Positions 1 through 64,000 of a stretch of DNA of 64,000 bases are shown piece by piece. The position numbers and the translations under genes are program-made. Location of the stretch: positions 57,660,001 through 57,724,000 of the forward strand of contig OX597822.1 in the NCBI GenBank assembly GCA_951406725.2, read 5' to 3'. The notes beneath the pieces were generated by a model. The model saw only the letters and a list, made by a program, of their open reading frames with translations, was not told the DNA's origin and made no database searches. The stretch's first letter is position 1. The number at the start of each line of letters is the position of its first letter. This stretch comes from Octopus vulgaris. Taxonomy: Eukaryota.

Positions 1-338
1 TATTTTATGCTTTTCTGGTGTATAAAGTGTGTCTAAATTTTACAGTATTTGTGCACGTGCTTACATACACATACAGACAGACACACACACTCAACATTGT
101 AATATCAAATTAAATCTGAAAGTTCAGGAATGACTTTGAACAAGAGAAGATGGGTTGGTTTGATGGCAAGCCACTGAAAATTGGTACTACCATCTAGAAG
201 ACTAATTCCATTTGAAAAGTGATAAAAACATCGCACTTTACCATTCATCTTATGCTTATGCATGTATAACAGTGAGAGAGAGATAGCATATGTTTACATG
301 TGTGTATATGATAAAGTATATATATATACACATATACA

Positions 339-558
339 TAAGAGTGGTACAGAAAAGTTCCTGGTTTTGGGTAAAAGAAAATACAGGGGGGATCAGTTAA
401 TTATGATTTTATTTAACATATTCCCCTCTCAGATTCACACACTTATTGCAGCGCTCCTTCAGTTTTCAAAGCCCTGTAAAAGAACTCGGAAGGTTGAGCC
501 TCTAAACAGGTCTTTTGTGATACCCTTAAAGCCAAGAACTTTTCAGCACCCCCTTTGT
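339..558. mobile_element. mariner-type MITE
   Basis: imperfect terminal inverted repeats gagtggtacagaaaagttcctggttttggg / ccttaaagccaagaacttttcagcaccccc in a TA/TG microsatellite context. Confidence 0.6.
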
Positions 559-712
559 GTGTGTGTGTGTGTGTGTGTGTGTCTATAGTTTGATATCTGC
601 TCTAGTGGTTTAACTCTGAATTTGATGAATCGTAAAATGCAGTGAATCATCTCAAATCTTGGCGCACCAGAACTGAAACTGTGAAAGGCATATATATATA
701 TATATATATATA

Positions 713-1634
713 CCATAAATCCTCGAGGATAATCCGCATTTTTTCCCCAAAAATTTAAAGGTCAAATTCCCTAATGTGTACTATATACGAGGTTAAAGAT
801 GAAAAATATTTTCTAAGCAATGTCCAAGTCTCTATTTGCTGTCCAGCAATGTTTATTCAGACGCATTTTGTAATGTCAGGCACGAAAACACATTAAGCTA
901 AGCCTGAAAGCAATGAAGTCATAAAAGTATTCTGAACACAGAATAACATGTAACAAAAACAATTTGAAAACATATTTACATTCCCATATAACAGTTAAGA
1001 ACATCACCATTATTGTATTACGCATGCGCGGAAGTGTTTGTTCGACTAGGTACTGCTGGCTTAATTATGCACGAATTGTACTTGATAGTTTAGCGCTAAA
1101 TAATTCATCCTGCTGTTTGTATTAGCAGTTTGCATCATTACTGTGTCAAACAATAGATACTTTATTAAATACCAGTATTAAATGCTTGAACTACTGTGGG
1201 TCTTTACTAGGGTTTTTTATAAGCGGGACTTAAACCTGTACATTAATCTCCAATAAAATATTTTATACATTACATGCCCATAAAATGCCTCGTAGATCTT
1301 ATTCAGCTATGTTTAAACTTGAAGTTATATCATATGCTGAAGAGCATGGTAATAGGGCCGCCAGAAGAAAATTTGATGTTGACGAAAGCAATGTCAGGTT
1401 ATGGAGAAGAAATAAAGATGAAATTAAACAGATACCAAAGATAAAGAAGGCAATAATAAAGGACGTTACCGTATACATTTTTATAAACCAAAGACGTTAG
1501 TTATATAGACCTCCTTGACTCAAGTTAGAGAAGGGGTGCATATTATACACAAGGTTTACGTTTTTCAGAGGTACAGCCCCTAAAAATCCCCTGTGTATTA
1601 TACTCAAGGGCGGACTATACTCGAGGATTTATGG
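713..1634 (+). mobile_element. internally deleted pogo/Tigger-family DNA transposon
   Basis: 25-bp TIRs CCATAAATCCTCGAGGATAATCCGC / GCGGACTATACTCGAGGATTTATGG (2 mismatches), TA on both sides, inserted in (TA)n. Confidence 0.9.
1285..1500 (+). pseudogene. truncated pogo transposase, Brinker-type DNA-binding HTH only
   Basis: RRSYSAMFKLEVISYAEEHGNRAARRKFDVDESNVRLWR matches the BrkDBD of POGK-like transposases; no DDE domain follows. Confidence 0.85.
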
Positions 1635-1735
1635 TATATTTTACCTGTCATCCAATCAACCATGAATGTTTGGGTGACTTCATCTTCTATTTTTTCTTTT
1701 CTTTTTTTTTCTTTTTTTTTTCCTCCTGTTTTGAG

Positions 1736-1804
1736 GGTTCTTCTCCAGATTCTTATTGGTTGACTTCATGGTTACATGGGACTCGTGTGAAGAGCGAGAA
1801 AAGG
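1736..1804 (+). CDS. candidate 69-nt cassette exon of NRBP
   Basis: long pyrimidine tract, ttgag|GGTTCTTC...GAAAAGG|gtattt; open in phase 1: (G)FFSRFLLVDFMVTWDSCEEREK. Confidence 0.35.
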
Positions 1805-3519
1805 GTATTTATGTGTTTTTCTCTTCAGGACATGTCCATTACCAGCAGCCACATTACATGTCACTTTAATTTTGCTGTGCTATTATTGCTTTGCTGCTTC
1901 CCATTTTGTCACTCCAGCAGAATGTGATATCTGTTTTTGTTCTTTTTTCTTTTAGCATTGGTATGACTTTGCATAGTCTCCAGCAGACAAAAACATCACA
2001 ACCACTTATTTACTCCTCTTTTTTTTTAACCCCCATTTTGTTTTTACACTTTGTCTTATGGAAACTGTGTTATGGTAGTTTATGAGGATAATATTAGTCA
2101 TTTATTTTTTAATCAAGTTTATTTTTCCCCCTTCTTCTTTTGGTGGATATAGTAAAAATGAAGACTAAATGCTTTTGTAGCATTTAGTTTTGACCATTTA
2201 CATTATAGAACAGATCCCTTCAAGGTTGACTTTACTTTTATTCCTTCCAAAGCTGACAAAATGGGGGTGATTTATCTTTTCCTGCAACTCAAAATGTGTG
2301 GCCTTGTGCCTATATTGGAAATTATTATTGTTATTATGGACCAGTTAAATTCTTTTGCTGCTAGATAGTTATTCATGGCAACATAGCTCTGTTATTACTT
2401 TAAAGAAGTCATTTTCTTGGATATGACTCAAAGCGATCATAGAAAAATCAGTAACTCATCCACTTCACAGCTAATTTGATTACCATATGGAAAAGCATTT
2501 AGTTATTAAGAATGAAACAAAGGCTTGCTCCAACAATTCATAGTAAATGAGGAATCTGGTGGAGTCTACCAATCTATGTTAACGCTCCATTCCTCTTCAA
2601 CATATATTTTTTTATATACTGTTTAAAATCATCCAGAAGTTTAAGAATAGCAAGAAACAAAAATGCTCTTATTTTTAAAGGAAAGCTGATTGGTTTTATT
2701 TTTTGAAGATTGTTTTATACACAAGTACAAAACATATCAGATTTACAATATCAGTTAGTCCTTTGGTACCTAAAAGTATCAATATATCTAACTAGAGTTG
2801 ATTACCTGATGACTGATAGCTTTCATCCCCCCCCAAAAAAAAATCAAAAGATTGGCCAAGTAACCCCTATTACTTTATTGTGTAGGGTGAATTATTTTTC
2901 TTTGAGTTTGAAATATATGAAGTGCCCCAGCATGGCTACAAGCCATTGATTGAAACTAGTGAAAGAATATGCATAGTAATAGTTGTGAAGAGATTCTACA
3001 GAAGTACTTGATATTAAGATACTACGTGCACCAGTGATTTATTAATCAAACTAACTGCTGAAATTGCATTATATATGATGATAATCAATCCATTTACTTA
3101 AGCCCTTAGCAATGGTGGGTTTATAAGCAGTGTCTCATTGATAGGTAAAGTGGGTTTTCATTTGCCTATGAAGACTCAACACAAGATTGAAACTAGTTTG
3201 GCTGATATTTATTTCAGTTCACAAGAATATTCTATATCAAAGTAAGGCCAAAATTCATAGTTGTTGGATTCCTTAACTCAAAATAGATTTAGGGTGCAGG
3301 AAAGGCTGTGTCTTTGCAGTCATGTGGTTCTGAGCTCAAATCACTGCACCTTGGTCAAGTATCTACTACTATAACTGAAGTTGACCAATATCTTGTGAGC
3401 GAAATGTGGTAAATGGAAGCTGCTAAAGACCTGAGTATGCATCTGTTTATTTTCACTAGTATCAAAACTGGTACTGTCTCAAAAGGTAATTTAGTCATTT
3501 GATAAAATAGCACTTGAGT

Positions 3520-3785
3520 TAATATACCTGTTCTTGAGCAAGACACTTTATTTCACGTTGCTCCAGTTAACTCAGCTGTAGAAATGAGTTGCAATGTCAC
3601 TGGTGACAAACTGTATTGGCCTTTGCCTTTCTCTGGATAACATCAGTGGTGTAGAGAGGGAGGCTGGTTTGCATGGGCAACTGCTAGTCTTCCATAATCA
3701 ACCTTGCCTGGATTTGTGCTTCAGAGGGTAACTTTCTAAGTGCAATCCTGTGGTCATTCATGACCAAAGGAAGTCTTTACCCAGT
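3520..3785 (+). mobile_element. SINE fragment (family D)
   Basis: cttgagcaagacactttatttcacgttgctccagt core; related heads at about 13285-13440 (+) and 42776-42945 (-). Confidence 0.55.
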
Positions 3786-6489
3786 AGGTGATTAAAATCA
3801 TGCAATCTGTTTCCCAGCATAACCACAGTCCAATGACTGAAATTTTTAAAAGTGGTGTGTGAATGCTGCCTGCATAGATATATAAACTTGGAAAATTATA
3901 TTGGCTATGAAAACAAGAATTACTTAGTACCTTTCCAAGGGTGCAATACCATAGCAGTTTGGAGACATAGGAATACATGACCTCTCAGGTACTTGTATCA
4001 AGTTGATCGTTATGATCCTTTCTCTTCACTGTTACAATAGGAACTATGTCGAAATGCAGAGAAGCTGTGAAAGTAAATGCCTGTTGTTTCCTTACTTAGG
4101 TGCAATGTCTCTTTGAGAATTTATTTCATTGATGCTTCGTTCAGAAGGAGAGTTAAAGGAAGTCATATTGATAGAGTACTGGAAACAGCACCTGGAAGGT
4201 GGTGGGTGGAGTTTCATATCCTGTGGCTAGCACTGCATAATGTCCACAGCCAAGATACCTGTCAACAACCAAGGCTGCCTACCTCTTTGTAGACTTCCTC
4301 CAACACAGAATAATTCACTGTGATATGCATCAGTAACATTGTGGAGTTGACATGTATATTTTGTTTGCAGTTTTGAGTTCAAATTCTATTGCAAGTACAG
4401 TTTGTCTGCCATAGACTAGCATTCTATAGAAAGGAAAAGTTCTTTCATTTGTGTACAACTATGAAAGTAAAGATTAATCACTAACCTATTTGTGATTCAA
4501 GAATGATATCCATTCTTTGCTGCTTTTCTTTTTTTCCTCTATGTTGAACTGTTATACAATTGTTACTCAGATTTTGAGTTGTTTCCTATCTTCATAAGTG
4601 TGTTCCTATTCTGTAACATAAAGGCAGCATGCTGGTGGTAGAATCATTAGTGTGTCAGACAAAATGCTTAGTGGTATTTCTTCTAGCTTTATATTCTAAG
4701 TTCAAATTCTACCAAGGTTAACTTTGCTTTTCATCCTTTTGAGGTCAAGCCCTGGGGTCAGTGTAACTGACTTACCCTCTCCTTGTAAAATTACTGGCCT
4801 TGTGCCAAAATTTGATATTGTTATTCTTTATAGCAAAGGAGTGCTGGAACTATGTTGTTTTTCCTTATATTTCCCTACATTTTGTCAGTTTTGCTTTATA
4901 TCAGTCTGAGGGTCAATAAAATAAGTCACAGTAATGTAATAGGAATCCATATTATGATCTCTCTCTCTCTCTCCCCTTCCTTGAAATGTGTGGTCACATG
5001 ATAATATAGAACATTTTTGTTTCTGTAGTAGATGCAGGGATCATAAGTTAAAATTCAAACTCTGGAGGCAGAGTTTTCAAAAAGTTCTGTTCCCACAAAG
5101 AATGAAGAATCTTTTAGTTCTAAGCATTTCCTTTAGTCAAAGAGTGAGGGGGAAGAGAGAGAGAAAAAACAACAAGCTAAAAACGTTTTTTTTTTAATTT
5201 TCTTACCCAAAGATCAAAGCATAACACCTCTCTCTCTCTCTCTTACACTCCTCACACACACACACACACATGCACAGAACAAGTGGCAAGGACTGATCCT
5301 TTTCACATTCTGATTATTCTCTCAAATGTAATGCTTATTTCTTCACATTCTTTTGAATTAATCATGCATTATCTCAAAGCTTTGAAACTTCAATGATGTG
5401 ATTGTTATTTTTAGAATGACACTGTAGGGTAGGTGAGAGACTGTCTGGCCAGTTTGAACGTAAAATATATAGAATGTTTGTGCTGTATATGGCTGGTTTC
5501 GATGCTAAAGGATTAGACATACATCCTTCATTCCTTATGCCAATTAAACTTGACTAATCATCTGATGGAACCTTAGTTGACTGAATCAACATCAAATAAA
5601 CTCACCCTTGTTTTACCTTCAAATTATAAAAAGTGGTCAAACTTCCTGACTTATTTGATTGAGTTCCTACCACAGATCTAAATTGGCCCCTCCATTTATC
5701 TTTAGGGTTCTTTATGCTTGTTATTGTTTGGTAATTAGTTGTCCAGGTCATCTTTTTGAAGCTTAACCAATCAATTTGATTTGCACTATATTTGAAATAG
5801 TGTCACCTCAAAGCTGTGTGATGTGCGTGCGTGTGTGTGTGTGTTTGTGCACGCTGGCATTTTCCCGCTTATTTAGTTAACTTCTGTATCACAGAATAAA
5901 ATATGGACACTAATTTTCCACTGCATTGGATTATCAGATTTAAAAGGGGGGGGGGGGAAAAAGTATATAAACATATATTCAGAATGGAAAAAAAAAAAAT
6001 TGTCTCTATATTTTTTTTTTAATTTATTGTTTTCTATATGCATTTTCTTTTTATTTAAAAATACTTTTCAATATCTTTGTTATGATCTAAATACTGGTCT
6101 CTGTTGCTATTCCACAGCACTGCGACACTTGCTATGTTCTTTATCTTTGCTTTCAAACACGCCCTGTCTCTTTCACATTTCCTATTCTCTCTTATTTTTT
6201 CCTACATGTTCTATTTATTTCTGCTCTCTCTCTCTTTCTTTGTCTCATCTACTCTCTCTGATCTCACTCTCGTTTACTCTTTCACCTTCCTTTTCTTCCA
6301 TCTACTCTCCCTCTCACACATGTACTCTCTCTTTCTCTCTCTCTCCCCCTCTCTCTCTCTATCTATACACAGACACACACACACACACACACACCATGTC
6401 TTACATTTAATCTCTCTTCTTCATATTCTCAACTACTCTCTCTCATCTACTCTTTCCCTTATTCTCTCTCTCTAGTCTACTTTCTCCCT

Positions 6490-6680
6490 TATCTCTCACA
6501 CATTTTTCTATCCCCCTCACACATCTTTCTCTCTCTCCTCACACGTCTTTCTCTCTCTCCTCACACGTCTTTCTCTCCCCCCTCACACGTCTTTCTCTCT
6601 CCCCTCACACGTCTTTCTCTCCCCCTCACACGTCTTTCTCTCCCCTTCACTCATCTCCCTCTCCTCCTCACATCTCTCTT
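6490..6680. repeat. pyrimidine-rich minisatellite, 21-24 bp unit
   Basis: about 6-7 tandem copies of cctcacacgtctttctctc(tc/cc), within a roughly 900-bp CT-rich tract. Confidence 0.85.
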
Positions 6681-6757
6681 TCTCTTTCCACATACACCTA
6701 CTCTTACACTTATTCTCTATTCTGCTCATTCTCATCTTTTTCGTATCTCTCTATCTT

Positions 6758-6788
<31 letters not shown>

Positions 6789-7317
6789 ACTAATCTTTTG
6801 TACTCCCCACCTTCTTGTCCCCACCTTCTAATTACCTGTCTCTGCTCACCCCTTTATTTTTCTATAATCTGATCTATCTGTCCTCTTTCTATCCCTCATT
6901 CTACCATTTTCTCCTGCTCTCTTTACTATTCCTTGACTCCCCTCCTCCTCCTCCTCTTCCTTCTTTCCCTGCCATACATTCTCTATCAACTTTGTCTCAT
7001 CATCTTCGTCATTATCAACATCATCCACAATGCTGCTACAATTTCTGCCACATATAATGTACAGCTACCATACAATTTTATTCCTCTTCAGTAAATTTTA
7101 ATTATTCCACCAATGGTTTTTGTCTTATCTTTATTTCGTTACAGTCAGTCAGGAGTTTATTTTTACTTTACTTAATGCCTTGCAGCATATGTTCTTGCTT
7201 TATATTTTATCCTTGAAATGGTCACTCTTTTTGCTGCTAAAGTCTTTAACTTATCTCAAGAAAAACAAACAGAAAAAAAAAAAATGGTTTATCATTATTA
7301 TTATTATTATTATTATT

Positions 7318-7563
7318 AAGGCAGTGAGCTGGCAGAACCGTTAGCATGTTGGGCAAAATGCTTAGCGGCGTTTCTTCCAGCTCCTTATGTTCTGGGTTCA
7401 ATTTCTGCTGAGGTCAACTTTGCCTTTCAGCCTTTCAAGGTTGATAAAGTAAGTGCCAGTCAAGTACTGGGGTTGATGTAATCGACTAGTCTCCTCCCCT
7501 AAAATTTCAGGTATTGTGCCTGTAGTAGAAAGAATTGATATTATTATTATTATTATTATTATT
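7318..7563 (+). mobile_element. tRNA-derived SINE (family A) with (ATT)n tail
   Basis: aaggcagtgagctggcagaa head, B-box-like gttcaa, gtcaactttgcctttc core, (att)n tail. Confidence 0.8.
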
Positions 7564-7680
7564 GATCCCAATTAGAAGAGTGTGATGCAATGTGTAATAA
7601 AACACTAATTGACTTTGTTTATTGAACTGAATATTTCGACAATTAAATCATTATTATTTTAAATTGTTGTTATTATTATT

Positions 7681-7913
7681 AAGGCAGTGAGCTGACCGAA
7701 TTATTAGCACACCGGGCAAAATGCTTAGCGGCATTTCACCCGTCTTTATGGTCCGAGTTCAAATTCCACTGAGGTCAACTTTGCCTTTCATCCTTTTGGG
7801 GTTGATAAAATAAGTACCAGTTGAACACTGGGGTCAATGTAATTGACTTACCCCTCTTCTGAAATTGTTGGCCCTGTACCAAAATTTGAAATTATTATTA
7901 TTATTATTATTAT
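7681..7913 (+). mobile_element. SINE family A, tandem second copy
   Basis: same head, core and (att)n tail; decayed copies also near 2200, 4620, 14600, 23720(-), 56460, 59750(-). Confidence 0.8.
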
Positions 7914-9139
7914 TCGTAAATCACTCAATATATTTCAGCAACACTTCCAAACATGATTGTAATTTATCTTAGCCTATTTAAAATAAGTTACTTTGGTGAC
8001 GCAAATGAAATTTTATCCTTTCCTTGTATTTTTATTGAAAATGTGGTGATGATGATGCCATAGTTAAACATGCAGCTAACTGATGATGGTGATGATGATG
8101 ATGACGACGTGATGATATCTCAGTCACATTTAAATTTTTCAATATGGAGACTTTTTTTGACTTTTTTCTTTCTCTTTCCACTACCATCCTCTCGCACCAG
8201 TAAATCTATTTCTTTTCTCATTCTATAACTTCTACTCTTTCGGTCATGGAGCTCTCTCTTTCACCTTGCAAGCTACTGGTGCTAGTGCCATGAGAAAATG
8301 CACCTAGAACATTCTGTAAGTTGGTTGGCATTAGGAAGAACATCTAGCTGCAGGAACCATGCTGAAACTGAGACATTGGAACAAGATGTAGCCCTCCAAC
8401 TTATCAGATCTTCTCAAACTATCTGACCCATGCCATCATGGAAAAAGGCCATAAAAGGACAATTTCTGTTGGCTTTTCTTTGTTATTGGTTAAATTTTTA
8501 ATTTTTTTTACTTCAGGTGGGCTGATATTTTGACTATTCTTTACAGTACTGGCACCCTCTTAACCAACACCACTTGGTCTTTGGGTACCCTTAGTGGAGT
8601 TCCTTCCATTGTAAACATTTGAATCCATCCTAGATTTTGTTGCTCTCTCCATGTTTGTCCTGCAGACACTGATGTGTAGGTCTTTATTCAGGATCAGCAC
8701 AGTGCTTGGAATTTTCCTGTCAAAAATAACTGTTAATCAATATTACTTTATACTTCACAACTAAATTGAGTGAAGTGAAGAAATGCTCTTTGCCATATGA
8801 CACTACACAATATTTTCACTTAAGTAATTTTAACCATTGTTGCTAAATAGAGATGTGTGACCGGTTTCAATGGCGTCTCATTCCTAAATAACTGACATTA
8901 TGAAAACAGAAGTTACACTTGACAACATTAGGATCTCTTCACAGAGTTTACTTTCAAATTAAATGAGAAATATACTGGGTCTTCTGATAATTTCCAAATC
9001 TTTTTCTGGAGTTCGTCTGTGATATTTACCAATTAACTGCGGTTTAAAAATTTTTTTTTTTTTTTCCTATCCTTTTCATTCTTCAGTGATCAAATATTTA
9101 AAGACTCTAGAATTGAGTGGTCTCAATGCTTAACCAAGA

Positions 9140-9720
9140 TGAGTTTCTGTAAGCAATAATGAAGACTGAAAGTTACTACTATTGAGAAAGTGGTCATGCT
9201 TGATATGTGATAAAGGAATAAGTAGAGATGAGATACAGTGTACTAGGTGTAGATTTGGATGCACAAAGGCATGTAGTGGGATCACAGGCAGACTATGAAG
9301 GAAGCTAGACTTCTGTGGCTGAAACACAGGAATAGATATCAGTAAGAGACATGAATTATATTCCTTCAAATGCTCAGAAGGTTCCATAGGAGTTGATAGC
9401 TTTTTGCAACATTAATAACCTAATTGGTGTTGCAGGCGAGAAAGCTTGGTTGCCAGAATAAGAACAAAGTGAAAAAGTTCTGCTGGAAATGAAGTGTTCC
9501 TCTTTCAGAGTGAAGGGTAGATTACATCATGTTGCATACAAAGTGTGATGCAACATGGTAGCAAAGCATGGGCCTTGGTTGTGGTAGATTTTCAAAGGCT
9601 AGAAAGGAATGAACCAAGATAGTGACTCTGTGTCACCTAGTGTTAGTATGAATGAACGATGGAGTACAAATGATGTAAGAGAAAAACTGGATATAATTGG
9701 AATTTAATGTAAGAGGATAA
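9140..9720 (+). mobile_element. decayed RTE-clade LINE fragment (region C-terminal to RT)
   Basis: broken frames retain KWSCLIC.KG...IQCTRC...CSGITGRL (Cys-rich insert), FKCSEGS and FRVKGRL...VMQHGSKAW-like motifs. Confidence 0.6.
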
Positions 9721-11084
9721 TTACAGTAGTTGCAGTGGAACAAGTTGTTTGAAATCTGCTCACCCCTATACAAATACTATTGTACAGCTGTTTTAGTATG
9801 TTGGAAAACCTTTCGAGAATTCCTTTCTACACAAACAATTTCCCAGAGGCTTTTGCAGATCTTCATATCATATAAGCCTAAAATTATAGTAAGGAGGATT
9901 AGTTTCTATATTACAAGTTGTTTAGAGCCTAATTATTTTAAGTTCAATTACTAGTTGCATCAACTTTTATCTTTCATTCATTTTTTTCAAGAATCAATGG
10001 AAGAAGCACAAGTTATTAGTTATAACCCTTTCATGACTAGAAACACAAAATATATGCAAAATATTTCTTTAAATAAGCTGTAAAAATAGATACAAAAAAT
10101 CTATTAAAGCTAATTTATATGTAGACGGCAAAATCATAAGATACATACTTCGTGTGTCTGTGGGTGTGTGTGTGTAATCCTTTTACAAGCTGAATATATT
10201 ATCAAAGCATTGTCATTATTTTAGAAGAACCTCAAAAAATATCTAACCAATCACTGTCTACTCTTTATTTTTATATTTTTTTACCTTCAAATCCCCTTTT
10301 CATAAATTATTCTTACTATACTGTTCTTATTAGATCATTAAAATGTTGTTATTTAACTTCAGGTCAGCCTTGATGCAGCATATCTATACTTAAATGTGTT
10401 CTACCCAGAACCATCTAGTCTTCTTTTCTTTTTTGTTTCCAGGCGTAGTATATCAAGGACCACATTATTAATTGTATTTTTTTTTAATAGAATGTGTGTG
10501 CTTTAAGGGAGATTTGTCGGCTACTTCTAGAGGCTTTCTTGTTGACTTGATTAGGTCTATATTTATAACTGTATGTGTGTCTTTATATTCATTTTGTGTT
10601 TCTCTATGGTACTGTGCGATAAAGAACAATTTGGATAGATTATGTTGATTAGAGTTGTGTTTTGTTTGTAGAGTTGAGAAAACCTATTGCAGAGTTGGTT
10701 ATAATGTTGTTTTTGTAGCCTACAAGAATAATTTTTGTGAAATATGAATATAATTATGATGATGGTTGTGATATTGGTATTCACCACTAATTTGTACAAA
10801 AGTGGGTTTTTTTTTTTTTAGCAAATTTTTGTACATATGAGTTATAGAGGTGTTTAGGTTGGACTTTGCAAATGGTCAGACTTCCTGCTGAAAAACAACT
10901 TGGTGATCTAACAAGGTGTGAAGCTTGGAAAAGAAACAGATATAAATTATGGACGTTGCTTTGGTTTAGTTTCAGGTCAGATCTGATTCAGCAAACTTAA
11001 ATGTTTCAACCAAAATCATTCTGTCTATTCCATCCCTCCAAATAGTTTCTCTAGGAGAACATTTATTTTATGTGCTATCGCCAT

Positions 11085-11275
11085 GTAAGAAGCATCCATG
11101 CTGGACCACATAAAAAGCATTCAGCACACTCTGTAAAGTGGTTAGCATTAGGAAGGGTATCCAGCCGTAAGAAACCAAGCCAAAACAGACTGGAACCTGG
11201 TCCAGCTTGCCAGCTCTGGTCAAACTGTCCCACCCATGCCAGTATGGAAAACAGACATTAAATGGTGATGATGAC
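11085..11275 (+). mobile_element. retroposon family C with (GAT)n tail
   Basis: gtggttagcattaggaagggtatccagc...cccatgccagtatggaaaacagacattaaatggtgatgatg; more than ten copies in window on both strands. Confidence 0.75.
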
Positions 11276-11899
11276 ATTGTTGTTCATTCCACTTTTAAGA
11301 CAACAGGATATGAGATTTTTCCATTATTTCTAGCAGGAGAACAACTGCATAAAGATTCCTCGTTTACTCACACAGTTTTGGCAGTGAGGATAGTACAGCA
11401 AAATCAATATTATGAATATGTAATATTTCTCCTAATATACATCATTGATCAATATATTTTCTTCATCTGAACTATTTTTAAATTTATTTTCTAAGCCAAC
11501 ATGGCTTTGGTCGTTGTGCAAATTCAGATTTCTCCATGAACGGTTGAAGCAAGTCCTTTACTGCTATTTGATATTGAGTCATAACTGGGTTTTGTTGTGT
11601 ACCAGTCTACCAGCATGGTGCAGTGTCCATTGCTAAGACACACAGTTCTGTCAACCTTTATATAAAAAGCTAATCTGAGGATTTTGCTAGTTTAAAAATA
11701 TCTGTGGCTACTCATTGAATATTGTGGGCCTAAGATTATATATCTGCTGGATCAGAGCTGAGTTAAGGTTAAATCACAGCAAGATAACATAAGACACTGC
11801 ACTATATCATTGTAATCAAGTACAATGCTGTTTTTTCTTTTCTGTTTTTTCGTGTAACTTGCTGAGTCAAGAGGAAGGGGATAATGCTCATAGCCTTTG

Positions 11900-12940
11900 C
11901 AGGCCATCTTAGACCAATAAGATTGATTTCATTAATGTCCCTCTTGAACCTTCCAAGTCAACACCTATAGAAAAGAAACAATCAGAAATGGAAATTTCAG
12001 AGGGTTAATGATTTGGGAATGAAGGACTAGGCATAGTTATGTGTGAGGCCTGGAGACTGTAGGCATAACAAGGGTGACAAGAGAAAGTGATAAATAGGTC
12101 AGGAATGCCTGAGTAATAGAAAAGGCAGGCAGAGAGAGAGAAAAAGAGAGAGTGAGAAGACTAAACCTCTGAGTGACTTTATGCCAATCAGTTGGGTGTC
12201 ATTTTTCTCGATGTGGTCTGTGATGATTATGCATGCAGCAGTAGTGACACCAGGTGCAAGACCATTATGCTACTGAGGGTCTCCCTGGACTTTATAGAAT
12301 GTTACTAATTGTAGGGTGGGGGGAGAGCTAAAGTATCTCTGGTCCCCAAGACAAGAGCTAGTCATTGGGATGTAATCCATGCTATGTTACAGATGTACTC
12401 TCACCAAAAGAGATTCTCAGTGACAGTGAGGTCCAACATTTAGAATAATATGGATCCTCATTGCCTACTACACTGGGTTAAGGGGATGGGATGCAATGAT
12501 GTTTTCTTGTTGAAAGAGATAAGGTTGGTATGTCCACTTTAGAGGATGTTTTTTGAAATCTCTGTTCATGGAGTCAGTGTGTGCTTGGACTATGATGTTA
12601 TGGTTAGGGAAGAATAAAGGGCAGTGCCATCTGTAAGAGGGAGTATTGTTGGGTGCGATATCAAGTTATTGGTATATAGAAGATAGTTGGTGGGGATTGA
12701 ACTGTGGAGCATGCCAGGGTTGATAGAATGAGAGATAAAGAGAACTCCATCAACAAATACCACAAGAGAATTGTCTGATAAGGAAGCTACCAATCAAAGA
12801 GATGAGAGATAGATGAAGCCCCTAGGTGGGTAGTTTTAATAGGTGATTTACATGTCAGACATGGTTAAAAGTTTTGCATATATCAAGGGCAACAAATTGC
12901 ATTCACCAAATTTCTTGGGGTGCATAAGTTACCACTGAAG
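11900..12940 (-). mobile_element. decayed CR1/Jockey-group LINE RT fragment
   Basis: minus strand reads VALDICKTF (ALDISKAFD-like) near 12870-12893 and VFVDGVL...INPGMLHSS (GVPQGS region); many stops. Confidence 0.55.
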
Positions 12941-13756
12941 CCTGTTGCCCTCCAGGAAAGCAACCGGCTTTAGTGGTACCTCAATAATCAAATATGGTGA
13001 CAGTATACTTACGAAACTTATGCTAAATATTTTGTCGTGTGTGATTCTATTGGACTTTTAAGCAATAAAATCAAAAGTTGTGTTTTTAAGCAGATGTGCC
13101 TTTTGGAAACAAGTCTCCATTCATACTTGCATAGTTATCATCATCATCATCATCATCATTGTAGTAGAGTAAGATGTCCCTTGGTGACTGGCAAATCTTT
13201 TTGAGTCACTATTTGTAATATATTACAAATAGTGATTGTATGTATTCTCTGACACACACACACACATATACATACATACATGTGAAGGCACGTGGTTAAA
13301 GATATTTGACTCATGACCATAAGGTTCTTGGTCCCAACCTTATAGTCATGAAGCAGGAGGTGTGTTGTGTCTTTGAGCAAGGCACTTCATTTCATGTTAT
13401 TCTTGTCTGCTTAAACTGTAAACGAGTACCGGTCAGGTGCTGATTCTGCTCTCTCTCTCTCTCTTTCACTCTTGCCCTCCAGCTGTCACATCCTGGGTTT
13501 GGGTTTGCTGCTAGGTCAAGAGTGAGTGGGTGTCCAGAGAGCATCTATATCTATTTGCTACTACATACAAACCTACAACAATTAATGACAGCTGGATGTA
13601 CTACTGGCTGTGCTACATGTACACACAATGTATACTTTAACAAATATGCATACACACACAGACACACACACATCACATGCAAATATACATGCCTGTAAAC
13701 TCCCACTACCCCCCACCTTAAGGCCCGTTTACTTTCAGTACTTGCTTTTATTTCAG

Positions 13757-13810
13757 CACTGGTGACATCAGTCATGGTTTCCTGTGGTATTATCCATCTG
13801 TTCAGAACTG
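13757..13810 (+). CDS. candidate 54-nt cassette exon of NRBP (72 nt from upstream acceptor, start 13739)
   Basis: cttgcttttatttcag|CACTGG...AGAACTG|gtgggt; open in phase 1: (A)LVTSVMVSCGIIHLFRT. Confidence 0.35.
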
Positions 13811-16800
13811 GTGGGTTTCTACTGGGTTTTGTTTTGGAAACTTTCTTGCATTAAATTTTTACTTAAATTTTTCCTGTTTGTTATATTTTTCCACCTTTTT
13901 TTTTTTTCCTTAAAACCACCCTGGCACCAGTTTTTTTTTTTCCACATTTGTTTCCCTCATATATATATATATGTATGTATATGTATGTATGGGTATATAT
14001 ATGTATATAATATATATATTGTAAAATTCTGGCTGCTCTTTATACATTTCCTTCTGAAAGATGAAATTGCTACCAATATCATATTGTGCTGTTGTAGCAA
14101 TACTGCCTCCCATATCACATATCTTGCTTTTTAACTTGCTTCTGGATATGAACTTGATACAGTTTTTTACTGTTGCATTCTTTGAAAGAAATTGGTCTTT
14201 AAATACTGCGCCATGTCTCTTACTCTGCATTTGTTAAGTTTGCCTGTTTTTACTGAATTTTTTTTCTTTTTCTTTTTCAAACTGAAAGATTTTGTGTTCG
14301 TTAATTGTTTATCAATTTCGGCGACTTGAGATGCTTCCCCCCCTATTCTCATACTGCTCATTTTCAACCAACAAAACACTCACACACACACAGTTCATAA
14401 AACCTGTGGATTTGCTGGTTATTAGAACTGTAATATTGACAAACTACTTCAATTTCATCGGGTGGGGGGGGTCTTATAAACTAAAAGTAAAATAAACTTT
14501 AACAACATCACAAATGTAAATATTTCTTTAAATTTTCTCAAACACACAGATGAGCCTGTAAATTTAAGAATCAGGAAATCTAATTTATATGTTGTTTGAG
14601 ATGATGGTGCATTGGCAAAATCATTAGAATGTCCTGCAAAATGCCTTGCTCTGTTTATTCTGGCTCTTTTACATTCTGAGTTCAAATATTGCCAGGATCA
14701 ACTTTGCCTTTTGTTCCTCCAGGAAGTTGATGATAAAATCATGTGCCAATGAAGTTAGCCCCTTCCACTCAGAATTACAGGTATTGTGCCTGTATTAATG
14801 TTCATATGGTGTTTGAGGGAATTTTGGTCCTGAAAATATTCTGAATTTTAAAAAATTAAAAAATCCTGAAGGGTAAAGAATAACTGTTTAACCATTATGC
14901 TGCTTTTTGTGATGTGGTAGTTGTAGTAGTAGTTGTAGTAGTCATAATATTAATAATAATAATAATAATAAAGATTGTGATGGTCTTTCTGTCTCTCTCT
15001 GCAAATGGGTGAGTAATTGCACTTTGTATAGCATGGCTGCTTATATGCTTCTGTTTTGTAGCTACAGCAATTCTTTAATGTTTGTTTGCTATGTGAGAGT
15101 ATCTGGAATGTTTGGAGGAGGAAGTAAACTCAGAAATCTCAACCTTGACCTTCACATAAATTGTGATTTTGACATTTACTTGTTTGTACATATACATGTT
15201 GCGTTTGGGACAACATTGTTAACTGGATCTCTACTGCTTTTGCTTGGTCTAGGTCTTACACTCAACCTTTCTACATAAACACACATATATATGCTTTCAG
15301 TAGCATTTATTATAACTAAAAGCACTCAGTATGTTGTAGGAATACCCGAATGTCCCTCTCTGATAGATATATATATACCACAGTTTTTGGAGGGGGTTTT
15401 TTTTCATCTTTTTTTCTGCCCTTCAGGAGTAGATATTGGACATCATTGTACTTGAGTCAAATTTCATTCCTCCTATTTTGTAGAAAACTTTTTCTCTTTT
15501 TTTTTTTAACAAATTATTCAACTACAGAAACAAACTATTGACAGCAAATAAGTTCAAGAATAATGTATCAACTTATTACAAATTTACGCATATCTGTGTG
15601 TTTGTTTGAGAGAGTGAGAGAGAGAGAGAGTCTGTGTGTGTGCGTGTGCATATTTGAGCTTGTATGCATGTATACACACACTCTCCCCATTACACATAGC
15701 ACATACATTAGTATTGAAATCCTGCCAGATTGGAATCTTCCTTACTGAAAATCTTCTGGTTCAATAGAACAATGGGGTCAATGCAGCTGACTATACTCAC
15801 TTCTTTACAAAATTACTTTGTATCTACACTCCCTAAAATCCATGTGTGCGCGTGCATACTATATGCATATTTTGGCAATGAAACAGGACTTTAAAATGGA
15901 AATACTGTAACCTTGTATATCATGTTTTCAATCCTTAACTGGATACCATGAGAAATATCCTTTGGAAAATGTTAAACTCGTTAATCATGTACATTCATGT
16001 TCATATTACAAACACATATACACACACACATATAAACATTCCTTTACAATTAGCTATCTTTATTACTATCCATCATGCTCACTTTGCACATATTTGGCAT
16101 CTACCACTCTCTATCTATCTGACATATATATATCCCTCCCATCTTTCAATTCCAGTAGTCTTTCTTCTGTCACTGTCATCCTACCTTTCTACCAATACCT
16201 TATTAACAGCTATCATGTAAATGTCTATCACTCTCTTTCATTGCTGTCTCTTCTATCTGTTGGTAACTGGACGCAGCAACCCTCTAGTGCTGGTGAACAA
16301 TTGGATTGTGGCAGTGTAGGGTAGAGAAGACATTTTGTTTAACGAGGGGCACGGTAACCTCTTTAATGTTGATGTCATAAAATTTACCAGTGCTCTCTGT
16401 AAAATGGTTAGCAAATGAAGGGAGACAATAAGGAGTACAAATGACTATGACAACCTCCCTAGTACTGGCACCATGATCTCATCATTATGTTTTTGGCTAC
16501 TTTTTCATGCTAACATGTGTTGGATAAGTCACCACAGACTGAGACAGCTCTTATTTGGATTTACTGCTCTCTTAGAAGGATCAAGGACCATGTCTTGCAT
16601 ATACGTTCCAATTTTGGAATATTTTCTATGACCGGATGCCCTTCCTATTATCAACTACTTTACAGAATGCACTAGTGCATGTTATCATGGTGAAACACAT
16701 AGGAATACTCAGCCACAAATATGTCAATTCTTGATTATCTTTTCAATTGATTGCTTTTATTTGCCAAATGCTGAAGTAATTTCACATTGATGGTGGAAAA

Positions 16801-16856
16801 TGTTTCCCAGTGTATTAACTGTGTTCTGTAGATTTTAAATGAAATAATAACAATGT

Positions 16857-17200
16857 AGGCATAGGTATGGCTGTGTGGTAAGAAGTTTGCTTCTCAGCCA
16901 CATAGTTCCAGGCTCAGTCCCACTGTGTGGCACCTTGGGCAAGTGTCTTCCAGCATAGCCTTGGGCCAACTAAAGCCTTGTTTATGAATTTGGTAGACAG
17001 AAACTGAAAGAAGTCCATTATATATGTGTGTGGATGTATGTATGTATCTGTGTGCCTTTGTGCGTGTGTTTGTCACCCCCATCACTGCTTGACAACCAGT
17101 ATCAGTGTGTTTACATCCCCATAACTTAAGTTTGGCAAAAGAGGCCAGTAGAATAAGTACTAGGCTTAAAAATTTGTTCGACTACAAACCCTTCAAGCAA
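16857..17200 (+). mobile_element. tRNA-derived SINE (family B) with internal microsatellite
   Basis: ggctgtgtggtaagaag head, cagtcccactg, ggcaccttgggcaagtgtctt, ggtagacagaaactgaaagaag, internal (TG/TA)n. Confidence 0.8.
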
Positions 17201-18284
17201 GCCAAGGGAAATATTGTTTGCTAGAGATGTAAACATTGCAACCACTTTCTGTTCACTCTGAGACTATGTGAAGGACATGCAGAAACATACATCCCAAAAC
17301 CCACACCTGTGTGCATTCACACTTGCATATGATAGCTGTAGGTATGGCTGTGTGGTTAAGCAGCTTGGTTCTCAGCCGTGTGGTTTTTGTGGTCCATCCT
17401 ACTACATGGTACTTGAGCAAGTGTCTATTTTCAGGCTGACCAATGCTTTGTGAGTGAAATTTGGTAGACAGCAACTGAATAATTAAGTTTTTACTAATAT
17501 TATTGCACACACATTGCACTGTCTATCATGCATGTGAGTGCTTTAATAATGTGAGCCTGCTAATGAGAAATACATCTCTCTTTAATAACTTGTCATTTCA
17601 CTCTTAGATGTGGTACTCCTGACAATCCACTACTGGACAAGAATATGGTTGCTAAGGTTACTAATTATTAAAAGAAAGCACTGTATCTATTTCTCCATCA
17701 TCACCACTGTCATCACAAAATAACTTCATTATCATCACCATCATTATCATAGTCACTGGTCACTGCCATAGTCACCATCTTCCTTATTATTTTTAAATTT
17801 CAAAGGCTAGATTCATTGTATGGTATCTAATTTCAGCTTCTACTTGGATGTGTTTTGTTATTTTATGATATCAGTCACTGTTTACAGAATCTAATGTTTC
17901 TGTTGGATTTCACCTCTTACTATTACTTGTGTCCTGCTCATCAATAATAATGTTTATTTGAGCAGTTTTTCTGTTGTTTATTCAACATGTCTAAGTTTAT
18001 TCTATTTTTTCTCATGATTTATTTTATTGAGATTAATAACAAAAACTACCTTCTGGTCTGTAATGTTTTCTTTTGGTCCTCATAATAGTTTAGACGTTAG
18101 TTTTTCATTACAAGAAGGGCCATGCCCACATCCTTTGTATGCTTCTCCAATAGGTCAGTGCAGTTGATAGCTAACTTGGACTTCACAGTACAGAAAAAAA
18201 TTGACTAAGCAGGATTTATAGAAGATTGAAGCTCTGAGGAGAAATGATTTAGTAAAATACTTGGTAGAGGATTTGGAATGGTCA

Positions 18285-18645
18285 TCATAATCATCATTGT
18301 TTAACCTTTGCTTTCCGTGCTGTCATGGGTTGGATGGTTTGACTGAGAACTGGTAAGCCAGGATGCTACACCAGGCTCCAATCTGATTCGGCAAGGTTTC
18401 TGCAGCTGGATGCCCTTCCTAATGTCAACCACTCCAAGGGTGTGGTGGGTGCTTTTTACATGTCACCAGCACAGGTACCACTCAGGCACCACTGGCATCA
18501 GCCATGCTCAAATGTTTTACGTGCCACCGCCATGGGTGCCAGTCAGGTGGCACTGGCATTGGCTATGCTTGAATGGTGCTTTTTATGTGCCATCAGCACG
18601 GATTCCAGTCAAGTAGCACTGGTATCGGCCACACTTGAATGGTGA
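18285..18645 (-). mobile_element. retroposon family C with internal tandem repeats
   Basis: reverse complement of the family C 3' end plus about 60-bp repeated units (ttttacgtgccac...gccagtcagg). Confidence 0.75.
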
Positions 18646-19467
18646 TTAGTGATGATAAAAGTGTTGAATGATGCAATGAATGGATTTGGATAGTGGCATT
18701 ACTCAACAAACTGGCTCAAAGGAGCAGTGGTTGTGGTAGCAGGAAAAGGGACAGAGAGGACACAACACATTATTGACCAGATGGTTGCAGTGAAGGTTTT
18801 TTTAATCAGCTAGATGGACTTCATTTTAATGTGTTTATAAAATATTTGTATTGTTGTTGCTGTTGTTTCTTTTAGGCCCTTAAACAAGCTGGCCTCTGAT
18901 CAAAGGCATTCCAAACATTACCATATCCATCTTGTTTTCAGACACAGTACATCAAGGACCATGTCATCCAATATATTCCTCTTATTCTTTCTTATGATAA
19001 GATGCAAACCAAGGGAGACTTAGTTGCTAATTTTTATCACTTTGCATAAGCTCATTTGATGACTTGTATTTCTGTATTGTGTATGTATGACAACTCTTTC
19101 ACTTCTTGCAAAAGGAACATGTTTCACTGGTCAGGCTGTCAATCAGCAGCCAATGCTTTTGGTACTGGCAGCAACAGCTGCAGAGATTTGTGAATGGTAT
19201 ATCTCTTTGAAAGGGCTGCAATCCTGGGTCAGGAGGTCAAAAATATTGCTGGGGGAGGGAACTTGCTCTTTGTAGTCAATCAGAGTACTCTTGGATCTGT
19301 GGAGTTCCTTTATTGACAGTCTTCCTCATCAACCATATCTTATTTGCTGTATACGTCATTATCTTTCATCTCATTTTATTTGATTTCATTGAAAACTCCA
19401 TTTCTCTTTTTGTTTTGTCACTTAACCCTGTGATATCTCCTTCAACCAGTGCCTTTGTGGTGATATT

Positions 19468-19898
19468 AATAATAATAATCCTTTCTATTATAGGCACAAG
19501 GCCTGAAATTTGGGGGTAGGGGGCCAGTTGATTAGATCAATCCCAGTACACAACTGGTACTAAATTTATCGACCCTGAAAGGATGAAAGGCAAGGTTGAC
19601 TTCGGCAGTATTTGAACTCAGAACGTAAAGGCAGACAAAATACTGCTAGGCATTTCATCCAGCACAGTAATGATTCTGCCAACTCACGGCCTTTAATAAC
19701 AATAATAATGGCAGAATCATTAGCATGCCATAGTGGCATTTTGTCTATCTTTACATTCTGAGTTAAAATTCTGCCATGGTCATCTTTACCTTTCATTCTT
19801 TCTGGAGACGATAAAATAAATACCAGTTAAGCACTGGGGTCAGTGTAATGATTTTCCCCATTCCCCAAAATTTCAGGCCTTGTGCCTACAGTAGAAAA

Positions 19899-19931
<33 letters not shown>

Positions 19932-19937
19932 CATTAT
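19468..19937. mobile_element. two head-to-head SINE family A copies (19468-19693 minus, 19708-19937 plus)
   Basis: the two halves are mutual reverse complements; (aat)n and (att)n tails face outward. Confidence 0.85.
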
Positions 19938-20228
19938 TCCATTTTTTTATTCTCTTTATTTGGTATATTCTATCAAATGACAACTGACGACTATTTTTAT
20001 GAAGGAAGCAAGTAAACAAAGCCAAACTATGGCGGCCTGCAAAATGCTTGCAATCACACAATAATGTAAAGAGTTGTGGGTAGGGTGGGGTGGGTTTTAT
20101 AATGAAGACAATTCACTAGCGAGGCAGTTGCTAGTAGACAATGTGTTTTATGCAACTTGGTGACACTTGTGTGCTTGATAACTTTTTATTTAGTCATTGG
20201 TAGGATGGCACAAATGACAGTGCTCAAA

Positions 20229-20412
20229 ATAACCCTTTAGCATTTAAACTGGTCAGATCTGGCCTCCCATACATACCCGGCAATGTCATTCTAAAAATAG
20301 ACAGTAGCATCATCAAAATGTTGAAGCTGCACGATAATGCATGATTGATTCAAAACAATGTGAATAAATAAGCTTTAGAGTCCATAAAGTAATCCAAATG
20401 CTGAAGAGTTAA
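20229..20412. mobile_element. piggyBac-like MITE
   Basis: taaccctttagcattta...aaatgctgaagagttaa termini; related copies near 5300-5516, 38150-38380, 39851-40062, 52355-52426. Confidence 0.6.
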
Positions 20413-21636
20413 TACATGAACCATTCAGTTACATCCTTGTCTTTTACATGCTGAGTTCATATCCCACCAGGATATCTGTTTTCATCTTTCCAGGCTTAAT
20501 AAATGATAATACATGGATCAGTCATGTATTGGATTTGAGATTAAACCTCTCCTCTATAAATCTATACAGCCTTGTGCCTGCCTATTTTCAAGATCTTTAT
20601 GTTATTGCTGTTTAACCCCAGATTAACTCTTACTGAGAAAACCTGTGATCAAAGACATAGTAGCCCTCTATTTATAGTGTATTGGATTACATTTTTGTAT
20701 TACTCTTTCTTTTCTCAATGGAATTTGACTTTCTTTGCAGGTCAAGTGACCTCATAGATGTTCTCTTCTTTGCTTGTAGAAATCCTTGTTATTTGGCAGT
20801 GGGGTGGGGATTACAGAATACAGTAAATCCTAGCCAGTATGTGACATGGTATTTAGGTACATTTCTGTATGTTTTGAGTATAAACCCTGCTTTGATAAAA
20901 TAATATGTGAGCTAACTGACCAGTAGAGCAGTCAGTTACTTGAACATTCAAGTAATCAATTGTACCATTCTTGCAGATTTGTTGCCATGTGCCTATGTTA
21001 AACATTATTATTACTATATCCATCATCATTATATGTATATTTGTATAAGTAGCACCAGCTAACAATATAGTTTATGGGGACAACACATTTTAACGCATTT
21101 ATTTTAATTTGATTCCTTTTCTTTATATTTATTTTGCTTCTTTTTTTTTTCTTTCCCTTTTTTTTTTTTTTTTTTCATTTGACAAGCTTTTCATTCAGCA
21201 AAATTTATAGCGATAAAATCCCCAAACAAATATTTTGGGACAACATCTGCAATTCTTCTTGTGTTTCTACATTCCCAAAACAACTGCACCACCACTACAT
21301 AATGTAATGTCAGTATGTAGCAGCATGATACTTTGCATGCCTGGATTGCCTTGTCATGTCTTCTCTACTATTATAACAATAATAATAATGCTTGGCTCAC
21401 TTCACTTTTAAGTTATTCTCTGTTTAATAGATTTTGATTTTAATTTCACGTGTATCCTCCTCATATATATATATATATATATGTATGTATGGTGTTGCTT
21501 TTATTTTTATTTTTGTTTGTTTATGTTTGTTTTTTATTTGTTTATTTGTAATTAAATATAAATACCAAAAAAAAAAAAAGTAAAATGAGCTTCAAGCTTG
21601 GCAGACCAAATGAACTCATTCTCTTTACCCCCACAG

Positions 21637-21657
21637 GATCTTTCTTCGAGAGAATGT
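21637..21657 (+). CDS. NRBP1: candidate 21-nt alternative microexon of NRBP
   Basis: ctcattctctttacccccacag|GATCTTTCTTCGAGAGAATGT|gtaagta; strong splice sites, 3n, open in phase 1: (G)SFFERM(F). Confidence 0.65.
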
Positions 21658-21995
21658 GTAAGTATGACCCCTTTTGTTAGGGAAATAAGGGGGTTGAATT
21701 TTGCAAAAGCAGAAACTGACAAAGAGAGAGAGAGTGTGAAAGTGCATTAAAACATTTAAAAAGAATGAGGGAGGAAAAAAGAAAGAAAATTTATATATGA
21801 AACCTGACTCTTTAACAAAGTAATATCAACATTGTTATCCCTTTTTCGCATTGGCTTCACCCAAAATACAAAGTCTTGGACCCGTTCTAGAACTGCTCTA
21901 AATGTTTTGGCACTACCAAAATGGAAACTACACTGTTTGCTTTTGTAGATGCTTCTACAAGACTTATAAACAAGCAAAATGATTACATTAGCTTA

Positions 21996-22031
<36 letters not shown>

Positions 22032-24704
22032 TCACTAATAAAACACTTTCTTTTTCTAACCTGGCTAGAAAAATACAATAGCCTCATATAAGTTCCAAGT
22101 CAAGAAACCTAGTTGCCAAGTTTACAGTAAAATATCTACGTGAACTACATTCCTGCCCTCAGTGACAAATCTGTAGCAACCCACTGAATTAAGAAGCACC
22201 ACAAACTTGTTAGGTAGAGTCTTTCATTTTGTTGTAAGTTGCTTTAACCCTGTCTGTGTGGGTGAAATATCAAAAAATGCAGTACACTTTAGAAAGAATA
22301 CATCATATACATATATACAAACATAATTGCATTAGATGGCATGTTTAGTGACATTTAGAAGTGGATAATGCTTGCTTACTGTTACTAATATAAATAAATT
22401 TCTAAAAGCTATATATATGCTTTCAAATGCACACACATGGTGTTGTTTGTTGCTAATTTTCTGTGTAAATATGGCCAGCAATGACAAATTGGATGGACAT
22501 CCAGCTACAGAAATCTTGCCTCAGCAAATTCCATCTAACTCATGCAAGCATGGAAAACTGGATGTTAAAATGACAGGTGACAATGATGACAGCAACAAAT
22601 ATGACACATTTGCACCCAATTGGCAGGGTTGTTAGAGAGTTGAATAGATTGCTTTGTGGCAATCATTCTGGCTCTGCTGTATGAGTTTAAATCCCACCAT
22701 GGTTAACTTTGCTTTTCATTTTTTAGGGGTCAATAATCTACCAGTCTTATAATGGTATTGATTCTTCTCTTTCTTCCCTCTGGAAAGAAATGTGTTGTGA
22801 GTCATACTTGGAGAGGGAGGATCTCTACCAGATCTAAAATACCCAAGACATATTGTATGTCATGACACTATCCCTAAGACAACACCAAAAACTTCAGAGT
22901 TGATGTTATGTGTATGTATATATACACACACACACACATGCACATATTTATGAACTCCTTCCCAGTGACCTAACAAAATAACACCTTTAATTCTTGGTTC
23001 CACAGCATAATTTGAACACGTTCCCCCTTCACCACCCATACACATTCAATTATGCAGCAGTCTTAAATTGTATATAAACTCCCTTGTTTTAAGATTGATC
23101 TCATTACAATAATGTTGCTTCATCACTGAAAATGGTTAACATTTAAAGGTAGATGAATGTCAGTGTGAGGTCACTGCAGCACATATATCAGTTAAGTACT
23201 GGAACTGATTTAAGTAATTTTACTTTTCTGCGTTTGTTGTGTCATCTGAATGTCATGAATAAGTTATTTGTTATAAGTACTGTTTAGTAGCAATAAGTTA
23301 TCACTATTTGTTTACTTTGATGTTGTTAGTTGTAGTAATAAGCTGGTGGATTCCCAAGCAGCATTTATATTTTTAACGCTCTTGACAATGCTGAATTGAA
23401 TGGTACTGCCAAGGTGCTGAAACAATAGTGATATCCATTTGGCAGCTGATGATGGGAATATACATTTGTTATGCTTGGTAGTGAATTTGTTATATCTTAG
23501 TCTCATTCTGAGTTGTCCTTCATCCTTGTAAAGTGGAAAGTGTTTGTGGATTCATAGTTTGTTGGGATCACTTACATTGGTATTGTTTAGTTTTCTTCAT
23601 GAGTAACCTAATCAGGCTTAGATATTGGTGTCTAGTTATGAGAGGTTCTATGCCATATATTGTAGGAGTGATTTGGTAGGGCTAATACAGTTCATAATAA
23701 TAATTATTATTATTATTTATGAAAAGGACCAGCAATTTTGAGAGGAGAGGGAAGGGACTAGTTAGAACCATCAATTCTGATGATGCCAAAAAGATGAAAG
23801 GTAAAGTTATCCTTAGTGGGATTTGAACTCAGAAGGTAAAGAGCTGGAACAAATACAGTAAGATATTTCTTCTAATGCTCAAATGATTCTGCCAGTGTGC
23901 CACCTTAATTTTTTTTTTCTTACCTTAACACAAAATGACAACTAACAGGGTAGTAGTATAATTACTTAAATCAGCTCCAGTATTTAACCGTTATTTGTTG
24001 TATCAGCCTTCAAAGAATGAAAAGCTTACTTGAACATGATGGAATTATGCAAGGCATTTTATCTGGTACTGTACCATATCTGCCATCCATTATTCATTGC
24101 ATAACTAAAACAAAATGACTAAACTCTGAATTAGAGAGGAGGGTAATCTCAAAAATTGACATACTGTTAAGAAAAGACTGCTTTCTCTGAAGATAAGAAG
24201 ACAGCTTTAGACATGTTTTTGCCTCATTGGGAATCATCAGCACAGCAGTTGTCCTACTTCGACTCAAATAGCCATAAGATTTAGACATATACAAAATGAG
24301 TACAGAATGTTTATGGCTTTGGGTAATTTGCATAATTAAAACAAAAATTACCTAAGAGAATTGAATTTGGACAACAGATGAATTAAAGGTATACTTGATA
24401 GTATACAAGATAAATTCTTGATTTATTGAAACTATACTTTGCTTTGAGGGATGCTAAATAAATATCTGTGATGGGAAGCTCTTTTTGTTGCTGACTTCTA
24501 CTTCTCTCCCAGTGAGTTAATAATCTCCGAGTCCATTATACAACTTACAGTCCAGGCAGGTTTTATACAAGTAACTGGAAACAAATAACACCATTTAAGG
24601 AACCTTTTGTTTTTTCAAAGATTGTACAATATGTCAAGACCCATCAGGAAACCATTGTTTACAAACCAGCAAATACAAGGGAAACACACAAAAATATACA
24701 TGCA

Positions 24705-24737
<33 letters not shown>

Positions 24738-24842
24738 CTAATATAGGATAAAATTTTTCAAAAAAAATGTTATCAATGGCTAGCATATTAAAAAATACCT
24801 CTAAAGGTTAAATATATAAACAACTTATAAACAAGTTTATAA

Positions 24843-24947
24843 GTTATATATATACATATATACACACGCATGTATATATATATGCATGTGTATATATATA
24901 TATATATATATACACATTTATATACATACATATACACATATATATAC

Positions 24948-24996
<49 letters not shown>

Positions 24997-25140
24997 CATA
25001 TATATACATTTATATACATACATATACACATATATATACATGTATATGATACATATATAAATACAACACACACAGACATATATATATATATATATACATA
25101 CATATATATATTTGCAAAAAAACAAAAGACATATATATAT

Positions 25141-25192
<52 letters not shown>

Positions 25193-25350
25193 TAAGCTTC
25201 TTTCAGTTTCTGTCTACCAAATCCACTGACAAGGCTTTGGTTGGCCCGATGCTATAGTAGAAAACATTTGGCCAAGCTGCCATGCAGGGAAACTGAATCC
25301 AAAACCACATGGTTGAGAAGCATTCTTCTCAACTTAGCGACCACTCCTGC
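24843..25350 (-). repeat. expanded compound (TA)/(TACA) microsatellite attached to the 5' part of a SINE family B copy
   Basis: about 350 bp of TA-rich repeat at 24843-25190 abuts the minus-strand SINE B segment 25191-25350 at the position of its internal microsatellite. Confidence 0.8.
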
Positions 25351-26121
25351 AAATGCACATATGTACATATATCTGTGTGTGTGTGTGTCCATAGAGAGGG
25401 AGAGAAAATGAAAAAATCACAAAAAAAAATATTGGTTAGTTTCACAATCCAAATTTTGGTGAAATTTATTCTGTGTAGTAAAGGGTGAGATTGGAAAAAG
25501 AAAGAAAAACTAAAAGAAAAAAATATAAAGGATGAAGTGACATGTGCTGGCTCTGTGTGTGTGTGTGTGTGTGTGTGTACGTGCACAGAATCTGTAAATT
25601 GGTGCTCCTTTGATTGAACAATCTGTTAGACAAAACTTGAACTTTACAATATATATATGGTAGATGTAATTTGAAAAAAAAATTGCAATTGATATCACTG
25701 ATATTGGTACTAATGTTCGTGTGGGAAGTAGTAATGGTGATGGTGATAGTGAGTTGTTTGTTAGTCTCTATCTATCTATCTATCTATCTATCTCTCTTTC
25801 TCTTCCCCATTTTCCTACATGATACATACATATACATCACACACTATTCTTAATGCAATAGGAAGCGTAAACCAATTACAAGCTTCTCTCTCTCTCCTAA
25901 CAGCTAATATAAGTTGTCATGCTAAGTAACAATGGGCTTCTACTTCTCATCACTATCACCAACCAAAAAGAGGAACCAATTATTAAAACTAATAATAGTT
26001 ATGCTTAATAATTTGTCACACGACACTTTATGCTTTCATAATCTCTCTTTGCAATAATTTAAACTGTTCCCTAGGCTTTATATTTCCCCTCTTTTGCTGA
26101 TGGTACCCTCTTATCTACATA

Positions 26122-26161
<40 letters not shown>

Positions 26162-26702
26162 GTGATTATTATTATTGTGATTTTTATTATTATCATTATT
26201 ATTATTATTTAGAACTGCTCCCTCCCCTTTTATTCTGTATTTCATTTACATTAAATGTACACAAATGGTGCGTGTGTGTAATGTTTACTTTTTTATTATT
26301 ATATGTATTGGTATTACTATCTTATGTAAATGTTCATGTAATAGTTATAGTGGTGGTTGTATTAGTAGTTGTAGTAGTAGTAGTAGTCCTAACAATTTTA
26401 TACCTATCACTTTATCTCAAGAAAATATAAGTTGTCTGATATTGGCTTGGCATGAAATGAATGAAGGTAAAAACAAAACTATAATAAAAGAATAGAAGTG
26501 AATGAAATATGTTTTAATAATTCAATGATTTCTATTTTATTTGTACTTGAATTGCAGACATTTTACTGTCTGTGTGTGTAATATATAAAAGCTATGTGAA
26601 TTCAATGTTATTTGGAATGCAAACTTCAAAAATTTCTTGAAGCAATTTAAATCTTCATTATATTTGATTTAGTTCATTTCATATCTCTCTTTTTCATCCA
26701 TT

Positions 26703-26736
<34 letters not shown>

Positions 26737-27143
26737 GATATGTGCTTATGTCTCTAAACTGCTTGGGACTATATTTGTAATGTTCAGAAAACACAACTTA
26801 CCACTAATGTGTGTGTGTGTATAGATAGAAAGAAAGAAGACAAAACAGTGAACTTGCCATAGAAAGTGGAAAATCCAGCATTTCAGCATCCTTCAAGGAA
26901 AAGTTGAAAGAGAAATTAATGAGAGACAGCCAAGTTGTATGTCCTCCAAGTAAAAAAAAAATGGCTGCATACATGTGTACAAATACACACACATGCATAC
27001 ACACAAGTTTTGCAGCTTAACTAATGAGAGAAAGAGTACTCAATATATGTTATAGAATATATTTGTATGAAATTTCCAGTTCCATTCTGTTAACTTCTCA
27101 TTCAGTGCAATTTGATGCAGTGCCATCACTAGCTTTATACCAC

Positions 27144-27187
<44 letters not shown>

Positions 27188-27249
27188 TTTTATTTGTAGT
27201 AACTCATCGGCTGTGCGAGTATTTGTATGAATATATTTATATAGTACTA

Positions 27250-28893
27250 CTAAATGTACCATCTTCACCATCACTAACAGCAAACTCCATAACAACTATG
27301 GAATTTACACCTGCAATGCTGCGACGTCACCTTCAAAATAAGCGCAACTATGCCTCCCCTGGTCTCGATGGAGTTACATACCTGCTTCTCAAACGTGGCA
27401 GGCACTTCCTTTTACACCAGCTTTCTATTTTCTTCCAGTACTGTCTCAACAATGGTGCTACTCCGGAGCAGTGGAAAACTGCCAGTGTCATTCCTCTGTT
27501 CAAAAAGGGCGACCGCACATCACCTGTCAACTATCGCCCAGTCAGTCTCACTAGCTGTATTGCAAAACTGATGGAATCGTGTGTCAGAGAAACACTCTGG
27601 AACTTCTGGAGCTCTCACAGTCTCATCCGACCCTCACAATATGGATTTGTCCCTAACTCCAGCTGCAGTGACCAGCTTGTCGAGTTCCTTGAGGACATTA
27701 CTCAGATTACTGACAGTGGCTCATGGGTGGATGTTGTCTACCTTGACTTTGCTAAGGCTTTCAACTCTGTGCCACACAAAAGGCTTATGGTGAAACTCTC
27801 TGCAATGGGTGTGGGGGATGACCTTTTTAACTGGTTGAAATCCTTCATCCTCAGCCGAAAGGAGGTAGTCACAGTTCTAGGACAGCACTCTACACCATAT
27901 GAGATGTCATCGGGTGTACCACAGGGATCTGTCCTTGGTCCCTCTTGTTTGTGGCATACATTAACGACATAGATGCCAATTTAAAGAATGCCACAGTATT
28001 GAAATATGCAGACGACATCAAGCTGTACCTTGAAATCAAGAGGACAGATCCTGATGTCTACAACTCTTTCCTGCAATCAGACCTAGACACAATGCAGCAA
28101 TGGATCACAGACTGGCAACTGAAACTGGCTGTGGACAAGTGTACCACCATGCATTTTGGGAGAAAAAACCCTGCGTTCACATACTCCCTCCACAACACTG
28201 ATATCAAGAAATCCTCTTGTGAGCGTGACCTAGGCATCACTGTCAGCAGTGATTTGCGTTGGTCAAAGCATATCTCTAAGATTGTCAGGAAGGCCGAGGG
28301 TGTCTTGGCATCACTCAGCAGGTCTTTTGTTAGCCGCTCTCCAGCCATCTATTTAAAACTGTATACAGCTATGGTACGACCACACTTGGAATTCGCATCA
28401 TCAGTTTGGAACCCCTATCTTGCACAGAACATGGACCTCCTGGAATCTGTCCAGAGACGTGCAACCAAACGCATACCCTCCATCAAACACCTACCATATT
28501 CTGAGCGCCTTGTTTCCCTGGGCATGGATTCACTGAAGCTCCGGCGTTTGGCGACGGACTTGGTAAACACCCACAAAGTTATCAACCACCTCACCAACAA
28601 CAACACTGAACACCTTTTTGATCTCCATGTGTCTAACACACGTGGACATGCCTACAAAGTCAGAAAACAATACAGCTCCCATGACTTTCGGAAACATTTT
28701 TTCACGCTCAGAGTTGCTGAAGCATGGAATAAACTGCCTGCGTCAGTTGTTGACTGCCATGACACTGCATCTTTTAAGGCCCTCATGCTTTCCGAAATCC
28801 GCCGAAACTACACCTGATTATATATACACTTTAGATGAGTTGTAGTGCACCTGAGCACTGTACACAATTATTATTATTATTATTATTATTATT
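27250..28893 (+). mobile_element. 5'-truncated CR1-type LINE with RT domain, short 3' UTR and (ATT)n tail
   Basis: ORFs 27223..27972 and 27945..28817: SPGLDG, NYRPVSLTS, YLDFAKAF, GVPQGSVLGP, YADD (28005-28016), ERDLG, VRPHLEFASSVWNP, TRGH, WNKLP; one frameshift near 27942; (att)n 28866-28893; 5' boundary approximate. Confidence 0.95.
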
Positions 28894-29029
28894 ATAAATA
28901 TTAAAAATATTACAGTTAGGTCATATGTAAACAAACAAACAGTTTGTTTTGAAGCGTCCTCATGGCTGGTTGCCGGCAAATTTTTCTGCTCTTGAAAGGA
29001 TTTTATCCTTTATATATACTGTTCAGTAT

Positions 29030-29228
29030 TTACACTCTTTACTCTTTTACTTGTTTCAGTCATTTGACTGCGGTCATGCTGGAGCACCACCTTTAGTCGA
29101 GCAAATCGACCCCGGGACTTATTCTTTGTAAGCCCAGTACTTATTCTATCAGTCTCTTTTGCCGAACCGCTAAGTAACGGGGACATAAACACACTAGCAT
29201 CAGTTGTCAAGCAATGCTAGGGGGACAA

Positions 29229-29295
<67 letters not shown>

Positions 29296-29476
29296 CATAT
29301 ATATATATACATACATATATACAACAGGCTTCTTTCAGTTTCCGTCTACCAAATCCACTCACAAGGCATTGGTCGGTCCATGGCTATAGCAGAAGACACT
29401 TGCCCAAGATGCCACACAGTGGGATTGAACCCGGAACCCGGTTGGTTAGCAAGCTACTTACCACACAGCCACTCCT
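29030..29476 (-). mobile_element. full-length SINE family B
   Basis: (tactctt)n tail, CpG-retaining body, internal (CA)n(TA)n, head ending ccacacagccactcct. Confidence 0.88.
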
Positions 29477-32400
29477 AAAATTTATCTTTCTACTTGTTCT
29501 ATTATAGTTAGATTTCCTACATGGGACAGAAAGACTGCAAATTTACAATTGTCACCGAAATGACATTGTGGGAGTGTTATGGTGCTATGTGGATACAAAA
29601 GCCCCACATTTTGTTCACTGAGCATTTACCTCTGCCTTCTATCATGTCTCCCATTTAGCTTATGGACAATAAGCAAGAATTTCTGCATTAGAATTTGGTC
29701 TGGGATGGCATGAATATGTCACAGTAGATGCTGCTGCAACTGGATTTAAAAGCAGTCTTCACAGGCTGTTTGTTTACATGCCACTGACAAATGGAGTCTC
29801 TATACAGTTGATCAAGCTATTAGAAAGAATAGCCAAATCTTCCTCAAATCACATCCTACCATTTTAAATAAAAGAAGGATGCATTAGACAATATTAGTCC
29901 CTGATATAGAAAGAAGACGGTATCACCATGATATTGAATAGCTTTGATCATAGGTTTTGGTTATCATAAGGCTGACTTGTGGCTAAACAACAACAGAATT
30001 CCTTGTTATACAAATTAAACTTCATTAAGACCAGTATACATGTCAACAATATATGAAAAGAAGTGATAAAAAAAAAAGAAGAAAATTGCAGCAATTCAAT
30101 TATTTCTCTAGAGTTACATAAAGCAATAGTTATGCATGCTTGTTTTAATGACGTTAATGAGCGTTGTCTCAGAAAAATATGCAAAATATAGTGGCTTATG
30201 ATTCTTATTTTCTCTAAGTATTCTTGTATATTAATGATTTCTTGCAATTTTTGACACTATCTGGATCAATAATTTCTGTTGATTTTATTGGAAATGGACA
30301 CACAAGCCATTTATTGACCAAAATTAGATGCAAGAAAATGGGACATGCAAGTTGTTTTGTCGTTATTAGAAAGCAAAACCTCCATTGAAAATGTCTCTCT
30401 TTTCTTTTAGAGATAATATCATACTTCTATCTCTACTATTGCTTCTCTTAGATAAAAGGAAGAATTTTATCCAATAATCATACTAGAATTGAAGGGTCAA
30501 ATTTTCTGCTGGTGATGTGTGTGCATATATGTATTATATTGATTGTTGCTTGTTATTTAGTAAATCAATCAGCTGAATGGTCTTTTGAATGCAGTCTAGC
30601 CTGTATGTGTGTTGCAACAGTGCAGTCCTAGGCATATGGACATTATGCCAGTGTGGGTCACATCTAATTTTTCATAAAATGTCAGCAATTGAACAGAATT
30701 CAAGTATTCAGGTCCTGCAGAAGGAACCTATTCTTTAGGTTTCATTTTTAGCTGGGTTATGCAGCTCACCATCATTGATATTCAGAAATTATGTGGTCTA
30801 CCATTTGTATTGAATGCATTTGTTGTAAGACTACCTGTACTCGAAAGTGAGCAGTTCTGTTAATAGCTTGCTGAAATTACATTTATCTTGAGTCAACATC
30901 TAATGAAGGGAGAGCGATATCAGTGCCTGTGTCTTTTTTTGTCCAGTACCTTTTACCTGTTATCTGTGCTTAATTTTTCTTCTATGTCTCAAAAGGTACG
31001 TGTAGAGCAGCAACAAAATAGCAAAGATAGTATTAGAAAATTAAAATTGTAAGAAAAATAATTTTATATATCATTGAAATGCTAAAGGAACTTTTAAATC
31101 ACACTGTGTGTGTGTGTGTATAGTTTGTGTAACAAGAATGAAAGATACTCTTGATATATAAATGTATGTATATACTTATGTGTAGATAATATATTTTAAT
31201 GCCGGATCATGATTGGGTGTTAGGCATGTTGTGTTCTGTTTGGGCAGATTTTTTTTTTATAACATTTCCATATATCTGTTCCATAATCAAGTAGCATTTA
31301 ATTTATGTATTTTAGTTTGTTTGGTTTAATAATATTTTAGTTTGAGTATTATGTTTGTTGTAGTTAGTATGCTGAATTTGTTTCTGTATTGCTTTAATAA
31401 TATTAAACAAAAATTAAAGAAAAAAACCCTCACCTCACAAAGTGCAAACTTCAAGCCACCACTTAAGAAACTTCAGATTAGTAGATGAACTAGTTGGTCG
31501 TACATCACCTCTACTAGGTCCATCTGATATGCCTGTCGCTAATCCTCCCACCTCTCCTACACTATTTCAGTTTACACAACATGTACTATCCACTTTTCCA
31601 AATTCTTCCCTAGACCATCAATTTGCCAGCCTTGAAATTAACAATGTCAATTCACCAGCCCATACATTTCCCCATTTCAGTCTTAGTAGTACCATGCTCA
31701 AATATTTTGTTGTGGCCTGTTATTGCCATAGGTACTGTGCCTTCCTTCTGACTAAGCCATAAAAAGAAGAGAAAATTTATTAATTTGTGTGAAACTTAAA
31801 ATTGTTATCTTCGTGGCTCATCTATATTAGATATACAATATAAATGGTGTAACCTTTATGGCCCTGTTATATTAGAGATACAACTATCAATACATCAAGC
31901 TAATGAGAAGATCGCTACACAGTTACCCAACATGCTAGAAATAACCACACCTCTCTCAAAATTTAAGAATATGACTGGGTGATCTCAGTGGGATCATCTT
32001 TTATCATGGCTCTGCTTTGCTGGGGCCAGTCTGGAGTAAACAACACAACACACACAAAAAAACAGTAGTTTATTTCATTTTTGTTTAGAATATCACCAAC
32101 AAGCTAAGTGATTGGTTTGGATATCGATTTAGTAAAATATATTATAAAACCCGTTACTCAACAGTGTGTCTAGATACATTTGAAGTCTGGCAATGATGAA
32201 TGAGAAGCAGACCCAACATGTTTTTTCTGATTACAAAAAACACTGAAGTCCTTTCATTTCAGAAAAATTTTCAAATGTTGACAGACCATGGCAATTTATT
32301 AAACCAAGTCTATCATTGATGTGTGAATATTAACTGATAAAAACAACTTAAATATGTTAAAAATAGAACATATTTGTGTTTACAATAACATGTGTGAGTG

Positions 32401-34062
32401 TACAAATGTATCTGTGTGTGTATATGTATATACATGTACACATGCATGCTCATGTGCACACACACATATACACATGGCTGATTACAGAAGCATTCCATTT
32501 GTAGTTACAGTATTCTGTTATTATATAACTTTAAGTTTGGTGCTGCTTGACTGACTGACTTTTCCTCAGCCTTGGTCTACAAGGTTCCTACTTTCCATAG
32601 TGTCCTTCTAGTATTTAATTTCATACCACACAAACCTATGCTTGTTTATTTATAGTTGTTACATTTTGAGCCAGCATCACTAGGTGAAGAGGAGATAGAG
32701 AGTGAGAGAGAGGGGGGAGGGACCTGTGCAAGCTGAATGTGTGACTCGGTTTCAATTCGTGCTTCGGGCTGTTTTTATGCTTCTCTTTCATTGCTTAAAG
32801 CTTTGAGGAAAACCTCATGAACATCTCACATTCTCATGTCCTTTACTGGTATCAATCTGAAGTGTTTTAATTATGTAAGAAATCAATGCAATTTTGAAAG
32901 TGTCCTTTTTTTTTTTCCTTTTTGAATTCAGCGAACATAAGGTAAATAAATAGTCCATGGTGTACAAATTTTCTTTTTTCTTTTTATGTACACCTGTGAA
33001 AGTAACGAGTGTTTAGTGAATGTTTGAAGTAAACCAAAATGTGAAGTATTGTATTTGTGTTCTAAATCTAAATACAGCCAACATTTTCAAGAAGCTATTT
33101 CAGCTTTAATTTTGTAACTTTTGCTGTCAATCACTTCCCTCACTTCACACCACTCCCATTATATTTTTCAGTTCTGTTGATTAAAATTACAGCTAAATTA
33201 CTCTGAAAAGAATAAACATCCGTCAAGATGTCTATTTTATTTTGGTTTCCTGGCCTCCTATTTCTTTCTCTATAAAATTGTCTTCACATTAAAAGATCTT
33301 TTTATGTAACAAACACAGTGTTTTTGTGTCACCTTTTATTACAGGTTTGCATTCCAAAAATTTAATTAAAAACTAAGAGAGAAAAAGTAATGTTAATATT
33401 ACAAAGAAGAAATTCATTCTGAAGAATTATATTTATTTGTTTACTTATTTTAACGTCATGTTTCATTTGTAACAGCTGTTCCAGAGGAACAAAATATAGT
33501 GTCCTTTTACTAAATAATTTTTATTTTCCAGTAAAATATCAAATTGAAAGTTTCCTGTTGCTGCAAGCCATCTAGGAGAGAGGAGAGCTCTGTAATGCGC
33601 TTCCAAATACAGCTTTCCATTAAAAAATAATAATATGAGACTGCTTTTTAATGTTTAGCCGACCATCTTCCTAGTGCGTATGTGGAAAATGTACCCGTCT
33701 CCACCTTTTTTGCCATAGACTGTGACCAATACAGTTTTCTTAAAAAAGCAAACTAACCAAGTTAACTAAAGTTACAGCTAATTATATATGCTTACATCAT
33801 ACACATGCACACATAGATATGTATATGTATTTTACCTGGTTTGTACTTTGGACGGCATACATGTATAGCTATACAATATGTGCATGTGTTTTAATAATGC
33901 TGAAGTTACGTTGTGTTGTGTTTGTATGTGTATGCATATATATATATATATACACACACATACATACATACACATATATAAGATGTAATGTATGCTGCCG
34001 ACGCTATAAAAGTAATCCAATTTTGCTCAATCTACAGTCATGTTTCTTACTGTTTCTTTCAG

Positions 34063-34146
34063 TTGCTCCAGATGCGATTCACCACCATGTGAAAACCTAC
34101 AGAGAAGACTTGAAAAATATGCACTGCATAGCACCAGAATATGAAG
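34063..34146 (+). CDS. NRBP1: NRBP/Madm pseudokinase, first constitutive exon in window (activation segment to APE)
   Basis: tttctttcag|TTGCTCCA...TATGAAG|gtaac; 84 nt, phase 1-1; encodes (V)APDAIHHHVKTYREDLKNMHCIAPEYE, matching recalled human NRBP1 VAPDTINNHVKTCREEQKNLHFFAPEYG. Confidence 0.93.
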
Positions 34147-34359
34147 GTAACATTGATCCAGCAGCTTCAAATTTTTCCAGACCATTTTCTTATCTTCCTT
34201 CTAATGAAATTTGATAACGTTCCTGTTTTACTCCCAGGATGTTTGAATTAATATAGAGATTAGAGAATTAGAAGCAATTATATACCTTCATGGGTTTCAA
34301 ACATAAATTCTGCTGGGGTTAACTTTGCAGTTCTTTTGTTTTGGTTATCAATCAGTATG

Positions 34360-34610
34360 AGAGTGCCAGTGGCACATAAAAAGCACCAACCAATCGTGGC
34401 CGTTGCCAGCCTCCCCTGGCACCTGTGCCGGTGGACCGTAAAAAGCACCCACTACACTTACGGAGTGGTTGGCGTTAGGAAGGGCATCCAGCTGTAGAAA
34501 CACTGCCAGATCAGACTGGAGCCTGGTGCAGCCTCCTGGCTTCCTATGGTATACCCTATAGTGGCTGGCATTAGGAAGGGTATCATGTTAAATGTTGATA
34601 ATGATGACGT
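34360..34610 (+). mobile_element. retroposon family C
   Basis: aaagcacccactacac...gtggttggcgttaggaagggcatccagctgtagaaa. Confidence 0.8.
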
Positions 34611-35354
34611 CTATACATGTGTGTGTTTGTGTAAGTTCATATTTCCTGTGTGCAAACAATGGCTTTTCTATACAATGTCGTTTGCTTACACTCCATCATG
34701 AAAGCATGTCTGGGTTTCATGTTTCAAGATGTTGCATGATCTTTGTAAACAAAATTTGTGTTTTATGGACCGGTGGTCCTTGATGTGATGGAACTCGCGG
34801 ATTTTGTTTTTTAGGTTCTGTTGGATTATTGTTGTTTCATCCCTTAAATTTTAATTTGTTTGATAAGGGAGATGTATGTATCAAAGCCAGCTAGAAGCAG
34901 GTTGGGTGGGGGTAACTTGTAGGTCCTAAAACCTACACAACACCACTTATAGTAGCAGTGTTGGTCTTGCTTGCTGTCATATTCACTTCATGGATTTTAT
35001 AGTCTTTTGCTTCAGAATTTAAAGGTTGATTTTCCTCAGTGATGTGGGGATATTTTTAGTAGGGATGACCCAAGTTTTTTTCTTCTTCTTTTTTTTTTTT
35101 TTTTTTTTTGCATGTTGGAATCCAAGATCAGGTAAGTTTGGTGTATGATAGTTGACTGGTGGATTTGAAGTGGTTAGAGAGTGCTCACAAAGGGAGCAAC
35201 TACAAATGGGATATATATACCCAGTACAGAATTGCGAACACCATGGTTGAAATGAGAATTTAAGCCACCTGTTCGGTAGAATGAATATGTATATTTGTTA
35301 GCAAAAGGTCCTATGGAAAGCTCATTCTATTTCAGTGAATCTATTAATAATCCC

Positions 35355-35700
35355 TGCTTGAACGGAGACATGTAGATTTGTGCTGCATCCAAAAAGTTAG
35401 GTGAAGAGGAAGTTCTGCTAGGTTCCTCACAGGCAAAGAACATAGGTATAAGATTTTCTAGGTAGAGAACACTGATGGGGTTGGGGGCATGGGTATACTC
35501 CTTGCAGAAAAATGGGTTGATGAGGTAATCAAGGTAGTCAGAGTCTGTGATAGAATACTTAAGCTTAGACTAGTGCTGCAACATGGATTAGCAATCTTTA
35601 TCTCAGCCAAGGCTACCTGATGAACAGAAAGACTGATTTTATGACACACTCTTGCAGACTACCTCATTGATAAATGATAGGGACCTTCTCTAGTGCTGGT
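35355..35700 (+). mobile_element. decayed RTE-clade LINE, AP-endonuclease fragment
   Basis: translates ERRHVDLCCIQKVR*RGSSARFLTGKEHRYKIF*VENTDGVGGMGILLAEKWVDEVIKVVRVCDRILKLRLVL. Confidence 0.8.
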
Positions 35701-36920
35701 ATCACAAAAGGATCCACCCAGTAAACTCTGTAAAGTGCGAGGTTATGAGATCGCTTTAGTCTTATTGAGGACATGACAACCCCTCCAGTTCTGATTTCAC
35801 AGTTAAATTTATGCAGGTTATTTTATAAAGCTGTTTGTCTTAGGAAGGACTTGCAGCTGTAGACACCAAACCAAAATTGAAATATATGAGTGAGATGATC
35901 CTCCTAAGCATCTAAGTGAGTAACTCAAAAAAAAGAACTGCCTCAGACTTTGCTTGTAACGCATCAAAAACCATGTCAGCATAGAAAGCAGACATAAAAC
36001 AATGATGTAGATTAGGTTTCTGGATTTGACTATGTTAAATCTTAAGAGTTATTTACCATAGCCTTGGATTGACCTAGGTTCCATATGTGTGACATTAGGT
36101 ACACAGAAACTTTGAAAGTCTGTCAGATGAATTGTAATTTAAAAGTACATGTCTCTGTTGAATGTTCAGCCATTTAGGTGCTAATTTAATGAGCAGGTAA
36201 TTCAATTCATTGAACATTGAATCATCATCATGAAAACCCATGGAGCTCCAATTCATTTTTTACTTGTATAAAATATACAGTATGTTTCCCAACTTCTTTC
36301 CCTTTGCTCTATCATTGTGTGCAAATGAAAGGAAAGTTCGCTCAGCATGTCTCATCATCATTGTTTTGACATCCACTTTTCCATGTTTACATGGATCAGA
36401 TGGAATTCATTAAGGCAAATTTTCCTCAGCTAGATGTGCTTTCTGTCACCAACTCCCCATGTGTTTCAAAGCAAAGTAATATTTCCTCATGGCCAGACGT
36501 TTTCATGGAGGATTGGAAACAAATGTCACCATTTGTTTGGTGATGCATACTTACAAACATCATGTAATGTCAAGAAAGAAGCATACATGCATGTAATAGG
36601 TTTCTTTCAGTTCCCCTCTACCAAATCTTCTCAAGGTTTTAGGCCAGTCCAGGGCTATAGGAGAAGACACTTGCCCTTGGTGCACATACAGCCCTGTCTG
36701 TGTCTATGAATGAAGCTGAATATTTATGTTAATAATCTGTAAATCAAATCTGCATTTCTCAAAGTTTTGCACCTATTAAAGCACACCTGATACTTAAGAA
36801 GTTGTTGACCTGATTTGGACAGAAATTGAAGGATTAGCCATGCTGTTATGTCTGTGAAACACTCGATTTATGTAGATTTTAAGTCGCAATTTCTTAAAGC
36901 AAATGTTTTTATGTAAGATA

Positions 36921-37132
36921 TTAACCTTTTCGAAACCAACCTGTCCATAACCAGCCCTTGTATTCACATACAAGCTTCAGTTTTAAAGTGAGCTAAATTA
37001 AAAATTTCTATAAAAATTCCATTATTAATTTGTGTTACAAACTCCAGCTTAACAACAATAGTTATTTTATTATATTCTTCACTTTTTAAAAAAAATCAAC
37101 TGAAAGAAAGAGATATATTTCAAAAGGGTTAA
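36921..37132. mobile_element. piggyBac-like MITE with TTAA flanks
   Basis: TTAA-ccttttcgaaa ... tttcaaaaggg-TTAA. Confidence 0.6.
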
Positions 37133-37185
37133 TAAACAGCTGCTATTTATATATATATATATATATACATCCTTTCTTTTTTCAG

Positions 37186-37244
37186 GACCTGGTCAAGTGA
37201 CAACCGCTGTAGATATTTATTCTTTTGGAATGTGTGCCCTAGAA
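37186..37244 (+). CDS. NRBP1: NRBP exon (kinase subdomain IX)
   Basis: ttttttcag|GACCT...CTAGAA|gtgagt; 59 nt; (G)PGQVTTAVDIYSFGMCALE, with VTTAVDIYSFGMCALE matching NRBP1; not in ORF track. Confidence 0.95.
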
Positions 37245-39499
37245 GTGAGTGAAATTTCCTTTAATTTTAAACCTTTTACAATCCCTTAAGTAACCATAGG
37301 AAGCTATTTATTGAAAATAGCATTAAGTTATGTACAGCAATGCTAGCATGGTATTTATTAGATATTCTTAACTGAGATCTTGAGATTATTTGCACATGTA
37401 CATTTTTATTCTTGTACTAGTTCCCTTATTAGATTGTTGTGATATTGAGACATTGTTTTCATGGGTCCACTCAATCACATCTACTGTGGAGCTTATTTCA
37501 GTTTGGTACTTATTTTTATCAATCTTTATTTGACAAATTGCAAAGTCAGGCTTTTTGTGAACACTAGTTAGACCTTTTTTTTTTTAAATAACACCAGTTT
37601 TAACATAAACAGATATAGATTCATGCACATGCGCACGCACACACACACACATTTTATATAGATATACTCTGTCCCTGTAGAATGCTGATGCTGACAATAT
37701 AATGAACATCTGCACAGTGGGATTGAACCCAAAATCACATAGTTGCAAAATGAACTTCATGATGACACAGCTATACTTAATATGAATTAATACATAGGAA
37801 TTTGGTAAATAGAAAATAAAAGAAGCCTGTTGTGTTTGTGTGCCTGAGTGCATGCATATGTCCGTGTATGAATATTTACGACCTTACCTGAGCTACGGCT
37901 ACAAACAGTGATTGTAGCCCAACCACAAGCAGTTAGGTCACCATTTGTAGCTATGCTGCCACCCAGAACATTTGACATTTCTAGTCAATAAATCATCTGC
38001 TAGGTCTGTGCTTTTGAGTTCCTCTGAAATAAAACAAGAAACTCGCTTACCTGATAAAGAAGTATGGGTTGGCAACAGGAAAAGCACCATAAAAATCCTG
38101 TGTCCCATTCCTCTCACATCTAAGCCATGCTAACCTGGGAAAACAAACATTAACCCTTCAGCATTTAAACCAGCCATATCCAGCCAAAATATTCTCCCTG
38201 TTTTTATGTTCTAACTGGCTAGATCTGGTTTCTCACACCAACCCTACAATATCATTCTAAAAAAGAAAGGGGTATTTCATCAAAATCTCAAAGCTACAAG
38301 ACAATGCAAGATTAATTAAAATCATGTGAATAATCAAGCTTTACTTTTGACCGAATAATGTGAATGCTAAAGGACTAAACAAACAAATGATCATGGTATA
38401 TTAAACAGCATTTGTTTTTCTCTCAAAAATTTAAAATATGATTTGAAGGTTTACCTGTTATGCACAAAATTTTAGCCTCACTATGGAAAGTAAACAAAAT
38501 CTGACTAGTTTCCATATCTTAGAACTTCATCAGAGAATGAATAACAATCCATAGAATGATTAGTAGCTTATCTGTTTATCAGTTCAGCTAAATCCTTGTT
38601 CATATATTCTATTGAAAGCCATAAGCTTTTAACCTCTTCATGACCAAATGATGAATATACCTTCTCTGATGACTTTAAGAAGGATAGAAACTAGTCAAAT
38701 CAATTTCATAATTTCTACCCATGGGGATATAAAACTTGTTGTGTGGCCCTTTTGTTTCCTATTCCCAGCGAGACTAAAATTCTGTTTACTTAAAGAAAAG
38801 CATACCTTACATCACATTACAAATTATCCATATATATATAATAGGTGTGTATTGGAAATCACTGTATTGCTTCAATGTGTAAAGGAGCATAAATTAATTT
38901 GCATTACTTTTCAATAGTACCATACCTTTGTAGCTATTTAAAAGGCCCAACCTGCTTGTATCTACTTCCATACACCTTTTTTAAACTGTCAATTCCACTT
39001 ATTTGGTGCTAGTTATTCCTACATGAGTCATGAAAACCAGCTTTCTGGATACATATTTACTTATTGATCTTCCTGTTTTTCTTTTTTATTGTTACATTTC
39101 TTTATTATTATATTTTTTTCTTTAAGATTGGCACACCTTAGGCTCTTTTTTTTTTATATTTGCATTTTGTGGTATCAGACTTTTTTACAGTTGATTATCT
39201 GGCTAAATAATCTAACCAATCAACCATAGGGGAATATTTGGTGGCTATTTTTATTTCCTTGCTACTCTTGCCCTTTAAGTGGTGCTAACAAAATACTTGT
39301 AACAAAGCTTGAATTCTTGACCTTGTGATCAAATAGTTCATTGTATTAACACCACTGTGCCACTATAAATGTGAATAATTAATTATTTAATTAGATCTGT
39401 ATAATACTGTTTAGTTTTAAATTTATTATATTTTTATGTATTACTTGTGCCTTTATAATTAAATAATTAATTATTGTTCCCCTGTTACTGTTTGAACAG

Positions 39500-39595
39500 A
39501 TGGCAGCTCTAGAAATCCAAGGAAATGGTGAAGCCAATGTGACACCAGAAGCAATAAAATGTACATTAGAATCTTTAGAAGACTCCTTACAAAGG
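39500..39595 (+). CDS. NRBP1: NRBP exon
   Basis: gaacag|ATGGCA...CAAAGG|gtaagt; 96 nt; MAALEIQGNGEANVTPEAIKCTLESLEDSLQR vs NRBP1 MAVLEIQGNGE...LEDPLQR. Confidence 0.95.
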
Positions 39596-41043
39596 GTAAG
39601 TAACAGTGAATTTCTACCAAGAGTGTGGATGGGTTACTTATTCATCATCATCATCATCATCTAACATCCGTTGTCCATGCTGGCTTGGGTTGGATGGTTT
39701 GACCAGCTGGCACACTGGAAGGCTGCACCAGACTCCAGTTTGATTTCACGTGGTTTTCTATGGCTGGATCTGTTTATTGCTATTCGAGTTTTGGTTGAAG
39801 ATGATGGCATAGCTAATATAGAGAGCCTGGAGAGATGCTGCTTTGCAGCATTAATCCCTTGGCATTCAGATTACCCTATCAGATGTAATGCTCATTTATT
39901 CATGTTACTTTGAATTACATATTTCATAGCTAATGAATGATAGGATTGCTTATTTTTAAAATGATATTATAGGGTAGGTGGGAAAAGCCAAATCTGGTTG
40001 GTTTGATTGTAAAAGAAGTAGAATATTTGAGCCAGATATAGCCAGTTTAAATGCTAAAAGGTTGTTTTGTGATTCACTATTTGGAATTTTAATTGTATTT
40101 GGGTGAACTTTTTTTTAGAGAGGCATACCTAGGTACATGAGTCTGTGCGTGTACATGCACAACCTTCAAATTTATTCATCTTGCTTGAACGTGATTAATT
40201 TCCAATATCATCCATCGTCATTCATCATGCATTATTTAATATCCTGTCTTCCATGCTGGCTTAGGTAAGACTGTTTGACAAAGAACCAGCGAGCTGCAGG
40301 GCTGTGTCAAGCTCTAATATTATATTTGGCATTCCTGACCATAAAACCACATTGCTTCAAGTGTCTTGCTAAATCAGTTTTTCAGCCTTTGGGCATATAT
40401 CTTGATCTTTAGTGAAGTCCAGTTGTGGTTCCTTCCCAGCTACGTGATTCCAGTTTCAGTCCCACTGCATGGTACGTTGGGCAAATATCTTCTACTATAG
40501 CCCCAGCCAACCAAAGCCTTATGAGAGGATTTGGTAAACAGAAACTGAACTGTTGGTTTGTTTATGTCCCTGCAACTTAGCTGTTTGGCAAAAGGAGGCT
40601 GGTAAAATAAATACCCAGCTTAGAAAAAGAGGTACTGGGGTTGATATGATCAACTAAATCCTTCTATCCACCAATGTTTATCCAAAGGAAAGGCCAATGA
40701 CTTGGTCTTTGGTCTATGCAACTATTACTGTCAAAACACAAAGAACCAGGGTTAATACTGCAGCCCATCTCACCTGACCCTTAACAGTTCCATTAATCCA
40801 TTGGCCTCAATTGGGTTTTTTTTTATCAATCCTAAAAGGACAGAATTGACTTCCCATTAGAGAGGTAAATTTTGATCTTTTTACTTAATCATTTGGACTT
40901 GTAAATAAAGTTTTATTTTATATAACATATTTTCACTTTATTTTCTGTATTTTATTTAAACTTTGAACTCAACTCATTTCTAAACATTTTGCTGACCTTC
41001 TGCAAACATAAGTAAAGCAATTTATAATTTTGTATTGTTTCAG

Positions 41044-41176
41044 GATTTCATCAGACGTTGTATTGAACGAGATCCTCAGAAAAGGCCAGGATCCCGTGAA
41101 CTGCTTTTTCATGCTGTACTGTTTGAAGTACACTCCTTAAAACTGCTAGCTGGAAACTGCTTTGTAAAAAATTCAT
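41044..41176 (+). CDS. NRBP1: NRBP exon (end of pseudokinase domain, Elongin BC-box)
   Basis: tgtttcag|GATTTC...AATTCAT|gtaagc; 133 nt; DFIRRCIERDPQKRPGSRELLFHAVLFEVHSLKLLAGNCFVKNS vs NRBP1 RPTARELLFHPALFEVPSLKLLAAHC. Confidence 0.95.
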
Positions 41177-41628
41177 GTAAGCAACTTTTTTTCCCCCTTG
41201 TTTTTACAACAGCAACAAATATAAAGGTTAATTGTTATTTTGATAGATTTATTTGTAACAGAGTTAGCAGGAAAGGGATCCAGTGACATCATGCCAGATT
41301 GTGCTACTTTAGTATACTGAGAGTCACTGTTTGTATCCATCACCGTGAGAAGTAAAACTTCCATCACAAGGGACCAATCTATGTAGAAACTTGTTTTAAT
41401 TGTTTCCGTTCTTGTTTCCACTTTACTTTTGAAAGATATAGCTCTGCTGCTACATAGCAGTCTTTCATATTACTGGATATTACTATACCTGTATCTCTAT
41501 ATACCATTGCCTCTTATTACTCACTATGACGGTCACTCTTTCTCTATGTCTCATGTCTCATGTTAACAAACAATATCATAGTTACATTAGTGCTCTACTA
41601 CTAAGCAGATTTATAGTTGGCATGTATA

Positions 41629-41772
41629 CATCATCATCATCATCGTTTAGCATCCGTTTTCCATGCTAGCATGGGTTGGACGGTTCAACTGGGGTCTGTG
41701 AAGCCGGAAGGCTTCATCAGGCCTAATCAGATCTGGCAGTGTTTCTACGGCTGGATGCCCTTCCTAACGCCA
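41629..41772 (-). mobile_element. retroposon family C 3' fragment
   Basis: (cat)n then cgtttagcatccgttttccatgctagcatgggttggacgg...ggatgcccttcctaacgcca. Confidence 0.8.
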
Positions 41773-41834
41773 GGAAATTTTTGAAATCTTCATATCAAAC
41801 GTTTCAATAATTTCTTATATTTATTCTTTTCCAG

Positions 41835-41940
41835 ATATTCTCCCAGGCAATATGGCAGAAGAAGCATATTTACCAAAAACTGATCCCTCCAAGGTGATTG
41901 CAGAGATTAACTTCAAAGAACATGGTTTTATGCAGTGGAA
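41835..41940 (+). CDS. NRBP1: NRBP exon
   Basis: ttttccag|ATATTC...TGGAA|gtaagt; 106 nt; (Y)ILPGNMAEEAYLPKTDPSKVIAEINFKEHGFMQW(K); phases fit both neighbours. Confidence 0.88.
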
Positions 41941-42287
41941 GTAAGTGAAATAGAAAAGAGGAAATTTTTTTTTATTTTAGAGGAGAGTCTCTGTCCAGTC
42001 TTACATTTAAATTTTGTTTATCAAATGATTTTCATATTCAAATATGTTAGTTCTTTGTAGACATTAGCTGTTAGTAACTGTTAGGTCCCAGTAGATGTTG
42101 GTTCCGAATGTAAGTTGGGAGTTGTTAGTTTCCAGTCGACTAAATCCACAACCCTATTTCAGACACCATTGATGTATTTCGTAAAAAGTATGAATGTTAC
42201 TATAACTTAGCACACAGTCAGTTATGATGGCAAGTGTTGCAGTTGATCCTGTCAACAGGCCAGCCAGATCATGAAATTAACATATTT

Positions 42288-42775
42288 CTTATTTCTTAAT
42301 TGCCCACAAGGAGCTAAACATAGAGGGGACAAACAAGGACAGACAAAGGGATTAAGTCGATTACATCAACTCAGTGCATAACTGGTACTTAATTTATCAA
42401 CCCTGAAAGGATGAAAAGCAAAGTCGACCTCAGTAGAATTTGAACTCAGAACATATCGGCAGACGAAACACCGCTAAGCATTTAACGTTTCTGCCGCTCA
42501 CCACCTTCATGCTGGCATGGGTTGGACGGTATCTTTCCTAAACGCGGCAAACTGGCAGAAACATTAGCACACCAGGTGTAATGCTTAGCAGTGTTTCATC
42601 TGCCTTTACATTCTGAGTTCAAATTCTGCCAAGGTTGACTTTGCCTTTCATCCTTTCGGGGTCGATTAAATAAGTACCAGTTACGCACTGGGGTCGATAT
42701 AATCAACTTAATCTGTTTGTCTGTCCTTGTTTGTCCCCTCTGTGTGTAGCCTCTTGTGGGCAGTAAAGAAATAAG
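42288..42775. mobile_element. inverted pair of SINE family A variant copies, nested in another SINE
   Basis: 42288-42482 is the reverse complement of 42579-42775; minus-strand family D-like sequence follows to about 42945. Confidence 0.85.
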
Positions 42776-43896
42776 TTCTCAGGGAGATTCAGTGTGACAC
42801 AGAATGTCACAAGGCTGGCCCTTTTGAATTGCAGGTACAACTCATTTTTGCTAGCTGAGTGAAAGAAAGTGTCTTGCTCCCACCAGGTTTTGAACTTGCA
42901 CCCTTGTGATTACGAGCCAAATACTCTAACCACTAAGCCACATGACTTCGCTAAACGCTACTATATCCCATGTATACTATGAATTTATGAATCTTGCCTT
43001 CTGTGTTAAATCAATGTACCAGTCTCAGTTGCATGGTTGGATGGCTAAACTAAGAATATAACCCAGTTATATATATTCCACTTACATGCTTCGACAAAAC
43101 ATGAGTGTTCACTATGACACATTCTCTTCTATGATAGTTCTGAAGTCCATGCTTCTTTCATTTAACCAAACATTTTATATTATTCTCTCTTCATTCTGTC
43201 TAGTGTTTACTTTTGTAACGATGTCTGGTACCAAAAAAAATATTACAGCTACTTTCATTGTTTACAATCTTCTGTACCGGTGTATCTGTGTACACCAAGA
43301 CATAAACAAAATGTTAAAAAGGCTGAAGGGTCAGACAAAAATGCTGTGCCAGTGTATCAGTAGATAACCATGTTGTAATGATTTCTTGTACCAAAAGAAT
43401 TATTACAGCTACTTTCATTCTTTACACTCTTCTGTACCTGTGTATTTGTGTATGAGTAAATAATCATGGGTAAATATTTCGTAAAGGACCTGTTCGTACC
43501 TCAATGTGAAATAATTTTTTCCCACAGGTTTTTTTTCAAGTGCATTCAACATATGACCTCCAAACCCGCCACAAGGCACTTTTTTTTTTTCCAGAGAAGA
43601 CGTGGGGTGGGGTCGAAAAATTATTTCACAGCAAAATATTTGCAGGTCCTTTATCACAAATAGCTGTTACGTGGTAGTAGGGTATGCTAGAAATAGCAGT
43701 TAAATCTTTCCTTTCCTGGGGAAAGGAGCAATTTATGCATGATTTCAATGTCACATTGGTTGAAAGTATGTGAAATAACCTGGAAAACAAAAACAAAAAC
43801 CCATGAAACATAATTCCATTGGTGGGAAGCTCTGAGGTCCCCTCCTCCTCCTCCTTTTCTGGAAAAAGTGACTTGCAGCAGGTTTGGAGATCAGAT

Positions 43897-44278
43897 ACTC
43901 TTTACTCTTTTACTCTTTTACTTGTTTCAGTCATTTGACTGCGGCCATGCTGGAGCACCACCTTTTAGTACTTATTCTATCGGTCTCTTTTTGCCGAACC
44001 GCTAAGTGACGGGGACGTAAACACACCAGCATCGGTTGTCAAGCAATGCTAGGGGGACAAACACAGACACACAAACACACACATACAAACATATATATAT
44101 ATACATATATACGACAGGCTTCTTTCAGTTTCCGTCAACCAAATCCACTCACAAGGCATTGGTCGGCCCGGGGCTATAGCAGAAGACACTTGCCCAAGAT
44201 GCCACTCAGTGGGACTGAACCCGCAACTGTGTGGTTGGTTAGCAAGCTACTTACCACACAGCCACTCCTGCGCCTATA
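43897..44278 (-). mobile_element. SINE family B
   Basis: closely similar to 29030-29476, with an internal deletion near 43965. Confidence 0.88.
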
Positions 44279-46045
44279 CATTGAATGCACTTGAAAAAAA
44301 TTCGTGGAAAAAAATTATTTCATACCGAAGTACAAACAGGTCCTTTACAATATATATTTACCTAGCCATGCCTAGAAGGAAGGTGTCAAATTACACTACA
44401 AGCAAAGAGTACTGCTTGTTTAATTATATGAATATAACATGTTTTGTTTGTAACAAACTAATAAAACTCAGTATATATCTTGTCATGGAATTGTAATGCT
44501 TGTATACATATTTTTTAATCCTTAAAAATGTCAGTTTTCTAACCATGTTGTTATTATCCAATGAAGGTCAAAGCATTGCTAGAGTCAGTGTAGGGCTTCA
44601 GAAAGTACTTTGGAGTAATTAGTTTCATTCTGAGTTCAAATCCTGCCACAACTAACTTTGCCATTCTTTTCTCCTAGATCAGTGTAATTAACTGCACCAT
44701 CCTCCAAAATTTGTGACATTGAACCTGCTAGAAATCATTATATTTAACGAAATCACACTGAGGCCTATTTATTTATTTATTTCCTCTAGGATTGGTAATA
44801 TAAATACCAATTATGCATTAAGGGCAAATCAATTAACTCTTCCTCTCCCGTCAAATTTATGGTCTTGTACTAATGAAAAGTTATTTAGAGTAATGAAGTT
44901 GGCCTAAGAAACTTTCTAAATGCAGCCACTCACTTTTGATTTCCAAATCTGTTTGAGTTAACTTTAACCGTCCTTTTTCTGGTGGTAGATAAAATATATA
45001 TCAGCGATATACAGTAATCAGTTGCAGTATGAAGTAGAATCAATCACATAGTTATCTCCCTTAGAATTTTTATCTTACAACAAAACGCACGTTTCATATA
45101 TTAATGACAACAATATCTGCTTGTGTTATGTCATTGTTAATGGAATTGTCAATAAGAGAAGGTTACTTCAGTCAGAATCTATTCTCTCATTTTCTTTTGG
45201 GTTCAGACTATTTAATCAACGCCTGTTTGTTACCATGGTAAGTAAGACTGGCACAGACAGATTAATTAATATTTTTCTCTGAGACACCAACCATTTGGCT
45301 GAGGTAGAGCTAAACTAGAAATGTTACACACAAACATAGGCTAATCTGGTGCATTATATTATCATTTGTCATCTTTAACTCTTTTTCCCATGCTGGTATT
45401 GGTTGGACAAAACTTGGTATTCTACAGCTTCCTGGTGTATCTCTTATTTTCAAGTATGCGACTTTATTCTGTGTCTTCACAGAAACTGCCAAACTGCTGG
45501 ACTATTTGTTTATGTGGGACATTGATCTTGTCAGCATTGGCCGAATGACATCAGTGGTAAGACGTGGAGATGCATGCATAAGCACACACCCAGCTTGTGT
45601 TACTGTCTCTTTGCCTTGGCATCATGTGCTAGTTGTAAATGAGTCTCACCATCATGCAGGCAATGTCCTTCATTTCCAATCTTCCACGAAAAGATGTCTG
45701 GCCATGGGGAAATATTAACTTACTTCAAATAGATGATGGTTGTTGACAGGAAGAGCATCATTCTATAGAAAATCTGCTTCAGCAAATTCTGTCCAATCCA
45801 TGCAAGCATGGATAAGTGGACTTTAAAAGTGTGTGTATGTATATATATAGGGGGGGAGAATTTACAAAAAAAACAAAAGACGAAGACAGGTGGTGTAGAC
45901 AACAAACAGATGTATTAGTATAACGCTCAGGAAGTGAAAAAGTCTTTTACGTTTCAAGCCTATGCTCTTCCACTGAAAGAAACAAGGAGAGAAAATAAAG
46001 GATGTGTAGTGGCTAGCAATCTGTCTATGGCAAATATATATATAT

Positions 46046-46490
46046 ATGAGGGGGAGTCAAAAATTATCTGCACTTTCACCATAGCATGACTTCATTATTG
46101 TCAGGCTGTCTTTTGTGCATGCATGCTTATAGTTGGTACTATTGTGCTCACATGATCAAAGTTTGAGCCTGATCACACCATTTTCTTTCTGGCTTTATAG
46201 TGTAAGCATGGCTACATCACTAGCAATGTGCACCAAAGTAGAACAAAGTGCAGTGGTCCGATTTCTCTGGTCGAAAGGTGTGTCCGGTGCTGGAATTCGT
46301 TGGAGGCTTTTAGCACGATTACCATCTCTTGGGTCACTGCTCTTTGTTCTTCTTTGGTGCACATTGCTAGTGGAGTGGCCATGCTTACACTGTAAAGCCA
46401 GAAAGAAAAATGGCATGATCAGGCTCAAACTTCGATCATGTGACCACAATAATACCAACTTATAAAGCACACATGCACAGAAGGCAATGT
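46046..46490. mobile_element. mariner-derived foldback element
   Basis: tatgagggggagtcaaaaatt terminus; MATSLAMCTKVEQSAVVRFLWSKGVSGAGI resembles a mariner transposase N-terminal HTH; 46105-46260 is inverted at 46331-46488. Confidence 0.8.
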
Positions 46491-46695
46491 AACAGTAAAA
46501 AACTATGTTATGGGTGTGTGTGTGTAGATTATTATAAGAGAAATTATTGTTTCAGTTCATTCTCCAGTTTAGAGATTAAGGTATCTTTCATCAAACATTT
46601 TGTTTCTTGTTTTACTGTTTTAGTCTTGAATGTCTAAAAGGGTTCTTTGATCCTACTTTAAACTTTAACTTTTTTTTTTCTTTTTTCAATTTCAG

Positions 46696-46746
46696 ATTTA
46701 GTCAAGTCGGCTCAATTGAATTAGAAAAATTTTTAGAAGATGTCCG
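46696..46746 (+). CDS. NRBP1: NRBP exon
   Basis: atttcag|ATTTAGT...GTCCG|gtaagt; 51 nt; FSQVGSIELEKFLEDV(R) vs NRBP1 LELDKFLEDVR. Confidence 0.93.
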
Positions 46747-47129
46747 GTAAGTTGAAATTGTATTGTTTTATGATTAGTTGAAAAAAAATCTAGTCTCTGT
46801 CTATCAATTTTGGTATGTCTTTTGAGGGTTTTTTGCTTTTTCTTTTTCAGCTATTGTATATCTTAAAGAAGGGAGGACACATTGTTTAATGTATTCTTTA
46901 TTTCTACCATTCACCCCATGTTTTTTAGTTATGTGTCTTGAATATATACCAACTTGATGTCATTTGCTATGTATATGCAAAGCAAATATATTTGTTGGGA
47001 TATCTGCTTTTTGCTCAAGTCTATTGAATTAAGATTTTTGCTAAGTTATATTTAATTTTATAATTAAATAAAAAATTTCACTTGCCAATACATGCAACTA
47101 TAAAGTGGTTTATTTATTTTTGTTTCTAG

Positions 47130-47436
47130 AAATGGAATTTACCCATTAACTGCCTTTGCATTACCTCGCCCCCCGCCCTCACGTCCTCGTGCCATTACTC
47201 CTGAACTAGCTGAGTCTGTCAAATCAGAGACTCCAGAACCTATGGATGTTGAAACACGGATGGTAACTAACATGGCATGTCAGATGCGAAAGACAGATGA
47301 GAATTGCAACTTGAATTTAACTCTTCTACTACGTATGGACGACAAAATGAATCGACAGTTACAGTGTGAGATCTCTCAAGAGGACAATGCTTCTACTTTA
47401 GCTGAGGAACTGGTACATTATGGCTTTATAAATGAG
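47130..47436 (+). CDS. NRBP1: NRBP exon (Pro-rich linker and C-terminal CCT-like domain)
   Basis: tttctag|AAATGGA...AATGAG|gtacat; 307 nt; NGIYPLTAFALPRP...TPEPMDVETR...LTLLLRMDDKMNRQLQCE...LAEELVHYGFINE. Confidence 0.95.
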
Positions 47437-48332
47437 GTACATATTTTGTCTTTGTATTGGTGAATTTTGTCTGCTGTATTAGTGCATGTTTGTGTGTTTG
47501 ATTTCACTGCTACAATACAGCCTACCATCATTCACAGATGTATTGGTTTGCTAATATGTATTTAATGAGCAGACACAGGCACTCTCTCAAGCCTTCACTC
47601 TTGACTTGGCAAAACATTTATGATGTGACAGATGCAGGAGAGAGGGTTACTCCAGTACTCAGTCTGGTACTCTTTACAGCTGAGAAGTTAAAATAGCCCA
47701 TATGAAAACATTTTGTTTGCTGGTGCTATTTAGTTTGTTTTTTTTTTTAAAGAAAGAGATGTAACCCTATAATACCTGTTCAGAATGATTCTTGCTACTT
47801 CAAATGGTTTTATGGGAAGAAAACAACAGAACTGAAATTTTGTACTTATTGAGAATATTTGTATGCATCAAGCTATTATAATATCTTGGAGGTTGGTGCA
47901 GAATTATGGGCGTTTGAAGTGTTTGTATGTATGCATGTTAGCCAGTAGGTGTATGGATGAAAGGAAAAAGCACTTAATATGTGTGATGGGGTTTATTTAT
48001 ACTAACAGTTAAGCTTGAATGAATTATTTGAAGTTTTTATAGATACAAGAAAAAGCATGCCTGATCATTCAGATATTTACTTTTGATTGTTGAGGCAGTC
48101 ACAGCTTCTAGATAAGGCTTATTGGTATTGGATTGATACTCGGCCAGTTTGGATCATGTGATGAAATAAATATTTCAAGCCACTCTCACCATCCAGTGTC
48201 ACTCAGCTGTACCTAGAACTTATGACCACTTCAGCACTCAAAAATAAGTGTCTGAATGACCAGGAGTTTTTTTTATAAATCACTGAGTCTAAGCTGTTAA
48301 TACAATTATATGAAATTTACTCTTATAGATCT

Positions 48333-49355
48333 AACTAGCAATGCACCCCGGCATTGCCCAGGTGTTATGACCTACAGTGACATTGTATTATTTGTTTCTT
48401 TCTTAGGGGTAGAATCAGCACAGCTGATATATATTGAACAGGATTACTGGCGTAATGGAAGTTATTGTTTGTTTAAAAGTGAAGAGGGTAGGGTACAGAC
48501 TGCATGAAAATGCTTTCTGTTCTTAAGAAGGATCACAAACTATGTATTGTTTCATCATATAAAAGGGGGTTAATACGATTTTGCCCAGAAATCACATTTT
48601 CAAAATGTTAGTTTCCCCCCTTCCCCCCATCTCCATTGCAATTACCTAATTTCTAACTTTTTTCAAATTTTTTTTTATTCTATCCACGTAGAAAAATACA
48701 GAGATTACAAATTTGAGAAATATATTTTTTTTTAAACTTTAATTTTTCTTAAAAAAACACTCCAATGCCCCTTCCTCCATTTCGCCCATCCATCACCTAC
48801 CCACTTTCAAAAAGATGAAATCTCCCAATGTTTCATGAAATAGCAGACGTAAAAATACCAGACCACCACCAGAAAACCCGACATGCTAGAAACAACAGGT
48901 AAATGACATTATTTCTGAAGAAACTTTGCCACTTTCCAAAAAGCTAAAAGTGAAACATTGGGAGTGTGTAGCTTTTTGAAAGTAGTGCGGTGATTGGTGG
49001 ATGTTTGAGAAGAAAAAGGAAGAAATTTGTTAAAGGTTCATACTCTTTTGATTTCTTCGTGGATTACCAAGAAAAAGAAATTTGGGAAAAAAATAAAGAA
49101 TGAAGAATTTGGGGTCATAAGGGAGAAAATTAAAATATTGAGAACCTGTTTTGGGGATGAAATCCAAATCTCCTGTATCGAAAACATAGGAATCAGAAGA
49201 AATTTAAGGAAAAAATAAGGTGGGGTGCAAATGTCACCTCAGACATGCTAGAAGCAACAGGTAAAGGACAGGATTTCTGAGAAAACTTTCTTCTAAGTTT
49301 ATATCAAAGATTAGGTTTTTAAATGCGCTCATCACAAACACAAATTATAGAATAG
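48333..49355 (+). mobile_element. Helentron/HINE-like non-autonomous element
   Basis: starts aactagcaatgcaccccggcattgcccagg (actag plus subterminal palindrome); internal direct and inverted repeats; ends near acaaacacaaattatagaatag. Confidence 0.45.
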
Positions 49356-51127
49356 GAAAAGGTTATTTCAATTGGATTTGAGCTGTAATTTTGCATGTGC
49401 ACACAGCAAGAAATAATTCGGACAGAAGTCTTAACCTAGTGTGTGTGTGTGCCAAAGAAATTATTTTATGGCATTCTTTCATTTGAAGCAGCAAAGTTGT
49501 TGATTTGATCATATGGGATCATATGATTGTTTGTTAATTTCCATAAAAAAATTTTTTATTTTGTTTATCCTTTGAAGAGAGGAGAAAATGAAAAGGCAAC
49601 ATTTACTTTGAAGTGACAGCAGAATGTGAGAGATGTATGCACATGTATATGAGATGAATATGTGTGCGTGAGTGAGTGAAGGTGTGTGTTATCATGTATG
49701 AATTTTTTTGCATGCATAAGTGGCACTTACTCTCTCTTTCTCTCTCTCTCTCTCTCTCACACATCTTTTATTTACATGTACATAAATACATATGCATACA
49801 TCTTTTTTTTTATGTGTGCATATGAGAGAGAGAGTGAGTGACTGTATTTCCTCATAACATAAAGGGAAATGGATGTCTTTTAACGAAATTTTTGTGACTT
49901 ATTTTAATGCAATATTTGTTTGTACATTTTCATAACTGTTCATCTGAGTAGAATTTCTATGTATGCGTGAAACATTGGTTGAAAGTGAAACAGAAGCTTG
50001 TGTAACCCGACCTTGTTTCCAAGGTTATTTTAGTAGTAAAAAAAGAGTTGTTGTGCCAAAAACAGTATATTTGGTAGATAGATGATGAGCAGCTTTCTTT
50101 ATTATAGTACAGATGTGACTAATTCAGAGAAACATTACTTTAATTATTCACACATTATTACTCTCATAATTTAACACTTAGTAATTTTGGTTCAAATTGA
50201 AAGTGTGAAACTATTTTCACCTTCTAATGAAACCTGGTCATTGTAGAGCAGTGTATGTCAATTAACTATTGCTGGTTGTTGAGATGATGTAGAAAATATG
50301 AAAAATGAAAATAAAGTTTATTTGATATCTGAAAGATTACTGAATCTTTTGATATCCCACATGTCAAAATCGGCAACTCAGTTTTCGAATGCATAAGGAA
50401 CATATGCACACACACACACATGCAAACTCTCTTTTAGAGGAGATGAAGGAGAAGTAAAGAGCCAGTTCTTCACTTTGTTTCTCTGTTGCTTTCTCTGCCC
50501 TCTCACACCCTCATTGGCATTATGCACAGACATACTAATACACAGATATCTGCTAATATATACATATAGATGAGTCTCTGAAATACATTCAAGGGTGTTA
50601 TCTCAAGCACGAATTAGAATATCATGCTTTTCATGGGGATCACCTACCCATGAAAAGTATGATGGCTACTTCATTAAATGTGGGCTCATTAAAATGGCAT
50701 AAAATGTCCTTTACTATAATTTACTATAGACATAACAAATGCAGAAATACACACACACAGACACATAGACACTCATAGAATTGATAATATTGAAAACAGC
50801 AAAACATACACACACGAAGTTCAAGAGCAACTAAATGTAGTCAGTATAGGTGCAAAACATACTTTCTGTAGCATAGTTATGATAAAATCTTTTTTAGGGA
50901 ATGTTGTCAAAAGAAATACTCCAGCGTCGGAAAGTCACCAATTTGGCAAAAGTTACTATACTTTCTGTAACAAAGTACAGAAAGTCAACATTTATTAGGA
51001 ACATGAAGTAAATGTTATTAAATTCAAGATTCAATGCCACGGTGAAGAAAGTCAAGCGCCAAGAAAATTCAGAAGGCATAATTCAATTTTTCATACAAAA
51101 ATATTTTATTATTTTTATATTTTATTG

Positions 51128-51603
51128 TACCAGCGTCGCCTTATTGGCACTTGTGCATGTGCTAGTAGGGTGCTAATCCGAGCGTGATCATTACCAACGT
51201 CACTTCACTGGCTTCCATACCCGTGGCACGTAAAAGGGCAACATTCAAGCATAATCATTACCAACGTCACTTCACTGGCTTCCATACCCATGGCACGTAA
51301 AAGGGCAACATTCAAGCATAATCGTTACCAACATTGCTTCACTGGCACCTGTGCCAGTGGCACGTGTAAAAAGATTCGAGTGAGGTCGTTGCCAGCACCA
51401 CCTGACTGGCGCCCTTGCTGGTGGCACGTGAAAAGCACCCACTACACTCTGAGTGGTTGGCATTAGGAAGGGCATCCAGCTGTAGAAACTCTGCCTAATC
51501 AAGATTGGAGCCTGGTGCAGCCATCTGGTTCACCAGCCCTCAGTCAAAATCGTCCAACCCATGCTAGCATGGAAAGCGGACGTTAAACGATGATGATGAT
51601 GAT
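51128..51603 (+). mobile_element. retroposon family C with an array of about 65-67 bp units
   Basis: units at 51191 and 51258 nearly identical (67 bp), further diverged units either side, then family C 3' end and (gat)n tail. Confidence 0.85.
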
Positions 51604-52488
51604 TTTACAATTTTTAGACGAAAACTTAACAAAGTGTATAGAAAGGAATATGTTGCTGTTGTGAATGTTAATTAATTAAAAACATTTGCTAAAGGATGTA
51701 TGTAGCAAGACATAAATTAGACATCACTTACTATATATTTTAACTGTGTAAGATTATAAGGTTGTAGAATAAATACTGAGTAATGAAAAAAAAAAAGATT
51801 GCGCAGTGTTAAATACTCACACTGATAAAGCAGCATAGTAGGAATACAATAAGGATGCTAGGACTGTTAAAAAAAAAAGTATTATCTTCAAACTGGTTAT
51901 AAGGACCGGAATAAAATTTCTGTAATTATATTGAAAGAGCTGCTAAGACTTTCTACTTTGCCAAGTTTCTGAATTTGTTGATATAACCAGAAGAAAAAAT
52001 GTTTTCAGATATATTTGCAAGTATTGTGAGTGCTCTCAAATCAGCCGTATCTTCATGCTGGTTATAAAAACCAGAATAATATTTCAGACCATAAGTAGTG
52101 ATAATCATTAAGGCTGTTTAAACTGCAAGTCTCCATGATGAAAAGGAAAATTCAAACAGTGGTACTTCAAAGTGAATGCTGCTGTTCATTCAACATTCAG
52201 GCCGCTAAACTAAACTCTTTCAAAATCAGCGTGTTTCACTGTTGGGTGGTACAGTAACATACATATACAAAAACAGACATACATTCACGTACACCTCAGG
52301 TCTATCTCTATCCTCTGTGTCTGTCTGTCTTTGTGTGTGTGTGTGTCTGTGTGTCATAATTAAGTAAAACAATGTGAATAAATAAGCATTACATGTGACA
52401 GAGTAACCTGAATGCTAAAGGGTTAAGCATTATAGCATTTAAAAAATATATAGGTTTTAACATTATCTTCTTTGCTTTCCTTTTTCAG

Positions 52489-52590
52489 TTGGACAAAGAC
52501 AAGGTAGCAACTTTGATTGAACAACACTTAAGACAAGGCAGTACCCACATGAATGGTCCAATGTCACCAATTACTGTTCCTTCAGGCTGA
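52489..52590 (+). CDS. NRBP1: NRBP terminal coding exon
   Basis: cctttttcag|TTGGAC...GGCTGA; 102 nt phase 0; LDKDKVATLIEQHLRQGSTHMNGPMSPITVPSG*, comparable to NRBP1 C-terminus ADQSRLTSLLEETL...VTVSS. Confidence 0.85.
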   Translation: MDKDKVATLIEQHLRQGSTHMNGPMSPITVPSG

Positions 52591-52983
52591 ACATGAACCC
52601 AACCTTCAGCAGACAGTTTCATCCCCCTCCTATGCCATTGATTGCGTCACCATGTGATGTGTCAGTGCAAACAAACAAACAAACAAAACGTGTACTTCCA
52701 CTTCAGTTTCTTTTGTTTTATTATAATTATTACTGTTATTATTATGAAGTCCTACTCCCACCACAAAACTCCACTAATCCAGGTGACACAAGGCTACATT
52801 CACCATTTTATTATTTTTATGAAGCCCCACTTCTATCAACATAACCTTGCTAGTCACCACATTACTACTACTACTACTACTACTACTATTATTATTATTT
52901 TTATTATTATAACAGCCCACTCCCACCACTTATGTCCCTCTTCCTGCTAACCTAAGACATTACTACAGTCACCATATTTTATT

Positions 52984-53018
<35 letters not shown>

Positions 53019-53833
53019 GGCTAAGTCCTCCACATAAGACCCCCCCCTTGCCACATACACACCATCTATGTAAACATGAATACTACCTACAGTCACCACA
53101 TTTTTTTTTTACTAATCTACCTCTTACAAGGAATAAAAAAATTAAATGACATACCAAAGGTGGGGTGGGGGAGCACTACAACCCTTGCTTGTACATATGT
53201 GCCAGCTGTGTGTGCTCACTACTTCTTTATCATCCCTACCTTCAGCAATGCCATTTGCAAACACTCCATCAACACCATTCACAGTTGACCTGGTCTGCTG
53301 CAGCGACTTCATCGGATCGTAAACTATGATGATGATTTCAGAAGCATCCAGACTTTCAGCGTCCAGTAATAAAAAGAAAAAGAAAAAAGTGGGGACTGTA
53401 GAAGAAGTCCCTATCTCCTCTGCCTGGAGGCGGTGCCTGTTATAAATTTTATGTGAGTTTTGAAAACTGTTTCTGACCATCTACCGTGAGTAGGTACACA
53501 CTGCAAGGGACAAGACATTGCTGACAAAAGAGACATATAAAAGAAACACAAGATGATGATGATGATGATTTTATATTTCATTTCATAATTAATTACTAAT
53601 AATATAAATTAGTATGTCTTTTTTATCTTTATTTGTTTTGTTTTGTTTTCATTTTTTTTAAAGATTTTGTTCAATTTTATGGGTTGTTCTGTTAACACTT
53701 CCCATTTGCGCAGTTCCTGACAACTTTCAGTTAAATGTCTTTCTAACTTGTTATTCATTGTTAATTAATGCTTTCATTTAAAGAAATTTTATAATGATTT
53801 CTTGTAAACCATTTAAACTTTATTCTTTTTTTA

Positions 53834-53866
<33 letters not shown>

Positions 53867-54784
53867 TTGTATATATAATCTTTTAACTTGTTTTAGCCAT
53901 AAACATGAAGACTTTACTAGAACAGAGCTTGTGTATATACATATAAATGAACATATATATATATATACTTGTGTGTGTCTGTTATTCAGGCATCCAACTA
54001 TGATTCCACTGCATCTTATATACCAGAAACAGCTGTAACCTAATAACATAACCATCGCTTTTCCTGTGTCATCTCTTTTTCTTAGATATATGTGTGTGTG
54101 TGTATATATATATATATGAAACAGTGGAAGAATTGGGTCTTTGTTTTTTGTTATATTTAATTCTATGTACCGAATACCATCTCCTTCCATTTGTATAAAT
54201 GAAGATAGATATATATATATATATATATATACGCACACACACACACATATGTATATATGGAGAGAGTAGATGTGTATTTTATATGCTAGCATGGTTTTGT
54301 GACAGCATTCTACATCCTAATGCCTTTCCTGTTGCTAGAACTTAGCTGTTTCTGAAGTATAGGATTTCTCTGTTCCATTGGTCTTTGAAAGTGTTGAGTG
54401 ACCACTCACATTTGTAGGGAATGTAAATATCACATCGCTGTTTTGTTCATGTGATGATAAACGAAGTGGAGTATTTGTATGTACACACACATATGATGAG
54501 CTTCCATATATTTTCTGTCTACTGTTTCCACTTACAAGGCATTGGCCAGTTTGAGGTTATAGTAGAAGAATTGGTCAGTGTTATTCAGTGATATAGAAAT
54601 CAGAACATCATTATGAAGCAGACTATGTATTTATAGATACACAAGTCATATATATATATATATATATGTGTATATAATCATATATCCAACATGGAAGGTT
54701 GACATTAAACAATGATATATATACTGTCTCAAGCTTGTACTTTTTGCTGATACATAAACATGTATGCATCTACAAACACTGGTT

Positions 54785-54851
<67 letters not shown>

Positions 54852-55029
54852 GATATGTTACTTCAAATTACCACTGTTATTGCTATGAGTTTACAAAATA
54901 ACGGTATGTTTAAATAGACAGAAAGATTGTATGTTCACTGGTTTAATGTCCATTTTTCTATGCTAGTATGGATTTCACAGGGTCATACTTGAAGCAGGAT
55001 TTTATGGCCAAATACACTTCCTGTCATCA

Positions 55030-55950
55030 ATTTAGTAAGAGACTTCCTATTCTATAGGCCTCAATTGCAGAGCAACTGATCATAATGTTGACAAGAAATG
55101 CAGACAGTGCAGATGCCTTTTTACATTCCTTGACCAACAGAAGCCCTACTTGCTGTGCAGTACTAGAGAATATCAAATCTCTGTATACCATCATCTCACA
55201 TTTCAGTGATGACCTCTTAGCCCTTAGATTCTTCTCTGACTGGCATATCACAATTAAACTCATTATCTGTACACTTCTGTTTCATTGAACTCATCCTAGC
55301 AACATTGAAGCAGTGAAACCGTAGGTACCAATCTGAGCTGCAATTATATCAATTTGTAGGCCACATTGGAGCCTGAATTTACACTCAGTTTACTGGGATG
55401 ACCCTTGAATCTTATGGACAGTCAATGACTGTATTGATGTGACCTCATTCACTGGAGTGCAACTCACCCTTTTTCATTGTTCAGCAATAACTTCCACTCC
55501 TCACTGGAATTCACCTCTCTAATGCCTCCAACTTCCTACCCATTTCTGTCCTTATTGACACCATCCACTTGGTCCACATCAGTCTGCTATAAACCTTACA
55601 GATTATCAATGCTGCCATGGCTTTTCTTTCTCATATCCCCAACACCCCAAATCTGTCTTCTTTTCATAATCCCTCCAGCTTCATCACCTTTACAATAATG
55701 ACCAAACTTGTTTCCGAGTTGAAGCTTATGCATCAGTTCATCCTCCTAGCCCAATCCCTCAGCCACACTTACACCACATACTCACTCTCCTAGATTATGA
55801 ACTTTCCTTTCTCATCAGCTTCCAGTTGTGACTTAGCTACTTCAGCAAGGCCTCTCTTTTGCAACTTACACTTTCTGCTATCTGACCACAAAACTACATT
55901 TTTCTTTCAAAAAAGAGTAAAAGTATCTGTGCCTTCTAATCAGGAGTTCT
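55030..55950 (-). mobile_element. highly decayed LINE RT fragment, probably RTE clade
   Basis: minus-strand NLRAKRSS...VYRDLIFS resembles the RTE LRAKTK...RELLFADD region; composition differs from flanks. Confidence 0.4.
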
Positions 55951-58034
55951 CTTTTCTCTAAGTAGACCCAGCCAGGTACATCCACATGCTCCCAACTTTG
56001 TTGCCTTACTTGTTCCTTCATCTCCTTTACTAGGCTCCAAGTCTGCAGCCATTGTGATAAACTACTTTCTACATTTTCTCCAACATAATATACTGCATAG
56101 CATGTTAACTCTGTAATGCATTGTACATAGGTGAAATCAGTTATTTGTTGGAAGATAATCTCATGAGCTCAATGTCCCAAATAATGCCTAGTGTACCCTC
56201 ATACAGTCTGATTCTTTAACTCACCTGATTTTGTCTCTGACCACCTCTCAGTCTGTGATGTTTTGCAACACTTTCTAATGACACCCACAAATACAAGGGA
56301 AAATGCATTATCTTCAAAACTGGGCACCCCTGCTCTGCAAATTCTGAATAACTTCAACTTCCTTTGATTTTGCTTTGCACCTTCATATAGTTTCCATGTC
56401 TATGTGTGTGTATTTAGTTATATGACTTGTATTCATATGTTTTGTGTATGTGTCTATAGCAAATCAGCCAAGTCATTGGAGTGTCAAATAAATTGCCTTT
56501 TGGCTCTCTGCACCCTGAGTTCTAATACTGCTATGGTTCAGCTTTGCCTTTCATCTTTTCAGGATTGATAAAGGACCTACTCTGTACTGGGGTTGATTTT
56601 CCTCTTTTTCTTTTTGTTCTCTGTTGTGCTCTCTTTCTAGAAGAAATCAGCTGTGGTTAGGCCTGATGAGGGATAGGCCCTGCCAGATAACAGTGGCAGT
56701 CCTATTAGGAGTTGAGAGCCAAGACAAGACTTGTGTGTTCAGGTTGTGTGTATTTTATGGACATACAACTTTACACATACTGTGTATGCTCTGTGCATTA
56801 TAGTTGTATTCTATATAGTTGTACACAGAACAATGTATATGGCTTTATACATATGGCATATGCTCAGTGCACATATAGTTGTATTCTTCTCACTTAATAT
56901 ACCTACCCTCTCTTTCAACCTTCGTACTTCTCTCCATTTTCTGCCACTTCTTATTACTATCAAGTTCTGGACTATCTCTTGATGCTAGCCACAGATTTGT
57001 ATACAATTTTGACAATTCCTTATTGATCTCAATTCTAGATGTGAGCTCCTTCTACCATCCTTTTCCGATCATATTCCCTCCTCACTTCTGTGCGTGTGGG
57101 TGTGTGTGCGCGCGCATGCATGTCCACTAGTTTTCAGTAGGGTTTTTTTTTTTACTCCTTATGTGATATTTTTTATACCATTCTCCCTTCACTTAACCTC
57201 ATTCTTCTCCTGTCATCCACTTCACACCACCTCACGCTTTTTTTTTCTTTTCTCCCCATAAGACTTCTTTCTTTTAGTTCATTCTTCATTTGCCATATTG
57301 AGGGACAAGGTGACAACATCATTGTATCTTGTCAACTGTCCAGGGCAGAGCAAGAATGTGAAATGTTAGATTCTGAACTAGAGGACTAATGTTTACTGAC
57401 ACAAACCAGCGACCATGGTTCCCGAATTTCTACACTTATTGTCAGCACTACTGGGTCTCACTGAAAACTGAGTCACTGGATACACTCGATTATATGCATT
57501 AATACTGCCCCCTCTGTGACTTCCTTCATTTGTAGGCAACTCATATAGACCAGAGGTTTTTTCTTTTTAAGTCACAGAAATAAGGACAGTGTCTATGTCT
57601 TCTGCAGGTCACACTTCCCAGACTGGTGTAAAAGTTGTGACCAATACATAACCCAGGCATCTGAATTCAATGCCAACTGGATAAACAAGGCTGGGGAGGT
57701 AACAAGGAGAGTCTCTCCTTCAATGATTATAACAGACTGAACCCTTTTAAAGACACATGTTATTGTTGTTGTTGTTGTTTAGCTCCTCTGATTGAGCAGA
57801 CTTATGACAAAAAGGGTTTCACTCATGCATATCAAACACTAAGTAGTCCAATATGTCCTGCCTGTTGTTTTGCAACAACAGGGTATATAATTTGAGGAAT
57901 ATTCAACTGCTATTTCTAGTATGCCAAGCAATCTAATAGAGGTTTCCTTGTTAGCTTGTATGGTGGTGGCAATAGTGGTGTTAATCCATATCTATAGGTC
58001 AGGTGATAGGGTTGCAACTTAGCAATAACAGCTG

Positions 58035-58395
58035 TCTTTTTATCTTTTATTTGTTTCAGTCATTGGACTTCAGTCTTGAAGGGTTTTAGTTGAACAAGTC
58101 GACTCCAGTATTGTGGTACTCCTGTCTTATTGGTCTCTTTTGCTGAAACCACTAAATTATAAGGGTGTAAACAAACCAACACTGGTTGTCAAGTGGTGTA
58201 GGAGACACACAAACATAAAAGCACACACACATATGATGGGCTTCTTGCAGTTTCCAATCTGCTAAATCCACTCACAGGTCTTTGGTTGGCCCAGCTAGAA
58301 GACACTTGCCCATGGTGCCATGCAGTGGGACTGAACCTGAAATCATGTGGATAGTGGTTGGGGAGCAAGCTTCATTACCACACAGCCATGCTTGC
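58035..58395 (-). mobile_element. diverged SINE family B
   Basis: ttgtttcagtcatt...aaatccactcaca...gaagacacttgccc...ccacacagccatg. Confidence 0.75.
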
Positions 58396-61300
58396 AACAT
58401 GATTTACGATAGCTTTCCATTGAAATAATGCAATAAAATATATTCAAGTAATCAACAGCATTTTCAGCATCCACTTTTCCATGTTGGCTTGGGTCAGACA
58501 GAATTCATTGAGGCAGATTTTCTACAGTCAACATGGCCTTCCTGCCACCAGTCTTCAACCTGTTTCTGAGGCAATAATCCTTCACAGCCAGACATGTTTT
58601 TGTGGAAGAGTGGAAATGAACATCACCATTTGTTTTTATGATGGTGACAGTCATTTACAACTAACGTGATGTCAAGTGAAAGAGACAAATACTCTCATGC
58701 AGACACCCATTTGCACATGCATGCATATGTTCATATAACACACACATACATACATATACAAAAAAATACATAAACATAAGTGTTTCAGCGGGGAAGGGGG
58801 TATTAAAGAAATAAAAGATTTTTGCAGAAATTGCCAAATACTTTCAGTTTTGATACACCTTCTCTGAAAGATCGCCTGTATATGCATCTGGTTTCTTTCA
58901 GCTTCCATTTATCAAATCCACTGATGAGGTTTTGGACAGCCCAGGGTTACAGTAGAAGATACTTGTCCAGGGTGCCACACAGTGTGACTGAAGGTAAAAC
59001 CCTGTAGTTAGAAAACAAGCTCTTGACTATACAGCTGAAGTGGTTAACCCAAACAGTGAAAGTAGAATATCCAGGAGATGAATTTCATTGATATTGTTTT
59101 TCCTGTTTTAAAACCAAATTCTAACTTTTATTTTAATATAGATTCCTAATGAGACCTGAAAATTCAGTTATGGTAAATGTAAGTTTTCATGCTGACAGTT
59201 GGTAAAATAACAACAATAATTAAAAACAAGATACTTTGAATAAAAAATCCAGTCATTATTAATTTGTAAAACAACAGCTACAGAAATAACAATAGCAAAA
59301 ACAACTAAACAAGAAGTAAAAAAAATACAGTTAAAAAAATTCAACATTTCTGTTATCATTTGTGACCAATAAATGAATTTTTTCCACACTTTTTTCTTTT
59401 TTTTTTCTTCTTTGTGTAAAAGATTTATTGACCATGACTTATGATTGAACAGATTAATTCACCTTTGACAGGATAATCTATCAGGTATGTTTGGCAAAGA
59501 GATAACTACCTGTTTACTGTGGCAAGGACAAAATATTCACCTCATTTACCAATTGGTAGATAATAATTTTGACCAGAGATAATTGTGAAAGATACATCAC
59601 AGTAACTATCACAAATTATCTCTATATCAATTCTGTGAAAAATATATTTATGTATTTTTAATATTTATGTATCTGTGTATTACAATATAAATACACAAAT
59701 TACTGTTTTGTTTCTATGCACCATAGTTCAAACATACATTCAACAAAAAATTGGTTTCTAATTTTGGCACAATGCCAGCAGTTTCTCTTTTTTTTTTTTT
59801 AGGGGATGGGATTAGTTGATTACATCAACCCCAGTGCTTGACTGGTACTTATTTTATCGACCCTGTAAGGATGAAAGGCAAAGTTGACCTCAGTAAAATT
59901 TGAACTCCAAATGTAATGAATCATAAGAAATGCCACTAAGCATTTAGTCCAATGTGCTAACAGTTTTACCAGCTCATCACCTTACACTTAACAAAAAAAA
60001 TTGAAACTGGTTTATAGTCATTTTCAGTTTGTGAAGAAAGAAATTTCCTCCACTAATAAAACTGGCAAGAAGAAAACATCATTGGCTCAAAAAGTTAACT
60101 ATTTCCATCAACAATACTGCAGAAAGCAAATACAATGGAAAGTTTAGTACAAGCATTTAACATTTAAAAATATTTTCTGCTTTTAATATAAAAAATTCAT
60201 TGATCTTCAATAGAAATAGGTTGTCCCTATTTTCACTACTCCTCTCCTTTTAAATTACATTGGAAAAGTAAGCCTTCTACAAAGAAGCATGATCTATCAA
60301 CTTTTATATAAAGTTCAATAATAATAATATCTTTTTAATTCAGAATCTTTGCAACTGCAAGACTATATTAAAAATACAAAGCAAAGAACATTATTGCAAC
60401 AGCTAGTGTACAGCTATTTCAGTTCTAATCACAATTTCATCAGCTAAACTCTTACATTGCTACATATATCAGTCAAGAATCAACACACTGATACAAAATT
60501 GACAAAAAGTCGAAAATGATTATTTCCAGAATGCACTAAATAGCTTATAGACTGTTGATCGAATTTGATATGTGTTTAATATATTATAAAGCATTTTAGC
60601 CCAGCATAATTTCTGAGTTAGAGCCAAGATGTTTTGGAGCATATGTGTAGAGCCTGCACAATAGAGATGAAGGCACTCTATCAGTATAGCTCTACTGCAG
60701 CTGCCACAAGTATATTCGCTCACCATATTGGGCCTTCATACTGTACAGAACTAAGATATTTAAATATATTGAATATATATATGTGTGTGTGTTCAGAGTG
60801 TAATACATAACACTTTAAATCAGGTGTTCTTACAAGTATACTCTTGATTATGTAAGGTAAATATTTTTTTTTCTTTTAGCTGCGATATTCTGAAGGCTAA
60901 AAGAAAAAAATATTTTCCTTTCAGTTTTGTAAGAAGCAGACACAGCTTGTATTTGGCTTATCAGTTTAATCAATTAATCAGATTATTGTACATACACACA
61001 CACACACACACACATTTCGTCTAAATATAATGAAGCCAGATGGCTTGCAAAACTTAGAATGAAGATAATATACAAGCTTATAAATATAGTGCAATGTTCA
61101 GTATATTCAAATTTGGAATAAATGCTCCAATTCTTATCTAGTATATTTGCTTTTTGAAATGTTAACTACACATACATTTTTCGTGTATTTAATTTGTGTT
61201 TGCTATTAATTACAACTCACTAATTATCATAAACATATCAGTTGATATAATGTGTGTTGTAATGCTACAGAAAGCAATGTCTGAAATTCATTGGGGTTTA

Positions 61301-62629
61301 AGGACATTGCTGTCTTCCACACATACAGGCTTCTCCTTTCTGGTGCTGGTGCCCCATAAAAAGAACCCATGCCAGTGGCACATAAAAAAACACCCAGTGG
61401 AGCACTCTGTTAAGTGGTTGGCATTAGGAAGGGCATCCAGCCATAGAAACAACGCCACAAAGACAATTGGAGTCTGGACAGCTCCATATCAAACTGTCCC
61501 AACTCATGCCAGCATGGAAAGCAGATGTTAAACAATGATGATTAATGACCTAATTGAAAAGCAAGAATACACTGGAGTGATTAGTTGTTGCCATTTCAAG
61601 GCCCATGAAAGGATTTCAGTCCAGCACTAGAAGCTAAGAAAAATGATTACATTCTTTATGCAGTGATCCCACTGCTTAGCACCTAGATAGAGTTGTATAA
61701 GTGAACCACCTCAACATTGTGTAACAGAAAATTAAGTAGTTTAACCAAGGAACTGCATAGCACCAACAATGAGATACAAGCTTAAATTAATCCTTTCAAT
61801 GGGACAATAGAGAACACCAAGATCATATTGACTCAGTTAAAGGCAACTTCACTCACAGTTTTATGTATAACAAAAGATTGAACTTGAAGAATGGTGTCTA
61901 AGTTTATTTTTAAATATGGAGCATGGACCATGTATCACAGTATTTCCAAGATGACAAACATAAAATACAATTTACTGGAGATGAAGAGAGTAATTTTTAC
62001 TTAAAAGTTTTTTTAAAGACAGCTGTGTCTTGATTCATGATATATATTAAAACATTACAATGTGAAGAATAAAGCTTTTCTGTTTTTACTTTTTTTAAAT
62101 TAAAGAAATGAGGACCAGAATGATAAAACTAATAGTTTCAAATAATTTAATCATACAAAGATTTTTTTTAAATACTTTTATACCATGTTTTGATTTTCAA
62201 ATGTTACTGTTCAGAATTTTAAATGGTTAAATTATTTTATTGTTGAACACCTAAAAATGTAGGTTTTTTTTGTTTTGTTTTGTATTTTGTCATTTAAAAA
62301 ATATTTTCAAATAAACATGTTCAACTTTGGGGGATGGATGGGAGGTATTAGAAGCAATGGCCAACTTCAAAAGGTTTAGGAAGCACTGGATTACAAAGAT
62401 TTAACTGGGAGAATAGGTGACAATATGGCTGTGGATGCATATAATTTTACAGAAGACAATAATGTATGTGCATGTATGCCTTTACAGGTAATTTATCAGA
62501 AATTTTAATGTATTTACCAAAAAAACCATTCTTGGATGATTCTTTAAGTGAACAGAGTTTGACTTCAGTGAAAATTTAAGTTACCAAAATGCTGTTTCTT
62601 TTAGAAAAAGGACATACATACATATACAT

Positions 62630-62922
62630 ATGTAAAAAGCATCCAGTTCACATTGTGAAGTGGTTGGCATCTGGAAGAGCATCCAGCTGTAAAAATCATG
62701 CTAAAACTGACTTCACCTGTGCTGGTGCCTTGAAAAAGCACTCAGTTCACTCTGCAGAGCGGTTGGTGTTAAAGGAAGGGCATCCAGCCATAAAAATCAT
62801 ACTTGAAACAGACACATAAATCTCATGTGGTCTTCTACCTGGTTGGCTCCTGTTAAACCGTCCAACCCAGGCCAGCATTGAAGGCAGACATTAAACAACA
62901 ACAATGATGATGATGATGATGA
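62630..62922 (+). mobile_element. retroposon family C with duplicated segment
   Basis: two tandem gtggttgg...gcatccagc segments then ccaacccaggccagcattgaaggcagacattaaac and (gat)n; another copy at 61340-61540. Confidence 0.7.
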
Positions 62923-63615
62923 TAAGCATTCTGTATATCGTATTTCATGCAGATATACTGTAGGAAACCTGGAAACTGCAATATTTGTCTTGAGAAAGCA
63001 TCTTGTATATAGTGTTAAAAAATACAGAAATATAATATTTTCTAAGTACGATGATACAGAATGCTAATTTGAACTAATACTGCTTCCATCACTAATAATG
63101 AATTATATGTTTATATTAATGTATATATAATGTGATATTTGAGAGGTCATCGAAAAATATAAAAACAAGCCAGAAAATAATAAAATCAAAATAAAAATTC
63201 TAGAATTTATTTTGTTTGTTTGTTTTTATTTAAATACAGATTTATTTTGGAAAATAAATAATTAGTACAAACTGCAAATAGAACTAAAAACTAGAGTTTA
63301 AAAGAAACAGATGGTTATAAGTAATATTTTTGATTGCCTTCTTCAACTCAACAATGTTAGAGAGAGAAAGAGAGATAGTAACTAACAAGAGACAAAGAGT
63401 AAGCAAGTATCCAAAAGAAGTGTGAAGTTTTTGGTTTTGTTTGGATTGGTTTATTTATTTATTTTTTCAAAGAACAAAAATAATTTTTTTTTCTGGTAAA
63501 TTTGTGAAAATATCTCAGGATATGAAAGACCAAATATTTCCGGGTTTTTTCTAACAGTGCATATTCAGTTTATTGGCAGAATAAACCTCCCAAAAAACAG
63601 TTCATATATATATAG

Positions 63616-63649
<34 letters not shown>

Positions 63650-64000
63650 CTTTATTATATGTATACTTATAGCATTATACATACATAGTTATATGTAGGT
63701 TAGCTTTATATAGATACATACAGAGTTATATATATAATTTTATGTATAAATAAATTATTGGATAATTCATTTTATTTGTTCCTCTGCGCTTTTTTCTTTT
63801 TTTTTTTTTTTTTTTTTTTTGCTAAGCATTTTTACTTAAGCATCAGTTAATTTGATGGTTGAAAGAAAGTCTTAAAACTTCCAGATACCAAGAAAAAACT
63901 GTTGACACCATGAAATATACAAAGGGAAAATTAATCAACAATAATACAAAAAAAAAGTACAAGTACAGTATAAAAGTTTTGGTAAGATTCACAAGTTAAA

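Follow-up and report, generated by a model that had tools for sequence, protein, structure and literature searches.

The 64,000-nt stretch of the Octopus vulgaris genome analysed here, referred to as the window, opens inside a very long intron of a WNK-related pseudokinase gene. The question raised by this locus is whether that intron holds exons that alter the encoded protein and, if so, how they are combined. An initial annotation had proposed an alternative or mutually exclusive exon array that diversifies the activation loop of NRBP and represents an undescribed system. Judging from public gene models and assembled contigs, the exons are very probably ordinary regulated cassettes, with the form that skips all of them as default. 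The best explanation overall, which we consider probable, is that combinable in-frame cassettes lengthen a loop of NRBP and likely tune the packing of its pseudokinase domain.

Results

Gene identity and insertion point

The gene in the window encodes the signalling scaffold NRBP, as initially proposed, with a 100% match to NRBP of Octopus sinensis. It encodes the features that define the NRBP/Madm pseudokinases, namely a WNK-related kinase fold without HRD and DFG and a C-terminal CCT-like domain. In an alignment with WNK3, HGN replaces HRD and SVA replaces DLG; NRBP has no catalysis to switch. The junction at which inserts occur aligns with KIG-DLG of WNK3, hence with the DFG position, which bears out the proposed activation-loop location and, as far as alignment can place it, sets the inserts where the pseudokinase activation segment begins, at the equivalent of DFG. 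The exon that follows the junction contains a threonine that is likely the counterpart of human NRBP1 Thr232.

Cassette exons in the interval

The constitutive exons ending in KIGS and beginning with VAPD are separated by 58,386 nt, and four cassettes (A to D) lie between them (Table 1). All four are frame-preserving, of the same phase, stop-free and flanked by AG/GT sites. The candidates of the initial annotation were all found where they had been placed, with 3n length, phase 1 and an open frame. Its end coordinate, 32941, belongs to candidate E, whose length is not a multiple of three and which has no support.

Table 1. Features of the NRBP locus. Positions are those of the window unless a genome coordinate is given; record counts refer to 21 public Octopus isoform records.
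Feature	Position	Strand	Description
End of constitutive KIGS exon	G000:C9:57635676		upstream of the window
Cassette A, 36 nt	G000:C9:57646245-57646280		upstream of the window, same interval
3' part of KIGS-to-VAPD interval	1..34062	+	full interval 58,386 nt
Cassette B, 69 nt	1736..1804	+	phase 1-1, 23 aa (GFFSRFLL...EEREK); weak sites (GAG acceptor, GTATTT donor); 8/21 records
Cassette C, 54 nt	13757..13810	+	phase 1-1, 18 aa (ALVTSVM...HLFRT); GTGGGT donor, TGC 14 nt upstream; 9/21 records
72-nt form of cassette C	from 13739		rejected; 0/21 records
21-nt candidate	15427..15447	+	likely chance; weak GTACTT donor; 0/21 records
Cassette D, 21-nt microexon	21637..21657	+	phase 1-1, 7 aa (GSFFERM); strong sites, GTAAGT donor; 9/21 records
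Candidate E, 10 nt	32932..32941	+	rejected; strong sites, not above chance
Constitutive exon VAPD...APEYE	34063..34146	+	rest of activation segment
Remaining constitutive NRBP exons	37186..52590	+	C-lobe, CCT-like domain, stop; tblastn of public isoforms

The idea of one giant intron among introns of 0.4-5 kb holds in part: the interval is indeed 58,386 nt long, whereas the 0.4-5 kb range is true inside the window only, the upstream NRBP introns measuring approximately 16, 8.7, 1.2, 4.4, 12.3 and 2.8 kb. The cassettes cut the interval into pieces of 10.6, 15.5, 12.0, 7.8 and 12.4 kb. With the cassettes counted, it is a series of 8-15-kb introns comparable to the upstream ones.

Cassette D, one of three strong-site microexon candidates across the interval, falls within the neural-microexon length range of 3-27 nt, A, B and C being longer; when D is included, the following residue turns into F. 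Neural microexons of the SRRM4/eMIC type have a UGC just ahead of their 3' splice site. No TGC was found within 60 nt of A, B or D, and one lies at -14 of C.

Isoform combinations and assembled contigs

Cassettes A to D occur in RefSeq NRBP isoforms X1-X14 of Octopus bimaculoides (e.g. XP_014780127.1) and X2-X12 of O. sinensis (e.g. XP_029642062.1), as listed. The 21 listed records, to which 8 of the 23 members of the main cluster do not belong, contain 11 loop variants: none, A, B, C, D, A+D, B+C, B+D, C+D, A+C+D and B+C+D. These records are automatic predictions of gene structure, in which junctions from short reads may be combined too freely. In these models the exons are alternative, as had been suggested; exclusivity is contradicted by the B+C, B+D, C+D, B+C+D and all-skipped records.

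In the sequencing runs, spliced contigs of ~2 kb in three of four, examined as contigs without tissue labels, start matching 5 nt before exon 34063. This 5-nt overhang fits only the end of the KIGS exon, which points to contigs that lack every cassette; the form skipping all four is apparently the predominant one in the assemblies. No read or contig including B, C or D was seen among the contig matches listed for the four runs, in which a high-copy repeat dominates.

Exclusivity could still apply more narrowly, to A and B as a pair within otherwise free cassettes, a claim compatible with combinable cassettes. A+B is found in 0/21 records. In the listed records a higher RefSeq isoform number goes with a shorter protein; if this order holds generally, seven of the eight lengths that A+B could have are ruled out for O. 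bimaculoides. However, A+C alone is equally absent and 8 of 23 main-cluster members lie outside the listing; A lies 15.5 kb from B, from which it differs in length and sequence; both are skippable, and separate tissue programmes would produce the same pattern. We regard such a pair as rather unlikely. No steric block between cassettes is expected, because they lie 8-15 kb apart.

Conservation of the cassettes and of the junction

O. bimaculoides and O. sinensis share 48/48 residues of B, C and D and 11/12 of A. Since the constitutive protein itself differs at only 1/511 residues, this full match of B, C and D does not prove selection. A diverged homologue of cassette A (7/12 identical) is present in a cuttlefish record and two contig-derived proteins (P0151, P0149, P0150). 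B, C and D were found in 0/13 members of a mainly contig-derived cephalopod cluster (cluster 3), and no carrier beyond Octopus was seen among proteins of similar or shorter length, a search in which 90% clustering hides isoforms.

The same junction is used in other animals. Among 52 scorable metagenome loci, 11 have a phase-1 intron at the same codon, 39 are contiguous and 2 are of another kind; 4 of the 11 hold a conserved 42-nt cassette inside a 239-276-nt intron, and this cassette is spliced in contig L034 and missing from the related contig L027. The junction also carries inserts of unrelated sequence in vertebrate NRBP2, Ruditapes, Babylonia, Lymnaea, Biomphalaria, Elysia and Dermacentor (clam, snails and ticks among them); 215 of 260 scorable homologues have none. 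A motif defined post hoc, [RK]xF[ASG], is common to octopus D, the clam, vertebrate NRBP2 and a compact-genome lineage. This recurrence in other animals suggests, on balance, that selection acts on A and D at least.

It is conceivable that function is confined to A and D, with B and C as young, low-level, Octopus-only exonisations with little effect or a misfolded product. B and C lack a homologue outside Octopus among the proteins searched, are hydrophobic in a way that resembles translated T-rich intron, have a GAG acceptor and GTATTT donor (B) and a GTGGGT donor (C), and appear to be skipped in the main contigs. Against this, their 41/41 residues are identical and their frame is kept in two separately annotated species, and C has the TGC at -14; we consider this restriction to A and D unlikely.

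A far broader proposal, also unlikely in our estimate, would make the NRBP activation segment an animal-wide splicing dial, in which an ancient intron repeatedly gained, or kept from the bilaterian ancestor, a short [RK]xF[ASG] exon that resets WNK engagement. The octopus expansion would then be a four-exon code, with 11 or more loop variants to control WNK and chloride or volume signalling by cell type. The locus presents no new system: it shows cassette splicing of the ordinary kind, at a site that has been used repeatedly.

Chance background and exon resemblance

With a loose filter, the sense strand had 150 open phase-1 candidates, the antisense strand 106 and shuffled sequence 114.5±8.4 (10 shuffles); a stricter filter returned 23, 8 and 10.1±2.8, respectively. 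Against these controls, of the kinds that the initial annotation had proposed, sequence alone fails to single the exons out. B, C in its 54-nt form and D are more than chance because they are present in the public records.

For candidate E, similar sites number 3 on the sense strand, 1 on the antisense strand and 1.3 in shuffled sequence. No spliced contig was found among the pieces listed, and only unspliced, low-depth contigs run across it. From its length and frame, inclusion of E would cause a frameshift and an early stop, making it a possible poison exon.

That all candidates are chance splice-like sites or annotation artefacts is very improbable: filters based on letters only do yield 23-150 candidates in the interval, and the support here comes from gene models, but the same exons are annotated in two species, A recurs in a cuttlefish and inserts occupy the same junction in several phyla.

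The best resemblance between B and D is 10/15 nt, a score matched by 373/2000 random 69-nt intron pieces, or 57/2000 when the comparison is limited to the first 21 nt. The similar motif once noted in GFFSRFL and GSFFERMF is accordingly weak, being reached by 3-19% of random pieces, and B is rejected as a duplicate of D. Mutually exclusive clusters such as Dscam1 comprise several exons of the same phase within a single long intron. A Dscam-like array of duplicated, mutually exclusive exons that swap the activation loop, to which four 3n exons of equal phase sharing a long intron and the slight B/D likeness would lend themselves, is the least probable reading, given non-homologous exons of 36, 69, 54 and 21 nt and gene models that skip all exons or co-include them (B+C, B+D, C+D, A+D, A+C+D and B+C+D).

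Discussion

With combinable cassettes as the preferred reading, the proposed mechanism is that four unrelated in-frame exons in one NRBP intron (A 36, B 69, C 54 and D 21 nt) would be included singly or together, extending the pseudokinase activation segment at its start by 7-48 residues. The longer loop would likely tune packing of the pseudokinase domain against a WNK kinase or a second NRBP. [quoted passage not shown] On the strength of this literature, we tentatively suggest that the effect would be on contacts made by the pseudokinase domain within the NRBP-TSC22D-WNK complex.

AlphaFold2 models gave a mean pLDDT of 61.4 for the D form and 56.2 for the B+C+D form, with loop values below 50 throughout (residues 185-226 and 173-267, respectively), which allows no structural conclusion. 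A helix predicted at 202-215 in B has a pLDDT of only ~27. Inserts acting as CCT-docking motifs (RFxV/I, RxFxV/I, RWxC) were rejected; none occurs in the Octopus inserts, and only the Ruditapes insert forms RxFxV.

The exons do not constitute an undescribed system, since they already stand in RefSeq isoforms of two Octopus species; the surprise as splicing is modest because this ordinary cassette series is already in public gene models. A literature search found no description of these octopus NRBP exons, and NRBP had no match in the microexon supplements of PMC12626424, PMC7821500 and part of PMC7935315, whose tables may use identifiers. Natural inserts at the DFG-equivalent position, reused across lineages and in NRBP2, are ready probes for WNK activation assays.

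Compared with known systems, the O. bimaculoides and O. sinensis RefSeq isoforms show the same exons A-D in the same combinations, there as automatic annotation only. The 'Type I convergence' outlined in bioRxiv 10.64898/2026.09.05.749416, where different exons occupy the same coding position of orthologues in several bilaterians, is a close parallel; that work, whose species include O. bimaculoides, concerns neural exons, and its main text names neither NRBP nor Madm. Like Dscam1, the locus groups several exons of one phase within a long intron, but the octopus exons are non-homologous, additive and all skippable. Vertebrate NRBP2 has an 8-residue insert at KIGS, at the same junction, near D in size and with R-x-F in common, which is present in primate and viper records and not in a crow or a tortoise record; it differs from the octopus case in its sequence and in being a single insert rather than a stack, with include and skip forms not seen within one species.

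Cassette combinations in public isoforms

The optional exons between the KIGS exon and exon 34063 of the Octopus nuclear receptor-binding protein (NRBP) gene were traced through public protein records. Three cephalopod clusters were examined through their listed members (15 of 23, 5 of 5 and 13 of 13), and 21 named Octopus records were tabulated, one UniRef duplicate being omitted. These records are predicted gene models, and those of O. vulgaris may derive from others. RefSeq models rest on RNA-seq junctions. Besides cassettes B, C and D, a fourth exon (cassette A) was found upstream of the window.

Octopus cassettes and inserts at the same junction in other animals
Feature	Position	Size	Octopus records
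Cassette A (fourth exon)	upstream of window	36 nt	5/21
Cassette B	1736	69 nt	8/21
Cassette C	13757	54 nt	9/21
Cassette D	21637	21 nt	9/21
Ruditapes insert	same junction	9 aa	
Babylonia insert	same junction	8 aa	
Lymnaea insert	same junction	3 aa	
Biomphalaria insert	same junction	3 aa	
Elysia insert	same junction	5 aa	
Dermacentor insert	same junction	19 aa	
Vertebrate NRBP2 insert	same junction	8 aa	

Eleven of the 16 possible combinations are present in the 21 records (none, A, B, C, D, A+D, B+C, B+D, C+D, A+C+D and B+C+D). The initial annotation had suggested an array of alternative or mutually exclusive exons that swaps the activation loop; since B+C, B+D, C+D, B+C+D, A+D, A+C+D and the all-skipped form are all recorded, the cassettes are additive in these predicted gene models, inserting 7 to 48 residues without swapping. 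Absent from the 21 records are A+C and all four combinations containing A+B. A and B may exclude each other, but 15.5 kb separate them, and the same pattern would arise if each followed its own tissue programme. Two further proposed forms, the 15427 candidate and the 72-nt version of C, occur in none of the 21 records.

The sequencing-run data consist of contigs, no holder of which is recorded as RNA. Across 32800-37400, exon 34063 has depth in 4/4 runs, and in 3/4 runs one of the listed contigs, about 2 kb long, includes it internally, with the match beginning at 34058. The five extra bases agree with the last bases of the KIGS exon but with those of no cassette, so all cassettes are likely missing from the main assembled form.

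Gene layout and candidate exons

Exon 47131-47436 matches NRBP of Octopus sinensis at 100% identity. Mapping of public isoforms, with 100 kb of upstream sequence added, shows the gene running from around -70467 to 52590 in the numbering of the window (G000:C9:57660001-57724000; genome 2.8 Gb). The KIGS exon ends 24.3 kb 5' of the window start, so its interval to exon 34063 measures 58,386 nt. This interval, first described as an oversized intron, is indeed long, yet upstream NRBP introns reach 9-16 kb and the cassettes divide it into pieces of 8-15 kb; its size is therefore less odd than the window alone suggested.

The long interval also holds broken reverse-transcriptase-like reading frames at 27133-28900 (+), which we take to be a LINE-type remnant, and a short frame at 1290-1500 (+) that presumably corresponds in type to the DNA-binding N-terminus of pogo/Tigger transposases. 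Very high-copy, probably SINE-like repeats occupy 34340-34600 and 36650-36800 in the intron 3' of exon 34063 (summed contig depth >100,000 and ~5,000, respectively).

Candidate exons were found at the positions first annotated. Sense-strand candidates outnumber antisense and shuffled ones under a loose filter (150 vs 106 and 114.5) and a stricter one (23 vs 8 and 10.1), yet the annotated candidates are not set apart by sequence alone. A 10-nt exon-like unit at 32932-32941 has a strong acceptor and donor, and its inclusion would cause a frameshift and early stop, as in a possible poison exon; the count of such units is not above chance, and no spliced contig across it was seen among the listed pieces. 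A second NRBP microexon, GHSKKKQ, lies upstream of the window at G000:C9:57620423-57620444 (locus L005). It is optional and 21 nt long in Octopus, Argonauta and cuttlefish records; the 22 nt in the present assembly, with a run of 10 A, likely reflect a homopolymer error or variant of that assembly.

Conservation and inserts in other animals

Between O. bimaculoides and O. sinensis, 48/48 residues of B, C and D, 11/12 of A and 510/511 of the constitutive protein are identical, which is at most suggestive of selection on the cassettes. A diverged homologue of A occurs in one cuttlefish record and two contig-derived proteins, whereas neither the listed cephalopod cluster members nor homologue searches yielded B, C or D from any animal other than Octopus.

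Of 260 scorable stored homologues, many of them redundant, 45 carry an insert at the KIGS junction and 215 do not. Three insert types look like mispredictions. The tabulated non-cephalopod inserts are lineage-specific, that of NRBP2 being present in primate and viper records and missing from one crow and one tortoise record. Beetle and snail records (P0022, P0046, P0055, P0056, P0069, P0119) lack the activation-segment exon altogether, KIGS being followed directly by the exon beyond it; this is possibly a further splice variant of the same loop. A tick-like NRBP protein (P0089) comes from a record named after a tick virus, probably host contamination.

A metagenome set of 203 relatives gave 80 retained loci, 52 of them scorable: 39 are contiguous, 11 have a phase-1 GT intron at the junction codon and 2 are of another type. 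Four of these 11 (L077, L083, L088, L091) share a 239-276-nt intron with a conserved 42-nt cassette, whose substitutions across loci are both synonymous and replacement. The cassette is spliced in at L034:769-810 and absent from L027, 76% identical to L034. Its carriers are compact-genome animals.

The motif [RK]xF[ASG] is common to Octopus D (with the junction), the Ruditapes and NRBP2 inserts and the 42-nt cassette, against 0.4-0.7% of open random intron pieces. As it was picked post hoc and the number of independent inserts (~14) is our estimate, it is a lead, open to explanation either by convergence or by common descent from one old exon.

Place of the inserts in the protein

KIG-SVAP aligns to KIG-DLGL of WNK3, the closest solved structure, so by this alignment the inserts begin at the DFG-equivalent position. 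[quoted passage not shown] By alignment, the predicted equivalent of Thr232 is the Thr of octopus HVKT, and inclusion of cassettes would put more residues between this Thr and the N-lobe. We tentatively regard altered pseudokinase-domain contacts (homodimer, WNK1 heterodimer) as the likeliest effect of the inserts, at somewhat less than an even chance. AlphaFold2 gave no usable loop model of the insert forms, and none of the Octopus inserts creates a CCT-docking motif by the definitions given in PMC12413468 and PMC12266122.

Comparison with known systems

The cassettes had been put forward as an undescribed system; their exons are already in public annotation, and the stack is apparently absent from printed discussion. 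In a search covering subscription literature thinly, none of the papers listed dealt with splicing of the NRBP activation loop or with NRBP in cephalopods, and NRBP had no match in the supplements of the microexon papers PMC12626424, PMC7821500 and PMC7935315 (12/19 files of the last). The finding would gain interest if the inserts tune WNK activation. A preprint that includes O. bimaculoides (bioRxiv 10.64898/2026.09.05.749416) describes how orthologous genes have repeatedly acquired unlike exons at one shared position. The Octopus feature is real and its mechanism ordinary: stacked, combinatorial cassette exons at a site used by many animals.

What the first reader, a model, noticed from the sequence alone, without database searches (positions are those of the whole stretch)
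21637..21657. 21-nt microexon in the NRBP activation segment, resembling the vertebrate NRBP1/NRBP2 insert
Seen: pyrimidine tract plus CAG, 21 nt, then a consensus GTAAGT donor, in a stretch (about 21050-21980) with no recognisable transposon. In the phase-1 frame set by exon 34063 it reads (G)SFFERM(F)APD. Recalled knowledge: vertebrate NRBP1 has an 8-aa alternative insert VFHRIFAN and NRBP2 has VWHRIFSN right after IGS, the degenerate DFG position. FERMF vs FHRIF matches in pattern and position. Inference: an ancient, possibly neural, microexon shared by molluscs and vertebrates that gene predictors would miss. The first residue depends on the upstream exon, which is outside the window.
Basis: partly seen in the sequence, partly recalled or inferred. 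Interest (0 to 1): 0.8.

Follow-up and report, generated by a model that had tools for sequence, protein, structure and literature searches.

The report
Octopus NRBP activation-loop microexon
A real 21-base optional exon in the octopus gene for the signalling pseudokinase NRBP inserts a short peptide at the same spot where vertebrates have a similar, neuron-enriched optional exon; it likely tunes the protein's partner binding, and may be either an ancient shared exon or a repeated invention.

Summary
The exon is real. A transcript-type contig joins the upstream exon, these 21 nt and exon 34063 (1 of 4 runs laid). Nine RefSeq isoforms of two Octopus species already carry GSFFERMF, so it is not missed by annotation. 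It is the last of four phase-1 cassette exons in a 58-kb intron that splits the Val of the degenerate DFG (SVA). The recalled vertebrate insert is confirmed: VFHRIFAN from chimaera to mammals, and a related constitutive segment in NRBP2. The mouse 24-nt exon is classed as neural and not SRRM4-dependent. One clam isoform has an in-register look-alike. Deep homology is unproven. The match to vertebrates is weak (5 of 782 pseudo-exons score as well) and shifted by two codons. It appears in 1 of 46 other named mollusc proteins and 0 of 258 other invertebrate or unnamed proteins, and this intron gains unrelated exons repeatedly. Neural inclusion in octopus and function are untested. Odds: real exon 0.97; shared with bivalves 0.6; true homology with the vertebrate exon 0.35.

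The parts
21637..21657 (+). 21-nt phase-1/phase-1 cassette microexon (exon D); replaces the junction Val by GSFFERMF
   Evidence: sequence; contig with both junctions; 9 RefSeq isoforms
21605..21636 (+). 3' splice region: AG-free zone, branch-point-like CTCAT at -22, pyrimidine tract, CAG; no UGC in the 120 nt upstream
21658..21663 (+). 5' splice site GTAAGT (intron side consensus, exon side weak)
1736..1804 (+). 69-nt phase-1 cassette exon B in the same intron (weak GAG acceptor)
   Evidence: RefSeq isoforms only, no junction seen in the 4 runs laid
13757..13810 (+). 54-nt phase-1 cassette exon C in the same intron
   Evidence: junction to 34063 in a contig of run X2, depth 5
34063..34146 (+). 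Downstream constitutive NRBP exon: rest of the activation segment, with the Thr equivalent to NRBP1 Thr232 and the APE motif. The upstream constitutive exon (G000:C9:57635582-57635676) and 36-nt cassette exon A (G000:C9:57646245-57646280) lie 5' of the window

Best explanation
The 21 nt are an alternatively spliced, frame-keeping microexon of the octopus NRBP pseudokinase gene that replaces the Val of the degenerate DFG with GSFFERMF, likely adding a short amphipathic helix at the start of the activation segment that would tune, not switch, NRBP's contacts with WNK kinase or its dimer partner, likely in neurons. Shown: splicing on both sides, skipping in other runs, frame, position, identical peptide in two Octopus species, and the same insertion point as the vertebrate NRBP1 exon. 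Inferred: helix, partner tuning, neural bias. On origin I favour an old molluscan exon (shared with a clam, about 0.6) in an insertion hotspot. Its likeness to the vertebrate exon is somewhat more likely convergent (0.65) than inherited (0.35).
For: Junction contig in X2, skip form in X8, X11 and X24. Peptide identical in O. bimaculoides and O. sinensis models. WNK3 DLG aligns to SVA, whose Val codon the intron splits. The R-x-F inserts have helical hydrophobic moments of 1.07-1.82 (6 peptides), against 0.25-0.80 for 4 hand-picked unrelated inserts at the site. The insertion point is 11 residues before Thr232 in mammalian numbering, and octopus keeps this Thr. WNK1 phosphorylates Thr232, and the NRBP1 pseudokinase domain is modelled to homodimerise and bind the WNK1 kinase domain, with co-IP support (PMC12266122, passages). 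Mouse counterpart is neural. Clam insert scores 19 in register; 2 of 782 intron and 15 of 5076 regional pseudo-exons reach that score. Hotspot: unrelated inserts in sharks and rays, Babylonia, Lymnaea, ticks, and three more octopus exons.
Against: No tissue labels, so neural bias in octopus is untested. No UGC upstream. The exon was seen in 1 of 4 runs; in the one raw-read run none of the 7 reads listed with 5' loose ends formed a row for it. The AlphaFold2 model has pLDDT of about 26-31 over residues 191-220 and shows no helix there. NRBP2, which always carries the insert, activates WNK4 like NRBP1, and Thr232Ala does not impair rescue, so the effect may be small or on another partner. Only 1 of 46 other named mollusc proteins has the motif; the listed Mercenaria, Sepia and Argonauta models lack it. 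Many hotspot inserts are gene-model predictions and may be artefacts.
Confidence: 0.5

Rival explanations
1. Deep homology: one neural microexon arose in this intron before the protostome-deuterostome split and survives as 21 nt (octopus), 27 nt (clam) and 24 nt (jawed vertebrates, fixed in NRBP2), with shifted splice sites and losses elsewhere.
For: Same intron position and phase. Lengths differ by multiples of 3 within 6 nt, the rule one preprint uses to call exons co-derived. Shared F/W/L-x-R-[ILMV]-F core. Octopus vs NRBP1 scores 18, reached by 5 of 782 and 45 of 5076 pseudo-exons; 0 of 5076 match both the vertebrate and clam peptides as well. By hand, 10 of 15 nt are identical to the mouse exon in the protein register. 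The vertebrate exon is invariant from chimaera to mammals.
Against: The core starts at residue 4 in molluscs and residue 2 in vertebrates, and ends at the exon end in octopus but 3 codons before it in vertebrates, so both splice sites must have moved. With four cassette exons to choose from, a 0.6-1.7% match becomes about 3-7%. Among strong-acceptor pseudo-exons 3 of 147 reach the score. Both exons begin with a pyrimidine run plus AG, which by itself encodes F..R. Clam vs vertebrate scores only 13-15 (48 of 782). No such insert in 258 other invertebrate or unnamed proteins, hemichordates, annelids and arthropods among them. Type I convergence is common for neural exons. The motif was defined after seeing the peptides.
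Confidence: 0.35
2. A lineage-restricted, near-neutral exonisation: the 58-kb intron offers many cryptic frame-keeping exons, the catalytically dead activation segment tolerates inserts, and this is one of several tolerated ones with no selected role.
For: Four cassette exons in one intron, used in many combinations. Many unrelated inserts in other species. Not seen in the listed Sepia (2) or Argonauta (1) models.
Against: The peptide is identical in two Octopus species, whereas exon A differs by one residue. In run X2 the longest upstream path runs through this exon. In-register likeness to the clam exon. Exon A is itself conserved to cuttlefish, so cassettes here can be old.
Confidence: 0.15
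3. The insert works as a short docking motif for a CCT domain (NRBP's own, WNK's or SPAK/OSR1's) rather than as a structural tuner of the kinase fold.
For: The pathway is wired by Arg-aromatic motifs binding CCT domains. An Arg and a Phe are the constant residues of the inserts. The clam insert reads R-x-F-x-V, a variant CCT motif recalled from memory and not from a call.
Against: The motifs seen in the papers are RFxV, RWTC and KxxxxFxITSV. Octopus RMFA and vertebrate RIFA fit none of them. CCT ligands bind as strands, while these inserts mostly look helical.
Confidence: 0.07

Closest known systems
Vertebrate NRBP1 24-nt microexon (mouse VastDB event MmuEX0032302) and the fixed equivalent in NRBP2
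   Same: Same gene family, same intron position and phase, frame-keeping, aromatic-x-R-hydrophobic-F core, alternative in NRBP1.
   Different: 21 vs 24 nt; core shifted by two codons; replaces the junction Val at both ends (G...F) rather than keeping V...V; octopus has three more cassettes in the intron; neural bias shown only for mouse.
Ruditapes philippinarum NRBP isoform X1 insert (P0163)
   Same: Same site; S, E, R, F identical in register from the 5' end.
   Different: 27 nt by inference from the protein; a single RefSeq model; its DNA was not examined.
Bilaterian-ancestral neural microexons of APBB1/2/3 and MADD (bioRxiv 10.64898/2026.09.05.749416)
   Same: Tiny in-frame insert in a signalling protein, present in distant phyla at one position.
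   Different: Those pass a test needing neural exons in vertebrates, insects and both outgroup lineages; no insect counterpart was seen here and length and register are not conserved.
Type I convergent neural microexons (fly spg vs DOCK3/4; syd vs SPAG9/MAPK8IP3; same preprint)
   Same: Independent small exons in the same protein region of orthologues.
   Different: Here the peptides also resemble each other, which convergence of position alone does not predict.

Membership tests
Alternative microexon (3-27 nt cassette) | Length 3-27 nt between AG and GT | tested here: met
   21 nt, CAG/GTAAGT
Alternative microexon (3-27 nt cassette) | Spliced to flanking exons in transcripts | tested here: met
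   X2 contig with both junctions (the tool marks the run as RNA by guess); RefSeq isoforms
Alternative microexon (3-27 nt cassette) | Skipped in other transcripts; frame kept | tested here: met
   Skip form in X8, X11, X24; phase 1-1
Neural microexon | Neural-enriched inclusion | not testable with these tools
   Run tissue labels are coded; only the mouse counterpart is classed neural
eMIC (SRRM3/4, Srrm234)-dependent microexon | UGC close to the 3' splice site | tested here: not met
   No TGC in 120 nt upstream; feature list from PMC8797185, an enrichment rather than an absolute rule
eMIC (SRRM3/4, Srrm234)-dependent microexon | Long AG exclusion zone, strong branch point | tested here: inconclusive
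   32 nt without AG; CTCAT at -22, no CTRAY
eMIC (SRRM3/4, Srrm234)-dependent microexon | Loss of inclusion without eMIC | not testable with these tools
   Mouse counterpart sits in the 'Neural' control group, not among eMIC targets
Exon orthologue of vertebrate NRBP1 microexon | Same intron position and phase | tested here: met
   Both split the Val after IGS in phase 1
Exon orthologue of vertebrate NRBP1 microexon | Length difference a multiple of 3, at most 6 nt | tested here: met
   21 vs 24 (clam 27 inferred); criterion
Exon orthologue of vertebrate NRBP1 microexon | Sequence similarity beyond chance | tested here: inconclusive
   5 of 782, 45 of 5076, 3 of 147 pseudo-exons score as well; four exons to choose from
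Exon orthologue of vertebrate NRBP1 microexon | Similarity in register with the exon ends | tested here: not met
   Best alignment offset by 2 residues
Exon orthologue of vertebrate NRBP1 microexon | Presence in intervening lineages | tested here: inconclusive
   1 of 46 other named mollusc and 0 of 258 other invertebrate or unnamed proteins; these are mostly cluster representatives and gene models, so absence is weak
NRBP pseudokinase (host gene) | WNK-related kinase domain lacking HRD and DFG | tested here: met
   Best solved relatives are WNK3/WNK1; HRD reads HGN, DLG reads SVA; Pfam kinase hits; homologues named NRBP
NRBP pseudokinase (host gene) | C-terminal CCT-like domain | tested here: inconclusive
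   PF12202 at E 6e-4, 20.3 bits, below the 22.4 cut-off

The most novel reading that the evidence does not exclude
A third bilaterian-ancestral neural microexon, beside APBB and MADD: an R-x-F helix spliced into the degenerate DFG of NRBP for some 600-700 million years, hard-wired in vertebrate NRBP2, giving neurons their own NRBP-WNK (chloride and volume control) regulator without SRRM4. Octopus has expanded the site into a four-exon combinatorial cassette.
Probability: 0.3. Interest if true: 0.72.

Novelty: new member of a known kind. Interest (0 to 1): 0.45.

Why it matters
The NRBP-WNK passages I read treat the 535-residue skip form of NRBP1, and no paper found discusses the insert. Yet it is invariant from chimaera to mammals, neural in mouse, constitutive in NRBP2, and mirrored in octopus and a clam. 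Whether inherited or reinvented, a recurring R-x-F insert at the dead DFG points to a regulatory surface of the pseudokinase. It gives a simple test (+/- exon isoforms in WNK assays) of how a pseudokinase controls WNK and why NRBP1 and NRBP2 differ. If homologous, it would add to only two confidently bilaterian-ancestral neural exons in the 20-species survey read here.

Tried and rejected
Run search listed no holder on record as RNA; this is not evidence either way. Only 34000-34220 was laid, with 4 of 24 listed runs, so inclusion levels and tissue were not measured. Two pattern scans of metagenome contigs for insert-bearing NRBP transcripts found 0. AlphaFold2 of the +exon isoform is uninformative at the insert; the skip-form model had not finished; no fold search or complex prediction was run. 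Supplement searches for NRBP gave nothing in PMC12626424, PMC7935315 (files 13-19 not searched), PMC12868881 and PMC12626420 (file 13 not searched). Earlier scan findings: none. Rejected: chance splice-site look-alike (junction seen); 'missed by predictors' (in RefSeq); canonical SRRM4 target (no UGC); canonical RFxV ligand (spacing wrong). Ensembl-derived teleost inserts (e.g. Oreochromis, which scores 24 against the NRBP1 insert) were not used as evidence because they may be projection artefacts.

Full report
Observation. Window 21637-21657 is 21 nt between a pyrimidine tract with CAG and a GTAAGT donor. The host gene is NRBP: a downstream exon finds O. sinensis and O. bimaculoides proteins at 100% and 99%, and tblastn maps the gene from about 70 kb upstream of the window to 52.6 kb within it. 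The upstream constitutive exon lies at G000:C9:57635582-57635676 and ends in phase 1; the intron to exon 34063 is 58,386 nt. Inclusion turns IGS-V-APD into IGS-GSFFERMF-APD. By a crude splice matrix the exon ranks 2nd of 785 frame-keeping, stop-free 15-30-nt candidates in the intron. The 40-nt exon with flanks is unique in the genome at up to 2 mismatches.

Splicing. Four of 24 listed runs were laid on 34000-34220. In X2 (marked RNA by guess) the loose end before 34063 reads the last 9 nt of the upstream exon followed by exactly these 21 nt. By its coordinates it belongs to the 908-nt contig of depth 29. X2 also holds an exon C junction (depth 5), a 31-nt branch starting one base earlier (depth 19.5) and an intron-retaining piece (depth 7). 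X8 and X11 show only the skip form. In X24, 16 raw reads were laid: 4 had skip-form ends, 3 a mixed exon-A-like end, and no row showed the microexon (rows need 3 reads). Contig depth is not an inclusion level, and tissues are not given. Independently, 9 of 37 cephalopod proteins fetched carry the peptide: O. bimaculoides X1, X3, X4, X5, X9 and O. sinensis X4, X5, X7, X10 (15 of 23 members of the main cluster were listed). The three listed O. vulgaris-named models, two Sepia models and one Argonauta model lack it.

Context. The intron carries four symmetric phase-1 cassettes: A (36 nt, upstream of the window, with a cuttlefish counterpart), B (69 nt, 1736-1804), C (54 nt, 13757-13810) and D, the finding. 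RefSeq models combine them in many ways. Alignment to WNK3 puts DLG on SVA, so all four insert in the middle residue of the degenerate DFG. The insertion point is 11 residues before Thr232 of 535-residue mammalian NRBP1, and octopus keeps that Thr.

Relatives. The vertebrate recall is right: VFHRIFANV occurs in 27 proteins, plus 2 ray proteins with an extra exon before it, from chimaera to mammals; 17 NRBP2-type proteins carry VWHRLFVNV or VWHRVFANA; one teleost NRBP1 model has a diverged version. That is 47 of 172 vertebrate proteins, from a search aimed at the insert. In table S2 of PMC8797185 the mouse 24-nt Nrbp1 exon is in group 'Neural', a control group kept apart from eMIC targets. PMC7821500 puts the same coordinates in neuronal cluster N4. 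Among other named molluscs 1 of 46 proteins has the motif (Ruditapes X1); among other invertebrate or unnamed proteins 0 of 258 (groups assigned by hand from the listings; 3 and 30 of these lack the region). Unrelated inserts at the same site occur in sharks and rays, Babylonia, Lymnaea, Biomphalaria, a tick, an ant and several teleost models. Some are probably prediction artefacts.

How alike? Best ungapped BLOSUM62 score, octopus vs NRBP1: 18 at offset 2. It is reached by 5 of 782 intron pseudo-exons (13 of 782 if any of three vertebrate peptides is allowed), 45 of 5076 regional ones, and 3 of 147 with strong acceptors. Octopus vs clam: 19 in register, reached by 2 of 782 and 15 of 5076. None of 5076 matches both as well. 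Clam vs vertebrates: 15, reached by 48 of 782. Counted by hand, 10 of 15 nt agree with the mouse exon in the protein register; this is not independent of the peptide match. Both exons open with a pyrimidine run and AG, a composition that yields F..R, and octopus exon B also scores 17 against exon D. So the octopus-clam link is fairly good, and the mollusc-vertebrate link is suggestive but needs both splice sites to have moved.

Mechanism. NRBP1 is a pseudokinase that activates the WNK-SPAK/OSR1 pathway. Its pseudokinase domain is modelled to homodimerise and to bind the WNK1 kinase domain, with co-IP support, and WNK1 phosphorylates its T-loop at Thr232 (PMC12266122, passages). The six R-x-F inserts have higher helical hydrophobic moments (1.07-1.82) than four hand-picked unrelated inserts (0.25-0.80). 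I infer a short amphipathic helix at the start of the activation segment that alters partner contacts. Against a large effect on WNK: NRBP2, which always has the insert, activates WNK4 like NRBP1, and Thr232Ala rescues normally. The AlphaFold2 model is unresolved there (pLDDT about 26-31). No UGC lies within 120 nt upstream, in line with regulation by something other than Srrm234.

What is known. A 20-species survey including O. bimaculoides finds only two confidently bilaterian-ancestral neural exons (APBB, MADD) and frequent same-site convergence (bioRxiv 10.64898/2026.09.05.749416; section 10 and passages). Its main text never names NRBP; its supplements were closed and may list this exon. 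PMC12254500 places the NRBP1/2 duplication early in vertebrates and has no occurrence of 'exon', 'isoform' or 'insertion' (passages). Searches for NRBP1 with microexon, with pseudokinase/isoform/exon, with alternative splicing/exon inclusion, and with the event id or peptide (listings only) returned no paper on this insert; subscription journals are not covered. Also read as passages: PMC12266109 and bioRxiv 10.64898/2026.04.15.718729.

Verdict. A real, already-annotated alternative microexon of a known kind. What appears undescribed is the parallel with the neural vertebrate exon and the four-exon cassette at the dead DFG. Odds: real 0.97; neural in octopus about 0.6; shared with bivalves about 0.6; homologous to the vertebrate exon about 0.35. 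Interest 0.45, or 0.72 if deep homology and a shared function hold.

Noticed in passing
window 1736-1804, 13757-13810, 21637-21657 and L010:6245-6280: Four frame-keeping cassette exons share one intron at the degenerate DFG and are combined in RefSeq isoforms, adding up to 48 residues in the models fetched; exon A is conserved to cuttlefish.
   Followed up: partly
L012:423-444: A second small NRBP cassette exon (GHSKKKQ in Octopus, Argonauta and Sepia proteins) reads 22 nt here, with a run of ten A; a homopolymer assembly error or an allele is likely. The three O. vulgaris-named models lack it.
   Followed up: partly
window 1736-1756: The start of exon B encodes a peptide resembling exon D (score 17); chance from a pyrimidine-rich start or an old duplication.
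   Followed up: no
P0325, P0437, P0439, P0445: Sharks and rays have their own extra 27-nt exon in the same intron, used alone or before the conserved 24-nt exon.
   Followed up: no
window 20780-20803: Best-scoring frame-keeping AG..GT candidate in the intron (24 nt) is in no fetched isoform; probably a pseudo-exon.
   Followed up: no
window 27439-27808: Open frame resembling a LINE reverse-transcriptase fragment (likeness recalled, not searched).
   Followed up: no
P0090: A database protein labelled as from a tick virus reads like tick NRBP over the insert region, probably host contamination of that record.
   Followed up: no
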